A stretch of DNA of 63,775 nucleotides, the filler included, from Candidatus Tectimicrobiota bacterium (lineage in GTDB: Bacteria > JACPSX01): the NCBI GenBank assembly GCA_016193065.1. It is 10 parts of 10 records of this genome, joined end to end, with 100 filler letters (N's around TTAATTAATTAA, not from the genome) between each part and the next. Parts side by side here need not be neighbours in the genome. Positions count along the whole stretch, not along the records: positions 19,264 to 33,969 come from JACPSX010000149.1; 9 more parts are not named here. One strand, given 5' to 3'. The notes below the pieces were generated by a model. The model saw nothing but the letters and a program-made list of their open reading frames with translations, was not told the DNA's origin and ran no database searches. Position numbers and translations under genes: made by a program. Position 1 is the stretch's first letter; each line of letters begins with the position of its first letter. Positions 1-63,775 of the stretch are shown one piece after another.

Positions 1-186
1 AACATTCCCGGAAACTTAGGATAGTGGCCCGAATTAACCCGGGCCAGCTCGATTTCCTCAATCGCCGGGCCTCCGGGGCAAGCACCACACTCTTTACCCT
101 GGCCAGGAAAGGGACTCCAAAGGGGATCCGGATTCAGCGCAGCCGCTTGCGAAGGCGGTCATTTTGCTGGAAAGGGAGTTAGACTT

Positions 187-1137
187 ATGAAATTGGTGAC
201 CTATCGCAGGGAAGGGACAACCCGTTTGGGCGGCCTCAGCGATGACGGAGTTGTGGATCTCCAGAGAGCCTACCGGTTCGTCCTCAAGCACAAGGGAGAA
301 GGGGATCGGGCTGCACTGGAGATGCCCGCGGAGATGCGCTCTTTGCTGGCCGGGGGAGAAATTGCTCTGGGAAGAGTCAAGGAAACCCTGGCGGTAATCC
401 ACTTCCTTCTGAAGGAGAAAAAGGATACGGCAAAATGGCAAAGTGAGGGAATCTACTTCCCTTTGAACGCGGTGAGCTTGGCGCCGCCTGTCCCCAATCC
501 AGGAAAGATCATCTGCCTGGGGAAGAATTATAAGGCCCATGCCGAGGAGACCGGGGGAGATATTCCCACGATTCCCATCGTGTTTGCCCGCTTCGCCAGC
601 ACTCTGCTCGGCCCCTACGATCCGATCCCCATTCCCAGAGCATCAGACAAAATCGACTACGAAGGGGAAATGGCGGTTGTCATCGGCAAGCGGGGACGGC
701 ATATCCGGGAAGAGGAAGCCATGGAACATGTGGCTGGTTACATGATCCTCAACGACGTCAGCGCTCGAGACTATCAGCAGAAGACTTCCCAGTGGACCCT
801 GGGAAAGAACTTCGATGCCTCCGCCCCCACCGGGCCAGCCCTGATCACAAAGGAGGAAGTCGCCGACCCGCATAACCTGGATATCCGCACGATTGTAAGC
901 GGAGACATGCTGCAAGACTCCAATACGAGCCTCCTGATCTTCCAAATTCCCTACCTGATTGCCTACCTCTCGGAGGTCTTTGCGCTGGAGCCGGGGGACA
1001 TCATCTCGACCGGAACGCCGGACGGGGTGGGGTTTGTGCGCAAGCCGCCGCGCTTCTTGAAGCCCGGGGACCGGGTCCGGGTCGAGGTTTCCGGGCTGGG
1101 TTTCATTGACAACCCCGTGATTGCAGAAGCCCTCTGA
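187..1137 (+). CDS. Fumarylacetoacetate hydrolase (FAH) family protein
   Basis: KIICLGKNY, DYEGE, NDVSARD, GKNFD, GDIISTGTP motifs. Confidence 0.92.
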   Translation: MKLVTYRREGTTRLGGLSDDGVVDLQRAYRFVLKHKGEGDRAALEMPAEMRSLLAGGEIALGRVKETLAVIHFLLKEKKDTAKWQSEGIYFPLNAVSLAPPVPNPGKIICLGKNYKAHAEETGGDIPTIPIVFARFASTLLGPYDPIPIPRASDKIDYEGEMAVVIGKRGRHIREEEAMEHVAGYMILNDVSARDYQQKTSQWTLGKNFDASAPTGPALITKEEVADPHNLDIRTIVSGDMLQDSNTSLLIFQIPYLIAYLSEVFALEPGDIISTGTPDGVGFVRKPPRFLKPGDRVRVEVSGLGFIDNPVIAEAL

Positions 1138-1154
1138 AACAATTGGAACAGCCC

Positions 1155-1268
1155 ATGAGACGTATCTTCAGCTTCCAAGCCCAGACTGATGCCTCCCTGG
1201 AAAACGGTTTCATCAGCTCCCCGGTCCATGTCCGAGATCTGGTCGCTGAAACCGTGGCGCTGGAGTAA
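1155..1268 (+). pseudogene. Possible C-terminal remnant of a NitT/TauT substrate-binding protein (37 aa)
   Basis: MRRIFSFQAQTDASLENGFISSPVHVRDLVAETVALE* resembles SBP C-termini and sits directly before two TauC-type permeases. Confidence 0.35.
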
Positions 1269-1274
1269 AGAGGC

Positions 1275-2051
1275 ATGCCCGCAAAGATGCGCTGGTTGAG
1301 CTTCCTCTTTGTTCTGGCAATCGTCGGCGTCTGGGAGGCCGCCAGCCGCACGAACCTCGTGGACCCTTCCTACTTGCCTCCCTTCACTGCGGTCCTGCGG
1401 GCGTTCGTCGCAGACTTCACCCAGGGAGAAATTTTGCGCCAAGTGCTGGCCACCATGAGATCCTACGTCCAGGGGCTCAGCCTGGCGCTGGCGGTGGGAA
1501 TCCCCTGTGGAGTTCTCATGGGGGCCTTCCCGGGGTTTTACGCGGGCGGGCGGACCTTACTGGAATTCTTGCGCCCCATCCCCTCGGTGGCCGTAATCCC
1601 CATTGCCATCCTGCTGCTGGGGATCGAGTTTAAGATGCGCACCGCCGTAGTTTTCTATGGTTCCCTGTGGCCGGTCCTCCTGAACACCCTCTACGGCATC
1701 TACGACGTGGATCCGGTCTACGTGGACACCGCCCGAGTCTTCGGGCGCCGCCGCGGCAACATTCTGCGGGCCGTCGTGCTTCCGGCGGCTCTCCCCTACA
1801 TCTTCACCGGGGTCCGGATCGCTTCGGCCATCGCCCTGATCCTGGCTGTCACCTCGGAAATGGTGGCCGGCAGCAGTGGGCTGGGGTTTTACGTAAAGAC
1901 CTCGGAGATGTCCCTGCGCGTGGGAGAAATGTACGGGGGGATCCTTCTGACCGGGATCCTAGGCTATCTCCTCAACGTGGGGTTCCTGAGCCTGGAAAAG
2001 GTCATCCTGGGTTGGCACCGGGGGTTCCAGGGACAACGAAGCAGAGGATAA
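1275..2051 (+). CDS. ABC transporter permease, NitT/TauT (SsuC/TauC) family
   Basis: EFLRPIPSVA, VLPAALPYIFTG, SEM..GLG motifs; multiple TM helices. Confidence 0.9.
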   Translation: MPAKMRWLSFLFVLAIVGVWEAASRTNLVDPSYLPPFTAVLRAFVADFTQGEILRQVLATMRSYVQGLSLALAVGIPCGVLMGAFPGFYAGGRTLLEFLRPIPSVAVIPIAILLLGIEFKMRTAVVFYGSLWPVLLNTLYGIYDVDPVYVDTARVFGRRRGNILRAVVLPAALPYIFTGVRIASAIALILAVTSEMVAGSSGLGFYVKTSEMSLRVGEMYGGILLTGILGYLLNVGFLSLEKVILGWHRGFQGQRSRG

Positions 2052-2058
2052 GAATTCC

Positions 2059-2701
2059 ATGGGCTGGCAAGGGCGCTGGGGGAAAGCAATGGCGGGATGG
2101 ATCGTGTTTGCTCTCGCCCTGTTCGCATGGGAGATCGTCTCCCGGATCTCACCCTCTCTCTATTTTCCTCCGTTCACCCGGGTGCTGGTCAACTTCTGGG
2201 AGGTGTTGCTCTCCAGCCAGGTCATCCTGGGCCATATCCTGCCCAGCCTCCAGCGCATGGCCATCGGCTATTTGCTCGCCGTCTTCCTCGGCATTACCGT
2301 AGGAGGAATCCTGGGCTACTGGGAATCCTTATACCGGATCGTCCAACCCGTGGTGGAGTTCTTGCGGGCCATCCCCCCTCCCGTGCTCATCCCTTTCACG
2401 CTTCTCCTGCTGGGGTTGGGGGATTCCGGGAAGATCTTCGTGATCACCTTTGGCAGCCTGTGGCCGATTCTCCTGAACGCCATCGACGGCACCCGCAACG
2501 TAAGCGAGACCTTCAAGGATACGGCCCGTCTCTTTGGCCGCACCCGGGCCGAAATCGCCCGGCAGGTCGTGGTCCCAGCCGCCCTTCCCCAGGTGTTTGC
2601 GGGGATGCGCACCAGTGTTTCCGTAGCGCTGATCATGATCGTCGTCTCCGAAATGATTGCGAGCAGCAACGGTTTGGGGTACTTTATCCTGCACGCCCAG
2701 C
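2059..2701 (+). CDS. ABC transporter permease, NitT/TauT family (3' truncated by contig end)
   Basis: EFLRAIPP, VPAALPQVFAG, SEMIASSNGLG. Confidence 0.88.
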
Positions 2702-2801
2702 NNNNNNNNNNNNNNNNNNNNNNNNNNNNNNNNNNNNNNNNNNNNTTAATTAATTAANNNNNNNNNNNNNNNNNNNNNNNNNNNNNNNNNNNNNNNNNNN
2801 N
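2702..2801. other. Contig-join linker
   Basis: N44-TTAATTAATTAA-N44 six-frame stop linker. Confidence 0.98.
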
Positions 2802-2844
2802 GACGGCAGTTCATCAATTCCTCTCGGAGAGGGGTCTATCGTGA
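2802..2844 (+). CDS. 3' end of MNT nucleotidyltransferase antitoxin (partial)
   Basis: TAVHQFLSERGLS* matches the end of the MNT at 48995-49294 (QQFLSERGLT*); GTGA overlap with HEPN gene. Confidence 0.75.
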
Positions 2845-3272
2845 GTCCCATTGAGGCGGAGGTGATCCGCCGCAAGTTGGGAATCATTACGGAGAATCTG
2901 CGCGCACTGAAGCCAATCGGGACTCTCAGCTCTAAGGAATACCGCCGGGATCTATTCCGCAGGAAAGGGACGGAGAGACTCCTCCAGGAGCTGATTGAAG
3001 CTGCTATTGACATCAACACCCATCTGGCTACGGCCCAGGGGCAGAGTCCCCCGGATGACTATTACGAAAGCTTCCTCAAGATGGGTGATCTCGGTGTTCT
3101 CTCTTCAGAACTTGCCAACGGGCTTGCCCCCTCGGCCGGTCTCAGAAACCGCCTGGTCCACGAATACGACGTGCTGGACGACAAGCTGATCCTGGCTGCC
3201 GTCAAGACCGCCCAGGATCTTTATGCCCGCTACGTGAAGGCCGTTGAGGATTTCCTGAAAACCAATCCCTAG
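2841..3272 (+). CDS. HEPN/DUF86 (HepT-like) ribonuclease toxin
   Basis: RNRLVH (RxxxxH) motif followed by EY; coupled to an MNT gene. Confidence 0.9.
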   Translation: MSPIEAEVIRRKLGIITENLRALKPIGTLSSKEYRRDLFRRKGTERLLQELIEAAIDINTHLATAQGQSPPDDYYESFLKMGDLGVLSSELANGLAPSAGLRNRLVHEYDVLDDKLILAAVKTAQDLYARYVKAVEDFLKTNP

Positions 3273-4150
3273 CAGTTGCAGCGGATCGCGAATTCTTTTT
3301 CCCGTCCCACCAGGGACTCCCCCCTTGCCTTGTGGTCCGCCGTGTGAGCGGCGACTGTCTCCACGCCCTTCCGGTAGATATTCTTGATCGTCTCCTCCCA
3401 GTCCCGGTTGTCGTCGGCGGACCACGGGAAGGGGAGTTCCAGGATCTTCCAGGGCTCGCGGAATTCCGAGGCCAGCCGCAGGGCCGCCCTCAGAATCTCG
3501 CGCTGCAGCTCCGGCTCGTTGGGCTTTCCCGCGGGGCAGCCGGGGGGAAAATCGAGAAAGACGGTGCGGGGAGGCTTGAAAGCGCTGCTCACATCCCAGA
3601 GGCAACTCATGCTGAGAGTGGGGAGTCCCCGGGCTTCCAATCCTCGTGCAATCAGTCCCACGGACCGATGGCAGGCGGGTCAGAGAGGGAAGAGAAAAAC
3701 AAGATCCACTCCCTGAGAACTAAATTCCTCCTTGATGGCGGGGACGGTCTTCTCGATCAGTTCCGTGTATCGCGTGATCGAGCCGACCATGGACACCGCT
3801 CTGGGGGCAAGACGGCCTATCGTCCCCTGGGACTCCAGTTCCGCGAGCCTGTCCCGGGGGAAAGCGACGTTCAGGTCCTCTTCGGCCCAGATCCGCACCG
3901 GTGTCTTGTGGGAAAGGATCAAATCCGAAAGAGGCGTCTTGCGATCGATCAGGCGGTAGGAGAGATCGTTCGTTTCGGCGAGAAGCGGCTCCGTGGGGAG
4001 CTGCACACCCGCGCTGCTGAAGAGGCCGATGGTGGCCTCCGCGATCGGACGGCGCAGCGGTGTGAGTTGCGGCGGATCGAAGTTCGGCAGGGGAGGGTAG
4101 GGCCTGGGGGCCATGAGCTTGGTCATGAACTCCACGTACTGAAACGGCAT
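3269..4150 (-). CDS. GrdB/PrdB-like selenoprotein B family protein (293 aa, Sec at TGA 3682-3680)
   Basis: ORFs 3680-4255 and 3269-3661 are in the same frame: VDLVFLFPL-TGA-PACHRSVGLIAR (UxxC); hairpin after UGA; C-terminal CNC. Confidence 0.85.
3646..3673 (-). promoter_or_regulatory. Candidate bacterial SECIS element
   Basis: TGC-C-ATCGGTCC-GTG-GGACTGAT-T-GCA stem-loop; G-starting loop 18 nt after the UGA. Confidence 0.6.
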
Positions 4151-4193
4151 CGTGCATCCCTCCTTGATTCTTCTATTCCTCTTCCCAATCTTA

Positions 4194-4230
4194 CCCTCTC
4201 CCCAATTTGGGGAGAGGGGTGGGTGAGGGG
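4194..4230. repeat. REP-like palindrome (CCCTCACCC/CCTCTCCC type)
   Basis: CCCTCTCCCCAA-T-TTGGGGAGAGGG hairpin followed by GGGTGAGGGG, intergenic. Confidence 0.6.
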
Positions 4231-4247
4231 GAGCTTTTGCAAATTGC

Positions 4248-5003
4248 TCAGGCAAGTCTCATCAGTGGATTCAACTGTTCAAAGAACTCCCCGATCTCTC
4301 TATCCCACCGGTAGTCCGCCAGTGAATCCAGCGGCGTGTCGTCCCTATTAATGATGGCAAGCAGGGCGCCGCTTTGTTTCGCAATCACCGGGAAAGAGGC
4401 AGCCGGCTGAACAACAAGGGAAGAGCCCACGACGATGAAGACCTTTGCCGCCTCGCTCCACTCCTGGGCGCGCTGCATGGCCCGCAGGGGCATCTGCTGG
4501 CCGAAGGAAATGGTGGCGGGCTTTAGATAGCCGCCGCACGCATCGCAGATCGGAGGACGAAAATCGCCGACGATTCTCTCATAGATTGCGTTCGGTTCAA
4601 ATTCTTTCCCGCACTGCAGACAGGTGACTTTTCTGTCCGTGCCGTGCAACTCCACGATTTTTTCCTCGGAAACTCCGGCCATCTGGTGGAGCCCGTCCAC
4701 ATTCTGCGTGATAAGACCCAGCAATTGGCCCCTCTTCTCAAACTCGGCAATCGAGTAGTGCCCGATATTCGGCTTCACGTTCTTGTAAAGTTCGTTAGTT
4801 TCCTTCTTCATCTTCCAATATTGGATGCGCGCAGCCTCGCTGTCCAGAAAGTCCGAGTAATAGACCGGCGTGTATCTTGTCCAGATCCCCCCCGGACTGC
4901 GGAAGTCGGGTACGCCGGATTCCGTGCTGATTCCCGCCCCGGTGAAGAAGACAACGTCACGGCAGGCTTTCAGTCCGCTGGCAAAGTCCTGCAGTGTCAT
5001 CAT
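4248..5003 (-). CDS. NAD-dependent protein deacylase, Sir2/sirtuin family
   Basis: GAGISTESGVPDFR, TQNVDGLH, ELHG, CxxC/CxxC zinc site, VGSSLVVQPAA. Confidence 0.95.
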   Translation of the reverse strand: MMTLQDFASGLKACRDVVFFTGAGISTESGVPDFRSPGGIWTRYTPVYYSDFLDSEAARIQYWKMKKETNELYKNVKPNIGHYSIAEFEKRGQLLGLITQNVDGLHQMAGVSEEKIVELHGTDRKVTCLQCGKEFEPNAIYERIVGDFRPPICDACGGYLKPATISFGQQMPLRAMQRAQEWSEAAKVFIVVGSSLVVQPAASFPVIAKQSGALLAIINRDDTPLDSLADYRWDREIGEFFEQLNPLMRLA

Positions 5004-5137
5004 AAAGGATTCCCTCATGGGTCGAGGCCGGGTACAGCCCGTATTATAGAACTTCCGGGAGTCAAAACTCCAGTGAATGCGCTCTCGCTTTCGAGAAGAT
5101 CCGAGCTTCTGGCCTAACAGGTTGCTGAGAATGTCCT

Positions 5138-5270
5138 TTTCGTGGTTCGACAAGCCTGTCCTGCACCCGGAAGCCGGGTACCCGGTCGAAGGGCTCACCA
5201 CGAACGGAGAAACTTCCAGAATTTCAATGCGTGATCCGTTCGCTCTGAGCGTGTCGAAGGGCGAGCGGAG
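5138..5270. repeat. Pair of inverted REP-like repeats (TTCGAC..CTCA..CGAACGGA type); first copy contains a 22-nt micro-element
   Basis: TTCGTGGTTCGACAAGC...GTCGAAGGGCTCACCACGAACGGA and TCCGTTCGCTCTGAGCGTGTCGAAGGGCGAGCGGA. Confidence 0.65.
5163..5184 (+). repeat. 22-nt micro-element GCACCC-GGAAGCC-GGGTACCCG
   Basis: Exact reverse complement at 38159-38180; same architecture at four other loci. Confidence 0.8.
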
Positions 5271-5382
5271 GGTTTTTCGGCAACCTTCTAATGAAAAGCA
5301 GGCTTGACAACCGTGTCCCCTGCCGAGAGATACTGCTAAGGTAAGGAGGTTTCGAAATGACCCGGGGAATCAGGAGGTCAAC

Positions 5383-5799
5383 ATGCTCGATTTCACCACC
5401 AAATTCGGCCGGCGGGTAAACCGGCGCCTTCGTCAGGAGCAGATTATCTGGCTGACGACTGTTGACTCGAACAACGTACCTCTGCCAAGACCGGTCTGGT
5501 TTCACTGGGATGGCGAGACGCTCCTGATCTTCAGCGAAGAGGACAGGGCCAAGATCCGGCACATCGCCCGGAACCCGAAGGTCTCGCTGAATTTCAACAC
5601 GGATGAGGAGGGCGGCGATGTCGCTGTCCTCGTGGGAAAAGCCAGAGTTCTGGAGGAACCACCTCCTCAGACGAGAGTCAAGGCTTATCTCAGAAAATAC
5701 AAGAAAGGGCTGAAGGATCTGGGAATGACCTCGGCCGCGTTCACGGGTTCATATTCGGTTCCTATCGTTGTTACCCCGAAGGACATGCGGGGTTTTTGA
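5383..5799 (+). CDS. PPOX-class (pyridoxamine oxidase-like) F420-dependent oxidoreductase family
   Basis: IIWLTTV, PRPVWFHWDG, KIRHIARNPKVSLNF; AGGAGG RBS. Confidence 0.85.
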   Translation: MLDFTTKFGRRVNRRLRQEQIIWLTTVDSNNVPLPRPVWFHWDGETLLIFSEEDRAKIRHIARNPKVSLNFNTDEEGGDVAVLVGKARVLEEPPPQTRVKAYLRKYKKGLKDLGMTSAAFTGSYSVPIVVTPKDMRGF

Positions 5800-5802
5800 A
5801 TC

Positions 5803-6270
5803 ATGGAAGTCGCTGGCTGCACGATGGAGGATTTTCACCAGATCGTTTCCCATATTGCCGAGTTCTGGGGGAGTGACCGGACGCTGCACTTGCACCACCC
5901 CATGTTCGTCCACGAGTTTGGCGATACGGCCTACGTTGTGAAGGACGGGTCCGACGTGGCTGCCTATCTTTTCGGTTTCCTTTCCCAGACCGAGCCCACG
6001 GCCTACGTGCATCTGGTCGGGGTCCGAACACCGTACCGAAGGCGGGGGCTCGCTCGGCAGCTCTACGAGCACTTCATTTCCGTTGCGCTATCCCGAGGCT
6101 GCAAGAAGCTCAAGGCGATCACGACGCCGGGAAATCTCGGATCGATTGCCTTCCACCGGGCGCTGGGGATGGAGATGATCGGGACGGCGAACGAGCAGGG
6201 CATCCCGGTCGTTCGCGATTATGCCGGACCGGGTCAGGGCAGGGTGGTGTTTGTGAAGGACCTTCTCTAG
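5803..6270 (+). CDS. GNAT family N-acetyltransferase
   Basis: VHLVGV..YRRRGLAR acetyl-CoA motif; N..SIAFHRALG. Confidence 0.9.
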   Translation: MEVAGCTMEDFHQIVSHIAEFWGSDRTLHLHHPMFVHEFGDTAYVVKDGSDVAAYLFGFLSQTEPTAYVHLVGVRTPYRRRGLARQLYEHFISVALSRGCKKLKAITTPGNLGSIAFHRALGMEMIGTANEQGIPVVRDYAGPGQGRVVFVKDLL

Positions 6271-6309
6271 GCTCGGCAGAGCGGACACATCGGAAGGAGG
6301 GGGAAGAAG

Positions 6310-6858
6310 ATGCGCTGGGAATTCGAGCCGGGGCACAGCGCGGCGGAGTTCTGCTGCCGACATATGATGGTGACGTGGATCCGGGGTCACTTCAAGAACG
6401 TCCGGGGCTCCCTGGAGTTTGATCCGCAGGCTCCGGACAAGTCCTCGGTGCGCGCCGAGATGGACGGCGCCGCCGTGTGGACGGGAGAGAAGGACCGGGA
6501 CGAGCATCTTCGGGCGGCGGCTTTTCTGGACGCCGGGATCTATCCCAAGATCACGTTCGAGAGCAAGAGCGTGGACGTCCTCACGGCCCACGAGTGGCGA
6601 GTCAACGGAGACCTCACGCTCCGGGGAGTCACGCGTCCGGTGACTCTGAAGACCCAGTATCTCGGCCAGTGGGAGACGCCCTACTGGGAAGGAGGCGCCG
6701 ACAGAGGTCCGGTGATCCGCGCGGGCTTCTGCGCCACCACCGTGATCAACCGCCACGATTTCGGCGTGAGCTGGAATGCCCTGATGGACAGAGGAGGCGT
6801 CGTCGTGGGAGACGAGGTGTACATCACGTTGGACATCGAGGCGCTGCGCAAAAAATGA
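6310..6858 (+). CDS. YceI family protein
   Basis: HS.AEF..RHMM, RDEHLR..FLD..YP.ITFES, GDLTLRGVTRPV. Confidence 0.92.
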   Translation: MRWEFEPGHSAAEFCCRHMMVTWIRGHFKNVRGSLEFDPQAPDKSSVRAEMDGAAVWTGEKDRDEHLRAAAFLDAGIYPKITFESKSVDVLTAHEWRVNGDLTLRGVTRPVTLKTQYLGQWETPYWEGGADRGPVIRAGFCATTVINRHDFGVSWNALMDRGGVVVGDEVYITLDIEALRKK

Positions 6859-6890
6859 CATGGGATTTTGGAATACCCGGACTTGTCTTA

Positions 6891-6982
6891 CCGTCATTCC
6901 GGCGCAGGCCGGAATCCAGTCTTGCCTTTATCACCTCGGCCCGAGGCTGAAGACCTGGATTCCCGCTTACGCGGGAATGACG
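6891..6982. repeat. Inverted pair of GTCATTCC..GGAATCCAG REP-like repeats
   Basis: CCGTCATTCCGGCGCAGGCCGGAATCCAG ... CTGGATTCCCGCTTACGCGGGAATGACGG. Confidence 0.75.
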
Positions 6983-7002
6983 GAGGGAGAAGATAAAGAA
7001 AA

Positions 7003-7126
7003 TGGGCGCAATGAATGCGCCCCTGGACCGGAATCGGATCCTCCCAATGTAGGGACGCGATTTATCGCGCCTTCATTTTAGAGGAAGAAGAGAAGCAAAG
7101 AGGGCGCAGCAAGCGGCGCCCCTACA
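7003..7126. repeat. GTAG-type REP palindromes (cluster)
   Basis: GTAGGGACGCGATTTATCGCGCC and inverted AGGGCGCAGCAAGCGGCGCCCCTAC; also GGGCGCAATGAATGCGCCC. Confidence 0.7.
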
Positions 7127-7324
7127 TGGGGAACGAGCTGATTCACTCCCGGATTGCCGTCCCCGACTACTATTTTCGGGGACGGGTCTTGCGCGGGGTT
7201 GACGAAGTTAAGGGAAAAGGCCGTATGATGATTCCAGGTTTACCTGCTTGCCGGCTTGTGTTAAATTAAGGCCCGTCCAGCCGGAGTGCCCGGACCCGCG
7301 CGTAGTACCACCAAGTGAGGTTTC

Positions 7325-9433
7325 ATGGATTCGAACAGCACATTTGTCATCGGCAGCGATACGGGGGGTACCTTCACGGATATCACGGTCCTCACCGATC
7401 AGGGTGAGATCTTCATGGACAAGGCCCCCACGACCCCCCACGATTTCTCCATCGGCGTCATGGACGCCATCGACAAGGTGAGCCAGGGAATGGGGCTTAC
7501 CCGCGAGGATCTCTTGCGTCGCTCTGTCATGGTCAAACACGGCAGCACGGTGGCCACCAACGCCCTGATCACCCGGGAAGGCTCCAAGGTCGGCCTGATC
7601 ACGACCCGCGGCTTTGAGGACACGACCCTGATCATGCGGGCCATCGGGAGAGTGGCCGGCTTGAGCGAAGAAGAGATCAAGCATCAGGCCACGGCGGTAA
7701 AACCCGAGCCCATGGTGCCGCGGGAACTCATCAAGGGAGTTACGGAACGCGTGGATTCCCAGGGGAAAGTTGTCATCCCCGTGAACCAGGACGAGATCCG
7801 CGAGGCCCTGCGCTGCCTGGTGGAGGAGCACCAGGTGCAGGGGATTGCCGTGAACTTCCTCTTCGGGTTCTCAAATCCCGCTCACGAGCTTGCCGTCCGG
7901 CGCCTCTTCCAGGAGATGTATCCCGGCAGCGACATTACGCTCACTTGCAGCCACGAGATCTGCAAGACGATCCGGGAGTACTCCCGCAGCAACACGGTGA
8001 TCATGAACGAGTTTTTAGCGCGCACCGTGCACAACTATGTGAGCCGGCTGGGCCGCCAACTGGCCGAGTCGGGCTATCAGCGCCCACTTCTGGTTATGCA
8101 GGCCAATGGCGGGGTCGTGCATCCGGACGAGATGGTGCCCGTGGGTACGATCAGTTCCGGCCCATCTGGCGGAGTCATCGCCAGCAAGTTCGTGGCCGAC
8201 ATCCTGGGCCATAAGAATGTGGTGACGACGGACATGGGCGGCACCAGCTTCGACGTGAGCCTGCTGATCGATGGTCACTGGCGCAACATGCTGGACTCCA
8301 TCGTGGAGCGCTTCCATGTGAGCTGGCCCATGATGGACATCCAATCAATCGGCGCCGGGGGCGGCACGATTTCCACGGTCGACCCGGTGACGGGCCAGCT
8401 CCGGGTGGGACCCAAGAGCGCCGGGGCGGCTCCTGGCCCGGTCTGTTACGGAGCCGGCGGGCAGCACCCCACGATCACCGACGCCGACTTGATTCTCGGG
8501 CTTCTGGACCCCGACTACTTCCTGGGCGGCCGCATGAAGCTCAACAAGGCCCTGGCCGAGAAGGCCATGCGGGAGAAAATTGCCGAGCCCCTGGGGATGG
8601 ACGTAGTGGAGGCAGCGGCCGGAATCTACGAGATCATCAATGCCTCCATGTCCGACCTGATCCGCAAGCAGGTCGTCACCACAGGGCGGATTCCTGCTGA
8701 GTTCGTCATCTACTCGTTCGGGGGCGCGGGACCGGTACACGCCGCCGCCTACGGCGCGGAGCTCGGCGCGTCCAAGTGTTATATCTTCCCCATGTCTGCG
8801 GTGTTCTCGGCCTTTGGCGTGGCGGCGGCGGACATTATCATGAGCCACCCGGAGACCTTCCGCCAGCGGCTGCCCGTGGACCCGGAGGTTCTCAACCGGA
8901 AGATCGAAAGCGTCGAGTCCGAGCTGCAGGCCGCCATCGAGCGCCAGGGGATCCGTCGGGAAGACATCAGCTTTCGCCGAACTTTTTATATGCGCTACGG
9001 GAAGCAGCTCAATGACCTGGAGATCCAGGTTCCCACCAAGCGCTACACGGAAGAAGATATCCAGGCCATCATGGCACTCTTCGAGCGCAAATATGAGGAT
9101 GTGTACGGCCACGGCAGCGGCTACCGGGAGGCGGGCATCTTGCTGATCTCTTTCAACATCGAGGCGATTGGTGCCACCATCAAGCCCCGGCTCGCTACGG
9201 TGCCGAGCAACGGCAGTCGCAGCCCCGAAGGAGCCGTCAAAGGAAAGAGGTTGGTCTACTTCCCCAAGGTCGGGGACTTCGTGGAGACCCGTGTGTACGA
9301 TTATCTCAAGCTGAAGGCCGGACACGGACTCGAAGGGCCGGCCATTGTGGAAACGCCGATCACCACGATCATCATACCGCCTCAAGCCACGGCGGTGGTC
9401 GATTCGTATCTCAACATCGAGATGGTGATCTAG
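7325..9433 (+). CDS. Hydantoinase A/oxoprolinase family protein (ATP-dependent amidohydrolase/carboxylase subunit)
   Basis: DTGGTFTD, STVATNAL, DMGGTSFD, SIGAGGG, GPKSAGAAPGP. Confidence 0.93.
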   Translation: MDSNSTFVIGSDTGGTFTDITVLTDQGEIFMDKAPTTPHDFSIGVMDAIDKVSQGMGLTREDLLRRSVMVKHGSTVATNALITREGSKVGLITTRGFEDTTLIMRAIGRVAGLSEEEIKHQATAVKPEPMVPRELIKGVTERVDSQGKVVIPVNQDEIREALRCLVEEHQVQGIAVNFLFGFSNPAHELAVRRLFQEMYPGSDITLTCSHEICKTIREYSRSNTVIMNEFLARTVHNYVSRLGRQLAESGYQRPLLVMQANGGVVHPDEMVPVGTISSGPSGGVIASKFVADILGHKNVVTTDMGGTSFDVSLLIDGHWRNMLDSIVERFHVSWPMMDIQSIGAGGGTISTVDPVTGQLRVGPKSAGAAPGPVCYGAGGQHPTITDADLILGLLDPDYFLGGRMKLNKALAEKAMREKIAEPLGMDVVEAAAGIYEIINASMSDLIRKQVVTTGRIPAEFVIYSFGGAGPVHAAAYGAELGASKCYIFPMSAVFSAFGVAAADIIMSHPETFRQRLPVDPEVLNRKIESVESELQAAIERQGIRREDISFRRTFYMRYGKQLNDLEIQVPTKRYTEEDIQAIMALFERKYEDVYGHGSGYREAGILLISFNIEAIGATIKPRLATVPSNGSRSPEGAVKGKRLVYFPKVGDFVETRVYDYLKLKAGHGLEGPAIVETPITTIIIPPQATAVVDSYLNIEMVI

Positions 9434-9442
9434 GAGAGCAGG

Positions 9443-9613
9443 ATGGTCAACGGGACAACCAAGATCCGCAGCATTGAGGCCCTCGATCCGGTCAAGTACG
9501 AGATCTTCCGCCACCGCATCTTCAACATCCTGGAAGAAGGGCGGATCGCCATGCGCATGGTGTCGGGTTCGCCCGTCGTCGTGGAAGGAGGGGAGACCCT
9601 GTGCTCGTTTTAC
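9443..9613 (+). CDS. Hydantoinase B/oxoprolinase family subunit (5' fragment)
   Basis: DPVKYEIFRHRI...EE...SGSPVVVEGGE; follows the A subunit. Confidence 0.8.
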
Positions 9614-9713
9614 NNNNNNNNNNNNNNNNNNNNNNNNNNNNNNNNNNNNNNNNNNNNTTAATTAATTAANNNNNNNNNNNNNNNNNNNNNNNNNNNNNNN
9701 NNNNNNNNNNNNN
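9614..9713. other. Contig-join linker
   Basis: N-TTAATTAATTAA-N. Confidence 0.98.
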
Positions 9714-9744
9714 CCTCCCTTCAAGCCACCAAGCAAAACGCCGC

Positions 9745-9819
9745 CGGTCGCGGACTGGAATTCAGCCGCCCCTGCGGAGCGCAGCGGAGCAAGGGTAAGC
9801 TGGAATGATTTGTTAGGAC
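9745..9819 (-). mobile_element. attC-like integron cassette recombination site (R' core degenerate)
   Basis: Minus strand GTCCTAAC-AAATC-ATTCCAGC...CCGCTGCGCTCCGCAGGGGCGG-CTGAATTCCAGTCCG, downstream of the 626-codon ORF; the expected GTTRRRY is replaced by GCGACC. Confidence 0.65.
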
Positions 9820-9829
9820 AAGAAACAGG

Positions 9830-9878
9830 ATCAGAGTCGATTGATGATCCAGCATACCTCGTGAAATCGACTCTGATT
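9830..9878. repeat. 13-bp inverted repeat between ORF stop and attC
   Basis: ATCAGAGTCGATT ... AATCGACTCTGAT. Confidence 0.6.
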
Positions 9879-9901
9879 CCATGTTTCCCCTGGTGCTATA
9901 C

Positions 9902-11779
9902 TTACTTACAATAGAGGATCTGTGTGGACGTTGCGCTGCTAAGGTAATGCCGCGTCTGCCACGAAAGTACCACGGCATATGCGCAGGTGGGATCTCCCGA
10001 AATGTTTACTGAGAATCCACCGGTTCCATTAACCAGATGCGGCCCTCCCGCGCCGCCCCGGAAGAAAAAGTTGGGCCCGGGAAGGAAGCTTCCATTCGGC
10101 AGTGGAGGGGCAGGATGAACGACCCCATTGTTGTTGGAGATCTGTATGTTGAAGAACCGCAGGTGCGGATGGTCAATGGTGTACAGAATGTGTGCGTTGG
10201 GAGCCCCCGCGAGGGGATTGCACGCATTCAGGCGAAGCTCTTCCAAATCAAGAGCAAGCACAACCGCGCGATTGTCGATTACGATCGAATCCAGTGTATC
10301 CGTGTAGACAGTACCGAGCGTGACGGCATCTCGGACCTCGAACTGTAGCCGATAACGGCGGATCGGTTCTTTTTCAGCGGTGGTGAGGGAGCGGCCGGCG
10401 TCCGCTTTGGGGAGCCCTCCCGGCATCCTGACGGGATGCGCCGCGCTGATAGCATTCGAGTTCATGATCTCAAGGTCGAAAGTCCTCAGAAAATTAGAGT
10501 CGCTGATGGTGACCGTGCTGGTGTTCCCGTTGCGCATATCCACCGTAACGGACTTTCCGTCAATCCTGATCCAGCCGTCGGCACCGACATCCGCCGAAGA
10601 GATGTTTACGGGGGCGGAATCCGGCATGCCAAGCCCGTTGGTGTAAAACACGTATCCCACTGTCGTTGTAAAGATCTGAGTTACGGGGTGCAAGCTTGCA
10701 GGCGCCACAGTCGGCAGCGCCGTGGGATCGCCGTCTCCACCGCCTAGCCAGGTCCACTCGCCGATGACGAACCGATACTCCAACGAATTAGCAGGGGCGG
10801 CAACATTCCTCAAAGGACAATTTCCCCGCAGCGGAATACCACCGCTAAAAACGAAGGAGTTGGCTGCCCCGCCTGCGTAGCCTTCGATCGAGAAGGAAGA
10901 TGCGGGATTTGGGGCAAACGGATGAATGTCGAAGTCCCATACTTTCTGCCAATGCGGCAACTGATCCGGCGGTGCAGGCTGCACCTTGTCCGAACAGAGC
11001 TCCACACAAAGGCAGGTTCCTACGTTTTCTCGTCCCGGGGCCCGGCCTGTCGACCGGGGCTCGGCAAGGATGACTTGCCCGCCCAACTCAACCGAGAAAT
11101 ACACATCCGGACCACTAATCCACTCAACATTGATCAATGGTGAGAACGGCGTTCTCTGGAAATCTTCCGTCAAGTAGTCAATACGGAAACGTCCGGTCGC
11201 GTCTGTGACGGCGACACCCAGGGGATCATCCTCCAGCCAATCCACATCAAAGGCTTTTACGGTTGCGCCAGGAATAGGAACATGGTCTTTGCAGGTTGTG
11301 AGCCGTCCACAAATGACCCAGGCGCCAAAACGCGCGCGCACCGCGCACCAGAGGCGAGCAGGCAGGCAGTAATCCCAAACTGCCGCAAATCCCGTCTCCG
11401 TCTGCCGCCAAAGGGGTTGTATCGTCGTGATGGAGAACTGAACGGGGCGTGGCGGATTCGGCCCGCTTTTCCGGCGCGGAACAGTTCCGCAGTAAACATC
11501 GACCTCGAAAGCTTCGCCACCATATTTCTCATTCTCGCCCAACTGGAAAGCAAATCTGCCTTCAGCGTCCGTCTCGGTTTCGGCAATCAATGAAGGCCCT
11601 TTGGCTTGCACCATGTCGTCGGTCAAAATTGCAAAAGTCTCCTTGGGACTTGCCACTGCAAGCGCGGCGACATTTTGTTGCGCGCGGACGCCATAAAGCC
11701 GCACTTTTACATTGGACATTGGTTCCGGACACTCCGGACAAATCAGACCGCAAAGCCTTCCTCTGAAGATGTAAGCCAT
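9902..11779 (-). CDS. Large Cys-containing hypothetical protein with two transthyretin/prealbumin-like beta modules; putative integron cassette
   Basis: Start MAYIFRGRLCGLICPEC with GAGGGGG RBS; two modules VKVRLY..TDAEGRFAF and ATVKAFD..TDATGRFRIDY; followed by attC-like site. Confidence 0.75.
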   Translation of the reverse strand: MAYIFRGRLCGLICPECPEPMSNVKVRLYGVRAQQNVAALAVASPKETFAILTDDMVQAKGPSLIAETETDAEGRFAFQLGENEKYGGEAFEVDVYCGTVPRRKSGPNPPRPVQFSITTIQPLWRQTETGFAAVWDYCLPARLWCAVRARFGAWVICGRLTTCKDHVPIPGATVKAFDVDWLEDDPLGVAVTDATGRFRIDYLTEDFQRTPFSPLINVEWISGPDVYFSVELGGQVILAEPRSTGRAPGRENVGTCLCVELCSDKVQPAPPDQLPHWQKVWDFDIHPFAPNPASSFSIEGYAGGAANSFVFSGGIPLRGNCPLRNVAAPANSLEYRFVIGEWTWLGGGDGDPTALPTVAPASLHPVTQIFTTTVGYVFYTNGLGMPDSAPVNISSADVGADGWIRIDGKSVTVDMRNGNTSTVTISDSNFLRTFDLEIMNSNAISAAHPVRMPGGLPKADAGRSLTTAEKEPIRRYRLQFEVRDAVTLGTVYTDTLDSIVIDNRAVVLALDLEELRLNACNPLAGAPNAHILYTIDHPHLRFFNIQISNNNGVVHPAPPLPNGSFLPGPNFFFRGGAGGPHLVNGTGGFSVNISGDPTCAYAVVLSWQTRHYLSSATSTQILYCK

Positions 11780-11894
11780 TGGAGTTCCCCCCTCATTCAG
11801 GCTGTGAAAACGAACACGTTTATCAGGCAGTAGACAGAAAGGAATGTGGCCAAGAGCCATCGCCTTCTTGGTGGCATCCCTCGTTCGGTCCAGA

Positions 11895-12084
11895 TTATGG
11901 CATCTCTCCCCCCTGGACTCCCCTTCCGCCATGATTCAACAGGAGCGTATAGTTCATCGTCGTCGTCACGTCCTTTTGTCCGAGCAACTCCTGGACGGTG
12001 CGGATAACGGCACGAATTGGTAGCCGCTCCAGGTTGAGAATTTGGAATAGTATGGAGGGAATGAGGATTCCCGAAGGCTTCCAC
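11895..12084 (-). pseudogene. intI: Integron integrase remnant, copy 1 (internally deleted)
   Basis: N-terminal VEAFGNPHS...LERLPIRA fused to C-terminal IRTVQELLGQKDVTTTMNYTLLLNHGGRGV, the IntI-type tail. Confidence 0.8.
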
Positions 12085-12195
12085 GGCCTTGCCCCCCTCT
12101 GCCGGATCGGAAGCATTTCGGAGCAAACTGCAAACACAGTATACTGTCGAGATAGCCAGTAGAATAGCTCTGGTTGACATGGGTGTCAAGGAAAA
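12013..12195 (-). repeat. Promoter/leader repeat copy 1 (TTGACA-N17-TATTCT, RBS, intI start)
   Basis: Imperfect direct repeat of 13536-13722; shared blocks ATGGGTGTCAAGGAAAA, TGTCGAGATA, ATTTCGGAGCAA, GGCCTTGCCC. Confidence 0.8.
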
Positions 12196-12244
12196 AGGAA
12201 TTCGGTATTTGGAGTAATGAGAACCGTAAACCGGGCCGACATGG

Positions 12245-12466
12245 GTTAGGTAGGCCATCGTAGGCGAGAGATTTAACGTGCCGGAAGAGGAGCAGAATCC
12301 CGGAGGCAGCGAGATATTCAAGCGTCCTGTTGTCAAGACGGTCGAGAAGCGGTGCGCTTGATGCCGTCATGTGCAAGACGCCTCCGATCAGCGCTGCCCC
12401 CGAAAGCGCAGTCAGCGTGATTGGCACAATCGATTCAAACACCCGATCAGTCCGCCTTCATCTCAT
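12245..12466 (-). pseudogene. Decayed small membrane-protein cassette
   Basis: GGAGG RBS, ATG AGA TGA (nonsense) then RRTDRVFESIVPITLTALSGAALIGG...; ends near an ACCTAAC inverse core (12251-12245). Confidence 0.45.
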
Positions 12467-12519
12467 GCTGCTTTTCCTCCGCTCAAGCTGCTGTGCAGAC
12501 TGTGCGTGCAGTTACCGCC

Positions 12520-12544
12520 ACATAACACTTCGCCGCTCAGCGGC
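12520..12544 (-). mobile_element. Right half of an attC site (L'-R')
   Basis: GCCGCTGAGCGGCGAAGT-GTTATGT (GTTRRRY-like) just after the stop of 12563-13192; left arm not recognisable. Confidence 0.5.
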
Positions 12545-12562
12545 TTCTTAAGGTGGCATCTT

Positions 12563-13192
12563 TTACCAGGTCGCTCCGCTCGCCCCCCTGTGGAGGAACA
12601 CTGATCCTCCAATAGTACCAAGGCGAGTGTGTCCCCCTGGCAATATGCACGCCTCACCAGAAATAGGGTCAGAGAATGTGCATGGGGATGGAGGAGGTGG
12701 CGGCGGAGGGGGTGCAGATGAACCGTCACACCCCGTCAGCACTACAGCCACGACGACCAGGACTATCCACCAAAGGCCTCCGCCCGAAGCAATGAAGGCA
12801 GCCTCAGTGAGTCCTAAACGTTTGGCCGTTTCTGCGAATCGCTGCGGACTATCCAGAGACGCCGCCAGATGCTTAAAGGCCTTCGGATTCTTGCTAACGA
12901 TATCAGATAAGTATCTGAGATCTGCTTTCAGGCGATCAACGGTCAGAGATGAGCCGTCGATGACTGTCGGATCAATCAGAATTCGCGGAAACTTCCCTGA
13001 TGTGAATCGTTCCAGCCGCGCAGCGGAAAACAACCGATAAAGGCTGGGTTCCCTGCAACTCGGTTCAAATCTGTTGTGAAGAAACAGTTCACCGATTGCT
13101 TCTACTATCCATTGCCCCTGCTCGGCCAACCTAAGCGGATCACTTGCTTGTTGCTGACTTACCATCTCTTTTTTGGGTGCTTTTCTCTTCAC
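12563..13192 (-). CDS. Hypothetical protein with internal hydrophobic helix, lipobox-like LTGC and poly-Pro linker; putative first cassette
   Basis: GTG start with AAAGGA RBS; ...FIASGGGLWWIVLVVVAVVLTGCDGSSAPPPPPPPP. Confidence 0.7.
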   Translation of the reverse strand: MKRKAPKKEMVSQQQASDPLRLAEQGQWIVEAIGELFLHNRFEPSCREPSLYRLFSAARLERFTSGKFPRILIDPTVIDGSSLTVDRLKADLRYLSDIVSKNPKAFKHLAASLDSPQRFAETAKRLGLTEAAFIASGGGLWWIVLVVVAVVLTGCDGSSAPPPPPPPPSPCTFSDPISGEACILPGGHTRLGTIGGSVFLHRGASGATW

Positions 13193-13243
13193 TGTGCTTT
13201 CCTTTCTGTTGGGTTTATCTTGCGCGCTTGAGAAGCTACTCCC

Positions 13244-13280
13244 CTCTAACTATGGATCATATGGTTCCCTATTAAGAACC
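13244..13280 (-). mobile_element. Candidate attI site downstream of intI (cassettes co-oriented with integrase)
   Basis: AT-rich GTTCTTAATAGGGAACCATATGATCCATA-GTTAGAG between the intI remnant and the first cassette ORF. Confidence 0.5.
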
Positions 13281-13426
13281 ATGGCGTCGCCCTCCTGTAG
13301 CATAAGAACCTTCGTCTCATTTCGCAAAAGATGCCTGATTCATGCTCTTTGAAGCGCGAATACCATGCGTCGCTGCCCAGTCGGGGATCTGATATCCTTA
13401 GCCTATAAGAACCCCCGTCACGCAAA

Positions 13427-13610
13427 TCATAGGGAATCCACGGGACTACGGACCTCGCTTCCGCCACGATTTAACACGTGCGTATAGATCGCGGCCACTT
13501 GGCGGCAGTTGGTGTGCAGGGATTGTAGTGATAGGCACGGATTGCCAGGCGCACCCCGTCGAGGAATCCGGAGTGGTACAGCAAGAATGAGAATCCCCAA
13601 AGACCGCCAT
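13427..13610 (-). pseudogene. intI: Integron integrase remnant, copy 2 (internally deleted)
   Basis: MAVFGDSH.../FLDGVRLAIRAYHYNPCT (IntI N-terminus) joined to IYTHVLNRGGSEVRSPVDSL* (IntI C-terminus). Confidence 0.82.
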
Positions 13611-13722
13611 GGCCTTGCCCGCCTCTGATGAGATAGGCAGTATTTCGGAGCAACCAGAGAATAGGATGTAGTGTCGAGATACTTAGAGAATAAGCCTTAC
13701 CTGAGATGGGTGTCAAGGAAAA
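13536..13722 (-). repeat. Promoter/leader repeat copy 2 (TTGACA-N18-TATTCT)
   Basis: Homologous to 12013-12195. Confidence 0.8.
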
Positions 13723-13733
13723 TGACCTGATCC

Positions 13734-13762
13734 TTGACAACCTCCCTGGATTCCCCTACAGT
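13734..13762 (+). promoter_or_regulatory. Sigma70-type promoter of the MFS gene
   Basis: TTGACA-N17-TACAGT, divergent from the intI leader promoter. Confidence 0.55.
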
Positions 13763-13819
13763 GAGGCCGCATGATCCCGTCGGGCGGGATCCGAATCACT
13801 CATTCACAAGGCATACAGC

Positions 13820-15043
13820 ATGGCTTCTCAACAAATCCAACAATCCGAGCACTTCAACGCCCCCAAGCTGGCGCTGGTCACCTTCAGCCACTTCTCCATC
13901 GATACCTACAGCAGCTTTTTGGGGCCACTCCTCCCTCTCCTGCTGGTCAAGTTTCACCTCTCTCTGGCACTCGCAGGGGTTCTGGTGACCTTGTACGCCC
14001 TGATGTCCGGTCTAGGCCAGCCGGTCTTCGGTTTCCTGGCCGACAGGTCCCGCAGCCGGATCTTCATTCTGGCGGGCCCCATCATTGCCGCTCTCTTCAT
14101 TTCCCAAATCGGCAGGGCCTGGAACTACGGAAGCCTTGTGGCCATCATGATGCTTTCAGCCGCCGGAGCCGCGATTTTCCATCCGCAGGCGGCCGCTATC
14201 GCCGGTCAGGTGTCCAGCGGCCGGCGCGGGTTCGGGGTCTCCATCTTCATGATGGGGGGGAGATTCGGATATGCCACGGGACCGTTGGTTGCTGCCTTCG
14301 TAGCCTCCCGCTATGGCCTTGAGCGGCTCTACTACATCTTCTTCCCCATCCTGCTGGTGGTTGGCTTGCTCTTCCTGTACTGCCCCACACCAAGCGGCCC
14401 CAGGCGGACGGGGAGTTTCCAGGATCTCACCCAATCTCTGCGCATGGCCGGCAAGCCTCTGTTTTACGTCTGGCTCATCGAGGCCTTGCGCAGCGGCCTC
14501 ATGTCGGCCTTGGCTTCCTTCCTTCCGCTCTTGTACACACAAAAAGGGTTCGGGTTGGTTCAGGCCGGAGCCACCAGCACGATTTTCCTGGCCTCGGGAG
14601 CCGTGGGAAGCATGCTCGGAGGATACACCTCGGACCGCTGGGGACGCAGGCGCGTCATTTTGACCGCCATGTCCCTGTCCATCCCCATCTTCTACCTCTT
14701 CCTGCACACCTCAGGACCCCTCAGCTTCGTCTTTCTGGGTCTCACGGGTCTCGTTCTCCTCTCCACCCTGGCTGTGACAATCGCCCTCGCCCAGGAAATG
14801 CTGCCCGCCAGCGCCGGCATGGCCTCCAGCTTCATGCTGGGGGTTGCCTGGCTGGTCGGCAGTCTGCTTTCCACCCTGGTCGGAGTCCTGGGAGACTATC
14901 TGGGGATCGCCGGGGCCTTCAACGTCGTGGGATTCGCGATCCCGGTGGCCGCATTTCTGGCCTGGCGCCTTCCCGAGGAATCGCGCCTGCGCAGGCCCCA
15001 CTTGGCGCCTGTCGAGGCTGTGGCTCGCTCCACCGAAATCTGA
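13820..15043 (+). CDS. MFS transporter (Fsr-like)
   Basis: SHFSID.Y...L.PLLP, QPVFG.LADR, FHP, GGYTSDRWGRR; about 12 TM helices. Confidence 0.9.
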   Translation: MASQQIQQSEHFNAPKLALVTFSHFSIDTYSSFLGPLLPLLLVKFHLSLALAGVLVTLYALMSGLGQPVFGFLADRSRSRIFILAGPIIAALFISQIGRAWNYGSLVAIMMLSAAGAAIFHPQAAAIAGQVSSGRRGFGVSIFMMGGRFGYATGPLVAAFVASRYGLERLYYIFFPILLVVGLLFLYCPTPSGPRRTGSFQDLTQSLRMAGKPLFYVWLIEALRSGLMSALASFLPLLYTQKGFGLVQAGATSTIFLASGAVGSMLGGYTSDRWGRRRVILTAMSLSIPIFYLFLHTSGPLSFVFLGLTGLVLLSTLAVTIALAQEMLPASAGMASSFMLGVAWLVGSLLSTLVGVLGDYLGIAGAFNVVGFAIPVAAFLAWRLPEESRLRRPHLAPVEAVARSTEI

Positions 15044-15049
15044 TTCCCG

Positions 15050-15874
15050 TCAGCGTTGGCAGAATGGGCAGAAGAAACTGCTCCGCCCCGCCTGGACAAT
15101 CCGGCGGATCCGTGTCGAGCAATTCGAACAAGGCTTCCCTTCTTTTCCGTAGACGCGCAGCCGGATCTGGAAATCCCCGGGCTGTCCGTTTCCGTCCCGG
15201 TAATCGGAGAAGGACGTGCCGCGTTGTGCAATTGCGTCCCGCAGAATCGCGCGCAACGATTCCGTGAGGCGCGCGAAGGTCGCTTTCGAGAGGCGCGAGA
15301 CCGCACGGTTGGGACGGATGCGGGCCGCGAACAGCGCCTCGTTGGCGTAAATGTTGCCGATTCCCGCAATCACCCGGCCGTCCATGAGGAAGTTCTTTAC
15401 AGGGAGGTGCCTCCCCCGGGAGCGCACCCACAGATAATCTTCGGGCATGGAATCGCCGAGTGGCTCGGGCCCCATATTCCGGAAGGAGGGATCGCGGGCC
15501 AGAGTTTTCCCGCTTGCGGCGAAGACCAGGCCAAAACGGCGCTTGTCTTCATAGCGCAGATCTTTTCCTCCGGACAGGTGGAACAGCAGGCAGTCATACG
15601 GATGCACAGGGGCTTGGGAGCTCACGACCCGCAGCCGCCCCGTCATTCCCAGGTGAAGCACGAGCACTTGAGGAGAATTGAGAGAAAAGAGAAGGTACTT
15701 CCCGCGTCGTTCAACGGTTTCCAGCCGCCTGCCCACAACCTGCCGCTTCAGCCGGGAGGGATGGACGGGCCGGCGCAGTTCTCTCTGGAGAACCGTGAGG
15801 CCCATGATCTTACGCCCTGTCACCAGGGGGAGAAGCGTCCGGCGGACCGTCTCGACTTCGGGAAGCTCCGGCAT
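15050..15874 (-). CDS. mutM: Formamidopyrimidine-DNA glycosylase/AP lyase
   Basis: MPELPEVE, RRGKYL, HLGMTG, GIGNIYANE, C-terminal zinc finger. Confidence 0.97.
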   Translation of the reverse strand: MPELPEVETVRRTLLPLVTGRKIMGLTVLQRELRRPVHPSRLKRQVVGRRLETVERRGKYLLFSLNSPQVLVLHLGMTGRLRVVSSQAPVHPYDCLLFHLSGGKDLRYEDKRRFGLVFAASGKTLARDPSFRNMGPEPLGDSMPEDYLWVRSRGRHLPVKNFLMDGRVIAGIGNIYANEALFAARIRPNRAVSRLSKATFARLTESLRAILRDAIAQRGTSFSDYRDGNGQPGDFQIRLRVYGKEGKPCSNCSTRIRRIVQAGRSSFFCPFCQR

Positions 15875-15880
15875 GAAACC

Positions 15881-16696
15881 TCAGTCACCCCCCTTGCAGC
15901 CTGACACCAAACCAAAGGTGAGCGAACCGGTCAGGGTGGGTTCGGGTTCCTCCTCCGGAGGAATTTGAAAATAGGATTGCGCAAACCGGGCGCGGACCTC
16001 TGCGGACCTGTGCGCCCCGGCGGTCTGGGCCGCTTCGTACCAGTGCTTTCCCATGGGCACCTTGTCAGCGGAATCCCCGTAAAACACCAGGGGCTGAGGC
16101 CAGGTGGTGATTTCCACGAAACCGGCCATGAACAGGATCTGGCGCAGCTCGGAGAGGGGGAGCATGCAAAACTCAGGGCCGTGGGTGCGGCGGAAGACGT
16201 TTTGGACCAACTGGGTCACCTCGGTCTCCACGGCATCCGACGGCTCGCGGACCACGGGGTCCAGTATCATAATCTTCCCTCCGGTACGAAGGACACGGCG
16301 GGCTTCCTTGAGCGCCGCGCCCTTACGCTTGAAGTGATGGAGGCTGAACACGGAGACCACCAGGTCCAGGGTTCCTGTTTTGAGCGGGAGATTTTCCCCC
16401 CGGCCGCAGACCAGGAAGAAGTTCCTGCCTCCCTCTTCCGTCTTATGTTCGCCGGCCACATGGAGCATGGCCGGAGCGGGATCGACACCTACCAAAACAC
16501 CCCGCGGCAGGTCAGGCAACAAAGCCCGGGCCACCCGGCCCGTCCCCGCCCCCATATCCAGGACCTTTTCCGTGCCCCTTAGCTTCAGATGGCGGATCAT
16601 CTCTTCGATGAGCGCCGTCCGGCTGTTAGACTGGCCCATCCTCCGGTCAAAATCACGGGCGTGGTTGTGGTCATGAAAGGGCGTTCTTCGTGACAC
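15881..16696 (-). CDS. Class I SAM-dependent methyltransferase
   Basis: VLDMGAGTG, GENLP, FSLHH; probable GTG start after AGGAG. Confidence 0.85.
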   Translation of the reverse strand: MSRRTPFHDHNHARDFDRRMGQSNSRTALIEEMIRHLKLRGTEKVLDMGAGTGRVARALLPDLPRGVLVGVDPAPAMLHVAGEHKTEEGGRNFFLVCGRGENLPLKTGTLDLVVSVFSLHHFKRKGAALKEARRVLRTGGKIMILDPVVREPSDAVETEVTQLVQNVFRRTHGPEFCMLPLSELRQILFMAGFVEITTWPQPLVFYGDSADKVPMGKHWYEAAQTAGAHRSAEVRARFAQSYFQIPPEEEPEPTLTGSLTFGLVSGCKGGD

Positions 16697-16706
16697 GAGC
16701 TCTCTC

Positions 16707-17189
16707 CTACAGCTTGTAGCCGATCTTGCGCAAAAAGTCCTGACGGGCGGCCGTTTCCTGGGGGCCTTCCACCCCCTTGGACTTTTCCCCGTCAATCACG
16801 CCGAGGATCCCTCTCCCCTGCTCGGTCTCGCCGATCACCACCTCCACCGGGTTCGCGCTGGCGCAAAAGATCCGGCACACCTCGGGGACGTTCTTGACGG
16901 CGTTCAGCACGTTGATGGGAAAAACGTTCCCGAGCAGGATCAAAAAGCAGTGGCCCGCCGACAGGCTTAAGGCATTCCGCTTTGCCAGCTCCGTCAGCTC
17001 CGGGTCGGTGCCGCTCGCTCGCACCAGGCACGGCCCCGAGGACTCGCAAAAGGCGAGCCCGAACTTGATCCCCGGGACGGCCGTCACCAGGACTTCGTGG
17101 AGGTCTTCGACCGTCTTGATGAAATGGGATTGCCCCAGGATCAGATTCAAGTCCCCCGGTTTCTCCAGCTTGACCGTTTTAATCTCCAC
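16707..17189 (-). CDS. Adenosine-specific kinase / DUF355 family protein
   Basis: LILGQSHFIKTVEDL, FGLAFCESSG, FCASANP, GRGILGVIDG. Confidence 0.9.
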   Translation of the reverse strand: MEIKTVKLEKPGDLNLILGQSHFIKTVEDLHEVLVTAVPGIKFGLAFCESSGPCLVRASGTDPELTELAKRNALSLSAGHCFLILLGNVFPINVLNAVKNVPEVCRIFCASANPVEVVIGETEQGRGILGVIDGEKSKGVEGPQETAARQDFLRKIGYKL

Positions 17190-17243
17190 GACCCACCCCC
17201 AGTCCGGAAACTTGATGTTCCGAGTTCTGGTTCGCTCCCTCTG

Positions 17244-17447
17244 CTATGTCCCAGTAACGACTTCCTGATACGAAAACTCCTGCAGTCGCGCATTGGCACG
17301 GGCATGCTCAATCGTCATGCTCACAAGGTTTCCCTCCCGGTCCAGATCTACGTATATACTTTCGCTGTTCTCCCTTGTCTCGGCGACCTCATGGTCTGTG
17401 AATTCAACAAGGGCAGTATCTGTATCTGAGAAGTACTTCACCCTCAT
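17244..17447 (-). CDS. DUF2283 family protein (putative antitoxin)
   Basis: MRVKYFSDTDTALVEF...IYVDLDREGNLVSMTIEHA. Confidence 0.8.
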   Translation of the reverse strand: MRVKYFSDTDTALVEFTDHEVAETRENSESIYVDLDREGNLVSMTIEHARANARLQEFSYQEVVTGT

Positions 17448-17508
17448 TTCCTTCCCTCTCATCCAGCTTCGAGATGATCAGTCCCCCGGGAAATCGGTCC
17501 TGCGATCT

Positions 17509-17721
17509 TCAAACCGCCACGGTCTCGAAAGCGACCCGCCACTGCTCAGATTCGGCAACAGTGAAGTTCAGCCTCTCAAATCCAATAACGTGACCGGATT
17601 TGTCTTTCATCAGTATCACTTCATCGCCTGTCTCTTCGCAAACGTATTCCTCTTGCGGATCGCCGAACCAAACGGTCAGCGTGTTCCCCACACGATCGTA
17701 AAACACTTTTACTTCGGCCAT
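17509..17721 (-). CDS. DUF2283 family protein (putative antitoxin)
   Basis: VKVFYDRVGNTLTVWFG...VILMKDKSGHVIGFE. Confidence 0.8.
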   Translation of the reverse strand: MAEVKVFYDRVGNTLTVWFGDPQEEYVCEETGDEVILMKDKSGHVIGFERLNFTVAESEQWRVAFETVAV

Positions 17722-18041
17722 ACCCGTACTCCTTCTTTAATGGCCTCGGTAGGATATGTCGTAATCAGGAAGCCCTCTCCATCGAGGCGTTTCACGACGG
17801 CACAGACCCACCCTCTTCCCTGTTTCGACTTGTAGAATAAATATACCGCCTGATCCTGTCGGCTCTGTCGTATTTCGTCTGGGTTCTCTAGGGCTTCTCT
17901 GACAACTGACTCGTGCTCTGCCATCACCGGATGCTTGACGGTAGTTATCACCTCCCAGTAAGAACGAGTGACACGCACACAAAAATTGAGCGGTGTCTGG
18001 ATTTCAAAGAGCACCTGTCGCTCGGGTGAGTCGTCTGCCAT
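17709..18041 (-). CDS. DUF4258-like protein (putative RelE-fold toxin)
   Basis: W..I...KHP.M, L.NPDEIR.S, CAVVKR, FLITTY; overlaps the DUF2283 gene. Confidence 0.75.
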   Translation of the reverse strand: MADDSPERQVLFEIQTPLNFCVRVTRSYWEVITTVKHPVMAEHESVVREALENPDEIRQSRQDQAVYLFYKSKQGRGWVCAVVKRLDGEGFLITTYPTEAIKEGVRVWPK

Positions 18042-18154
18042 GCGACTTATTTTACCTCACCCTTTGAAATAACAAAAGGATGCTTTGTCCTCTGATACCT
18101 TACCTTCCCATTCCGTGCCCGACCTCCTATAATGAACCCCTGGAGGGCCGACCC

Positions 18155-19163
18155 ATGATCGCCGAGATCCTCTCCGTAGGCACCGAGCTTCTCCTGGGCC
18201 ATACGGACACGAACGCTTCCTACCTGGCCACCCAACTGGCCCGCTACGGTATCGACCTCCACTGGATCTCGCAGGTGGGGGACAATCGCGAACGCCTGAC
18301 TGAGGCCATCGCCCGGGCCTGGAGCCGCTCGCAGCTCATTTTGATCACTGGAGGGCTGGGACCCACCGAAGACGACCTGACTCGCGAGGCCATTGCCGAC
18401 GCCCTGGGAGAACCGCTGGCCATCGATCCGGATCAGGCCCGGGAGCAGGAAGCCACCTACGTCGCCCAGGGCAGGTCCCTCCCCATGCCTGCGGGCCGCC
18501 TCAAGCAGTCCGCCCGCATCCCCTCGGCCTGCTTTCTTCCCAACCACTACGGAACGGCACCCGGCTGGCTGGTGGCGAAAGACGGCAAGATCCTGGCCAC
18601 CATGCCCGGCGTGCCCGTGGAAATGACCCACATGTGGGAGGAAGAGATCGTCCCCCGCCTCAGAGACCTGGGGTGCATCACGCACACGATTCACTCCCGC
18701 ACCTTGAAGATGCTCGGGATCGGCGAATCCATGGTCGAGGACGAGATTCGGGATCTCATCCACTCTTCCAATCCCACGGCGGCGACCTATGCCACCCGCA
18801 CCGGAGTCCATGTCCGGATCACGGCCAAGGCCGCCGCCGTGGCGGAGGCCGAGGCCATGATTGCCCCCCTGGAGCGCGAGATACGCGCCCGTCTGGGCAA
18901 ATATATTTACGGTGTCGACGAAGAAGGGATCGGAGCCAGCGTGAACCGCCTTCTCCGGCAACACGGTCTCACGCTGGCCACTGTGGAAATCGGCAGTGCG
19001 GGAAGCCTGTGCGCGATGCTAACCGAGGGTAAAGAGCCTTCTTCCTACCGGGGCGGGATCGTACTCTCCAATGGCCGCGACATCAGATCTTTCTGCCCGG
19101 CCGCGGGGCTGATTGAGACCCCAGACACAGAGGACCCCGGGACTTTGCAGGCCCTCGCTGCCC
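18155..19163 (+). CDS. cinA: Competence/damage-inducible protein CinA (3' truncated)
   Basis: AEILSVGTELLLG, VGDN, TGGLGPTEDDLT, GTAPG, PGVPVEM, GIGES. Confidence 0.92.
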
Positions 19164-19263
19164 NNNNNNNNNNNNNNNNNNNNNNNNNNNNNNNNNNNNN
19201 NNNNNNNTTAATTAATTAANNNNNNNNNNNNNNNNNNNNNNNNNNNNNNNNNNNNNNNNNNNN
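19164..19263. other. Contig-join linker
   Basis: N-TTAATTAATTAA-N. Confidence 0.98.
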
Positions 19264-19565
19264 TCCTGAGCAATGCTCCCCAGAGCCCGATCCTCTAGCT
19301 CGGGCAGCGCGCTACCCGAAACCACGGCGGGCACCGCCGGGGAATTGATCTCGCGATCCAAGCTCTCCAGAGCGATGCTCCCCAGAGCACGATCCTGCCG
19401 ACTCCACATCGCGCTTTCCTCGACCGTGGTGGAAACCGCCGGGGAAGCAATCTCCCGATCCAGGCTCTCCTGAGCGATGCTCCCAAACTCTGCCCAGGCA
19501 CTGGCAGCCCCAAGAATCAGCGCTGCCGCTACCGCCAAACCCCAAAGACCTTTGCCTAACTTCAT
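19264..19565 (-). CDS. Secreted GSIAQ/SLDREI tandem-repeat protein, paralog A (3' truncated by contig end)
   Basis: Signal peptide MKLGKGLWGLAVAAALILGAASAWA-E; repeats GSIAQESLDREI / GSIALESLDREI / GSIAQ; GGGAGG RBS. Confidence 0.8.
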
Positions 19566-19638
19566 GTGCATTCCTCCCGCTAAATCCTTTTGTTTAGTTC
19601 TAGTCGCCTGCCCCTGTTGGCAGGTCCAGTTGATCCCT

Positions 19639-19668
19639 ATTATAGACCGTGAAGGTCTACTTTGTCAA
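19639..19668 (-). promoter_or_regulatory. Consensus sigma70 promoter with embedded palindromic operator
   Basis: TTGACA-N18-TATAAT; TAGACC-N5-GGTCTA at 19643-19659. Confidence 0.75.
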
Positions 19669-19796
19669 GGCTATTACTAATGTATTTTACTTAGATGACT
19701 AGTAGGGGTGGAAACATCACTCCCGAATTGGCCGCTCTCCAACAGATCACCGGTACCCATGGCCAGTGAGCTGTCGTTTTCCCGTCCTTTGCCCTT

Positions 19797-20363
19797 CTAG
19801 TCCGAAAGCTCAATAAAAAAGGGCCGTCGGGAAAGGTCAACCGAGACGGCTTCTGCGGTGATAAATTGCGTGCCGAATTTTTCCGCCTGCGCCCTCGTCC
19901 TCTGCATCAGCTCCGGCCCCTGCACTCCGTCCGGAAATCCCGGGTAGTTTTCTACGAGCGTTGTGGTAAAGAGCTGTCCCCCGGGGTCGCGACCTTCAAC
20001 CACTATAGGCTTCAGGCCTGCCCGAGCCGCGTAGATGGCCGCAGTGAGCCCCGCCGATCCTGAACCGAAAATGACAAGTCTGGTCTTGATCTCACTGGGT
20101 TTTTCGCCAAGACCCAGAAGCTGATCCAGCTTGCCTTTATTCGCAAGGTCACGCAGCTCATCAAATCCGCCGACAAGCTCGCCATCGATGAAAATCTCCG
20201 GCACGGTTTTCCGGCCCAGGGCTCTCTCCAGCATCTCCTTTAGTTTCCCAGGGTTTTCTTCCACATCGATCTCAATAAACTCCTGCCCTTTTTCCCTGAG
20301 AAGCTCCTTGGCCTTATGACAAAATGGACAATCCTTTTTGGTATAGACTTCAATCTTAGGCAT
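19797..20363 (-). pseudogene. Glutaredoxin-thioredoxin reductase fusion, truncated after about 100 aa of TrxB
   Basis: CPFC, TVPEIFI, GGFD (Grx) followed by [26 protein letters not shown] (TrxB); no CxxC or NADPH domain. Confidence 0.8.
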
Positions 20364-20389
20364 ATTACTTCTCCTCTTTACGGCGATGG

Positions 20390-20931
20390 TTAGGGGGTCG
20401 CATCAACCTTAGCCATGCGTATCCGCAATCGACCGGCCGGCGATATACCGAAAAGAATACCTGCGGCTGCCACCAAGCTGTTAAGAGAAAGGATGGAAAG
20501 GTCCGTCAGCGCATTTCCGATGTCACAGCCACCCGCCACCGTTCCGCCAAATCCCATGAGAAGCCCTCCCGGAAGGCGCCTGGGTAGCTCAGAAGCCTCG
20601 GGCACGAGCCAGGGAAGTTGCTCAGCCCTTGGCCGACACCATCCTCCAGCCAAAAATCATCCCTCCTATGCCGGCAGCCAGCCACGTTAAAGGTGGAATC
20701 GGGACAATGAGGAGCCCACTTTCCGCCAGAATGTTAATGACGAGCAGTTGGTACCCCGAGCGCAAGCAGGTAAGCAAGAAACGATGAAGAGCCCTCACTC
20801 TAAACGAGTTTCTGAAAAGCACCGTGCATGCAGAAATCCCCCCGATGGATGACCACTCCGAGGGGGATGCCGATCAGAAGCCCTATACCCGCGCTCAAAA
20901 CCAGAGAAACATCCTTGATAACATACAGCAT
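20390..20931 (-). pseudogene. YeeE/YedE (TsuA-like) sulfur transporter pseudogene, possibly ancestrally Sec-containing
   Basis: HRGDFCMH, GGMIFG..MVSAKG-TGA, GGLLMGFG...AGGCDIG; internal TAG, frameshift and large deletion. Confidence 0.75.
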
Positions 20932-20935
20932 ATGG

Positions 20936-20952
20936 NNNNNNNNNNNNNNNNN
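20936..20952. other. Intra-scaffold N gap
   Basis: 17 N without linker. Confidence 0.95.
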
Positions 20953-20967
20953 ACCCTCTGACATGAT

Positions 20968-22617
20968 TTACCTCTGGTCCATCAGTTCAAGCCCGAAGCG
21001 GATGGGGATGCCGAAATTAGAGCCCGTGAAACTCACCAGCACGGCATGATTGATCCCTATGACTTTCCCCCTGGTATTCACGATGGGGCTACCGCTCCCG
21101 CCAGAGGTGGTAAGGGCATCATAGGTTAACTGGTGAGGTCGTACATCGGAGACGTGACCCCAGGTAGCCAAAGGTCGAATCAATCCCTGCTGGGATAGCT
21201 CATTGATAATCTCATTCACCCGGCTGCCTTGAGTTTCAATCATCTTCCTAAGAGTGGCGGGATCGACCCTAGCCAGCAGCGCTTCTACCCCAGTCGGATA
21301 ACCGATCAAAATAACCGGCCTTCCTACAATTGCTGCCCCCGGACTGCTGTCCAGATTGAGGACGGGAAGCTTCACTCCTTTTTGGTCGAAGCGGAGAAGG
21401 GCGACATCGGCTTTGTCGGAGAGCCGGTGGGTGCGCAATGGGAAAGGTTCTTTAATCCCTGGAAAGAAGGCTCTGGAGAGAATGCTCACCGGACGAAAAC
21501 CAGAATCTATAAAAGGCTTTGCTCCTTGGTCTTCCCACCAAGGCTCAGCCACATGGCGGTTGGTTAAAATTTCACCAGCCCTGACCAAAAAGCCCGTCCC
21601 ACTGGAACGAATAGAGACTATCGGGCCCTTCCCCTCAACAGAGACCGGCGCCTCTCCTGCGGCATCCCGTACGGGTTCCCCCGAGGAATCAACCCTGGAA
21701 AAACGGATTCTGCGCCCTGCTTGATCTTCAAAGGTATAAACCACCTCGAGGAAGGCCACACCCCCCATATCCCTCTGGATCACGCTTTCCCCGGCCTTTT
21801 CTTCTCTTTCAAGATCATGAATTTTCCGAGTGGCAACGCTAAGTTGCGATTCCAAATCTCTAATTCTCGCGTCCCCTTGTTCTGCAAGGTCAGTGGAGTC
21901 CTTGAGTTGGGTCTCCAGGCGGTCCCGCTCTTGGCGCAACCGAGTAAGGGCCGCCTCGGTCTCTGTGCGGTAGTGGGTCAATTGCTCCCTGGCTTCTAGA
22001 AGGCGTTTTTCCAACTCTTTTTGCGACAGGCGATCCGATTGCATCTCCCCGGAAAGGCGAAGTAAAGATTTCTCGTAATGAAGTCGGTCTACATAGGACT
22101 TGTACAGAAATAGGGGAGATCCGACAATGGAAGCGATCATCAGAAATAAGATCGAAAAAACCGAGACCCGAACCTTCCAGGAGGCTTCTCGATAGACCTC
22201 TTGCAACATCGTTTTGAAGAATGAAGGAAAGGCCACGAGTCTATTCTTTCCGCCCAATATGGTGCGGTCAAAACAATCCGCACAGATATCCCGGAAAGGC
22301 TTGCAGGGCTGATCTTCAGGACGAATCCTGAAGCGGACCTTGGGTCCGCCCTCGCCAAACTCGATAATATCCCCATCCTGCAGGATGATTTCAGGAGCCA
22401 TCCGATTATTGACAAAGGTCCCCCGTCCCTTGTCAGAAAGGCTATATTCACAGTTCTCAAAGCGGATCTCGGCATGAAGTGCAGCTACGAGAGGATCTCT
22501 CTGGAGATCAAAACGGAAATCACATTCCTCCCCTGACCCGATCTTAATGTGCTCCTCGCCCCGGGTTTCAACCGTTCCTCTTTTGCTGCCGGAGAGATGG
22601 ATAAAGGTGGCGGCCAT
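20968..22617 (-). CDS. FHA domain - TM - coiled coil - trypsin-like serine protease
   Basis: HAEI...GTFVN..LQDGDIIEFG (FHA); TM helix; TNRHV, DVALL, GGSGSP catalytic triad motifs. Confidence 0.88.
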   Translation of the reverse strand: MAATFIHLSGSKRGTVETRGEEHIKIGSGEECDFRFDLQRDPLVAALHAEIRFENCEYSLSDKGRGTFVNNRMAPEIILQDGDIIEFGEGGPKVRFRIRPEDQPCKPFRDICADCFDRTILGGKNRLVAFPSFFKTMLQEVYREASWKVRVSVFSILFLMIASIVGSPLFLYKSYVDRLHYEKSLLRLSGEMQSDRLSQKELEKRLLEAREQLTHYRTETEAALTRLRQERDRLETQLKDSTDLAEQGDARIRDLESQLSVATRKIHDLEREEKAGESVIQRDMGGVAFLEVVYTFEDQAGRRIRFSRVDSSGEPVRDAAGEAPVSVEGKGPIVSIRSSGTGFLVRAGEILTNRHVAEPWWEDQGAKPFIDSGFRPVSILSRAFFPGIKEPFPLRTHRLSDKADVALLRFDQKGVKLPVLNLDSSPGAAIVGRPVILIGYPTGVEALLARVDPATLRKMIETQGSRVNEIINELSQQGLIRPLATWGHVSDVRPHQLTYDALTTSGGSGSPIVNTRGKVIGINHAVLVSFTGSNFGIPIRFGLELMDQR

Positions 22618-22761
22618 TGTCTGATCATCCTCCGAGTATGAGTCTCCCGACCCTCTAGCCAGCCCCGTTTGCCTCTTGTCTATTGAGATGAAAGCCGCCC
22701 GAGAAGGATTCAGAGAGATTCCTTCAACCCGGTCAGGATGAGGGAAATAGCACAAGCCCGC

Positions 22762-23070
22762 TCAAAGTGGGGGGTAGCGCTCCCACATCTTCTCGTTCAG
22801 AAAGCGCTTCAGCCGCAGGCGGATCTCGGAGGGCATGCTGTCGCAGGAAATCTCCCGGCTTAAGTCAATCGTCTGCCGGTAGGTCCTCATCATCGCGAAA
22901 CAGTTTGGGCAATCCGTAAAATGAGAATCGAGTCGGGCGCGATCCCCGCCAAGCATGGTTCCGTCCACGTAGTCGATGAGCAGCCGCGTAAGAGCCTCGC
23001 AAGAAATCCCCCTGGTCGCCAGAAGCCAGCAGCCTAAGCTGCTCCACAATTTTCTAAACAGGCTAAACAT
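22762..23070 (-). CDS. zf-HC2 zinc-binding anti-sigma factor (orphan copy)
   Basis: C..LTRLLIDYVDG...HFTDCPNC (HxxxCxxC). Confidence 0.88.
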   Translation of the reverse strand: MFSLFRKLWSSLGCWLLATRGISCEALTRLLIDYVDGTMLGGDRARLDSHFTDCPNCFAMMRTYRQTIDLSREISCDSMPSEIRLRLKRFLNEKMWERYPPL

Positions 23071-23164
23071 CGCCGCCCACTCCTGCTTCGTTTCTTTTGG
23101 ATAGCCCGGACCGGCCGGATACTGAGAACGGAGTCCGGCTCCCGCAACGTGTGAATCTTCTGCG

Positions 23165-23200
23165 AAGAAGAAAAAAGGGGGCCCCGAAGGGCCCCCCGGA
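23165..23200 (-). terminator. Rho-independent terminator after repeat-protein paralog B
   Basis: GC-rich GGGGGCCC-TTCG-GGGCCCCC stem-loop followed by a T-run on the minus strand. Confidence 0.85.
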
Positions 23201-23209
23201 GATTGGCAG

Positions 23210-23536
23210 CTAGCTGATCTCCCGATCCAGACTCTCCTGAGCAATGCTTCCCGGAGCCCGATCCACTAGCTCGGGCAGCGCGCTACCCGAAACCACGGCG
23301 GGCACCGCCGGAGAATTGATCTCCCGATCCAGACTTGCCTGCGCGATGCTGCCCGGGCCTCGGTTCTGCCGATCCCATACCTCGCTTGCGGGCACGGTGG
23401 CGGAAACCGCCGGGGAGTTGATCTCCCGATCCAGACTCGCCTGGGCGATGCTTCCAAACTCTGCCCAGGCACTGGCAGACCCAAGAACCAGGACCGCCGC
23501 AACCGTCAAACCCATCAGACTTTTTCCTGCCTTCAT
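23210..23536 (-). CDS. Secreted GSIAQ/SLDREI tandem-repeat protein, paralog B (108 aa, complete)
   Basis: Signal peptide ending ASAWA-E; three GSIAQ(A/E)SLDREI units; AGGAGG RBS; own terminator. Confidence 0.85.
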   Translation of the reverse strand: MKAGKSLMGLTVAAVLVLGSASAWAEFGSIAQASLDREINSPAVSATVPASEVWDRQNRGPGSIAQASLDREINSPAVPAVVSGSALPELVDRAPGSIAQESLDREIS

Positions 23537-23690
23537 GACCTTCCTCCTAGTTAATCTGTTTGTTGAGTCTCGCTCTCCCGGCTCTATCGCCAGGTTCACT
23601 TACTTCTTGCCTACTAAGATGAAAAAGATCCGGGAAGGATTCAGGAATTTTGCAGATGGGTCGGGATGACGGAACAGAAGAAGGACCAGA

Positions 23691-23999
23691 TTAAAGAGGG
23701 GGGTAGCGCTCCCACATCTTCTCGTTCAGGAAGCGTTTCAGGCGCAGGCGGACCTCGGAAGGCATGCAATCACTGGAAATTCCCCGGCTTAAGTCGATCG
23801 TTTGCCGGTAGGTCCTCATCATCGCGAAACAGTTGGGGCAATCCGTGAAATGAGAATCGAGTCGGACGCGGTCCCCAGCCGGCATGGTTCCGTCCACATA
23901 CTCGATGAGCAGCCGCGTAAGCTCCTCGCAACGAATCCCCCTGGCCGCTAAAAACCACCAGCCCAGGCTGCTCCACAATTTTCTAAACAGGCTAAACAC
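23691..23999 (-). CDS. zf-HC2 anti-sigma factor
   Basis: CEELTRLLIEYVDG...HFTDCPNC; near-identical to 22762-23070. Confidence 0.88.
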   Translation of the reverse strand: MFSLFRKLWSSLGWWFLAARGIRCEELTRLLIEYVDGTMPAGDRVRLDSHFTDCPNCFAMMRTYRQTIDLSRGISSDCMPSEVRLRLKRFLNEKMWERYPPL

Positions 24000-24619
24000 C
24001 GCCTCCCTCTCCTGTTTCGGGCTGCCGGTTGCCCGCATCGGTCAGATACCGGGAGAGGTTCTCCCGTACAAACAGACGCGCCCGATGCAGCCGGGACTTT
24101 ACCGCAGCTACCGACAGACCGCAAATTTGTCCCACCTCCTCGTTGCTCAGACCATCGACATCTTTCAGGAGCAGGACTTCCCGATACTCGCCGGGGAGCT
24201 TTTGAATGGCCGCATCCAGGTGCCTGGCCAGTTCCTTGCTCAAAGCCCCGCCTTCCACCCGGTCCGTCCAGTCCTCCACGGGTCCCGAACCGGGGCATGT
24301 AATCGTCCAGGGAAACCGTGGCTTCTTGTTCCTTCTTGCGCCCCCGGAGCTTCAGGTAGCAGAGATTTTTGGCGGTGGTGAAAACCCATGGCAGGAAAGA
24401 GCCCGGTTCCCTCAGCGTGCCAATCTTCTCCAAAATGGTAACAAAGACCTCCTGGAGTACCTCCTCGGCGTCGGCGCTGTCGCCCGTCATTTTCAGCGCG
24501 TAGTAGTAGAGCTTCTCCTGGCACTGCTCCAGGATAGACTCTAGCGCCGTCTTATCCCCGGATTGGAGTCGCTTGACAGCCTCGGCGAGGGTCGCACTAA
24601 CCTGCATATCCTTGACCAT
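23992..24619 (-). pseudogene. ECF sigma factor, frameshifted by a net 14-nt deletion near 24286
   Basis: DAEEVLQEVF (region 2) and LSNEE...VKSRLHRAR (region 4) lie in different frames; intact paralog has MPRF-NRGHI-GAVEDW. Confidence 0.85.
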
Positions 24620-24845
24620 GGGTCCCAAATTCCCCGGTTTTTAACGTATCCTGGAGTTAGCTGCCCTAAAAGCACAACATCGGGACTGGCCTCCCGGTTC
24701 CCCCGACCGCTCCGTATTCTCAACTCTCTCTAATAAAAACTTTTATCCTGGAAAATCTTCTAGGAATGTAACCTTCCCTACAGTGCAGCTCAATTTGGGG
24801 CTCTAATGTGTTAATTACCGGCTCACGATTCGAGGAGAACGCAGG

Positions 24846-25982
24846 ATGAAACGGCCGAATCCCCTTCTCCTTTTTGCCCTTGTCCTCTACCTTTCCGGAC
24901 TCCCCTTTGCCCTCCGCAGCGATGGCGCGGACGGCGCAAAGTTATGGACGGGGGATGCCCCCTGGAAGACCGATTTTCGCCGCCATTCGGTTCCCCTGGA
25001 GGAGATCATCTCGGGCGGCCCTCCCCGCGACGGGATCCCCTCCATTGACCGCCCCCTTTTTGTTTCTCCCGAAGCAGCGGCATCCTGGCTTTCCGGCGCG
25101 GAGCCCGTGATCCGCCTGGAAGTGGGACGGGAGGCAAAAGCTTATCCACTCCAGATTCTTATGTGGCACGAGATTGTGAACGACGCCATTGCAAGGACAC
25201 CGGTTGCTGTGACCTTTTGTCCGTTGTGCAACTCTGCCTATGTGTTTGACCGCCGCCTGGAAGGAATGATCCTGGAATTTGGCACCACGGGGCGGCTACG
25301 GCACAGCGATCTCATCATGTACGATCGGCAGACCGAGTCCTGGTGGCAGCAGATGACCGGCGACGCGATTGTGGGGAAACTGACGGGGAAGAGGCTCGCT
25401 ACCCTGCCGGCCAGCATGATCTCTTTTGCAGACTTTCGAGCGGCCCATCCGGATGGAAAAGTCCTGTCTCGAAAAACGGGCTTCCGGCGATCCTACGGGC
25501 AAAATCCCTACGTCGGCTACGACCGGATCGACCAGCCACCCTTCCTCTTTCAGGGAAAGATCGACAATCGCCTTCCACCCATGGAACGGGTGGTCACCGT
25601 GAGCGTCGGGACAACCCACAAGGCGTATCCCTATTCAGTCCTCTCCCGCAAGAAGGTCGTGGCGGATGAGGTGAATGGAAAAAGGATTGTGGTTTTTTAC
25701 CTGGAGGGAATGGTCTCCGCCCTTGACGGTCCTGCAATCGCCGAGTCTCGGAAGGTTGGAGCCAGCAGCGTGTTCGAGGACTCCATAGGTGGACGACGCC
25801 TCTCCTTTGTCGAAGAAGGAGGCTTCTTCAAGGACCGGGAGACAAAGAGCACCTGGAACATCCTGGGACAGGCGTTGGCGGGGCCGCTGAAAGGGCGAGC
25901 CCTGACGCCCGTCATTCATGGAGACACATTCGCCTTTGCGTGGTTTGCCTTCAGGCCTGGTACCCTGCTCTACAATCCCTAG
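24846..25982 (+). CDS. DUF3179 domain protein, exported
   Basis: SGGPPRDGIPSID.P, HEIVND, TFCPLC, MYDRQTESWWQQ, FAFAWFAF. Confidence 0.9.
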   Translation: MKRPNPLLLFALVLYLSGLPFALRSDGADGAKLWTGDAPWKTDFRRHSVPLEEIISGGPPRDGIPSIDRPLFVSPEAAASWLSGAEPVIRLEVGREAKAYPLQILMWHEIVNDAIARTPVAVTFCPLCNSAYVFDRRLEGMILEFGTTGRLRHSDLIMYDRQTESWWQQMTGDAIVGKLTGKRLATLPASMISFADFRAAHPDGKVLSRKTGFRRSYGQNPYVGYDRIDQPPFLFQGKIDNRLPPMERVVTVSVGTTHKAYPYSVLSRKKVVADEVNGKRIVVFYLEGMVSALDGPAIAESRKVGASSVFEDSIGGRRLSFVEEGGFFKDRETKSTWNILGQALAGPLKGRALTPVIHGDTFAFAWFAFRPGTLLYNP

Positions 25983-26261
25983 CCAGGTTGCTTAGCAGAA
26001 GGGCAAAGGAAGTCAGTCGCTGACTTCTTGAAGAGCATCCGAAAAAGACATGGAACGACAGGTTGCGCAAAAATGGCTCGTATGCTACGCGGTCAGGAGC
26101 AAAATGTGTGACCTAAAAGTACTTCAGGCGCCGGCGGAGCGGCGAACCCCAAAGATCGCTCGTGTTCTTTCGAGGGTGAGAATGTGGTGAGATGGCCCTA
26201 ATGGATCGGCAACTTGTCGGTCCGTGTGTTCTGGGGACCATTCACAAGAGGAGGGAATTCC

Positions 26262-27482
26262 ATGAGACTTATCGGTCCGATTATCACAGTACTGGCGACC
26301 GGTGTGCTCGGACTGGTCGTGGCAGTGACTGCAGGCCCCCTTCCGACCCACAATCCCTGCGGAGCAGCGAATCCATGCGCTTCCCAGCAGATCACCAATC
26401 CTTGTGCGGCAACAAATCCCTGCGCGGCCCAGGGCCCATCGTCCATCGTCGAGGAGGTCCCCTGGAAGACCGATTTCAGTCGGCACTCGGTTCCACTGGA
26501 GGAGATCACCTCAGGTGGCCAACCCCGAGATGGCATCCCCTCCATTGACCACCCCCGCTTTGTAACTCCACAAGAGGCAGTGTCCTGGCTTGCAGGCGTG
26601 GAGCCCGTAATCAGCCTGAAAGTGGGGGGAGAGGCAAAAGCCTATCCTATGCAGATCCTCACGTGGCACGAAATCGTCAACGATACAATTGCCGGGATAC
26701 CTGTAGCCGTGACCTTCTGTCCCTTGTGCAACGCCGCCTATGTGTTTGACCGGCGTCTGGACGGGCTCACGCTAGAATTCAGCACCTCAGGGTTTCTGCG
26801 CCGCAGCACCCTGATCATGTACGACCGACAGACCGAATCCTGGTGGCAACAATTTATCGGCAACGCCGTTGCCGGAAAGCTTATGGGGAAGCAACTGTCC
26901 CATCTTCCTGCCAGCATCATTTCCTTTGAAGACTTCCGTGCTGCCCATCCCGGAGGCAAAGTACTGTCTCGGGAAACAGGATACGAAAGACCCTACGGGC
27001 GGAATCCTTACGTCGGCTACGACCGAATTGACCAGCCTCCATTTCTCTTCAAGGGGAAGATCGACGACCGTCTTCCCCCAATGGAACGAGTGGTCACCGT
27101 CAACCTTGGTGAGATCCACAAAGCTTACCCACATTCGATTCTTTCCAAGAAGAAAGTCGTGACAGAAGAGCTGGCTGGTAAACAGATCGTGATCTTTTAC
27201 CGGAAGGGAACTGCATCGCCTCTTGATGGACCCAAGATCTCTGAGTCGCGAAGGATTGGATCCACCGGTGTCTTCGAGAGTCACCTGGGCGGGCGTCGCC
27301 TCACTTTTGTCGCAGAAAGAGATTCCTTCAAAGACAGGGAAACAAAAAGCACCTGGAATATTCTGGGACAAGCAGTCGCGGGTCCACTGAAGGGACAGGC
27401 CCTGTCGCCTGTTGTTCACGCCAACCTCTTCGCCTTTGCCTGGTTTGCCTTCAGGCCCAATACGCTTATATACAATCCTTAG
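26262..27482 (+). CDS. DUF3179 domain protein with N-terminal NPC repeats, exported
   Basis: HNPCGAANPCASQQITNPCAATNPCAA then a DUF3179 core; tandem paralog. Confidence 0.9.
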   Translation: MRLIGPIITVLATGVLGLVVAVTAGPLPTHNPCGAANPCASQQITNPCAATNPCAAQGPSSIVEEVPWKTDFSRHSVPLEEITSGGQPRDGIPSIDHPRFVTPQEAVSWLAGVEPVISLKVGGEAKAYPMQILTWHEIVNDTIAGIPVAVTFCPLCNAAYVFDRRLDGLTLEFSTSGFLRRSTLIMYDRQTESWWQQFIGNAVAGKLMGKQLSHLPASIISFEDFRAAHPGGKVLSRETGYERPYGRNPYVGYDRIDQPPFLFKGKIDDRLPPMERVVTVNLGEIHKAYPHSILSKKKVVTEELAGKQIVIFYRKGTASPLDGPKISESRRIGSTGVFESHLGGRRLTFVAERDSFKDRETKSTWNILGQAVAGPLKGQALSPVVHANLFAFAWFAFRPNTLIYNP

Positions 27483-27545
27483 CCGGATTGTTCAGCCAAC
27501 CACGGGAGGATAGAGGAAATCACTTGATAACTTCCATCGAAACGG

Positions 27546-28034
27546 TTACCCCCCGTAATTTAGGTTGTGTTCACGCATGAGAATCGTTTCGTCCTGCCGC
27601 CGCATACCGGCTCCCAGCACTTCTCCCACAAAGAGCGTGTGGTCGCCTTTGGCGACCTCGCCAACAATTTTACACTCCCACCATGCCGGTGCGTTCAGCA
27701 GCAGCGGGCAGCCCGTTGCCGGACCGGGTTCGAAATGCTCCCCGCCGATCGAATCTCCCTGCCGCTGATGCGACTTAAAAAAGTTGAATGCCATGTCCCG
27801 CTGCTCCCTGCCGATGACGTTCATTGCAAAAACACCGGTATCTTTGATATGACGGTGGACACCCGAGTCGACCTTCACGCCAATCGCGACGAGAGGCGGT
27901 TTAAAGGAAGTTTGCGTGATCCAGTTGACAGTAGCCGCACCAACGTCCCGGTCGTCCTTACTCCTGGTTGTGAGGACGAACATTCCGTACGGGATCATGC
28001 GGAGCGCCGTCTTTTTGGCGTTTTCATCGAGCAT
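27546..28034 (-). CDS. Flavin reductase family protein
   Basis: LRMIPYG.FVLT, TQTSF.PPLV, GDHTLFVGEV. Confidence 0.9.
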   Translation of the reverse strand: MLDENAKKTALRMIPYGMFVLTTRSKDDRDVGAATVNWITQTSFKPPLVAIGVKVDSGVHRHIKDTGVFAMNVIGREQRDMAFNFFKSHQRQGDSIGGEHFEPGPATGCPLLLNAPAWWECKIVGEVAKGDHTLFVGEVLGAGMRRQDETILMREHNLNYGG

Positions 28035-28269
28035 CAGAGTACCCCCTCTACTCCAACTCTACGCAGACTCAATTCCGGATTCGATGGGAATCGAGTTTTC
28101 GCCTGATCGCATTGCGGAATAAGGTTACGATACCTCCTCGCCGGAACAATGTCCAGGGTCCTCCGGGAAACATCCGGAGCCGCGATCTTGCGGAGCGCGG
28201 GGAAGAATAAAAGGTTTTTGGCCGGGTAATGCTGCGTGGGGAAGAAAAAGAACCAGATCGAGGGAAGGA

Positions 28270-28566
28270 TCAGCGCTCCTGTATTTTCTCCTTCAGGAAG
28301 CGCTGCAGGCGCAGGCGGACCTCGGAGGGCATGGAGTTGTTGGAAACCCCCCGGCTCAAGTCAATCGTTTGCCGGTAGGTTCTCATCATCGAGAGACAGT
28401 GGGCGCAGTCCTTGAAATGAGCATCGAGCCGGGTGCGATCCTCGGCGGGCAGAGTACCATCGACGTAGCCGATGAGCAGCCGAACCAGTTCCTCGCAACT
28501 GACTCCACGGGCCGCTGAGAACCAGCAGCCCAGTGTATCCCGGACTTTCTTCAGCAAGTTGAACAC
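28270..28566 (-). CDS. zf-HC2 anti-sigma factor
   Basis: CEELVRLLIGYVDG...HFKDCAHC. Confidence 0.88.
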   Translation of the reverse strand: MFNLLKKVRDTLGCWFSAARGVSCEELVRLLIGYVDGTLPAEDRTRLDAHFKDCAHCLSMMRTYRQTIDLSRGVSNNSMPSEVRLRLQRFLKEKIQER

Positions 28567-28571
28567 TGTCC

Positions 28572-29198
28572 CTACTCCCAGCTCGCCTGCTTTGTCCCCG
28601 CACCGGTCAGATACTGAGAGAGATTCTCCCGTACAAACAGGCGCGCCCGGTGCAGCCGGGATTTTACCGCAGCCACTGACAGACCGCAAACCTTTCCCGC
28701 CTCCTCGGCGCTCAAGCCTTGGACATCTCTGAGGAGCAGGATTTCCCGGTACTCGATGGGGAGTTTCTGAATGGCCGCATCCAGGTGCCTGGCCAGTTCC
28801 TTGCTCAGTGCCCCGCTCTCGACCCGGTCCGACCAGTCCTCCACGGCCCCTATGTGCCCGCGGTTGAACCGGGGCATGTAGTCCTCCAAGGATACTGTGG
28901 CATCTTGATCCTTCCTGCGCCCCCTGAGCTTCAAGAAGCACAGATTCTTTGCGGTGGTGAACACCCATGGCAGAAAAGAGCCCGGCTCCCGCAGCGTGCC
29001 GATCTTCTCCAGCACCGTAACAAAGACTTCCTGGACAACCTCCTCCGCGTCCGCGGGGTTGCCGGTCATTTTTAAGGCATAATAGTAGAGGCGCTCCTGG
29101 CACTGCTCGAGGATAGACTCCAGAGCCGCCTTATCCCCGGATTGCAGTCTCGTGACGGCCTCGATGAGGGTGTCGGTGTTTTGCGGATTCCTTGCCAT
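28572..29198 (-). CDS. ECF RNA polymerase sigma factor (intact)
   Basis: DAEEVVQEVF, FLPW, LP.EYRE.LLLRD, VKSRLHRAR. Confidence 0.93.
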   Translation of the reverse strand: MARNPQNTDTLIEAVTRLQSGDKAALESILEQCQERLYYYALKMTGNPADAEEVVQEVFVTVLEKIGTLREPGSFLPWVFTTAKNLCFLKLRGRRKDQDATVSLEDYMPRFNRGHIGAVEDWSDRVESGALSKELARHLDAAIQKLPIEYREILLLRDVQGLSAEEAGKVCGLSVAAVKSRLHRARLFVRENLSQYLTGAGTKQASWE

Positions 29199-29387
29199 GG
29201 ATCCCAGATTCCCCGGTTGCCAGCATACCCTGGGTTTAACTGACTCTACAACAAAACATGGATGGCGGGCTACAAGTTCCTTTGACCGGAAAGTATTTTC
29301 AGACCCTAGCGAAAAATCAAGGGGAAACACGGCCGGGGCTGCACCGGCTGGCCCCGGCCGTGATCACCTCCCTCCCCTGAACCGCAA

Positions 29388-30059
29388 TCAGGGCCGGCTG
29401 GCGTATCGGTCCGGGAACTGCTTGGCGATTGCATCGGCCAGCGGGTTCGCGATCATTTGCATGTGGTTGTAAGCCATCCGCAACGCCGTATAGGCCTTGA
29501 CTGGATCCTTGGCCGCCTGGGCATCGATCACCTCCTTCAGCGTGAGAATGTGAGACTTGACCAGTTCTGCCACGGTGGCCTTGGGCAGATTCGGGTTCGC
29601 AGAACTGAGAAAGGCACCGAAATCATCAGCGTACCCGAGCAGGTCGCTGACGGCCTTGTCCTGCTTGGCCTTATCATTGCTCGCCGCCCCGACGGTGTAG
29701 TCCACCACGAAGCTGATATGCTTGCGCCACAGGGGCAAGAAGGCCTTCTCCGCCTCAACGTCGTACACAGAGCCGATCGCCCTCGAGATGTCAATCGAGT
29801 TCGAGTCCAGGGCATCGGCGGCAGCCTTGAATTCTGCCTGACGCCCACCCAGCGCTGCTCCCGTAGCGGCTGCGGCGAGAATCACGTGCTCACCAAACAG
29901 CGTGTTGAGCCCTGTACGCAAATCGGCGTATTTGGTGGTTGAGGTCCGGGGCATCGAGAGATCCATAGAGCCCCGTTCGGCGGTGGCCATGCTGCACCCC
30001 GTGGCGAGCAGTGCAATCAAGGCTACGGTCCCGGTGAGACGGGCAAACATCTTGTTCAT
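29388..30059 (-). CDS. Helical lipoprotein of the family often annotated as copper amine oxidase-associated
   Basis: LATGC lipobox; DLR..LN.LFGEHV, LWRKHI, HILTL, HMQMIA His/Met pattern. Confidence 0.65.
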   Translation of the reverse strand: MNKMFARLTGTVALIALLATGCSMATAERGSMDLSMPRTSTTKYADLRTGLNTLFGEHVILAAAATGAALGGRQAEFKAAADALDSNSIDISRAIGSVYDVEAEKAFLPLWRKHISFVVDYTVGAASNDKAKQDKAVSDLLGYADDFGAFLSSANPNLPKATVAELVKSHILTLKEVIDAQAAKDPVKAYTALRMAYNHMQMIANPLADAIAKQFPDRYASRP

Positions 30060-30077
30060 CACTTCCTCCTTTTCCTC

Positions 30078-30455
30078 TTAGTTGACGCGGATCTGACCGC
30101 GCATGGAGTTATGCCGGGTGCAGAAATACGAGTAGGTTCCGGCCTGCGTAAACGTGAAACTAAATGTGGATCCCTTGCCCTGCAGCCGCCCGTTAAACCG
30201 GCTGTCCGGGCTCTCCGGAGTTCCCGAGGTAATGGTGTGCAAAATATCATCCTGGTTGGTCCAGGTGACCCGTGTGCCCGCCTTCACCTCCAGCAGGGCA
30301 GGCCTGAACTGGAAGGTCTGGATGGTAACACTCGCTCCCGGCGTGGGGTTGGATTCGACGTTGTCTCCGGAAGCAATGCCGACGACCGGTTTATCAGAGA
30401 GTCCTACCAGCCCCAGCACCGCAAGGAACCCAAGGGTTGCCATAATGCGCTTCAT
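30078..30455 (-). CDS. Cupredoxin (plastocyanin/azurin family) protein, exported
   Basis: WTNQD..HT and YFCTRHNSM type-1 copper ligands. Confidence 0.9.
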   Translation of the reverse strand: MKRIMATLGFLAVLGLVGLSDKPVVGIASGDNVESNPTPGASVTIQTFQFRPALLEVKAGTRVTWTNQDDILHTITSGTPESPDSRFNGRLQGKGSTFSFTFTQAGTYSYFCTRHNSMRGQIRVN

Positions 30456-30602
30456 CTGATCCCCCTCCTTTCTCCCTTTGCCTTCTCTACGATTGCTTGG
30501 CCGGTTTGGATTTCCTGCCCTCAAAAGATTAAACTGGCGTTTACAGATGGACTCGCAACGCGGCTCTTCCGGCTCACTCACGCCGAAAGCTCTTCGGGAG
30601 CC

Positions 30603-30642
30603 GCACCCATAGGATGGGTACCCGCATCCTGGGTGTGGGCAC
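30603..30642. repeat. Nested micro-element (GCACCC-ATAGGAT-GGGTACCCG inside an inverted ACACCC-AGGAT element)
   Basis: Flanks are the reverse complement of 55358-55386. Confidence 0.75.
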
Positions 30643-30754
30643 TCCCGAAGATGCCGAATAGGAACTGGGGGTGGGCAAGGTCTCCAGTCTTATTGACAGA
30701 TGCGAAAGGTCTGTGCTAGGGACAGACGCCAGAGGACCGGATCAAGGAGGCCAG

Positions 30755-31330
30755 ATGTCTGCGGACCTGAAGGACGACCCGGTTCAGTTAATCCAACAGG
30801 TTGCCGGTGGGGACCGCGAGGCGTTTGGGCGGCTTTATGACCGCTACGCCTCGCTCGTCTTCACCTTCGCTGTACGCCTGCTCAATCGGCCCTCCGAGGC
30901 AGAAGATCTCCTCCAGGAAGTCTTCCTGCAGGTCTGGCGCCAGGCGAGAACCTATCGCCAAGACCGGGGGAGCCCGGAGGCGTGGATCACCATGATCACT
31001 CGGAGCCGGGCAATCGATAAGCTTCGTTCCATACGTAGAATAGAGAAGAGCCTCACGTCCCTGGAGAATGCGCCTGGCGTGAAGTCTGGAGGTACAGTGG
31101 AGACCGTAAGTGAGGAATCGGAGTTAAACCTGACGGTGCGCGGGGCTCTGGCCGAGCTTCCTGAGGTCCAACGGAGGGTGCTGGAACTGGCTTATTTTGA
31201 AGGGTTAACGCAGTCCGATATTGCCGCACGCCTGGGAGAGCCGCTGGGTACGGTAAAGACCCGCATGCGTGCCGGCCTGGAACGGCTGCGGGGATTTCTC
31301 GGTGCAAAGGCCAAAGGGGAGCTCTCATGA
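30755..31330 (+). CDS. ECF sigma factor, SigK-like
   Basis: GDREAF..LYDRY, AEDLLQEVF.QVW, RSRAID, LGTVKTRMR. Confidence 0.92.
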   Translation: MSADLKDDPVQLIQQVAGGDREAFGRLYDRYASLVFTFAVRLLNRPSEAEDLLQEVFLQVWRQARTYRQDRGSPEAWITMITRSRAIDKLRSIRRIEKSLTSLENAPGVKSGGTVETVSEESELNLTVRGALAELPEVQRRVLELAYFEGLTQSDIAARLGEPLGTVKTRMRAGLERLRGFLGAKAKGELS

Positions 31331-32085
31331 ACCACGAAGAGTGGCTTGCACGAGCAGAAATTTATGCCCTGGGCGCCCTGGACGGAGAGGATCTGACCCT
31401 GTTCGAAGCTCATCTAGCCTCAGGGTGTAGCTCTTGCGAGACACGCCTCCGCGAGACCCAGGAAACGCTCACCCTTCTCCCTCGCTCCCGCACGCCGCTA
31501 GCCCCTCCACCTGCCGTCAAGGCCAGGCTCCTTGCCCAAATTGCAGGGGAAGCAAGCAGGCCTCAGGAGAAAAGACTTCCCGGCTGGCTTTCATGGGGGG
31601 TGGGAGCCGGGGCTTTGGTAGCCGCCAGCTTGTTGATTGTTTTAGGCTGGAACCTCTCCGTCACGAGGCAAGAGATGCAAAGGCTCAAAAACCAGGTGGC
31701 TGCCCTGGGAGATGAAGTGAACCAGCAACAAGAGGTCGTTCGCTTCCTCTCCGACCCCCAGGTGCGCTTCGTCCAGCTTGCAGGCCTTGCGCCAAGCCCT
31801 GCAGCCACGGGTCGGTTACTGTGGAATCCGGTGAAGCATGCGGGGCTTTTCCTGAGCAGCGGCCTTCCTCCGACCCCATCCGGCAAAGCATACGAGCTTT
31901 GGGCTATTGCCGGCAGCGAGCCCGTCCCGGCTGGCGTCTTTACCGTCGATCAGGGAGGCCGGGTCCTCTATCGTCTCCCACCTCTACCCGAAACAAAAAC
32001 GTTCGACAAGTTCGCGGTCACGCTGGAGCCCGCAAGTGGTGTTCCCAAACCCTCCGGCGCCATGTACCTGCTCGGGAGCTTGTAA
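31327..32085 (+). CDS. Anti-sigma factor, RskA-like
   Basis: YALGALD...HLASGCSSC, TM helix, YELWAI, FAVTLEP..G...PSG. Confidence 0.9.
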   Translation: MNHEEWLARAEIYALGALDGEDLTLFEAHLASGCSSCETRLRETQETLTLLPRSRTPLAPPPAVKARLLAQIAGEASRPQEKRLPGWLSWGVGAGALVAASLLIVLGWNLSVTRQEMQRLKNQVAALGDEVNQQQEVVRFLSDPQVRFVQLAGLAPSPAATGRLLWNPVKHAGLFLSSGLPPTPSGKAYELWAIAGSEPVPAGVFTVDQGGRVLYRLPPLPETKTFDKFAVTLEPASGVPKPSGAMYLLGSL

Positions 32086-32099
32086 GGCAGAGATTTGCG

Positions 32100-32463
32100 C
32101 CCCGGCGTGAGCAAGCTTCTGTGCAAAGCTGCGGTGGGCCGGGAAGTGCTCGCCCGGATGAGCCTCGCGGGTATATACGAAGAGAAAGGCAATACCCTTT
32201 GCCGCAAACTGCCGCGCCATCGGTTCAAGCGCCAGCGCCGCCAGCGCACAGTAAGGTCAGGTCAGCGAGCCAAACTCAATGACCACGTCACCCTTTCGCC
32301 AATAGTCACTCAGTTGAACCGATTGGCCAGTTTCAAGAAGCATAGCCTGAAAGTCGGGTGCCGGGGATCCCACGGGTAAAATGGTGCGAAATGCCAAGAA
32401 TTCCTCTGAACCCACAAACCGGCTGTAGTTATAAACTTCGATCTCCGCCTGATCGATCATCAC
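32100..32463 (-). pseudogene. Iodothyronine deiodinase-like/peroxiredoxin-fold selenoprotein, C-terminally truncated
   Basis: VGSPAPDF...EFGSLT-TGA(32259-32257)-PYC...FVYTREAHPGE in one frame; homology seems to end where the convergent anti-sigma gene ends. Confidence 0.75.
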
Positions 32464-32850
32464 GCACCCCCTTTCCTACCCTCACTACTCTACGGGTCTT
32501 AACTCGACCCGCCAGCGCAACTTTCCTCTGGAAACCTCCCGCCCCAAGCCCGAAAGCACAAATGGAAGCGATGGATATGCCATCAAGAAGTCGGCGGGTT
32601 CCGACTTCCCGGTAAAGTATCAACCTTTCGATAACACCGGTCAAGTCCCGATCCCACATTTCACAAGCGAAACTGCCTCCTCTCTTTCCTTTGAAAATTT
32701 GTCTGTCTCACTCCTTCCACCGTCGTCATTGTAAGCTTGCCTACAATGCAGGCTGATTCGGACCCCTATCATGACCAACGGGTCCATTGGAGTGGCTTGA
32801 CAGGAAAAGCGGAGGCAGTACAATCACCCGAAAGGGAGGGGAATCGCCAG

Positions 32851-33969
32851 GTGAACCTTCGGCGCCTGAAGTGGATTGCCATCATCGTCCCCTTGGGATT
32901 CCTGATCCTTCTGGAGGTCGTCCGCTACCTCTACCTTGAACCGCTACTCCCTTATCCTACGGGCCACCTGCTGGCCATCGCTGTGATGATTCCCGCCGTC
33001 TATTTGTTTTCGCACTCGATCTTCACGATTATTACACGAATGGAGCAGGAAGTTCTCCGGCACAATCGCCATCTTGCGGCCATGAACCAGATCCTGACCG
33101 CCGTATCCCGCTCCCTGGAACTCGACGAAATCCTTCAGGTGGCTCTGGATCAGGTCTTGGAGGTGATGCAGATCGAGATGGGAGCCATCGCCCTGCTGGA
33201 TGCCGAAAAGGAGGAGCTTAAAATAGCCGTCAACAGGGGACTCCCTCCTGAGATATACCTGCATGTAAAGTGTTTAAAGCTTGCCGACGCTCCGCTCGAA
33301 TGGGAGGTAGTGCGGTCGGGAAAGCCGGCAGTTATCGAAAACCTGATGGAGGATCCCCGAGTCTTGGATATTGCCAAGCAGGCAGGGTTCCAGTCCCTCG
33401 TCTGCTTGCCGCTGAAATCAAAGGGAGTGGTGCAGGGATTGCTGGGCATCGCCAGCTGCCAGAAGCGGAGCTTCAGCCAGTCAGATGTAGATCTCCTGAT
33501 GGCCACAGGCAGCCAGATCGGCATGACCATCGAGAACGCTCGGCTTTTCGCCGAGGCCCGTAAACAGAGCGAGCGGCTCCGGATCCTGCAGGAGCGGGAG
33601 CGCATCGCCATGGACCTCCATGACGGCGTCATCCAATCCCTCTATGCCGTCGGCCTGAGCCTGGAGAGCTGCGCCGAGACGGCGCGCGAAGCCCCGGAGG
33701 AGGTGACCCGGAAAATCGACCGAGCGGTGGATGATCTCAACGGCGTCATCAAGGATATTCGCAATTACATCTTCGACTTGCGCCCCAATCCAATGGGGGC
33801 AGAAGGCATCAAAGGGGCACTGGAGGAAACCGTCAAAGCTTTCAGGGTGAATTCCCTCCTGGAGGCGGAGCTCAGCGCGGAGGAAGTAGAGGGGCTCGGC
33901 CAGGAAGAGATCGTCCAGCTCGCCCACATCGCGCAGGAGGCTCTGGCCAATATCATGAAACACGCCCGG
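32851..33969 (+). CDS. GAF-domain sensor histidine kinase, HisKA_3 type (3' truncated)
   Basis: Two TM helices, GAF, ERERIAMDLHDGVIQSLY, QEALAN..KHA. Confidence 0.9.
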
Positions 33970-34069
33970 NNNNNNNNNNNNNNNNNNNNNNNNNNNNNNN
34001 NNNNNNNNNNNNNTTAATTAATTAANNNNNNNNNNNNNNNNNNNNNNNNNNNNNNNNNNNNNNNNNNNN
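33970..34069. other. Contig-join linker
   Basis: N-TTAATTAATTAA-N. Confidence 0.98.
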
Positions 34070-34107
34070 CAGGGAAAGTTCCCTGGCAAATCCCCGCGGG
34101 ATTTCCA

Positions 34108-35327
<1,220 letters not shown>

Positions 35328-35550
35328 AGATTCCGACACCTCCCCAGAGTTAGACCTCCGTCCCGCTCGGCAACCCGGGAAATCCTAAAGGTGGGCATGA
35401 AATTTCCCATGCCGCCATTCTAGCATGACCCGGCCCCTTTTGCTCCGTGGCTGCCCATTTTTTGAGCATTCACCCCTTGATTCCGTCTCCGTCCATTCTG
35501 TACAATGAGCATGATTTTTTCGTCGTATTTTCAAGGAGATATTCAAAAGC

Positions 35551-36684
35551 ATGGGGAAGAACCCGCCGGAAATTCGGGAGAAAGGCGCAGAGAAGGACGA
35601 GGAGAACTACCTCGAGAGTGTGCTGGCCAGTCTTTCCGACGGAGTCCTGACGGTGAATGAAAGCCTGCACATCACGACCGTCAATCAAGCCATGGAGGAG
35701 CTCAGCCACCTGCCGGCGGCGAAGATGCTGGGGGAGCCTTTTGGAGTCGCCTTTCCCGATCAAAGGAAGGTTGAAGATCTCCTGCTCCAAGCAGCCAGGG
35801 AAGGGAAGACCTTTTTTCTCACCGACCATCCCCTCAAGACCCCCCAGGGGCGGCTTTTGCTCACTGGAGTGACGATCTCACCTCTCACGAACCGGGAAGG
35901 TGAAACCTTGGGGGCCGTAATGGACGTACGCGACATGAGCCGTCTCAAGGGACTTGAGGAAAGCGAGCGCATTTCCGATCACCTGGACGTAGTTGCGACC
36001 ATGACAGCGGGAATGGCTCACGAGATCAAAAACCCCCTGGGTGGAATCAAGGGCGCCGCCCAGTTGCTTCTGGAAGAACTCAATTCCACGGATCTCAAGG
36101 AGTATCCTCGCATCATCATCCGGGAAGTGGAACGGGTCAACGCGATTCTGGAGGTGCTGCTGGGGTTGAGCGCTCCCCGGGCTCCGCGCCAAGAGCCCGT
36201 GAACATCCATCGGATTCTGGAGTCCATTCTCCTCCTGGAACGCCAGACCCCCCAGGGGAAGAAAATCTCCTTCCAGGTCCAGTACGACCCCAGCCTGCCG
36301 GAGGTGATTGGCGACGAGGAGCAGATGACTCAACTCATCCTGAACCTGGTTCGAAATGGGGTGGAGGCCATGACCGAGGGGGGAACTCTAATCCTGAGCA
36401 CCCGGACGGCGGCGGACCTGCCGCTGGCCCGCCGCGACCGGACCGGGCAAGCCCAGCGCATGATCCTGGTAGAAATTTCCGACACAGGGGGGGGAATCCC
36501 CCCGGAGCTGATGGACAAGATATTTACCCCGTATTTCACCACCAAGCCCCGGGGAACTGGGTTGGGACTTGCTCTGGCCAACCAGATCGTGCGGGCGCAC
36601 AGGGGGAAGCTGGAGGTCCAGAGCTTTTCCCGGAAGGGGACCACGGTGCGGGTCTACCTCCCCGCCAGCTCCAGAGGGAAATAA
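35551..36684 (+). CDS. ntrB: PAS-domain histidine kinase, NtrB-like
   Basis: AHEIKNPLGGIKGAAQLL, YDPSLPE, NLVRN, D.G.GIP, F.TTK..GTGLGL. Confidence 0.85.
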   Translation: MGKNPPEIREKGAEKDEENYLESVLASLSDGVLTVNESLHITTVNQAMEELSHLPAAKMLGEPFGVAFPDQRKVEDLLLQAAREGKTFFLTDHPLKTPQGRLLLTGVTISPLTNREGETLGAVMDVRDMSRLKGLEESERISDHLDVVATMTAGMAHEIKNPLGGIKGAAQLLLEELNSTDLKEYPRIIIREVERVNAILEVLLGLSAPRAPRQEPVNIHRILESILLLERQTPQGKKISFQVQYDPSLPEVIGDEEQMTQLILNLVRNGVEAMTEGGTLILSTRTAADLPLARRDRTGQAQRMILVEISDTGGGIPPELMDKIFTPYFTTKPRGTGLGLALANQIVRAHRGKLEVQSFSRKGTTVRVYLPASSRGK

Positions 36685-36688
36685 GCGG

Positions 36689-39593
<2,905 letters not shown>

Positions 39594-39605
39594 GGAGAAG
39601 ACGGT

Positions 39606-41426
39606 ATGTGCGGAATCATCGGCTACATCGGGGAACGGCAGGTTGTCCCGATTCTCATTGAAGGGCTCAAGCGCCTTGAGTACCGGGGATACGATTCGGC
39701 CGGAGTGGCCTTGATCCAGAACGGCACGGTGGAGGTGCGGCGCACCGTGGGCAAGCTCAAAACGCTGGAGGACAGCCTGCGCCACGTGGTTCTGGAAGGG
39801 ACTGTGGGAGTCGGACACACGCGCTGGGCGACTCACGGCCGCCCCAGCGAGGAAAATGCCCACCCTCACCGGGCCGGATCCATCGCCCTCGTGCAAAACG
39901 GGATCGTTGAAAACTACCTGCCCCTGAAGGAAAAGCTGCGCCAGGCGGGCAGAACCTTCCAGTCCGAGACCGATACCGAAGTCCTGGTCCACCTGATCGA
40001 CTTCTACTTCGAAGGGGATCTGGAAGCCGCCATGCGCCGGGCCCTGCGGGAGGTGGTGGGGGCCTATGCCCTCGCTGCGGTCAGCTCGGACGATCCGGAA
40101 AAGGTGGTGGCGGCCCGTCACAGCGCCCCTCTGGTCATCGGCCTGGGCAAGGGCGAGTTCTTCGTCGCCTCCGACATTCCCGCCATCCTGAACCACACGC
40201 GAGACGTGATCTTCCTGAACGACAACGAAATTGCGGTGCTCAGCCGGGAGGGGGTGAAGGTCTCCAACCTGGAGGGCCAGCCGGTTCCCAAGGAAGTGAA
40301 GAAGATCCTCTGGGATCTGGTCATGGCGGAAAAGGGGGGCTACAAGCACTTCATGCTCAAAGAAATCTACGAGCAACCCCGGGCCTTCTCCGATACGCTG
40401 CGGGGCCGCCTGGCCCTGGAGGCCGGCAACGTTCTCCTGGACGAGGTCCAATTCCCCACCTCCCTGCAGGACATCGAGCAGGTTTTCCTGGTCGCCTGCG
40501 GGACTTCCTGGCATGCGGCCCTGATCGGCAAATTCTTGATCGAGAGACTGGCGCAGGTTCCCGTGGAGGTGGACATTGCTTCGGAGTTCCGCTACCGCAA
40601 CCCCCTGGTTTCCTCCGCAACGCTCATGATTCCGATCTCCCAATCCGGAGAAACCGCAGACACCCTGGCCGCCCTGCGGGAGGCCAAGCAGCGCGGCGCC
40701 ACCACCCTCTCCATCTGCAACGTGGTGGACAGCACCATTGCCCGGGAGTCCCACGGAATCCTCTATACGCACGCCGGCCCCGAAATCGGCGTGGCTTCCA
40801 CCAAGGCGTTCACCTCTCAAATTGCGGCCCTCCATCTGCTGGCCTTGCACCTGGGGCGGCTGCGGGGAACTTTGAGCCGGGAGCAAGCCCGGCAGGAAAT
40901 GCAGGCTCTGCTCGGGATCCCCAACCTTCTCGAAGAGGTGCTGGAGCTGGACGAGGAGATCGAGCAACTGGCCCGCCGCTTTGCCGACAAGAGGGATTTC
41001 CTCTACCTCGGGCGCGGGATCAACTACCCCGTGGCCCTGGAAGGAGCCCTCAAGCTCAAGGAGATCTCCTACATTCACGCGGAGGGCTACCCGGCCGGGG
41101 AGATGAAGCACGGGCCCATTGCCCTCATCGACGAGAAGATGCCGGTCGTGGTCATCGCGCCCAAGGACTCCGTCTACGACAAGATCCTAAGCAACATCCA
41201 AGAAGTAAAGACCCGCGGCGGCGTGGTCATCGCCCTGGGCCACCGGGGGGACAGCTCTCTCAAGAGCAAGGTGGACGACTGGGTGGGACTCCCCGAGGTG
41301 TCGAGCTCCCTGTTCCCGATCCTGGCGGTCATCCCCCTGCAGTTGCTCGCCTATCATATCGCGGTGCGGCGGGGCTGTGACGTGGACCAGCCGCGCAATC
41401 TGGCCAAGAGCGTCACCGTGGAATGA
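39606..41426 (+). CDS. glmS: Glutamine-fructose-6-phosphate aminotransferase
   Basis: [45 protein letters not shown]. Confidence 0.98.
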
Positions 41427-41557
41427 GGCAGGACTCCCTGAATCCGCAGCAACGGGCGGCGGTCACGCACCGCGGCAGCCCCCTGCTCGTCCTGGCCGGG
41501 GCCGGCTCAGGCAAGACCCGGGTCATCACCCACCGGATCGCCCACCTGGTCAGGGAA
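41423..41557 (+). CDS. uvrD: UvrD/PcrA helicase (5' fragment)
   Basis: LNPQQRAAV...[19 protein letters not shown]. Confidence 0.85.
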
Positions 41558-41657
41558 NNNNNNNNNNNNNNNNNNNNNNNNNNNNNNNNNNNNNNNNNNN
41601 NTTAATTAATTAANNNNNNNNNNNNNNNNNNNNNNNNNNNNNNNNNNNNNNNNNNNN
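41558..41657. other. Contig-join linker
   Basis: N-TTAATTAATTAA-N. Confidence 0.98.
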
Positions 41658-42350
41658 ATCTATCTGATCCGGGAGGAGTGGAAACCGATCGATATCCGGC
41701 GCTGGGTGAAGGGCATCGAGAGCTACGGACGGATCGGGATGCTGGCATTGACGGAGGGATTGGTCGGACTCGCCCTGGGATTCTCCGCTCCCTTCTTCAA
41801 CCTCTTCTTCGAGCAGAACCTGAGAGCCTCCACGGCCCAGATCGGTCTCATCTTCGCCGTGGGGTCGGTCATGACGGCGGTTACGACCCTCTTTGTTCCC
41901 CTGGGTGTTCACTACTTCGGACGGGTGCGCACAATCACTTTTGTCAAGCTCCTCGGGGTCCCCTCCCTCATTTTGCTTGGCATGTCGCAAAGCGTCCTCT
42001 GGGCGGGGGTGCTTTACGTCCTGACCATCCTCCTGATCGGCGGCACCTTCCCGAACAAGGGGATCTCCGATCCCATCTACAGCCTCTTTGCGATGGAGGT
42101 CGTGAAGGAGAGGGAGCGCGGCACAACGAACGGGATCATGCACGCCTTTGTGGAGTTTCCCATGGGGATCGGCGCCGCCCTGGCCGGCCCGTTCATGGCC
42201 GCCGGGGACTGGCGCACCCCATACCTCATCGGGGGCTCCGTCTTCGCCCTGGCCTTTATCCTCTACTATCTCTATTTCGCCCGCCTCGAGGGGCGCCGGC
42301 CCGCTTTTGAGCCCGCGCCGGCCGCCGGAGTCGCGGAGCCGCTGCCGTAA
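41658..42350 (+). CDS. MFS transporter (3' half)
   Basis: Six TM helices, PFFNLFF, FGRVR, ERGT, GAALAG. Confidence 0.8.
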   Translation: MYLIREEWKPIDIRRWVKGIESYGRIGMLALTEGLVGLALGFSAPFFNLFFEQNLRASTAQIGLIFAVGSVMTAVTTLFVPLGVHYFGRVRTITFVKLLGVPSLILLGMSQSVLWAGVLYVLTILLIGGTFPNKGISDPIYSLFAMEVVKERERGTTNGIMHAFVEFPMGIGAALAGPFMAAGDWRTPYLIGGSVFALAFILYYLYFARLEGRRPAFEPAPAAGVAEPLP

Positions 42351-42425
42351 CAGGGAGAGAAAACTCCTGGTTTGAGCCGATGCGCCGGTGTAAGATCGGT
42401 CGGCAGGAAGCCCGGAGGCGAGAAT

Positions 42426-43403
42426 ATGCCGGCGCAAGGTCACCTCTATTTTCACTCCCCCTGTTTCGACGGCATCGTGTCCGCGGTCCTGGCCTGGGAT
42501 TTTCTGGAGGCCGGTCAAGGATGGGCGTCCATAACGCTGCACCGGGTGAACTACGACCTCCGGGAAACCTGGCTAACTTCCTCCCTGGAAAGCCCCTGCG
42601 CTGTCGTGGACTTTCTCTACCACCCCCAGGCGCAGTTTTGGGCGGATCATCACATGACGGCCTTCCTGAACGAGGAATCCCGGCAGCACTTTGAAAACCG
42701 GAGAGGGCCGGCTCTCGTCTACGACGAGCGGGCGGGCTCCTGCTCGGGGTTGCTCCGCGAGCATTTGTCCAGGGCATTCGGCCATAGGAACCCCCGGTAC
42801 GATGAGATGGTGCAGTGGGCGGAAAAGATCGACGCGGCGCGGTACGAGTCCGTCCGCGAGGCCATTCTTGCTCCGGCCCCCGCGCTCCGGATCAGCACCG
42901 GGCTGGCCTTGGGGGGCGCAGAAGGGTACTGCGAGGGTCTGGTGCGCTCCCTCCGCAACGGAACGCTGCAGGAGGTGGCCGATCTTCCCGAAGTGCAAGG
43001 ACGGTTCGAGCGGGCTCAGGCGCGCATGCAAACGGGCCTCGACCGCTTCGCGGCCGCCGCCCGGCTGGAAAGCGACGGGATCGTGGTGTTTGACGTGGAC
43101 GGCAAGGGGGCCCTCATCAGCCGGTATGCTCCCTATTATTTTTTCCCGGAGGCGCGCTATTCCGCCGGCATTGTGCGCTGGGAGGATGGGGCCGGGATCA
43201 CGGCCATGAGAAATCCATGGCGTGAATTTGAAAGTGTTTTCCTCGGGAAAATCTGCGAGAAACTCGGCGGCGGCGGGCACCAGCGGGTCGGGTCTGTCGT
43301 GCTGCGCGGCGATCGTGCCGCGGAGGCCGCTTCCGTGCTGGAGCGGCTACTCTCGGAGATCCGGTACGCGGAGAGCCGAGGCGGGGGAGGACAGACACCA
43401 TGA
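42426..43403 (+). CDS. DHH/DHHA1 phosphoesterase-like protein
   Basis: HSPCFDG (motif I), VVDF (II), ADHH (III), C-terminal GGGGH. Confidence 0.8.
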   Translation: MPAQGHLYFHSPCFDGIVSAVLAWDFLEAGQGWASITLHRVNYDLRETWLTSSLESPCAVVDFLYHPQAQFWADHHMTAFLNEESRQHFENRRGPALVYDERAGSCSGLLREHLSRAFGHRNPRYDEMVQWAEKIDAARYESVREAILAPAPALRISTGLALGGAEGYCEGLVRSLRNGTLQEVADLPEVQGRFERAQARMQTGLDRFAAAARLESDGIVVFDVDGKGALISRYAPYYFFPEARYSAGIVRWEDGAGITAMRNPWREFESVFLGKICEKLGGGGHQRVGSVVLRGDRAAEAASVLERLLSEIRYAESRGGGGQTP

Positions 43404-44218
43404 TCGAGCGCTTCAATTTCTTCGACATCTACGGTTATCTCCTGCCGGGCCTTGCCTTCCTGGGCCTGATGTGGCTGCCCTTCGGGCTCACGGTGGGCTA
43501 CTGGCCCCCCGCGGAATGGGGCTCCGCCCTCGTCGCTCTGGTCCTGGGATACCTGGCGGGTCATCTTATCTTTGGGCTGGCCGAGCGCGCAATCCCGCCG
43601 AAGATGAGGGACACCCAAGGGGAGCTTCGTTTCCCCTCCGATATTCTCCTGGATGACGGGAATGACAATTTCTCGCCGGAGTTGAAGAGCCGGCTTGTGG
43701 ATCGCATTCTCATCCGGTTTGGAATCGATATAACCGACGCTGGAAATCCGGAGCCGGAGGTTCGCGGGAAGCGGCGAAAGGACGCGTTTTTTTTGTGCCG
43801 CAGCGCTGTGAAGCAGAAGGAGGCCGCCTCCTATGCGGAACAGATGCAGGGGATGTACGTCCTGATGCAGAGCCTGACCGTGGTCTGCCTCCTGGCCGCC
43901 GTCTACCATTTCGGCTGGGCGCTGGCGATGTTTGTCCCCGTCTCTCTTCTCGATGGGACTTTGTATTTGATCGCCGCGGGAACGGTATTGGCCGCCCTCT
44001 GGCACGACTCAGGGAAGCTATTCTGGTTGATCCCGATTCTTTTCTTTTTCCTGGGCGGCTGGCTGGGCACCGGAAACGTCATCGGCTATGAAATGTTCTC
44101 CGTTCTCCTGGGGATCTGCTTTACCTTGCTGTTTATCGCCCTGCGCTGCCACACTGCTTACCGGACCTTTGCCTGGAGCTTCGCCGAGACCGTTTATCGC
44201 GACTTCTGCGGCCTGTAA
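43400..44218 (+). CDS. Multi-pass membrane protein of unknown function, translationally coupled to the DHH gene
   Basis: FNFFDIYGYLLPG, GYLAGHLI; ATGA overlap; several TM helices around a soluble insert. Confidence 0.75.
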   Translation: MIERFNFFDIYGYLLPGLAFLGLMWLPFGLTVGYWPPAEWGSALVALVLGYLAGHLIFGLAERAIPPKMRDTQGELRFPSDILLDDGNDNFSPELKSRLVDRILIRFGIDITDAGNPEPEVRGKRRKDAFFLCRSAVKQKEAASYAEQMQGMYVLMQSLTVVCLLAAVYHFGWALAMFVPVSLLDGTLYLIAAGTVLAALWHDSGKLFWLIPILFFFLGGWLGTGNVIGYEMFSVLLGICFTLLFIALRCHTAYRTFAWSFAETVYRDFCGL

Positions 44219-45058
44219 TTACCCTCTTCGCGTTCCGGTTCTTCCGGGGTCGAGGCGCTCCCTCGCACTCTCGCCCAAAGAGTTGAACGCCAGGATGGTG
44301 GCGAAGATCATCGCCGCGGGGAAGATAATCAGGTGGGGGTAGAACTTCATGGCGGCCCAGCCGTCGTTGGCCAGCGTCCCCCAACTGCTGAACGGAGGGG
44401 GAACGCCCAGGCCGATGAAGCTCAAGGTGGATTCCGCCAGGATCGCGGCGGGGATCCGGTAGATGACCGTGACCAGAAGGGGGCCCGCCGTGTTGGGCAG
44501 GATGTGGCGGAAGAGGATCACCCGGTGAGGGGCGCCCGCAGCGCGGGCCGCCACGATGTACTCCTGGGTGCAGATCTTCAGAACCTCGCCGCGGATCACC
44601 CGGGCCACGGTGACCCAGCTCACCAGGCTCAACGCCAGGAGAATGCCGATCGCCCCCCGGCCGATCAGCACGCTGATGAGGATGATGAGAAGAAGATCGG
44701 GGAGCGAGTAAACCACCTCCACCCACCGCATCAATACGTTGTCCGTGCGACCCCCCACGTACCCGGAGACGGCGCCGTACACGGTGCCGATCAAAACGGA
44801 GATGAGGGCGGTGGACAGGCCGATGCTGAGCGACAGGCGGGCTCCGTACAGCATCCGGCTGAACAGGTCGCGGCCCAGGAGATCGGTCCCCATCAGGTGG
44901 CTCCATCCGGGGGGCAGGAGCATGGCGCGCGGATCCTGCTGCTGGTAACCGTAGGGGGCGAACCAGGAGGCTCCCAGTGCCGCTGTGCCTAGAGCCACGA
45001 GGAAGATCAGGCTGATCCACCCCCGCCGGTGTCCCGTATGCAAGCGAGCGTTTCCCAT
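44219..45058 (-). CDS. oppC: Oligopeptide ABC permease
   Basis: GTDLLGRD, YGARLSL, RHILPN, ESTLSFIGLG. Confidence 0.92.
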   Translation of the reverse strand: MGNARLHTGHRRGWISLIFLVALGTAALGASWFAPYGYQQQDPRAMLLPPGWSHLMGTDLLGRDLFSRMLYGARLSLSIGLSTALISVLIGTVYGAVSGYVGGRTDNVLMRWVEVVYSLPDLLLIILISVLIGRGAIGILLALSLVSWVTVARVIRGEVLKICTQEYIVAARAAGAPHRVILFRHILPNTAGPLLVTVIYRIPAAILAESTLSFIGLGVPPPFSSWGTLANDGWAAMKFYPHLIIFPAAMIFATILAFNSLGESARERLDPGRTGTRRG

Positions 45059-45062
45059 GTTC

Positions 45063-45980
45063 CTACTCCACACGAACCCGCGGATCGAGGATCCCGTAGA
45101 GGAGATCGACGATCATGTTGGCCAGGATGATGAGCACGGTGTACATCAGTGTCACGCCCATGATCAGCGGGTAATCGCGGTTGGTCACGGCGGTGACGAA
45201 GTGCTTTCCCATGCCCGGCAGGGAAAAGATCGTTTCCACCACAAACGATCCCGTCACCAGGCCGGCCGTCAGGGGGCCCACAACGCTCACCACCGGAGTG
45301 AGGGCGTTCTTCAACGCGTGCCGGAGGATGACTCGCGACTCCCGCAGTCCCTTGGCCCTGGCTGTTCGCACAAAATCCTTCTCCATGACTTCCAGGAGGC
45401 TGGCCCGGCAAAGACGGGCGAGAAACGCGGCGGGAGCAAAGGACAGCGTGACCACGGGCAGGACGGTGAACCTCCACCCCTCCCACAGGGCGGGAGGGAA
45501 GAAATGCAGCGAATCGGCCAGGGAAAAGACCAGGAGGGAGCCCAAGACGAAGGTGGGGAGGGAGAAGCCCAGGACGGAAAACAATCCTCCGCCCCTGTCC
45601 AGCCAGGAGCCGGGGCGCCAGGCCGAGACGATTCCCGTCCCGACCCCGCACAGCACGGACAGGACGAGAGAGAAGAGCCCCAACTGAAGGGAGACCGGGA
45701 AAGCCTCCCGCAGGATGTCGTTCACACTCCTGCCCAGGTACTTGTACGAGGGGCCGAAGTCTCCCCGGGCCAGGCTTCCCATGTAGAGGAGGTACTGCTT
45801 CCAGACTGGTTCGTCCAGGTGATACTTCCTCTCCACGTTGGCCTGGATCGCGGGCGGAAGTTTCTTTTCCCGGTCGAAGGGACCTCCGGGCACGAGCCGC
45901 ATGAGCACGAAGCTCAGCGTGGCAACGATGAACAGCGTAGGGATCGCGGAGACGAGCCTGCGGAGCACGAGCGGAAGCAT
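45063..45980 (-). CDS. oppB: Oligopeptide ABC permease
   Basis: PGGPF, GDFGPSY, TARAKGL, RHALKN, NRDYP. Confidence 0.93.
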   Translation of the reverse strand: MLPLVLRRLVSAIPTLFIVATLSFVLMRLVPGGPFDREKKLPPAIQANVERKYHLDEPVWKQYLLYMGSLARGDFGPSYKYLGRSVNDILREAFPVSLQLGLFSLVLSVLCGVGTGIVSAWRPGSWLDRGGGLFSVLGFSLPTFVLGSLLVFSLADSLHFFPPALWEGWRFTVLPVVTLSFAPAAFLARLCRASLLEVMEKDFVRTARAKGLRESRVILRHALKNALTPVVSVVGPLTAGLVTGSFVVETIFSLPGMGKHFVTAVTNRDYPLIMGVTLMYTVLIILANMIVDLLYGILDPRVRVE

Positions 45981-45981
45981 G

Positions 45982-47580
45982 TCAGCCCTTTCCCGATCCG
46001 CCGTTGCGTCCGGCCTTCGGATCTGCGAGCCGCACCCGCTTCAGGTACAGAATGTCCATGGCGTTCACCTCGAAGCCGCGCACGTAGGGCTTGAGAAGCA
46101 TGTTCTGGGCGGCCACGAACAGGGGAATGATCGGCACCTCCTCTTCCGAGAGGATTTTCTGAGCCCGGTTGTAGAGATCGACCCGTGTCCGTTCGTCAGG
46201 CTCTCCGGCGGCCCGCGCAATGAGCTCGTCGTACCGGAGGTTTCCCCATTTCGTATTGTTGTTCCCCCCTCCGGTGACAAACAGGTTGAGGAAATTGTCC
46301 GGATCGGGATAGTCCGCTCCCCAGCCCAGGCGGAACAGGGGGGGCGGGTCCGCTTTCAGGTTCTTGAGATACACTTTCCATTCCTGATTGTCCAGGTCGA
46401 TGGAGACTCCCAGGTGTTCTCTCCACTGGGCCTGAAGAAACTCGCCGACGAGGCTGTTCACCGCGTCCGAGTTGAACACCGCCTTCACGCGGGGAAATCC
46501 TTTGCCGCCGGGGTATCCCGCCTCCGCCAGCAGGCGGCGGGCCTCACGCGGGTTGAAGCGCAGCCCAATCTCGGGATTGTAGGCCAGCATTCCCTTCGGC
46601 ACCCAGGAGTTCGTGGGAATCTCCCCGCCCTGCAAGATCCGCGTCAACCGGGTCTTGTCGATCGCCATGGCGAAGGCTTTCCGTACCCGCACGTCGCTGA
46701 ACGGCTTCTTTTCCACGTTGAACCCGTAGTAGTAGCCGCGGAGCTGGGGGGCCGTCACATATTCCGGATGTCCCCGGTAGCGGGGAATCGCCAGAGGGGG
46801 GAGATTGACAACTTCGAGGAACCCGGTCTCGTACAGGGTGAGCGCCGTGTTGGGCTCGGGAACCACGTACATCTCCACCCGCTCCAGGGCCGGAGGCGGG
46901 CCGTAGTAAGACGGATTCCGGGCCAGAATCACCTTGTAATCGTGCTGCCAGCGCTCCAGTCGGAAGGGGCCGTTGGTGACCATGTTCCGCGGCTCCGTCC
47001 ACTGCTCGCCGAACTTCTCCACTATGTCCCGGCGCATCGGAAAGGTCACCATAAACGTGGTGATGCTCGGAAAGTAGGCCCGCGGCGCGATCAGGCGCAC
47101 CTCCAAGGTGAAATCGTCCAGCGCTTTCACCCCGACGAGATTCGGGTCGGTGATCTTCCCCTCGTTGTACTCCTTGGCATTGACCAGGTCGTAGAGGAAG
47201 TAGGAGTATTCCGCCGCGGTCGCCGGGTTCAAAAGCCGTTTCCAGGAATATTCGAAATCCCGGGCGGTGACGGGCTTCCCGTCCGTCCACCGTACGTCCT
47301 TCCGCAGATGGAAGACGAGACGGCGCCCCCCGTCCAGGACCTCCCAGCGCTGCGCCACAGCCGGCCGGGGGTGGAGGTCTTTGTCGAACTGGGTGAGCCC
47401 TTCCATGATGTTGGTGATCACGTCGAACGAGACGTTGTCCGTGGCCAGGGACCAGTCCAGCGTCGGGGGCTCGGAGGAGAGGTTCATCCGGAAGGCGGCC
47501 GTCTCCCGCCGGTCCCCCTCCGCCTGCGCGCAGCCTACGAGAAGAGCCAGGGCAATGATCAGAAAGTGTTTGGGGCTCAT
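45982..47580 (-). CDS. oppA: Oligopeptide ABC substrate-binding lipoprotein
   Basis: LVGC lipobox, EPPTLD, WTDGKPVTA.DF, NGPF, GWGADYPDP. Confidence 0.92.
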   Translation of the reverse strand: MSPKHFLIIALALLVGCAQAEGDRRETAAFRMNLSSEPPTLDWSLATDNVSFDVITNIMEGLTQFDKDLHPRPAVAQRWEVLDGGRRLVFHLRKDVRWTDGKPVTARDFEYSWKRLLNPATAAEYSYFLYDLVNAKEYNEGKITDPNLVGVKALDDFTLEVRLIAPRAYFPSITTFMVTFPMRRDIVEKFGEQWTEPRNMVTNGPFRLERWQHDYKVILARNPSYYGPPPALERVEMYVVPEPNTALTLYETGFLEVVNLPPLAIPRYRGHPEYVTAPQLRGYYYGFNVEKKPFSDVRVRKAFAMAIDKTRLTRILQGGEIPTNSWVPKGMLAYNPEIGLRFNPREARRLLAEAGYPGGKGFPRVKAVFNSDAVNSLVGEFLQAQWREHLGVSIDLDNQEWKVYLKNLKADPPPLFRLGWGADYPDPDNFLNLFVTGGGNNNTKWGNLRYDELIARAAGEPDERTRVDLYNRAQKILSEEEVPIIPLFVAAQNMLLKPYVRGFEVNAMDILYLKRVRLADPKAGRNGGSGKG

Positions 47581-47812
47581 GGAGTTGCTCTCCGGGGGGT
47601 GCGCACGAACACCCCCTGGCCTTTGTATAACATATCTCGGGAAAAGCTGCCCGTTGATCTCCACTTCCAGGAAGGAAGGGTTGCCGGAAGGATGACGGGC
47701 GAATGGTGGGTCAAGGGGGGAGGGAATCACAAGAGTCGGGACTTGACAGGAGGAACCCGCTGGGGTTCCTTAAGTTAGAGGATGTGAAGTTGTCGCAAGT
47801 CTGTTTCTCTCG

Positions 47813-48910
47813 GTGAAGGACAAACCTGCGGGAGGAGACACGGTGCGGGCCGATCGATCTCCCATCCGGGGCCGCGGTGCGGCGGGCAACCCGGCCAACC
47901 GGTTTGAGAGGATTTCCTACGTCCCTGATCCGGAATGCACCGATCCGGAAGACCCCGCGCCTGAGACCCAGTTTCTGACGGATACCTCCCGTTCGATCAT
48001 CGCCTACAACGACAGCCCCGACGTGGGATTCGATGCCAGCCTGAACCCGTACCGGGGCTGCGAGCACGGCTGTATCTACTGCTACGCTCGGCCCACCCAC
48101 GAATACCTTGGATTCTCTGCCGGCCTTGATTTCGAGACGAAAATCTTAGTAAAGGAAGACGCCCCAGATCTGCTGCGGGGCGAGCTTGCCTCTGCGCGCT
48201 GGAACCCCCAGGTGGTGGCGATCAGCGGGGTCACGGACCCCTACCAGCCGGTGGAGCGGCGGCTCATGCTCACCCGGCGCTGTCTGGAAGTGTTCCTCGA
48301 GTTTCGGAATCCCGTGGCGCTGGTCACCAAGAATTTCCTGGTCACCCGGGATCTGGATCTGCTGGCGGAGTTGGCCCGCTACGATGCCGCCTCGGTCACC
48401 CTGTCCGTCACGACGCTGGACGGGGATCTCAGCCGGATCATGGAGCCGCGCACCTCCCATCCGAATCGCAGGCTCGCTGCCGTTGAGGCACTGGCCCAGG
48501 AGGGCGTGCCCGTGGGGGTGCTGGTGGCGCCCGTGATCCCGGGCCTCACGGATCACGAGATCCCCGCGATCCTGACCGCGGTCGCCCGGGCGGGGGCGAG
48601 TTTCGCCGGTTACACGCCGGTCCGCCTCCCGCACGCCGTCGCCTCCCTGTTCGAGGAATGGCTCACGCGGCACTATCCGGACAAGAAGGAAAAGGTGCTG
48701 AACCGGATCCGGGCCATCCGGGGCGGAAAGCTGAATGATTCCCGCTTCGGCTCGAGGATGCAGGGGGAGGGGATTTTTGCGGAGCAGATCGCCGAGCTGT
48801 TCTCCCTGGCCTGCCGCAAAGCGGGCCTCAGCGAAGAGGGCCCGGACCTCTCCACGGCCGCCTTCCGCCGCCCGTCCGGCCCTCAGCTCCCGCTTTTCGG
48901 GTCCGCCTGA
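47813..48910 (+). CDS. PA0069-family radical SAM protein (SplB-like)
   Basis: GRGA..NP.NRF, NPYRGCEHGCIYCYARPTH, TDPYQP. Confidence 0.92.
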   Translation: MKDKPAGGDTVRADRSPIRGRGAAGNPANRFERISYVPDPECTDPEDPAPETQFLTDTSRSIIAYNDSPDVGFDASLNPYRGCEHGCIYCYARPTHEYLGFSAGLDFETKILVKEDAPDLLRGELASARWNPQVVAISGVTDPYQPVERRLMLTRRCLEVFLEFRNPVALVTKNFLVTRDLDLLAELARYDAASVTLSVTTLDGDLSRIMEPRTSHPNRRLAAVEALAQEGVPVGVLVAPVIPGLTDHEIPAILTAVARAGASFAGYTPVRLPHAVASLFEEWLTRHYPDKKEKVLNRIRAIRGGKLNDSRFGSRMQGEGIFAEQIAELFSLACRKAGLSEEGPDLSTAAFRRPSGPQLPLFGSA

Positions 48911-48994
48911 GCCTTTCCCTGGGACCCAGGAATTCCTTGTGGGAATTGACTTTTCTTCTGTATACTCACTTCGTTTCCTGAGGAGCACGCGGAA

Positions 48995-49294
48995 ATGGCG
49001 GGACGGGAACTGACGGTTGAGAAGATCAGGGAAGCGCTGCGGCCTCTCTTCCAGAGACCGGGGCTGCAGCTTGCCCTTGTGTTCGGATCTCGATCCGCCG
49101 GCAGGGCCGGAAAAGGGAGCGATCTCGACTTGGCCGTGCTTGGGGACAAGCCCGTGGATTTGGTAAAGGTAACCAACGAAGTCATCAAGTTACTCCATCT
49201 CAACGAGGTTGATGTGGTTGACTTGCGGCGCGCCAGCCCTCTTCTGGCCATGGAATCGATTCAGCAGTTCCTGTCGGAGAGGGGATTGACGTGA
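48995..49294 (+). CDS. MNT nucleotidyltransferase antitoxin (MntA-like), probably internally deleted
   Basis: FGSRS.G...SDLDLAV, VDVVDL..ASPLL; usual C-terminal segment appears missing. Confidence 0.82.
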   Translation: MAGRELTVEKIREALRPLFQRPGLQLALVFGSRSAGRAGKGSDLDLAVLGDKPVDLVKVTNEVIKLLHLNEVDVVDLRRASPLLAMESIQQFLSERGLT

Positions 49295-49722
49295 CCCCGA
49301 TCGAGGCGGAGGTGATCCGCAGAAAATTGGGAATCATCACGGAGAATTTGCGGGCTTTGCAACCCGTCAAATCGCTCTCCCTGGAAGAATACCGCCGGGA
49401 CCTCTTTCGCAGGAAGGGAACGGAGAGGCTCTTGCAGGAGTTGATCGAAGCCGCTGTCGACATCAACACGCACCTGACCACGGCGCAAGGTCAAGGACCG
49501 CCCGACGACTACTATGATAGCTTCCTCAAGATGGGTGATCTCGGTGTTCTCTCTTCAGAACTTGCCAACGGGCTTGCCCCCTCGGCGGGCCTTAGAAACC
49601 GCCTGGTCCACGAATACGATCTCTTGGACGACGAGCTGATCCTCGCCTCCGTCAGGACAGCTCAGGATCTTTATGCCCGCTATGTGAAGGCCGTTGAGGA
49701 TTTCCTGAAGACCAATCCCTAG
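49291..49722 (+). CDS. HEPN/DUF86 (HepT-like) ribonuclease toxin
   Basis: RNRLVHEY; close paralog of 2841-3272. Confidence 0.9.
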   Translation: MTPIEAEVIRRKLGIITENLRALQPVKSLSLEEYRRDLFRRKGTERLLQELIEAAVDINTHLTTAQGQGPPDDYYDSFLKMGDLGVLSSELANGLAPSAGLRNRLVHEYDLLDDELILASVRTAQDLYARYVKAVEDFLKTNP

Positions 49723-49865
49723 CAATTACAACGGATCGCGAATTCCTTTTCCCGCCCCATGAGGGATTCCCCTCTTGCCTTGTGGTCCGCCGTGTGCGCG
49801 GCGACTGTCTCCACGCCCTTCCGGTAGATATTCTTGATCGTCTCCTCCCAGTCCCGGTTGCCGTC
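49719..49865 (-). CDS. 3' end of a second GrdB/PrdB-like protein (partial)
   Basis: ...NRDWEETIKNIYRKGVETVAAHTADHKARGESLMGREKEFAIRCNC*. Confidence 0.88.
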   Translation of the reverse strand, partial: DGNRDWEETIKNIYRKGVETVAAHTADHKARGESLMGREKEFAIRCNC

Positions 49866-49965
49866 NNNNNNNNNNNNNNNNNNNNNNNNNNNNNNNNNNN
49901 NNNNNNNNNTTAATTAATTAANNNNNNNNNNNNNNNNNNNNNNNNNNNNNNNNNNNNNNNNNNNN
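49866..49965. other. Contig-join linker
   Basis: N-TTAATTAATTAA-N. Confidence 0.98.
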
Positions 49966-50223
49966 ACCGCTCCCCGCAACCGCTAAAAACGTCTATGTCG
50001 CCACCCGCCGCCAGGCGGCTCCGGCGGCACCCACCCATAGAAACGAAATACCCACAACCAGGGCCGCTACCAGCGCCCAGCGGCAGGCCTTTGAAAACTT
50101 CCGCCCGCCCATGACTGTCCTCCTTCCCCTCCGTAAGTTTCCTTCTCCCCCAATTCCCCATGCGCTCCATGGGACAAGCGGCGCGGCCGCGGGGGGGGCG
50201 CGGTCCGCCCGCCGCCTGTACCT

Positions 50224-51216
<993 letters not shown>

Positions 51217-51268
51217 TCATTTTTCGTCGTGAACCGAAACTTCCGGCCTGCGGTTCACGATTTACCAA

Positions 51269-52462
51269 TCAAGCCGCCTCTTCGAATCCGACCCAGTAGA
51301 CGCGCTTACTAACCTTCCCGGTTTTCGTTGCCTGGGCCAGGACCTCGGCCATCCAGTAAAACTCCTCCAGGCGGATGACCTCCCCGCCCATGCCCGCCAT
51401 GAAGGAAGTCGTCAGGGGCCGGTGCGGCGCATCGTACAAGGCAGCCCGCACTTCATGGAGCAGGTTGCCGCCCCGCATGGCCCCGCCATAGGAAGTGCTG
51501 GTCTCCACCACGCCGACTGCCTTGAACTTGGACAGGACCTGAGCCACTTCTTCCGTCGGGAAGGGGCGCACGAAACGGAGCTTCACAAGGCCGATCTTGA
51601 GGCCCTTACTGCGCAAGTGCTCGATGGCATGCCGGGCCGTCAAACAGTGAGCTCCCTGAATGAAGAAAACGAGATCCGCGTCTTCGGTGCGAAACTCCTC
51701 CAGGAAGGGGAAGTAGTTCCGGCCGAAGATCCGGTTGTACTCGTCAATGATCTCCCGGATCACTTTGGGCACGTCCAAGAACGCCTGGGCCCGCTGCAGG
51801 TCCATGATGACTCCCTGATCAGGACGGATCTGCGGCCCGTGGGAGACGGGTTTCTTCGGATCCAAGACATGGGGAGGCCTGTATGGCGGCAGGAACTCGT
51901 CCACCTGAGACTGATCCGGCAGCTTCACCTTGCCTGGAATATGGGAAACAAAGTAGCCATCCTGGCAGACGAACTGCGGCAACATAATCCGCGGGTCCTC
52001 GCCCACCCGGTAGTTGATCAGGTGGTTATCGAAAGCTTCCTGGGGCGTCTCGGCCCAACCCATGAGCCAGCCCTGGTCCCGGCACGACATGGCATCGGTG
52101 TGTTCCGAACCAAAGTCGCCCGGCGGGTCCAGTGTGCGGTCGGCGATCATCATCTGCACCGGCAGGCGAGCGCCGGAGATCGGCGAATAGGTCTCGAAGG
52201 CGTACGTCACCCCTACGCCGGAGCTGCCGGTGAAAGTCCGGGCTCCTGCCGCCGAGGCGCCGTAGCAGACGGAAAGCTGGGCATGTTCGCCTTCTCCATG
52301 AATGAACTCGGCGTCCATCTCGCCGTTGGCAACCATCTTTGCCAGTTCCATCATCACTGCCGTGTAAGGGCGAATCGGATAGGAGCAGATGACGTCCACC
52401 CTGGCCATCTTCACCGCCTGGGCTGAAGCGGCGCATCCGCTCAATGTGATTTCTTTGGCCAT
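51269..52462 (-). CDS. oorA: Oxalate oxidoreductase alpha subunit
   Basis: YPIRP (Arg in place of the PFOR YPITP Thr), GEGEHAQLS, DRTLDPPGDFG. Confidence 0.85.
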   Translation of the reverse strand: MAKEITLSGCAASAQAVKMARVDVICSYPIRPYTAVMMELAKMVANGEMDAEFIHGEGEHAQLSVCYGASAAGARTFTGSSGVGVTYAFETYSPISGARLPVQMMIADRTLDPPGDFGSEHTDAMSCRDQGWLMGWAETPQEAFDNHLINYRVGEDPRIMLPQFVCQDGYFVSHIPGKVKLPDQSQVDEFLPPYRPPHVLDPKKPVSHGPQIRPDQGVIMDLQRAQAFLDVPKVIREIIDEYNRIFGRNYFPFLEEFRTEDADLVFFIQGAHCLTARHAIEHLRSKGLKIGLVKLRFVRPFPTEEVAQVLSKFKAVGVVETSTSYGGAMRGGNLLHEVRAALYDAPHRPLTTSFMAGMGGEVIRLEEFYWMAEVLAQATKTGKVSKRVYWVGFEEAA

Positions 52463-52474
52463 CGGTCTTCCTCC

Positions 52475-52620
52475 TCAGAAAAGCTTTTCCAGGCGAACGA
52501 CCCCGTCCTCGAAGTCCAGCTCGTGCGCCTTGCTCAGGGCTTCCGCGGTGCATTCGTTGACGCAGATCAGGCAGCCTTTGCAGTACTTCGAGTTCCACAG
52601 CACCGATTCTTCCGCATCGT
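52475..52620 (-). CDS. oorD: Oxalate oxidoreductase delta (ferredoxin) subunit, 3' end
   Basis: YCKGCLICVNECT...ELDFEDGVVRLEKLF*. Confidence 0.75.
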
Positions 52621-52720
52621 NNNNNNNNNNNNNNNNNNNNNNNNNNNNNNNNNNNNNNNNNNNNTTAATTAATTAANNNNNNNNNNNNNNNNNNNNNNNN
52701 NNNNNNNNNNNNNNNNNNNN
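52621..52720. other. Contig-join linker
   Basis: N-TTAATTAATTAA-N. Confidence 0.98.
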
Positions 52721-53859
52721 GCTGGGGCGCGGCCCCCGGGGCCGAACGGCGGCGCGCGGCCTACGCATTCCTCGTCTACACGGTGGTCGGGTCCCTTCCG
52801 ATGTTCCTGGCGATACTGGCGCGCCTCGAATACGCGGGGACGGTTTTGGGCGAGTGGTCGGCCCCCTGGGGCCTCTTCCGTTGCCGCGTAGAGTCGCTCC
52901 TCTTCTTCGCCTTTCTCCTGGCCTTCGCCGTAAAACTCCCCGTCTGGCCCCTCCATGCCTGGCTTCCCGACGCCCACACGGAGGCACCCACGGCGGGCTC
53001 CGTGATTCTGGCCGGGGTCTTGCTGAAGATGGGCGGATACGGGTTCCTGCGCTTCAACCTGGCCATGTTTCCCGAGGCCTCGCGGTATTTCGTCCCCCTG
53101 ATGGTCATCCTGGGGATCGTCGCCATCATTTACGGCGCCCTGGTCTGCCTGGCGCAAGGAGATATGAAGCGCCTGATTGCTTTCAGCTCCGTGAGCCACA
53201 TGGGGTTTGTAATCCTGGGCATGTTCGTCTTGAACGAGCAGGGTCTGCTGGGAAGCCTCCTGTACATGATCAATCACGGACTTTCCACCGGAGCCCTCTT
53301 CCTCATCGTGGGCATCCTCTACGAGCGCCGGCACACCCGCATGATCGCCGACTTCGGGGGGCTCTCCAAGCAGCTTCCCGTTTTTGCCGTCTTCTTTGCC
53401 ATCGCCATGCTGTCCTCCATCGGCCTGCCGGGCTTGAACGGCTTTATCGGCGAGTTTCTGGTGGTCGTGGGCGCCTTCAAGAGCAGCATGCTGTACGCCA
53501 TCCTGGCCGTGAGCGGGATCATTCTGGGAGCCGCCTACATGCTCTGGCTTTTCCAGCGCACCATGTTCGGTACGCTGGACAAGGAAGAGAACCGCACCTT
53601 GAAGGACTGCAACGTGCGGGAAGTTTTCTATATGCTCCCGCTCGTCGTCTTTATGTTCTGGATCGGTCTTTACCCCAAACCGTTCCTGCAGGTGATGGAG
53701 CCTAGCGTCCGGCAACTGGCGGCCCGCTACCAGGTTGCGCCGGTCACCCCCGCGGCGGCTCTACAACCCCCCTCCGGCGGCGGCCCGGGTGTCGTGAAAG
53801 AAGCGCCGGCGGGTGAGCCGGTTGGAGAGCAACCTTCCACCCGGGAGGTAGGCCGGTAA
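52721..53859 (+). CDS. nuoM: NADH-quinone oxidoreductase subunit M (5' truncated)
   Basis: VKLP.WPLHAWLPDAHTEAPT, LLKMGGYG, FSSVSHMG, GLPGLNGFIGEF. Confidence 0.92.
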
Positions 53860-55345
53860 TGGAACTCCTCTTTCCGCCGCTTTCCGATCTCATGCTGATT
53901 GCTCCCGAGCTGGTGCTGACGATCGGTATTTGCCTGGTTCTTGTTGCGGACCTGTTTGTTCCCAAACCCCGCAAGAGTCTTCTGGGAGTTCTGAGTCTGA
54001 TCGTAGTTCTGGCCACGCTGCTGGCGAGCTTCCCTCTGCTGCGGACCCGGGGGGAGGCCTTTGCAGGAATGATGCTCCTGGACGGCTACGCCATGTTCTT
54101 CAAGGTGGTCTTCCTGCTGGTCACGGGCCTCACGATCCTTATCTCTTTGCGTTACATCGCCGTCGAGGACATCAACCTGGGCGAATACTACGGGCTCCTG
54201 CTGTTCGCCACTCTGGGAATGATGATCATGGCAGCCGGGGGGGACTTGATCTCCATCTACCTGGGCCTGGANNNNNNNNNNNNNNCCTGGGCCTGGAGCT
54301 CTTGTCCATTTCCTGTTACGTTCTGTGCGGGTTCATCAAACGGGATCCCAAGTGCGTGGAGGCTTCCCTGAAATTCTTCCTGGCCGGCGCTTTCACCTCC
54401 GGGGTGCTTCTATACGGCATGGCCCTTCTCTACGGTCTCACGGGGTCGACCAACTTGGGGGAAATCTCCCGGTATCTGAGCAGCCAGGACCTGTCCGGCA
54501 GTCCGGTCCTCATGCTGGCAATGGTGATGCTGGTGGCGGGTTTCGGCTTCAAGATTGCGGCCGTCCCGTTCCACATGTGGGTCCCGGATGTCTATGAGGG
54601 GGCTCCCACTTCGGTGACCGCCTTTCTGTCCACGGGCTCCAAGGCAGCCGGCTTTGCGGCGGTCCTGCGGGTCTTCTTCTCGGGGCTGGAGGTCCTCAAA
54701 CCACAATGGATCGTTCTCCTATGGGTCTTGTCCGCGCTGACCATGATCCTGGGCAACGTAGTGGCCGTGGCGCAGAGCAATATCAAGAGGATGCTGGCCT
54801 ATTCCAGCGTGGCTCACGCGGGGTATGTGCTCATGGGTTTTGCGGTGGGCAACGAGCGCGGGCTTTCGGCGGTCCTCTTCTATACGCTGGTGTACGTTTT
54901 CATGACCCTGGGAGCCTTCAGTATGGTGATCCTCATTTGCCGGCGGGGCCACCGGGGGGATCAGATCGAGGACTTCAAGGGCATGGCCCGCTCGAACCCC
55001 GTTGCCGCGTTCGTTTTCGTCCTCTTTCTCCTGTCCCTGGGAGGGATCCCCCCCACCGCCGGATTTGTCGGGAAGCTCTATCTGTTTGCGGCGGCCATCG
55101 AGGAGAAATTTTACTGGCTCGCCCTCATCGGAGTGGTCACCAGCGCCATCTCCATTTACTACTACTTCAAGGTGGCCATGGTGATGTACATGCAGGGAGA
55201 AGGAGGCGCGCGCGAGATCTCGCTTTCTCCCGCGCTCTTGTCCGCGCTGGGGATCATGGTTCTGGGAACGCTGCTGGTCGGCATCTACCCGGGGCCGTTT
55301 CTGGAAGTCGCCCGCTCCTCCGTCTTCCCCCTGATCGGATTCTAG
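53859..55345 (+). CDS. nuoN: NADH-quinone oxidoreductase subunit N (split only by a scaffold gap)
   Basis: LGLELLS, FKIAAVPFHMW.PDVYEGAPT, KRMLAYSS, GIPPTAGF.GK; CCTGGGCCTGGA duplicated either side of gap 54272-54285. Confidence 0.93.
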
Positions 55346-55363
55346 GAAGAGACCACGGTGCCC

Positions 55364-55383
55364 ACACCCAGGATGGGTACCCG
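55364..55383 (+). repeat. Micro-element variant ACACCC-AGGAT-GGGTACCCG
   Basis: Un-nested form of the locus at 30603-30642. Confidence 0.75.
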
Positions 55384-55450
55384 GCTCACGAAGCGCTTGC
55401 GACGTGAATTGTGTGGGCCGGATTGAGAGTTCTCTTCCTCGCAACCGCTT

Positions 55451-55550
55451 NNNNNNNNNNNNNNNNNNNNNNNNNNNNNNNNNNNNNNNNNNNNTTAATT
55501 AATTAANNNNNNNNNNNNNNNNNNNNNNNNNNNNNNNNNNNNNNNNNNNN
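55451..55550. other. Contig-join linker
   Basis: N-TTAATTAATTAA-N. Confidence 0.98.
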
Positions 55551-55907
55551 CGAACAAAGCTCGGAATTCACAAAATTCCCTCGATGTTGGAGTACAAGAG
55601 CCCGACGACTCTGGATACCCCGGAGATCATCACGATGCTGGTGGAAAACGGAGATCCGGAAGGACCCTATGGAGCCAAGGAGGCGGGGCAGGGGCCGCTG
55701 CTTCCCGTGCCTCCTGCTGTCGTCAACGCCGTTTACGACGCCGTGGGAGTGCGTATTGACGAGGTCCCCATTACTCCGGACAAAGTGGTCAAAGCCCTGG
55801 AAGCCAGGGCCAAGGGGAGGGTGCTCAAGCCGATCTCAGTTCCAACGATGAGCTATCCGGAACCGGTCCGTTGGTCCCCCAGCCAGATTGCGGTCGGGGT
55901 AAAATAA
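55551..55907 (+). CDS. hcrA: Xanthine dehydrogenase-family molybdopterin subunit, 3' end (4-hydroxybenzoyl-CoA reductase alpha-like)
   Basis: DPEGPYGAKEAGQG..LP..PAVVNAVYDAVGVRI...PITP. Confidence 0.65.
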   Translation, partial: RTKLGIHKIPSMLEYKSPTTLDTPEIITMLVENGDPEGPYGAKEAGQGPLLPVPPAVVNAVYDAVGVRIDEVPITPDKVVKALEARAKGRVLKPISVPTMSYPEPVRWSPSQIAVGVK

Positions 55908-55931
55908 GAAGCCAAGGGAGAGAAACTTTTT

Positions 55932-56951
55932 ATGCTGCGACTTCCCCCTTTTCGCTACATCGCTCCTGCTTCCGTGGACGAGGCGGCCCGGATACTGGCC
56001 GCGCATGGCCCCGAGGCCATGGTGGTGGCGGGCGGGACGGACCTCTATCCCAACATGAAGCGGCGCCAGTTCACTCCGAACGTCCTCGTTGGGCTCAGGG
56101 GCTTGAGAAGCCTCAAGGGAATCCGCGGGGACAAGAAATCGGGGATCGCGATGGGAGCCGGCACCACGCTGACGGAAATCAACGAAGATCCCCGCATCCA
56201 GGAGATGTATCCGGCTCTGGCAAAGGCGGCCGGGTGGGTTTCGACGCCGCAACTGCGCAACATGGGAACCATTGGCGGGAACATCTGCTTGGATACCCGC
56301 TGCAACTACTACAACCAGAGCTACTTCTGGCGGAAGGCCATCGGTTTTTGCATGAAAAAGGACGGAGACATCTGCTTGGTAGCTCCGGGAAGCCCGCGCT
56401 GCTGGGCCATCTCCTCCTCGGATACCGCTCCGGTCTTGACAAGCCTGGGGGCGTCGGTGACCCTCCAGAGCAGCCGGGGGGAGCGGCAAATTCCCGTGGC
56501 CTCCCTGTTTCGAGATGACGGAATCGAGTACCTGGCCAAAGCACCCGATGAGATTCTGGTCGGCGTGAACCTGCCTCCGATCAATGGTCTCAAGTCCACC
56601 TACTGGAAGCTGCGCCGGAGGGGCTCCTTCGATTTCCCGGTGCTGGGCGTGGCTGCCGCTATTTCCCTGGATGGAAACGGCCGGTGCGAGGACGCGCGTA
56701 TCGTCCTTGGCGGCGTGGGCAGCGAACCCCACGTCTGCAAGGAAGCCCAGGAAATGCTCCTCGGCAAAAAGCTTACGCCGGAAATCATCGAGGCCGTGGC
56801 AGAGGTGGCATCAAAACCTTCCCGACCCCTGGACAACTCCGACCTGGATCACGGCTACCGCAAGCGCATGACCCGGGTTTTCGTGACCCGGGCCTTGAGG
56901 GAGCTGGCCGGTCTCCCGATTCCCAGAATGGGTGCTCCTTACGATTTGTAG
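55932..56951 (+). CDS. hcrB: 4-hydroxybenzoyl-CoA reductase beta-like FAD subunit with [4Fe-4S] insert
   Basis: AGGTDL, RNMGTIGGN, Cys insert LDTRC..YNQS..WR....C.K..G..C...RC, RRRGSFDFP. Confidence 0.75.
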   Translation: MLRLPPFRYIAPASVDEAARILAAHGPEAMVVAGGTDLYPNMKRRQFTPNVLVGLRGLRSLKGIRGDKKSGIAMGAGTTLTEINEDPRIQEMYPALAKAAGWVSTPQLRNMGTIGGNICLDTRCNYYNQSYFWRKAIGFCMKKDGDICLVAPGSPRCWAISSSDTAPVLTSLGASVTLQSSRGERQIPVASLFRDDGIEYLAKAPDEILVGVNLPPINGLKSTYWKLRRRGSFDFPVLGVAAAISLDGNGRCEDARIVLGGVGSEPHVCKEAQEMLLGKKLTPEIIEAVAEVASKPSRPLDNSDLDHGYRKRMTRVFVTRALRELAGLPIPRMGAPYDL

Positions 56952-56964
56952 CCTGGTTCCCTTG

Positions 56965-57462
56965 TCATTGCACCTCGCCAAGACCCTGATCGGGAATGAC
57001 AGGATCAGGGTCTTGGCGATCCCGGCGGCGGTCCTGGCGGTCCTCTCTCAGGTCCCGGCGATCGCGCCTGGCGTCCCGGCGATCCCGGCGGAGATCCCGC
57101 ACGTCTTCTTTGAGTTCGCGGCGGTCGTTGCGGATTTCCTGCTTATCGTCACGGATCTCCTGACGGTCCTTGCGGGTACCCGCCTTGCGGGTGTCCTCCT
57201 TGCTGGCCCCGCTCCGAATATCTTCCCTTAGTTCCTTGCGATCTTCTCGCAGTTCCTGTTTGTCTTTGCGGAGCTCCTGGCGGTCGCGCTGAATTTCCCG
57301 GCGGTCCTGCTTCATTTCCTGGTGATCCCGCTTTACTTCGCGGGCATCCCGGCGCACCTCCCGGCCCCGTCCCTTCTCGGCGGCTGCGGAAGCCGTGAAC
57401 AGGGCCAGAGCGATGCAAGCTACGGAAAAGACAAGCGAAACGGATTTGCTGCTGGGTCTCAT
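56965..57462 (-). CDS. Secreted Arg/Asp/Glu-rich heptad-repeat protein
   Basis: Signal peptide then many DRRELRE-like heptads. Confidence 0.8.
   Translation of the reverse strand: MRPSSKSVSLVFSVACIALALFTASAAAEKGRGREVRRDAREVKRDHQEMKQDRREIQRDRQELRKDKQELREDRKELREDIRSGASKEDTRKAGTRKDRQEIRDDKQEIRNDRRELKEDVRDLRRDRRDARRDRRDLREDRQDRRRDRQDPDPVIPDQGLGEVQ
57173..57194 (-). repeat. 22-nt micro-element inside the heptad-repeat CDS
   Basis: ACACCC-GCAAGGC-GGGTACCCG, within codons DTRKAGTR. Confidence 0.8.
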
Positions 57463-57578
57463 GTGCCCTCCTTAGGATAGTGTCGATGGAGGTTATTTCG
57501 GACCGGCGAGGATGCACTTTAGGGGGAAATGGGATTTACAAGGCTCAAGGTTGAAAAAAAAGGGGGTTGAAAAAAGAG

Positions 57579-57607
57579 TTGACGGGTGGAGACGGTCATG
57601 TTACAAA
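57579..57607 (+). promoter_or_regulatory. Putative trp operon promoter
   Basis: TTGACG-N17-TACAAA. Confidence 0.45.
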
Positions 57608-57635
57608 CCCCTTCATGTTTCTTTAGGAAGAGGTC

Positions 57636-57734
57636 ATGGGAGAAAGAAGCATTCATTTCCGTGATCGTGAAACCGGCTGCTGGTGGGTCTGGCGAAGCGG
57701 GAATTGCCCGGCAGCCGGCCAGGGAGAAAGGTAA
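57636..57734 (+). CDS. trpL: Trp operon leader peptide (32 aa)
   Basis: MGERSIHFRDRETGCWWVWRSGNCPAAGQGER*; AGGAAGAGG RBS; upstream of trpE. Confidence 0.85.
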   Translation: MGERSIHFRDRETGCWWVWRSGNCPAAGQGER

Positions 57735-57768
57735 GAGAACCTAGACACCACATCCTAGCCGGTTCCTG

Positions 57769-57861
57769 AAAGCCATGGGCAGTTCCCGAGAGCACATGGC
57801 TTTTTTGTTGGGCGGCACAACCGGAAAAAGCCATGGAAAGCAGATCCCATGGCTTTTTTTT
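57769..57861 (+). terminator. Attenuator: two tandem terminator-like hairpins
   Basis: AAAGCCATG..CATGGCTTTTTT and AAAAAGCCATGG..CCATGGCTTTTTTTT. Confidence 0.82.
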
Positions 57862-57890
57862 ATGATTTCGCCAAGGAATGAGGTGCCAGT

Positions 57891-59366
57891 ATGACGCCAT
57901 CGTTTTCTGAATTTTGCCGGCAGGCCCGCCGGGGGAACCTGATCCCCGTCTACCGGGAGGTACTTGCCGATCGGGATACACCTGTTTCCGCATTTTTGAA
58001 ACTGGATGGGAAGCCGTATCGCTTCCTGCTGGAGAGCGTGGAGGGGGGAGAGCGCTGGGCCCGCTACTCCTTCCTGGGGATGAATCCAATGCTCATGATT
58101 CGCAGCCTGGGCCCCGAGGCGGAAGTGTGGGAGGAAGGGGAATGGAGGCGGGTCTTGCTGGAGAAGGATCCCATGCATCTGGTCAAGGATATCCTGACCC
58201 GGTATCGTCCGGTCCCCTGCGAGGATCTTCCCCGTTTCTGGGGAGGAGCTGTTGGGTATCTGAACTATGACGTGGTCCGCTTTCTAGAAAAACTCCCCGG
58301 AACATCCCATGACGATCTGGGGTTGCCGGAGAGTTTTTTCATGGTGGGCGACACCTTGCTGATTTTTGACAACGTGACCCACAAGCTCAAGGTGATTGCC
58401 CTGGCTTTTCTGGACGGCTCTCCACTTGAGGAGGTTTACGGTCGGGCCTGCGAGAGAATCGAGGAGGTGATTGTTCGGCTCCGCAAGGCTCCGGTTCCCG
58501 ATGCGGCCCCGGTGTCCGCGGCCGGCCCCATGGTTTTGGAATCAAGTGTCAGCAAGAAGGAGTTTATGGACTCTGTGCTCCGGGCCAAGGAGTACATTGA
58601 GGCGGGGGACGTTATCCAGGTCGTGCTGGCCCAGAGGCTCGCCACGGAAACCTCAGCCCCACCGTTTGACATCTACCGGGCGCTGCGCTCCATCAACCCC
58701 TCGCCGTATATGTACTTCCTGGATGTGGGGGAGTTCCACGTCATCGGAGCCTCTCCGGAGGTGCTCGTGCGCCTCGAAGATGGCTGGGCGGAGGTAAGGC
58801 CCATTGCCGGCACCCGGCGAAGGGGAGCGACCCCGCGTGAAGACGGGGAGCTGGAGCAGGAGCTGCGCAATGACCCAAAGGAACGGGCTGAGCACATCAT
58901 GCTCGTCGATCTGGGCAGAAATGATGTGGGCAGGGTAGCGGAGGCGGGCACGGTGGCCGTGGTGGAGCTGATGACGGTGGAGCGCTTCTCCCATGTGATG
59001 CACCTGGTCAGCCACGTGCGCTCGCGGCTGCGCTCCGGTGAGGATGGGTTTGGGCTCCTGAAGGCCTGCTTTCCGGCCGGCACCGTTTCCGGTGCTCCCA
59101 AAGTTCGGGCCATGGAGTTCATCGACGAGCTGGAGCCCGTCCGGCGGGGGCTTTATGCGGGCGGTGTCGGGTATTTCGGATTTTCAGGGAACATGGAGTT
59201 TTGCATCGCGATCCGCACCATCCTTCTGGTCGGCCAGAGGGCCTATGTCGGAGTTGGGGCGGGGATCGTGGCGGATTCGAATCCCGAGGCCGAGTACGAG
59301 GAGACCATGAACAAGGGAAAAGCTATGGTGGCGGCTTTGAAAATGGCGGCGGCGGGGCTGCTGTGA
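57891..59366 (+). CDS. trpE: Anthranilate synthase component I
   Basis: [43 protein letters not shown]. Confidence 0.96.
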
Positions 59367-59374
59367 GGAAAAGT

Positions 59375-60019
59375 ATGATTCTCGTGATTGATAATTATGA
59401 CTCGTTCACCTATAACCTGGTCCAGTACTTCCAGGAACTGGGTGCTGAAGTCGTAGTCCGTCGCAACGATGCGATAACGCTGCCGGCCATACGGGCCTTG
59501 CCACTGGAAGGGATCGTTCTCTCGCCGGGCCCCCGGACTCCCGCAGAGGCGGGGATCACCCCCAAGGTAGTCTCTACCTTTGCCGGTACAATCCCCATTT
59601 TGGGGGTTTGCCTGGGGCACCAAGCCATCGGCTGGTGCTTTGGAGGCAGGATTGGCCGGGCCAGGCGCCTGATGCACGGCAAAAAATCCACGATTAGTCA
59701 CGACGGCAAGGGAGTCTTCCGGGGTCTGCCAAACCCTTTGGAGGCGATCCGCTACCATTCCCTGGCGATCCTGGAGGAAGGATTTCCTGACGAGCTCGAG
59801 ATTACTGCGAGGTCCGAAGACGGGGAGATTATGGGGGTCCGCCATCGCTCGTTTCCCGTGGAGGGCGTCCAGTTCCACCCCGAATCGATCTTGACGGAGC
59901 GGGGCAAGGATTTGCTGGCCAATTTTCTGCACATGATCGAGATGTCTTCATCACACGGAAGCCGGCACCCGCAAGGCGCGGGTACCCACGAAGCGGGTGC
60001 GGCAGGAGGAGGGGCATGA
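59375..60019 (+). CDS. trpG: Anthranilate synthase component II (glutamine amidotransferase)
   Basis: [33 protein letters not shown]. Confidence 0.95.
59965..60001. repeat. Nested micro-element in the trpG 3' end
   Basis: GCACCC-GCAAGGC-G[CGGGTACCC-ACGAAGC-GGGTGC]G. Confidence 0.8.
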
Positions 60020-61065
60020 TTCTGGAGGCACTGCAGCGGGTTGTGGAGCGCAAGAACCTGACCCAGGAAGAGGCGGTCCTGGTCATGGATGAGATTATGT
60101 CGGGCAAGGCCACCGACGTTCAAATTGCCGCCTTTCTGGCGGCGCTGCGCATGAAGGGAGAGACCGTAGAAGAACTGACCGGCTTCGCCCGGGTCATGCG
60201 GGAAAAGGTCGTTCCCATCCGGGCCGCCCACGAGGTGGCGGCCGGAGTGTCCGGTACGGAAAGGGAGCTTCTGGTGGACACGGCGGGGACCGGAGGGGAT
60301 GCCCGGGGCACCTTCAACGTTTCCACGGCCACGGCCTTCGTGGCGGCCGGGGCCGGCCTGACGGTGGCCAAGCATGGCAACCGCTCCGTCTCCAGCCTGT
60401 GCGGCAGCGCCGACGTGATTGAAGCCATGGGGATCCACCTGGACATCACTCCTCAACAGGTCGGCCGGTGCATCGACGAGATCGGCATTGGATTTCTCTT
60501 CGCTCCTCTCCTGCACCTGGCCATGAAGTACGTCATGGTGGCCCGGCGCGAGATGCGGATCCGTACCGTCTTTAATATCCTCGGTCCCTTGACGAACCCG
60601 GCGAAAGCCGGGGCCCAGATCCTGGGAGTGTACGATGGCAACCTGACGGAGCCCATGGCTCAGGTTCTTCGGGATCTGGGCAGCAAGCGGGTCTTCGTCG
60701 TGCACGGAGACGATGGGCTGGACGAGATCTCAAATACAGGAAGGACCAAGGTTTCGGAAGTCCACGACGGCCAGGTGAAGACGTACTATGTGACCCCCGA
60801 GGACTTCGGGATGCAGCGCGCCACCATGGCGGACCTGCAGGGTGGGGATGTCAAGGACAATGCCCGCATCGTTTTAGACATTTTGCGGGGAGAGAAGGGA
60901 CCCAAGCGGGATATCGTGTTGATCAACTCCGCAGCGGCTCTGGTGGCGGGGGGAAAAGCCCAGGATTTCCTGGAAGGAGCGGCCCTGGCGCGGGAGTCCA
61001 TCGATTCCGGCGCCGCCATGGGAAAGTTCGAGGCCCTGCGCGCCCTCACCCAGAGTTTCAAGTAG
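60016..61065 (+). CDS. trpD: Anthranilate phosphoribosyltransferase
   Basis: [41 protein letters not shown]. Confidence 0.96.
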
Positions 61066-61119
61066 GAGAGGAGAGAAGGCAATAGGTTGCTCTCCCCGCG
61101 CTTTATTGAAGAATTTACA

Positions 61120-61219
61120 NNNNNNNNNNNNNNNNNNNNNNNNNNNNNNNNNNNNNNNNNNNNTTAATTAATTAANNNNNNNNNNNNNNNNNNNNNNNNN
61201 NNNNNNNNNNNNNNNNNNN
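61120..61219. other. Contig-join linker
   Basis: N-TTAATTAATTAA-N. Confidence 0.98.
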
Positions 61220-63296
61220 ATCCCTTTTTCGCCAGCACCTCGTAGATGGAGACGGGCTCCGTCTTGCCCACCACCCGGATCACGTCCAGCTCTCTCACCT
61301 CGACGAAGTCCCGCACGCTCTCCACCGTGCTGGCTCCGGCAATGATCCGCGTAACGTATTCCTTGTTCGTCCCTTCCAGGCGCGAGGCCAGGTTCACCGC
61401 ATCGCCGATAATCGAGTAGTTCATCTTTCTTCGGGAGCCGATATTTCCCACCACCATGGGACCCGTGTTGAGACCGATCCGGATGAATAGTTCCGGCCTC
61501 CCCTGCTCCGCCCACCGCCTGCGGATCTCGCCGGATCTCTCCTGCATCTCCAGAGCGGCGAGACAGGCTCTGCGGGCATGATCCTCATAATCGATGGGCG
61601 CTCCGAAGAAAGCCACAATGGCGTCCCCCACGTACTTGTCCACCGTTCCCTGGTATTCCATGATGATGTCGGTCATTTCCGTCAGGAAATCGTTCAGGGA
61701 CTCCACCAGCTCCTCCGGAGCCATTTTCTCAGAAATCGTCGTGAAATTCCGGATGTCGGAAAACAAGGCCGTCAGGTTCTTCTTTTCCCCGCCCAGCCTC
61801 AGATACCGGTCGGGATTCTCGACGATCTGGCTGATTATCTGAGGAGCCACGTACTGTCCAAAGGCGCCCTGGATGAACCTGCGTTTCTTCTCGACGGCCA
61901 CGAAGTTGTACACGGTGATGCCCACATAAACCATCAGGATTCCCAAAACGGGGTAGACGAGATTCACCCAGAGGCCGAAAGCCTGGAACAAGTAGTCGTT
62001 GATCAGGATGTAGCCCACGGTCACGACGAAGGCCAACAGGGCGCCAAATCCCGGCCGCAAATGCGGCAGGTACGAGCTCAGCAGGAACCCCAGAGCGGCT
62101 ATCAGGAACACTTCCACCCCCAGCATCCAGCCCGGCTTTTGCAGGAAGCGGCGGTGCAGAATATTGTCGATGACGTTGGCGTGGATCTCCACACCGGGGA
62201 AAATGCTGGCCACAGGGGTCACCCGGATATCGTAGATCCCGGTGGCCGTGGGGCCCACCAGAATGATCTTGTCTTTCAGCGTGGCCGGGAGCACCCGCCC
62301 TTCCAGGATATCCACAATTGAATAGTGGGGGAACGTCTGAGGCCCGCCTCGGTAATTGATCAACATTGCCCCATTTTCATTGACGGGGATCCTGATGCTT
62401 CCGATCTCGGCCCTCTCGACTCCGTAGTTTTCCCGAATGAAGAAGCGGATGGGCTGGTTCAGGTATTTCCGCAGGATCTCGAAACTCAAGGGGGGAAAAA
62501 GGTAGTCCTTCCCCTCCCGATCCCTGTAGCGCACCACCAGAGGGAGCCAGCGAATGGCCCCGTCCTCATCGGGCTTGAAATTAAAGTATCCGGCCCCAGC
62601 CGCCCCTACGGAGAGACTTTGAATGCTCGCCTCGGCGGCGAAGGCCTGGGGCAGAGGATAACTCATGGCCCTCCGGCTGGAATAGCGCACCGCGTTGTAT
62701 TCCCAGGGCCGGATGTTGTCGAAGGCGGCCGCCAGGACGTTCGGGTCCGCGTGAGAGAGTTCTTTACCAGAGAAGTGGAAGAAATATCCCAGGACAGTTC
62801 GCTCGGATTCCCGGATGGCTCGAGCGAGCTTGCCGTCATTATCCATACCGGCTTCGATTTCCTTTACCAACCCCGCGACTCCATGGGCAGGGGGTCCAAG
62901 CCCTTTCAATTCCTCCTCCAACCGGCGAATCCTCTCTACGTCCGGGTTCACCTCGGATTCTGAAAACACCACGTCGAACCCGATCACCCGGACTTGAGCT
63001 TCCACAAGCTTGTCGATCAACTTGGCCATGAGTGAGCGCGGCCAGGGCCATCGCCCCAGACGATCCAGGCTCTTCTCGTCAATGACGGCAATGACCACCT
63101 CATTGCCGCGGGCCTGCTGGCCCCGGGAGAGGAACTTTAAGTCCAGGGCCTTGAGCTCCATCAGATCCAAAAAGGAAATGCGCAGTAGAAAGACAAGGAT
63201 CGCGGCCCCGGTCAAGAAGAGCCCGGCCTTGAACCCACTCAATTGAAAGAGCTTTTTCAGCCCCTTTCCCATAAGGGAACCCAAGTGATCCCACAC
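61220..63296 (-). CDS. CHASE2-domain adenylate/guanylate cyclase (3' truncated; start may be 63272)
   Basis: IDEKSL..LGRWPWPR, PGVEIHAN, three TM helices, FSDIRNFT, DKYVGD, GDAVNLASRLE. Confidence 0.93.
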
Positions 63297-63365
63297 CCGC
63301 TTTGCGGATGCTCACTGTGACTGCAGGCCAGGCCTACCTCTGCCCACTCGCAATGAGAAGGCAAA

Positions 63366-63775
63366 TCAACAGGCAGTGCTCAAGACCTTCTGCAACGGGA
63401 CAATCTTTCCCTTCCGGAAGGCTTCCTTGAAAGCCTCCACCACCCGCTCTGATAACTGGGTGCCGGCGTTCCGGCAAATCTCCTCGTAGGCAGTCTCAAA
63501 GCTAAGCGCCTTGCGATAGGGCCGGTCCGAGGTCATCGCGTCGAGTGTGTCGGCCACCGAGATAATCATGGCCTGCAGTGGGTTTTCCTCGCCCTTGAGT
63601 CCGTCCGGATACCCCTTCCCATCGTAGCGCTCGTGATGGTGGCGCATCCCGGGGAGCACGGCATGGAGTTGTCGAATGTGCTCCATGATGTCGGAACCCA
63701 TCTTCGGGTGAGCCTTCATCTGCTCCATTTCTTCCTCGGTCAGGCGCCCGGGCTTCCGCAGGACCTGATCTTCCA
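63366..63775 (-). CDS. HD-GYP domain phosphohydrolase (5' truncated)
   Basis: KPGRLT.EE, HHERYDGKGYPDG, AD.LDAMTSDRPYR. Confidence 0.92.
   Translation of the reverse strand, partial: EDQVLRKPGRLTEEEMEQMKAHPKMGSDIMEHIRQLHAVLPGMRHHHERYDGKGYPDGLKGEENPLQAMIISVADTLDAMTSDRPYRKALSFETAYEEICRNAGTQLSERVVEAFKEAFRKGKIVPLQKVLSTAC

Follow-up and report, generated by a model that had tools for sequence, protein, structure and literature searches.

A 20-22-nt self-nesting hairpin repeat family in a Candidatus Tectimicrobiota assembly and in three or more further bacterial phyla

Palindromic units of about 20-22 nt, with the consensus (R)CACCC-centre-GGGTACCC(G), make up a repeat family whose members form hairpins with compensatory changes and nest within one another. 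The units are present in some copies of paralogous larger repeats and absent from others, and they are spread over at least three other bacterial phyla. We describe the family from a window of 63,775 nt, the whole stretch of DNA analysed, which comes from a Candidatus Tectimicrobiota assembly (GCA_016193065.1) and consists of 12 sequence blocks joined by N runs and TTAATTAATTAA spacers. Based on sequence comparison, we propose that the unit is a REP/SDR-like non-autonomous insertional micro-repeat mobilised by an enzyme acting in trans, a reading to which we give an even chance of being right.

The unit and its setting in the window

Units occur at six loci spread over five of the 12 blocks (contigs) and are listed in Table 1; their pattern matches begin at 5164+, 30604+, 30616-, 38160-, 38208+, 55365+, 57174-, 59966+ and 59980-. 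The pattern CACCC-N4-9-GGGTACCC, counted on either strand, was observed 9 times compared with 0.02 expected from 60 order-3 Markov simulations, in which the highest count was 1. A preliminary description had reported an ultra-short, self-nesting palindromic family at six loci on five contigs, with fixed arms around variable, mostly 7-nt centres. We recovered all six loci where it had placed them, in both orientations and with the centres that it had given, and its own narrower pattern was observed 7 times on both strands against an expectation of 0.02. The octamer GGGTACCC alone occurs 8 times (0.87 expected; 0 of 100 dinucleotide shuffles reach 8), and all 8 copies lie inside units, at about 1 per 8 kb (62.8 kb), while the hexamer GGTACC alone is not enriched in the window (12 compared with 11.6 expected). 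The window is a fragmented assembly with one unit close to a contig end (67 nt), as might be expected of an assembly artefact; however, independent contigs of four runs hold the same sequences, and the unit is present in many unrelated assemblies, megabase contigs included. With 9 units against 0.02 expected, chance or artefact has a vanishingly small probability and was ruled out.

Table 1. Units and double units in the window (positions counted from its first nucleotide)
Feature	Position	Strand	Remark
Unit, subfamily A, CACCC GGAAGCC GGGTACCC G	5164-5184	+	within 40-nt repeat 5154-5193
Double unit	30604-30636		30604-30624 (+) and 30616-30636 (-), one GGGTACCC in common
Unit, subfamily A	38159-38180	-	first member of tandem cluster
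Outer unit (GGGTACCC ... GGGTG)	38199-38230	-	centre is the entire inner unit
Inner unit, CACCC AAGG GGGTACCC G	38208-38225	+	nested in 38199-38230
Unit, subfamily B, GTGCCCA CACCC AGGAT GGGTACCC G	55365-55383	+	67 nt from contig end
Unit, subfamily C, CACCC GCAAGGC GGGTACCC G	57173-57194	-	in frame inside ORF 56965-57462 (-)
Double unit	59966-60000		59966-59988 (+) and 59979-60000 (-); trpG C-terminal tail

Centres are mostly 7 nt long, with AAGG, AGGAT and one 9-nt centre as the variants. Self-nesting is seen where one unit serves as the centre of another (38208 within 38199-38230), and the members of both double units (30604/30616 and 59966/59980) overlap in a single GGGTACCC. The window has three subfamilies, each present at more than one unlinked locus, with sequence shared between 5154-5193 and 38150-38189 (a 40-nt repeat, 97.5% identity), between 30625-30642 and 55358-55375 (18/18) and between 57181-57193 and 59966-59978 (13/13).

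Because the centre is self-complementary, each unit is a hairpin, in which ACCC and xx pair with xx and GGGT around a 3-nt loop, followed by an ACCC(G) tail. As a single strand the hairpin has 5-8 bp, formed by ACCC, 1-4 variable pairs and GGGT, with a loop that is usually 3 nt. For 91 centres drawn from 94 distinct copies (the window and fetched loci), 64 were fully self-complementary compared with 14.8 for shuffled centres (maximum 24 in 1000). When 54 copies (30 distinct) were aligned, 92.2% of cells paired, compared with at most 40.6% when the partner was slid, and at the two inner pairs both sides had changed in 12 cells of this alignment, which is compensatory change.

Three of the six loci are clearly intergenic, the locus at 55365 has no family-matched ORF over it, and two are read through in frame. 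An outer hairpin encloses the 5164 unit in the spacer that separates a Sir2 gene (-) from a PNPOx gene (+). The double unit at 30604-30636 is the loop content of a 9-bp outer hairpin (CTTCGGGAG / CTCCCGAAG) neighboured by divergent cupredoxin and ECF sigma genes, its locus has a DNA fold of -27.8 kcal/mol (z -5.4), and its minus-strand unit has its flank in common with the left flank of the 55365 unit. The tandem cluster from 38159 fills the spacer between the stop of a sigma-54 activator (38143) and the start of a glmU-like domain (~38245). ORF 56965-57462 (-) encodes a signal peptide and xRxDxxE heptads, and the unit at 57173 occupies the sole irregular stretch (..KEDTRKAGTRKDR..) of this heptad repeat. 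At the last locus, 59966-60000, the trpG reading frame runs through the units, which supply its C-terminal tail (19 residues, not shown); the trpG stop overlaps the trpD ATG at 60016. The unit is probably tolerated in tight operon junctions and in-frame non-essential gene parts because it is very short and is stop-free in the frames seen.

Short intra-operon spacers (trpG-trpD here; in other genomes beside rpsC and around folB-folK), compensatory change that keeps the hairpin, and units fixed among strains are what a selected cis-acting signal would produce, that is, a protein-bound or mRNA hairpin kept by selection as a stabiliser, processing site or pause site. We consider such a signal very improbable, since units face either way with respect to the genes, occur where promoters diverge, lie in frame in ORFs and are nested in themselves and in other repeats, and since most genomes of these phyla lack them. 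A search of the window and 9 loci gave no Rfam family at the gathering score.

The trpG-trpD junction allowed a comparison with relatives. After ..NFL, the trpG tail has 29 aa in the window, whereas the two closest relatives have 10-11 aa. For the trp genes of the window, the nearest relatives are found in Methylomirabilota MAGs (66-68% aa identity) and not in cyanobacteria. The unit is absent from this junction in 17 relatives (5 genome loci and 12 metagenome loci showing the junction), GGGTACCC occurs in 0 of the 13 closest metagenome trp loci and the unit in 0 of 80 metagenome loci. Since these relatives share no more than 76% aa identity with the window and are thus distant, the trpG tail could have other origins. 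Logan contigs from four groundwater runs of one study cover 57174 and 59966-99 with no gap, therefore showing no strain-level polymorphism, and no strain-level empty site was seen in them. The comparison of filled and empty sites that the preliminary description had suggested thus gave a divided answer, with the unit absent at the trp junction of relatives but no empty site at the strain level.

Occurrence in other genomes and within larger repeats

The preliminary description had not recognised the sequence family; it is not private to this genome, as at least three other phyla carry it. In an Armatimonadota-centred sample, drawn from the phylum of one such MAG, 8 of 251 genomes had 6-135 copies (backward-pattern controls 0-2), compared with 15 of 201 genomes with 10-56 copies in a Methylomirabilota-centred sample (controls 0-7) and 4 of 151 with 10-55 copies in a Chloroflexota-centred sample (controls 0-2). 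The distribution is patchy, with 0-2 copies in most genomes of each sampled phylum. Each unit-bearing genome has one to three dominant centres, and identical 19-mers (centres GCAAGC and ACAAGT) recur between phyla. One genome with 12 copies is a single 7.6-Mb contig (G188). Among the listed copies of another, G487, the flanks are unrelated except in three with a common REP-like context, and what the copies share beyond the unit is a 5′ purine and a 3′ G only. Judging from these flanks, the bare unit appears to be the dispersed entity.

Several larger repeat families carry the unit in a minority of their copies, usually in a hairpin loop. G005 has three such families. REP family 1 (n=21) has a plain 3-nt loop in 14 copies. 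A hairpin-plus-tail insertion of 19-21 nt is present at the loop's 5′ side in 3 others, and one further copy has this insertion together with the unit. REP family 2 (n=10) comprises 5 plain copies, 3 with the same 19-nt insertion and 2 with insertion and unit; family 3 (n=15) includes 8 copies without a unit, 2 with exact units and 2 with degenerate ones. MITE-like repeats in G002 and in G327/G301 likewise exist both with and without single units. We infer that the filled/empty differences are insertions, not deletions; between paralogous repeat copies, however, hairpin deletion could equally account for presence and absence. The majority of copies in G327, G301, G324, G002 and G188 are parts of longer repeats. 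As passengers, they need no mobility of the unit itself to explain their number. The earlier claim of an ultra-short non-autonomous mobile element is therefore upheld in part: the trp junction and the minority of paralogous repeats look insertion-like, but many copies are passengers.

That passengers are most of the copies in several genomes also suits an explanation with no dedicated enzyme, in which template switching or gene conversion at stalled forks would spread a very stable hairpin cassette among GC-rich hairpin repeats, with REPs and MITEs then carrying it along. Insertions at hairpin loops without target duplications, the boundaries of several filled/empty pairs, which are ragged and unclean with a few bases replaced, and the recurrence of a composite (19-nt piece plus unit) in different outer stems fit this process. 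However, three to four phyla share identical 19-22-nt units with fixed ends, and these stand in unique non-repeat flanks as well, which would be hard to obtain without sequence-specific recognition, and the patchiness within each phylum, where most genomes have 0-2 copies, also speaks against it. We regard spread without an enzyme as quite unlikely.

We return to the non-autonomous micro-repeat mobilised in trans. We hypothesize that new copies would be inserted into single-stranded DNA where it is exposed, above all in the loops of hairpins already there, with REPs, MITE-like repeats, intergenic hairpins and the unit's own loop as targets, and that the copies would then be multiplied passively with the multiplying host repeat. 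A sequence-specific enzyme acting in trans would presumably recognise the fixed ends.

The search for a mobilising enzyme

A Y1/HUH (RAYT-like) enzyme is our first guess for the mobiliser, although a doubtful one. The preliminary description held that no mobilising enzyme is encoded in the window. We agree, as tblastn with three Y1 proteins gave no Y1-like sequence in the window, Pfam scans of neighbouring ORFs in the window returned ordinary genes only, and neither yielded a plausible gene.

Elsewhere, one genome (G084) has only two unit copies, both in 131-nt inverted arms that flank a 154-aa Y1/RAYT-like ORF whose translation shows the HUH and Y motifs. This locus points to a Y1 enzyme, as do the REP dimensions and the RAYT enrichment given below, and it is also an argument for a classical REPtron, in which one RAYT (TnpA-REP) lineage would have the unit as its cognate REP, GTAC would replace the GTAG guide tetranucleotide, the Y1 enzyme would cut and rejoin the unit, and the RAYT gene would be lost or not assembled in the unit-rich genomes. 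A studied REP group consists of 23-nt perfect palindromes with 3-nt loops, and a GTAG to GTAC change re-targets cleavage in one RAYT (both from part of PMC8266576). In the Armatimonadota-centred sample, RAYT-like genes are present in 6 of 8 unit-rich genomes compared with 38 of 243 other genomes (Fisher p = 0.0005), an enrichment that may reflect only the unit living in RAYT-type REPs.

Several observations speak against a classical REPtron, among them the count of flanked Y1 loci and the genomes lacking PF01797, which also weigh against the Y1 guess. Among ~80 Y1-like loci read in 60 genomes, in sets of 20 (two with a unit on one side), 15, 27 (26 not flanked), 16 and 7, only that of G084 is flanked by units on both sides. 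The arms of RAYT homologues in G005, G017, G188 and others hold other REPs, and G188, with all of its copies on one contig, has no RAYT flanked by the unit. PF01797 had no match in four rich genomes (G327, G324, G301 and G326, 16-56 copies each). In G005, RAYT-type REPs carry the unit within their loops, and the unit is not the REP itself. On balance, we think it unlikely that the unit is the cognate REP of a RAYT.

As a further point against a Y1 enzyme, the clean 19-nt insertion in a G005 REP lies 1-2 nt 5′ of the junction between C and T and not at that junction, which is where the E. coli RAYT cleaves (PMC3333891, in part). For GIY-YIG genes, the unit was near 1 of 30 loci in 10 unit-rich genomes, and that match is weak (L370, E 2.6e-4). 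Co-occurrence with RAYT/Y1 or GIY-YIG genes, two of the candidates that the preliminary description had proposed to look for, thus came to no association with the unit apart from the single RAYT locus of G084.

Comparison with known systems

REPs normally differ between species, whereas the fixed ends and free centre of the unit are conserved across phyla, and other REPs, of the RAYT type, have the unit nested in their loops. It is nevertheless a short, many-copy stem-loop palindrome that is mostly extragenic, as REPs are. Like REP/BIME repeats with their RAYT (REPtrons), it is a short hairpin repeat of high copy number, mostly intergenic, that occurs as singles, inverted doublets and clusters, with inverted copies flanking one RAYT gene (G084). 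REPs of Stenotrophomonas, which are perfectly palindromic over 23 nt around a 3-nt loop, resemble it in size, perfect stem and loop, and the hallmark of REPs is a conserved GTAG at the 5′ foot of the palindrome (both according to part of PMC8266576). No GTAG stands beside the hairpin at the six window loci, which also speaks against a Y1 enzyme; there, the fixed flank is GGGT/ACCC and GTAC lies inside GGGTACCC. A GTAG-headed REP doublet is found elsewhere in the window (7049, 7125).

HIP1-type palindromes (PMC5861425, in part) are similar in being an over-represented GC-rich octamer palindrome. However, GGGTACCC is not abundant outside units, and we rejected an iterated palindrome of this type on the low density of the octamer (8 copies in 62.8 kb, all in units) and the lack of GGTACC enrichment.

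The dRS3/NTS elements of Neisseria share the design of fixed outer hairpin arms around a variable centre (ATTCCC..GGGAAT compared with ACCC..GGGT), and dRS3/NTS and Ssn-related motifs are also alike in their oriented non-palindromic flanks, hundreds of copies and presence in many phyla (PMC11893778, in part). The degenerate SRM pattern, as published in part of the same source, fits 0 of the 6 unit loci and matches the window only at 6892 and 6955. Unlike in the SsnA GIY-YIG ssDNA nuclease system, GIY-YIG genes are not flanked by the unit in unit-rich genomes. On both counts, we rejected an identity with Ssn-related motifs.

Rickettsia palindromic elements (RPEs) lie in frame inside protein-coding genes, are ~100-150 nt long and are known from one genus; the unit is likewise a palindromic repeat found in frame within genes, but at 20 nt. 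MITEs have terminal inverted repeats and a target-site duplication and measure 50-500 nt. In G002 and G327/G301 the unit forms part of MITE-like repeats; at only 20-22 nt, with no duplication at clean insertion sites (G005 REP families 1 and 2), it was not itself classed as a MITE.

The small dispersed repeats (SDR) of Nostocaceae, described by Elhai et al. in 2008, are reportedly 21-27 nt long and located within other repeats and at palindromes; to our knowledge, they encode no protein and have no known enzyme. The unit, too, encodes no protein, is 20-22 nt long and dispersed, and is nested in itself, in outer hairpins, in REP loops and in MITE-like repeats. Within the part of PMC5861425 on which we draw, the HIP1 palindrome is a possible insertion site of SDR5, and SDR-like repeats are not found outside Nostocaceae. 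The unit probably differs from SDR in sequence and is found in other phyla, and the resemblance drawn in the preliminary description holds for behaviour only, with the SDR features taken by description: a very short repeat, dispersed and nested inside other repeats.

Units in the window and their surroundings

The six loci on five contigs listed in the preliminary description hold exactly nine copies of the repeat (R)CACCC-centre-GGGTACCC(G), here called the unit, and the self-nesting described there is borne out by an outer, tenth unit whose centre is another entire unit (see the table of window features). The pattern given in that description matched seven times over both strands and a looser one, CACCC-N4-9-GGGTACCC, nine times, each against 0.02 expected in 60 order-3 Markov simulations, which places the units far above the chance level with which they were to be compared. 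The octamer GGGTACCC occurs eight times against 0.87 expected, with all eight copies inside units, while the hexamer GGTACC by itself is at expectation (12 against 11.6). The signal is therefore the composite and not a restriction-type palindrome. Three pairs of unlinked loci carry subfamily repeats, and a search of the window and nine fetched loci at the Rfam gathering score gave no match. Since N runs and TTAATTAATTAA spacers divide the window into 12 blocks of sequence, it derives from a fragmented assembly; the unit family is likely one reason why assemblies of this kind break into small contigs.

Features of the window, with coordinates along the whole stretch
Feature	Coordinates (strand)	Surroundings or remarks
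Unit	5164	Flanked by Sir2 gene (-) and PNPOx gene (+)
Unit locus	30604	Intergenic; the flanking cupredoxin and ECF sigma genes are divergent
Unit cluster	38159-38230	Occupies the spacer from the stop of a sigma-54 activator gene (38143) to about 38245, where a glmU-like gene has its first domain residue
Outer (tenth) unit	38199-38230	Centre replaced by the entire unit 38208-38225
Unit	57173-57194	In frame within ORF 56965-57462 (-), in the sole stretch breaking its heptad pattern
Unit locus	59966-60000	In-frame read-through forms the final part of trpG; trpG stop overlaps trpD ATG
Double units with one common GGGTACCC	30604/30616; 59966/59980	
Outer hairpin with units in its loop	30590-30654	DNA fold -27.8 kcal/mol, z -5.4
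Subfamily repeat	5154-5193; 38150-38189	40 nt, 97.5%
Subfamily repeat	30625-30642; 55358-55375	18/18
Subfamily repeat	57181-57193; 59966-59978	13/13
ORF of the repeat protein	56965-57462 (-)	165 aa; signal-peptide-like start, then about 15 xRxDxxE heptads (21-nt period); no Pfam family
glmU-like gene	38140-39593	Split over two frames near 38390: first ~50 nucleotidyl-transferase positions (ORF residues 36-83) in the frame of ORF 38140-38592, remainder in ORF 38391-39593
Direct repeats	22757-24586 and 28253-29165; also 19264-19563 against 23235-23534	250-300 nt, 73-87% identity
SRM-like hairpins, inverted	6892-6919 (+); 6955-6982 (-)	Between YceI-like and hydantoinase genes
Small ORF beside the SRM-like pair	7015-7269	No Pfam match
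GTAG-headed hairpins, inverted doublet	7049-7075 (+); ~7100-7130 (-)	Classical REP/REPIN look

Several other features were seen in the window. The split of the glmU-like gene reflects either a frameshift or an assembly error, and the direct repeats are probably paralogous genes or a duplicated cluster. Two inverted hairpins match the degenerate pattern of Ssn-related motifs (SRM) published in PMC11893778, and the minus-strand one nearly equals the Neisseria NTS consensus (CGTC ATTCCCGCG TAA GCGGGAAT CCAG). Since the small ORF at this pair matches no Pfam family, no ssnA is seen beside it. The GTAG-headed doublet points to a RAYT-type system in the genome as well.

Hairpin structure and distribution among phyla

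The centre of the unit is self-complementary, giving the layout C-[ACCC xx / loop / xx GGGT]-ACCC-G. In a set of 94 distinct copies from the window and fetched loci, 64 of 91 centres are completely paired and leave a loop of 3-4 nt, compared with 14.8 for shuffled centres (maximum 24 in 1000). When 54 copies with 7-nt centres (30 distinct rows) were aligned, 92.2% of cells paired, against at most 40.6% with the 3′ partner slid. The four outer pairs are invariant across these copies, and the two inner pairs are altered on both sides in 12 cells, with changes that include A-T to G-C and C-G to G-C or T-A. Two window loci are double units, and several units are enclosed by another hairpin, in whose loop they sit, most clearly at 30604. 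Reading a strand of action from A.C versus G.T mismatches was dropped, as the A.C copies are one lineage of related repeats. Conservation of this kind bears on one rival, that the unit may be a selected cis signal; the double-sided inner changes would fit it, and the absence of the unit from most genomes of the sampled phyla would fit it less well.

Units were counted in three samples of genomes, whose phylum labels rest on the centre loci L004, L065 and L007, with the pattern in reversed word order as a control for chance.

Unit copies in three genome samples
Sample	Genomes	Unit-rich genomes (copies)	Reversed-pattern control
Phylum of an Armatimonadota MAG	251	G017 135, G005 111, G174 44, G143 34, G101 20, G188 12, G246 7, G031 6; most others 0-2	0-2 for the eight listed; no other genome above 4
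Methylomirabilota-centred	201	15 genomes with 10-56; top G326 56, G438 36, G301 34, G414 27	0-7 in these
Chloroflexota-centred	151	G487 55, G511 22, G461 12, G587 10	

One to three centres, always hairpins, dominate in each unit-rich genome, and identical 19-mers (centres GCAAGC and ACAAGT) are found in different phyla. Two Nitrospirota genomes and five of other groups have 0-1 copies, and four viral contigs match one 19-mer exactly, in single copies each. In the window, units are about five times as dense (9 in 62.8 kb) as in the richest genome sampled, a figure that carries little weight because the window is not a random sample. The unit family is real, structured and common to several phyla. 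In one genome of the Methylomirabilota sample, G435, the control pattern matched 21 times and the unit pattern not at all, which looks like a separate repeat family with mirror-image word order.

Units inside other repeats and at orthologous sites

The copies listed for G487, the richest genome of the Chloroflexota-centred sample, lie in unrelated flanks, except for three with a common REP-like context. All that the flanks have in common is a 5′ purine and a 3′ G, in keeping with the consensus ends originally described, and what is dispersed here is the bare unit. In G005, an Armatimonadota-sample genome, larger repeats hold the unit in a minority of their copies. Two different RAYT-type REP families there carry a 19-nt piece 5′ of the loop of the second hairpin (at about 1540-1580 of each locus); the piece is a hairpin plus tail with a likeness to the unit (ACCCC, loop, GGGG, then tail). 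In L302, L310 and L318, of which two belong to family 1 and one to family 2, the piece follows directly on the last stem base and is itself followed by the loop, with no replacement and no duplication, and the other three piece-carrying copies, L322 and L323 among them, have 1-3 base differences in the piece or the loop. Paralogous REP copies here provide clean pairs of filled and empty sites, and the insertion point on the 5′ side of the hairpin loop is a concrete mechanistic clue.

Forms of three repeat families in genome G005
Family	Copies	Plain	With 19-21-nt piece	Piece and unit	Other
REP family 1 (plain form flanks RAYT gene)	21	14 (3-nt loop, second hairpin)	3	1	3
REP family 2	10	5	3	2	0
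Family 3	15	8			2 exact units, 2 degenerate units, 1 other insertion, 2 not comparable

Most unit copies in G002 and in G327/G301 are passengers of MITE-like repeats of about 230-250 nt, with ends CTAGTGC..GCACTAG in G327/G301. Single copies of these repeats occur with or without an extra unit, with 4-7 bases replaced. The repeats are structured (L230-L249 in G327/G301; L082, L085 and L088 in G002), having inverted ends and compensatory changes in the outer stem; one 1.7-Mb MAG has at least 14 copies, and the G002 copies found no match in Rfam. Inverted unit pairs also enclose ordinary housekeeping genes, namely rpsC, folB-folK-deoxynucleoside kinase and the gene of a DUF1003 protein. In our reading, the unit behaves like an insertion preferring hairpin loops and short spacers, and after insertion it is amplified along with whichever repeat holds it. 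Another rival is that the unit may spread enzyme-free, by template switching among hairpins, for which units nested within hairpins would speak; the identical units in unrelated flanks would be harder to accommodate.

The trp junction allowed a comparison with relatives. The genomes nearest to the window are Methylomirabilota MAGs, at 56-57%, 68% and 66-68% amino acid identity for trpE, trpG and trpD, and the nearest metagenome contigs reach 72-76% for trpD. After ..NFL the tail of trpG is 29 aa in the window versus 10-11 aa in the two nearest relatives, where the trpG stop also overlaps the trpD ATG. No unit was present at the junction in any of five genome loci or 12 metagenome loci showing it, GGGTACCC was absent anywhere in the 13 closest metagenome loci, and the unit was absent in all 80 metagenome loci. 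Logan contigs from four groundwater runs of one study span both units of the 57173/59966 contig without gaps, amid about 1% other differences. The units are therefore fixed among close strains and missing in distant relatives, so that of the filled and empty sites proposed for comparison the empty form was found at the trp junction of relatives and at neither unit within the four runs. Units are tolerated in tight places: a 20-nt hairpin can add length to a trp enzyme where its gene is translationally coupled to the next, and can interrupt the repeat protein in frame, so that units are a source of small protein variation. In one Logan contig (run X1; window 55551-61119), position 60003 is joined to 57173 via 27 other letters resembling a subfamily-A unit, which may come from a further tandem copy or cluster at another place in the genome, or may be an artefact of the graph.

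Candidate enzymes and comparison with known repeat systems

A mobilizing enzyme had been described as missing from the window, and tblastn with three Y1 proteins likewise found no Y1-like sequence there. In genome G084 the only two unit copies lie in inverted arms of 131 nt, 77% complementary, which enclose an ORF of 154 aa; the HUH and Y motifs of Y1 transposases are visible in its translation, and the layout is that of a REPtron. A further rival is that the unit may be an ordinary REP whose RAYT would often have been lost or left out of the assembly. RAYT-like genes are indeed commoner in unit-rich genomes of the Armatimonadota-centred sample (6/8 vs 38/243, Fisher p = 0.0005), an enrichment that may be indirect because the unit lives inside RAYT-type REPs there. 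Against this rival, PF01797 had no match in G327, G324, G301 and G326, which are MAGs and possibly incomplete, and units flank a Y1-like locus on both sides only in G084 among those examined (20 + 15 + 27 + 16 + 7), with a unit on one side at two of the first 20. The arms of the RAYT homologues of G005, G017 and G188 bear other REPs, PF01797 is equally present in five unit-free genomes, and a 472-nt stretch between an inverted unit pair in G005 has no Y1 remnant. Cleavage by the E. coli RAYT is placed at C|T in PMC3333891, and in the G005 REP the clean insertion is offset from the loop's CT by one or two bases in the 5′ direction rather than falling on it. Searches by the Y1/RAYT family and by the G084 protein led to no general link of the unit with the Y1-like loci examined. 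That the acting enzyme would be a Y1 enzyme is a guess, and rather an unlikely one.

GIY-YIG Ssn nucleases were recently tied to dRS3/NTS hairpin repeats (PMC11893778, which lists motifs from 29 genomes). Units do not fit the published SRM pattern, and among 30 GIY-YIG loci from 10 unit-rich genomes a unit was nearby at just one, a weak match; on these grounds GIY-YIG was also set aside. The suggested co-occurrence with RAYT/HUH or GIY-YIG genes therefore holds for the RAYT gene of G084 and, among the loci examined, for no other in full.

A sequence-specific agent that would act in trans on the unit is favoured by its fixed ends, its patchy phyletic spread and the occurrence of identical copies in unrelated flanks. 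We tentatively propose, as a possible though doubtful reading, that these are ~20-nt hairpin micro-elements of several bacterial phyla that copy into the loops of other hairpins (REPs, MITEs and their own) and in frame into genes, driven by an undescribed ssDNA hairpin-specific enzyme outside both the RAYTs and the Ssn nucleases. If true, they would rank as the smallest mobile DNA known with a wide distribution and, beyond the cyanobacteria, as the first SDR-like system. To our knowledge, the origin and spread of very short dispersed hairpin repeats (REPs, SDRs, dRS3/NTS) are still largely open, and no more than two enzyme families have been linked with such repeats. The missing enzyme is the main prize, and because the unit is easy to recognize by its fixed ends of 5 and 8 nt and is present in at least three to four phyla, an all-genome census could point straight to a co-travelling gene.

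The literature searched on SDRs, nested REP insertion and palindromic or intergenic repeats of Methylomirabilis held no description of the unit family, and the motif as a word returned cloning primers only. Among HIP1-rich cyanobacteria, PMC5861425 reports no SDR-like repeat outside Nostocaceae. Unlike REPs, the unit is without the defining GTAG and, as a rule in the genomes examined, without a flanked RAYT; unlike SRMs, it has neither the published pattern nor, at the loci examined, a flanked ssnA. It works like both REPs and the Nostoc SDRs, and its fixed arms around a free centre resemble the design of dRS3/NTS.

What the first reader, a model, noticed from the sequence alone, without database searches (positions are those of the whole stretch)
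30603..30642. Filled and empty site pair suggests the micro-element replaces 7 nt rather than simply inserting
Seen: 55358-55386 reads GTGCCCACACCCAGGATG-GGTACCC-GGCT. The minus strand here reads GTGCCCACACCCAGGATG-[CGGGTACCCATCCTATGGGTGC]-GGCT, so 7 nt are swapped for 22 nt with no target duplication. The trpG locus parses the same way, and at 38198 an element's loop is replaced by an inverted copy. Inference: a replacement-type mechanism with a net gain of 15 nt.
Basis: partly seen in the sequence, partly recalled or inferred. Interest (0 to 1): 0.7.

Follow-up and report, generated by a model that had tools for sequence, protein, structure and literature searches.

The report
Two copies of a hairpin repeat
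The supposed filled and empty sites are two copies of one small hairpin-rich repeat that differ by one hairpin arm; this kind of bacterial repeat is ordinary, but its 22-base hairpin module recurs in many genomes.

Summary
Both quoted strings are in the window as written. They are not an occupied and an unoccupied target. The 18-nt "left flank" is the first arm plus loop of a hairpin that closes on the GGGTACCC core. To the right, similarity continues past GGCT (22 of 27, then further). Both sites are therefore copies of one roughly 100-nt hairpin repeat. Copy B has 9-bp terminal inverted repeats and abuts the nuoN stop codon. Copy A lies where depth in the source metagenomes rises 8-16 fold and contigs break. 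The "7 nt" (GGTACCC) sits inside the "22 nt", so the real difference is a 2-nt and a 13-nt indel: one extra arm. The window's genome and close relatives are not held.

The module CGGGTACCC-N6-8-GGGTGCGG is real. In about 146-nt mobile repeats of G303 and G306 it is present or absent at three slots. There it stands in place of 7-11 nt, with no duplication, for a net gain of 14-17 nt.

So substitution without duplication is a real pattern. I read it as mosaic recombination or template switching among hairpin repeats (inferred). No Y1 transposase gene is flanked by the module.

The parts
30563..30660 (-). Copy A of the roughly 100-nt hairpin-rich repeat, lying between a cupredoxin-like ORF (30078-30581, -) and an ECF sigma factor gene (30671-31330, +)
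   Evidence: It aligns locally with copy B. An nhmmer profile of A+B finds only these two places (E 3e-24 and 6e-27). It folds into a long hairpin, z -4.8 on either strand. Depth in the bin holding it is 8-16 times that of its neighbours in runs X1-X3, and contigs break at 30610 and 30629-30631.
30625..30642 (-). It is in fact the first arm (GTGCCC) and loop of a hairpin that closes on GGGTAC of the core
   Evidence: It has an exact 18-nt twin at 55358-55375. The pairing is seen in the fold of B.
30616..30623 (.). Palindromic core GGGTACCC, shared by A and B
   Evidence: 8 occurrences in the window against 0.87 expected.
30603..30615 (-). ATCCTATGGGTGC: loop plus second arm, present in A and absent from B. 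With the core it forms the canonical module CGGGTACCC-N7-GGGTGCGG (30601-30624, -)
   Evidence: Alignment; module pattern.
30577..30602 (-). Shared right part of the repeat (GGCTCCCGAAGAGCTTTCGGCGTGAG). 30577 is the edge at which other copies in the metagenome diverge
   Evidence: 22/27 identical to 55383-55409. Loose ends lie 'before' 30576-30578 in X2 and X3.
30591..30600 (.). Outer inverted repeat TCTTCGGGAG, partner of 30642-30651 (CTCCCGAAGA)
55344..55439 (+). Copy B of the same repeat, bounded by 9-bp terminal inverted repeats AGGAAGAGA (55344-55352) and TCTCTTCCT (55431-55439). The left repeat overlaps the TAG stop of nuoN (55343-55345). The contig ends at 55450
   Evidence: The fold is closed by the terminal repeats, z -3.5 (+ strand) and -4.6 (- strand). 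By eye, 23 of 28 letters of 55410-55440 (reverse complement) match a loose-end consensus of another copy (X2, before 30576).
55358..55382 (+). Hairpin of B, GGTGCCCA / loop / TGGGTACC, including the core GGGTACCC (55375-55382). It has no second arm
55383..55409 (+). Shared right part of the repeat in B (GGCTCACGAAGCGCTTGCGACGTGAAT)
59965..60002 (+). Double hairpin GCACCC-N9-GGGTACCC-ACGAAGC-GGGTGCGG inside the 3' tail of trpG, just before the trpD ribosome-binding site and start. Its 24-nt module is 23/24 identical to a copy in G303
   Evidence: G303 copy L172.
38147..38231 (+). Two tandem units of a second module-bearing repeat (CCCTTCGACC-GGGTACCC-loop-GGGTGC-AGGRCAGGC) in the first 30 codons of a glmU-like ORF. 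In the second unit the 7-nt loop is replaced by 19 nt holding an inverted module
5140..5205 (-). Single unit of that second repeat (module at 5163-5183), closed by an 8-bp inverted repeat, upstream of the Sir2 domain of ORF 4248-5201

Best explanation
Sites A (about 30563-30660, read on the minus strand) and B (55344-55439) are two paralogous copies of one short, non-coding, hairpin-rich repeat of the MITE/REP/BIME kind. The repeat is multi-copy in this uncultured groundwater bacterium.

Each copy is built around the palindrome GGGTACCC. In both, an upstream arm GTGCCC folds back on GGGTAC. Copy A also has a downstream loop and arm (ATCCTATGGGTGC) that fold back on GTACCC. This gives the canonical 22-24-nt module CGGGTACCC-N7-GGGTGCGG and makes the whole a long palindrome. 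Copy B lacks that arm. The 15-nt difference is thus the gain or loss of one arm beside a shared palindromic core. It is not insertion of a 22-nt unit into a 7-nt target.

Shown: the homology of A and B beyond the quoted strings; the multi-copy status; the folds; the recurrence of the module in the window and in many other genomes; its presence or absence at fixed slots of larger repeats without duplication; and the mobility of those larger repeats, from orthologous empty sites.

Inferred: the modules are gained, lost and swapped by replication template switching or gene conversion between the many near-identical hairpins, including inverted duplication across the palindromic core. The resulting variants then spread passively when the carrier repeat multiplies.

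Also inferred: the hairpins act on one strand, as RNA or single-stranded DNA. The conserved G-T pair would be a C-A mismatch on the other strand. In 4 of the 5 window loci the favourable strand is the sense strand of the gene the copy sits in or just after; the fifth, site A, lies between divergent genes and is ambiguous.
For: Homology of A and B. They share 18 exact nt (expected 0.10) and then 22/27 directly after GGCT, a level only 2 of 125,062 window 27-mers reach. The gapped local alignment scores 64 and spans about 80 nt. A profile of A+B finds only A and B in the window.

Repeat status. The depth bin 30524-30739 reads 130 against about 15 (X1), 431 against about 26 (X2) and 48 against about 5.5 (X3). 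The longest listed contigs stop at 30610 or start at 30629-30631. Many different loose ends lie at 30576-30578, 30615-30618, 30625 and 30640-30648. B has 9-bp terminal inverted repeats.

Module. GGGTACCC occurs 8 times against 0.87 expected. GGGTACCC-N7-GGGTGC gives 9 hits at up to 2 mismatches (4 exact) against 0.76 expected, and 0 of 100 shuffles reach 9. It is in 0 of 160 unrelated loci. G303 has 27 copies at up to 1 mismatch against a control of 1. 36 of 61 relatives of G303 hold CGGGTACCC-N6-8-GGGTG, at up to 122 copies, with controls of 0-1. The trpG module is 23/24 identical to G303 copy L172.

Slots. In G303, slot 2 of the backbone is filled in 18, empty in 28 and partial in 1 of 47 copies; slots 1 and 3 are filled in 2 each. 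In G306 slot 2 is filled in 6 and empty in 19 of 25 copies, slot 3 in 4 and slot 1 in 1. No flanking direct repeat exceeds 4 nt in 71 modules.

Reshuffling. Filled and empty states occur with all three 5' module types in G303: type A 11 filled, 16 empty and 1 partial; type B 2 filled, 6 empty; type C 2 filled, 4 empty. One G306 copy (758692) looks like a deletion between two modules of one backbone.

The carrier is mobile. A 146-nt backbone sits in G306 at a site that is empty in G303 and G308, with flanks 84-91% identical. One is present in G303 and G306 but absent in G308. G306 cleanly lacks the G303 element at 4 of 8 further sites compared.
Against: The direction of the A/B difference is not resolved. 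No copy of this particular repeat was found outside the window: 0 of 401 genomes, and no close relative in two collection scans. The family-wide table for this organism therefore could not be made.

The backbone repeats of G303 are not demonstrably homologous to A/B. Their profile does not find A and scores B at E 6.7. The slot evidence is therefore by analogy through the shared module.

Template switching is inferred from anatomy only. No junction carries a diagnostic signature. The second arm of A is an imperfect inverted copy of the first: ATCCT, then a 2-nt insertion, then GGGTG.

None of the longest contigs listed bridges 30610-30631 (180 more were not shown). The exact internal arrangement of A therefore rests on the original assembly and could be a join of two half copies at the palindrome.

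Pairing of the letters next to the conserved stem (19 of 26 distinct loops) is not significant against shuffles: 171 of 2000 reach it.
Confidence: 0.7

Rival explanations
1. One reading: the 22-nt hairpin is itself a tiny mobile element that enters by a dedicated cut-and-replace reaction, removing about 7 nt and adding 22 (net +15) without target duplication.
For: At three slots of the G303/G306 backbone the module stands in place of 7, 9 or 11 nt, with a net gain of 14-17 nt and no duplication. Slot 3 is exactly 7 against 22 nt. Slots 1 and 2b share one apparent target, RGAGGGGG, turned into C-GGG-[TACCC..GGGTGC]-GG. The module occurs in at least four unrelated repeat families of G303/G306 and three contexts in the window. 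It is nearly identical in genomes whose TrpD is only 55% identical.
Against: The A/B pair itself is not a target pair. The 7 nt are contained in the 22. Net changes vary from +12 to +17. Recent insertions are of whole carrier repeats that already hold the module. No orthologous carrier copy was found that differs only by the module: the one shared copy examined has both modules in both genomes. No enzyme candidate was found: 0 of 26 Y1 transposase loci carry the module nearby.
Confidence: 0.2
2. The module is a REP sequence moved by a REP-associated tyrosine transposase (RAYT), and A is a REPIN-like doublet.
For: It is a short imperfect palindrome, mostly between genes or at gene ends, in tens to more than 100 copies, singly and as inverted doublets sharing a core, with no duplication. 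Y1 transposase genes exist in the module-rich genomes. One of them in G303 is flanked by hairpins whose 12-nt centre CGGCTTTGCCGG equals that of the backbone's central hairpin.
Against: No unpaired GTAG or CGTC tag is present (sequences; feature taken from PMC3733652, passages). 0 of 26 Y1 loci in six genomes have GGGTACCC within about 1.5 kb. G342 has 101 modules but only one weak Y1 fragment, 24.6 bits. No Y1 gene lies in the window, though 64 kb is a small sample.
Confidence: 0.1
3. The hairpins are not mobile at all. They are binding sites or RNA stability and terminator elements kept by selection, and 'replacement' is stem-for-stem substitution within a structured RNA or DNA.
For: There is a conserved strand-specific G-T pair. 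Loops are of stable types: GCTTGC (CUUG), GAGA, GAA and GCA. The central stem of the backbone covaries, CTCC/GGAG against CTCAC/GTGAG. B sits directly after a stop codon, and 4 of 5 window copies lie sense to their host gene. The core extends to a 10-12-nt palindrome, (C)CGGGTACCCG(G), in several copies, as a dimeric protein site would.
Against: Copy number varies from 0 to 122 among related genomes. Copies lie in tandem arrays and at contig ends. Carrier repeats come and go between genomes about 90% identical. No Rfam family matches.
Confidence: 0.15
4. Copy A's double hairpin is an assembly artefact: two half copies from different loci were joined at the palindromic core.
For: The longest listed contigs of all four runs stop at 30610-30616 or start at 30629-30631. 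Other left and right partners are seen as loose ends at 30615-30625.
Against: The runs hold 0.80-0.96 of the sampled 31-mers of 30100-31300. 180 pieces were not listed. Double hairpins of the same design occur at 59965-60002 and 38199-38231, inside contigs.
Confidence: 0.1

Closest known systems
REP / BIME mosaic repeats and REPINs (Bertels and Rainey 2011, PMC3116915, abstract and passages read; Di Nocera et al. 2013, PMC3733652, passages read)
   Same: Short imperfect palindromes of 20-40 nt, found singly, as inverted doublets and in clusters mixed with other conserved motifs. They lie after stop codons, between genes and sometimes inside ORFs. G-T pairs mark one strand. Copy number varies widely among relatives. 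[quoted passage not shown]
   Different: There is no GTAG or CGTC tag. No Y1/RAYT gene is flanked by the module in the six genomes searched. Doublets share one palindromic core instead of being two units with a spacer.
Small dispersed repeats (SDR) of Nostocaceae (Elhai et al. 2008, Genome Res 18:1484). The paper is not held; it is known here only through citing passages in PMC4390886, PMC5861425 and PMC3116915, and from recall
   Same: Modules of about 21-27 nt that appear inside other repeats and hairpin contexts without target duplication. SDR5 is reported to enter precisely between the 3rd and 4th base of an octameric palindrome, HIP1 (PMC4390886, section 3.3, passage read).
   Different: Here the octameric palindrome is part of the module rather than a genome-wide target. 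The host is not a cyanobacterium. No comparison with the SDR sequences or with that paper's own mechanism could be made, because the text was not available.
MITEs, and IS200/IS605-derived palindrome-associated elements
   Same: Copy B has 9-bp terminal inverted repeats and is about 96 nt long. The 146-nt carrier in G303/G306 shows orthologous empty sites, sits after (G)ATAG and ends in (G)ATRG, and forms head-to-tail arrays. This is as expected for target-specific single-strand transposition.
   Different: No autonomous partner with matching ends was identified. Whether the 4-5 nt at the ends is a duplication or a target/cleavage motif is unresolved. The ends of the window's A/B family differ from those of the G303 carrier.
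Quasi-palindrome template switching during replication (Ripley-type mutations; recalled, no paper read here)
   Same: It converts a half palindrome into a fuller one, or deletes an arm, around a short palindromic centre and without any duplication of flanks. That is the anatomy of the A/B difference and of the inverted module at 38199-38231.
   Different: It is known as a point-mutational mechanism at single loci. Here it would have to act repeatedly among dispersed copies. It was not tested.

Membership tests
REP / REPIN-RAYT system | Short (20-40 nt) imperfect palindrome, dispersed, many copies | tested here: met
   The window has 9 hits against 0.76 expected. There are 27-122 copies in several genomes. 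Depth spikes at A.
REP / REPIN-RAYT system | Conserved unpaired GTAG (or CGTC) tag at one end (PMC3733652) | tested here: not met
   Modules begin (C)CGGGTACCC and end GGGTG(C/G)GG. GTAC is paired, and there is no GTAG or CGTC tag.
REP / REPIN-RAYT system | A Y1 (RAYT) transposase gene flanked by the repeat | tested here: not met
   0 of 26 Y1 loci in G303, G306, G308, G341, G342 and G346 hold GGGTACCC within about 1.5 kb. There is none in the window. The window's whole genome is not held, so the test is incomplete for this organism.
REP / REPIN-RAYT system | Inverted doublets forming long hairpins as the replicating unit | tested here: inconclusive
   A, the trpG copy and 38199-38231 are doublets, but they share one core. 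Most copies in relatives are single modules.
MITE | Terminal inverted repeats | tested here: met
   B has AGGAAGAGA / TCTCTTCCT, 9 bp. A has a 10-bp outer inverted repeat. The 5140-5205 copy has an 8-bp one.
MITE | Target-site duplication | tested here: inconclusive
   None is definable for A or B because no empty site exists. The carrier in G303/G306 has 4-5 nt (G)ATRG on both sides, which may be a duplication or a target motif.
MITE | Orthologous sites with and without the element | tested here: inconclusive
   Met for the carrier repeats of G303, G306 and G308. Not testable for the window's A/B family: no relative was found, and no empty allele appeared in four runs (tables 4 and 5).
Small dispersed repeats (SDR, Elhai 2008) | Module of 21-27 nt found inside other repeats and hairpins without target duplication | tested here: met
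   The module is 21-25 nt and lies in at least 4 repeat families of G303/G306. No flanking repeat exceeds 4 nt in 71 modules. The feature list is partly recalled, because the paper is not held.
Small dispersed repeats (SDR, Elhai 2008) | Sequence relatedness to SDR4-6, or cyanobacterial host | not testable with these tools
The host here is a groundwater bacterium whose best hits are Deltaproteobacteria and Binatia MAGs at 59%.
Rfam RNA families | Match to a curated covariance model | tested here: not met
   0 matches in the window at gathering scores. 0 at E up to 0.1 in eight G303 loci.

The most novel reading that the evidence does not exclude
The 22-24-nt hairpin CGGGTACCC-loop-GGGTGCGG is itself a self-propagating module. 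It colonises hairpin loops and G-rich tracts of other small repeats, and occasionally gene ends, by a copy-and-replace reaction with no target duplication and a net gain of 12-17 nt. It does this across distantly related bacteria without any linked transposase. That would make it a non-cyanobacterial counterpart of the SDR elements, whose mechanism has never been explained.
Probability: 0.25. Interest if true: 0.65.

Novelty: new member of a known kind. Interest (0 to 1): 0.4.

Why it matters
For this window, the result removes a false filled/empty pair. It also flags three gene ends whose reading frames run through repeat copies: the trpG tail, the glmU-like N-terminus and the Sir2 upstream region. 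Annotators should treat these with care.

More widely, a 22-nt hairpin module is nearly identical in genomes as far apart as 55% TrpD identity. It is present in 36 of 61 genomes of one clade at up to 122 copies, and it is swapped in and out of larger mobile repeats without duplication. That makes a compact test bed for how very small repeats spread, a question left open since REP, BIME and SDR elements were described. G303, G306 and G308 are about 86-92% identical and differ at many repeat sites. They could be mined for events that change the module alone.

Tried and rejected
No whole genome is held for the window.

Scans with the ECF sigma factor next to A found no close relative: genome contigs best 59%, metagenome contigs best 68%. 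Orthologous empty sites for A could therefore not be had.

The second showed no left-out or put-in letters and no joint at A in four runs of one study. That is only absence of a listed empty allele. Contigs drop rare variants, so it says nothing about absence.

Rfam gave nothing.

The G303 backbone profile did not find A or B at a significant level: best window hit E 0.13 elsewhere, B at E 6.7. I dropped the idea that A/B are homologous to that backbone as a whole; only the module is shared.

A BLAST of copy B against 401 genomes of the phylum of G001 found nothing.

RAYT association was rejected.

Loop-closing pair covariation is not significant.

Literature searches for GGGTACCC with 'palindrom' (54 papers, 15 listed, none on such a repeat) and for the string GGTACCCGCTTGCGGGT (0 papers) found no description. 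The reverse-complement string was not searched, and subscription journals and supplements are not covered. Elhai 2008 could not be read.

57174-57194 (GGGTACCCGCCTTGCGGGTGT) lies in a 21-nt-periodic coding repeat. I left it out of the family as possibly chance.

Full report
WHAT IS THERE. The window is not one stretch of genome. It is about ten contigs joined by N44-TTAATTAATTAA-N44 linkers. No whole genome is held for it. The two places in the finding lie on different contigs. Site A (30603-30642) lies between a cupredoxin-like ORF (30078-30581, minus strand) and an ECF sigma factor gene (30671-31330, plus strand). Site B (55358-55386) starts 13 nt after the TAG stop of nuoN (53930-55345) and lies 65-90 nt from a contig end. 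Both quoted strings are correct. The shared 18-mer occurs exactly twice, against 0.10 expected.

WHY IT IS NOT A FILLED/EMPTY PAIR. There are four reasons.
- The 7 nt said to be replaced (GGTACCC) are contained in the 22 nt said to replace them. The best alignment needs only a 2-nt and a 13-nt gap.
- Similarity does not stop at GGCT. The next 27 nt are 22/27 identical, a level reached by only 2 of 125,062 27-mers in the window, and the gapped alignment continues to about 30563 / 55430.
- The 18-nt 'left flank' is structural. In B, GGTGCCCA pairs with TGGGTACC of the core. The whole of B is closed by 9-bp terminal inverted repeats, AGGAAGAGA (55344-55352, overlapping the nuoN stop) and TCTCTTCCT (55431-55439).
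- A sits in a multi-copy repeat. When contigs of four groundwater-metagenome runs from one study are laid on 27500-33960, the bin holding A has 8-16 times the depth of its neighbours in X1-X3. The longest listed contigs end at 30610 or begin at 30629-30631. Many different loose ends start at 30576-30578, 30615-30625 and 30640-30648.

By eye, one such loose end (X2, before 30576) matches the far side of B at 23 of 28 letters. A and B are therefore two copies of one repeat of about 100 nt. A profile built from them finds nothing else in the window.

ANATOMY. Read on the minus strand, A is GTGCCC-loop-GGGTACCC-ATCCTAT-GGGTGCGG, followed by a second small hairpin. B has the first hairpin and the core but lacks ATCCTATGGGTGC. 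Both fold far better than shuffles: A z -4.8, B z -3.5 and -4.6. On this strand both hairpins of A carry G-T pairs that would be C-A mismatches on the other strand.

The unit GGGTACCC-N7-GGGTGC is a family. GGGTACCC occurs 8 times against 0.87 expected. The unit gives 9 hits at up to 2 mismatches (4 exact) against 0.76 expected. The other copies are these:
- 5163-5183, upstream of a Sir2 domain.
- 38160-38231, two tandem units in the first 30 codons of a glmU-like ORF.
- 59965-60002, a double hairpin read through in frame in the tail of trpG.

The TrpG of G303 ends 12 residues after the NFL motif; the window's ends 30 residues after it. At 55% TrpD identity that is too distant to define the bases gained or lost.

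RELATIVES. Two collection scans with the neighbouring sigma factor found nothing closer than 59% and 68%. None of the 160 loci fetched holds the unit. A pattern scan of 301 genomes of the phylum of one hit found matches in 9. Only one genome, G303, had more than two. It has 27 copies at up to 1 mismatch against a control of 1. Among 61 relatives of G303, 36 hold CGGGTACCC-N6-8-GGGTG, at up to 122 copies, with controls of 0-1. The commonest form is CGGGTACCCGCTTGCGGGTG. The trpG module of the window is 23/24 identical to a G303 copy, although TrpD is only 55% identical.

In G303 and G306 almost all modules lie inside other repeats, chiefly a backbone of about 146 nt made of several hairpins. 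That backbone gave 68 BLAST matches in G303. The backbone is not demonstrably homologous to A/B. Copy B itself was found in 0 of 401 genomes.

THE REPLACEMENT PATTERN. Backbone copies exist with and without the module at three slots.
- Slot 2: TGGAGGGGGCG (11 nt) against CCGGGTACCC..GGGTGGCGGAG or TCGGGTACCC..GGGTGCGGCG (26-28 nt). It is filled in 18, empty in 28 and partial in 1 of 47 G303 copies, and filled in 6 and empty in 19 of 25 G306 copies.
- Slot 1: AGAGGGGGT (9 nt) against CGGGTACCCGYTTGCGGGTGCGGT (23-24 nt).
- Slot 3: CTCCGAC (7 nt) against CCGGGTACCCGCTTGCGGGTGG (22 nt).

No flanking direct repeat exceeds 4 nt in 71 modules, even with boundary shifts of 0-3 allowed, and 3-4 nt is trivial given the G runs. 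It ranges from +12 (the 38199 loop) to +17.

Filled and empty states occur with all three 5' module types of the backbone. The same loop variant occurs on different types. One G306 copy looks like a deletion between two modules of one backbone. This is the picture of a mosaic that recombines.

WHAT MOVES. The backbone is mobile.
- G306 has a 146-nt copy, with the module, at a site that is empty in both G303 and G308, with flanks 84-91% identical.
- Another copy is shared by G303 and G306, with both of its modules already decaying in G306, and is absent from G308.
- Of 8 further G303 sites located in 1.2 Mb of G306, 4 are cleanly empty in G306. The other 4 hold different repeats or an unrelated 1.9-kb insert.

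Insertions follow (G)ATAG and end in (G)ATRG. Whether that is a 4-5-bp duplication or a target motif is open. I found no orthologous backbone pair that differs by the module alone, so a module-only event has not been seen.

Y1 transposase genes exist in these genomes: 7 matches in G303 and 21 in five others. None of the 26 loci examined has GGGTACCC nearby, and each is flanked by other hairpins. G342 has 101 modules but only one weak Y1 fragment. One G303 Y1 gene is flanked by hairpins whose centre, CGGCTTTGCCGG, equals that of the backbone's central hairpin. That is a lead for the carrier, not for the module.

MECHANISM. Shown: paralogy, multi-copy status, folds, module recurrence, slot polymorphism without duplication, and carrier mobility.

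Inferred (confidence about 0.4 for this step): arms and modules are gained, lost and exchanged by template switching or gene conversion between near-identical hairpins. This includes inverted duplication across the palindromic core, which would turn a B-like half into an A-like full palindrome, or the reverse by deletion. Variants then spread with the carrier.

Weak hints that B is the derived form are three. Two-armed modules are the rule family-wide. No 13-nt-shorter form was listed among contigs at least 90% like A (this does not show absence). The only comparable truncated form in G303 is 1 of 47.

One caveat applies to A. No listed contig bridges 30610-30631, so A's exact arrangement rests on the original assembly.

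COMPARISON WITH THE KNOWN. It works like REP/BIME mosaics and REPINs (PMC3116915, PMC3733652; passages read). It fails two defining REP-RAYT features, the GTAG/CGTC tag and a flanked RAYT gene. Copy B meets the terminal-repeat criterion of a MITE. The module's behaviour recalls the SDR elements of Nostocaceae, which are cited as entering a fixed position of the HIP1 palindrome (PMC4390886, PMC5861425; passages read). The original paper is not held, so that comparison is partly from recall. No Rfam family matches. Two literature searches for the module sequence found no description. These cover open full texts only, not supplements.

VERDICT. The pair is an ordinary case of two diverged copies of a small palindromic repeat. 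The interesting residue is the widely shared 22-nt module and its duplication-free substitutions. These deserve a proper strain-level comparison in G303, G306 and G308, or in a closed genome of this organism.

Noticed in passing
window 2702-2801, 9614-9713, 19164-19263, 33970-34069, 41558-41657, 49866-49965, 52621-52720, 55451-55550, 61120-61219: The window is a chain of contigs joined by N44-TTAATTAATTAA-N44 linkers, with two further short N runs at 20936-20952 and 54272-54285. Distances and neighbourhoods across these points mean nothing.
   Followed up: yes
window 38140-39593: The glmU-like gene appears split between two frames: 38140-38592 holds the start of the nucleotidyl-transferase domain and 38391-39593 holds the rest. 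Its first roughly 30 codons are encoded by the repeat units. The cause may be a frameshift or an assembly error.
   Followed up: partly
window 59933-60019: The trpG reading frame runs about 18 residues longer than in G303. It passes through the 36-nt double hairpin before a TGA that overlaps the trpD ATG, so the repeat is translated as part of TrpG if the frame is real.
   Followed up: partly
window 56965-57462 (-): This ORF has no Pfam match and is built of 21-nt periodic repeats (family D7). It holds a module-like string at 57174-57194 that may be chance.
   Followed up: no
window 22634-24586 vs 28253-29165: Several 250-300-nt direct repeats at 73-87% identity (D2, D3, D8) indicate paralogous sigma/anti-sigma-type gene cassettes on the same contig as site A.
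   Followed up: no
window 30649: Most contigs of all four runs read G where the window has A (table 3). The position lies inside the outer inverted repeat of copy A. The difference probably reflects other copies of the repeat rather than an allele.
   Followed up: no
G306 C2 about 95900-96850 and 678030-678670: Long arrays of 9-nt units of the type GGGCGAGAM / GGGCGGGAM sit next to backbone repeats in G306, where G303 has module-bearing backbone units. This is another fast-changing repeat class at the same hot spots.
   Followed up: no
G306 C2:309839, C2:696323, C2:2914111, C1:162690 (L264, L273, L277, L269): There are four near-identical IS200-like Y1 transposase copies, flanked by the hairpin CCTCCCCGCCTACAAGGCGGGG. 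They are unrelated to the GGGTACCC module.
   Followed up: partly
G303 C202:400-1400 (L243): A Y1 transposase gene is flanked on both sides by GCCYCCGGCTTTGCCGGRGG. The 12-nt centre of this hairpin is identical to the central hairpin of the 146-nt backbone repeat, so this gene may be the backbone's mobiliser.
   Followed up: partly
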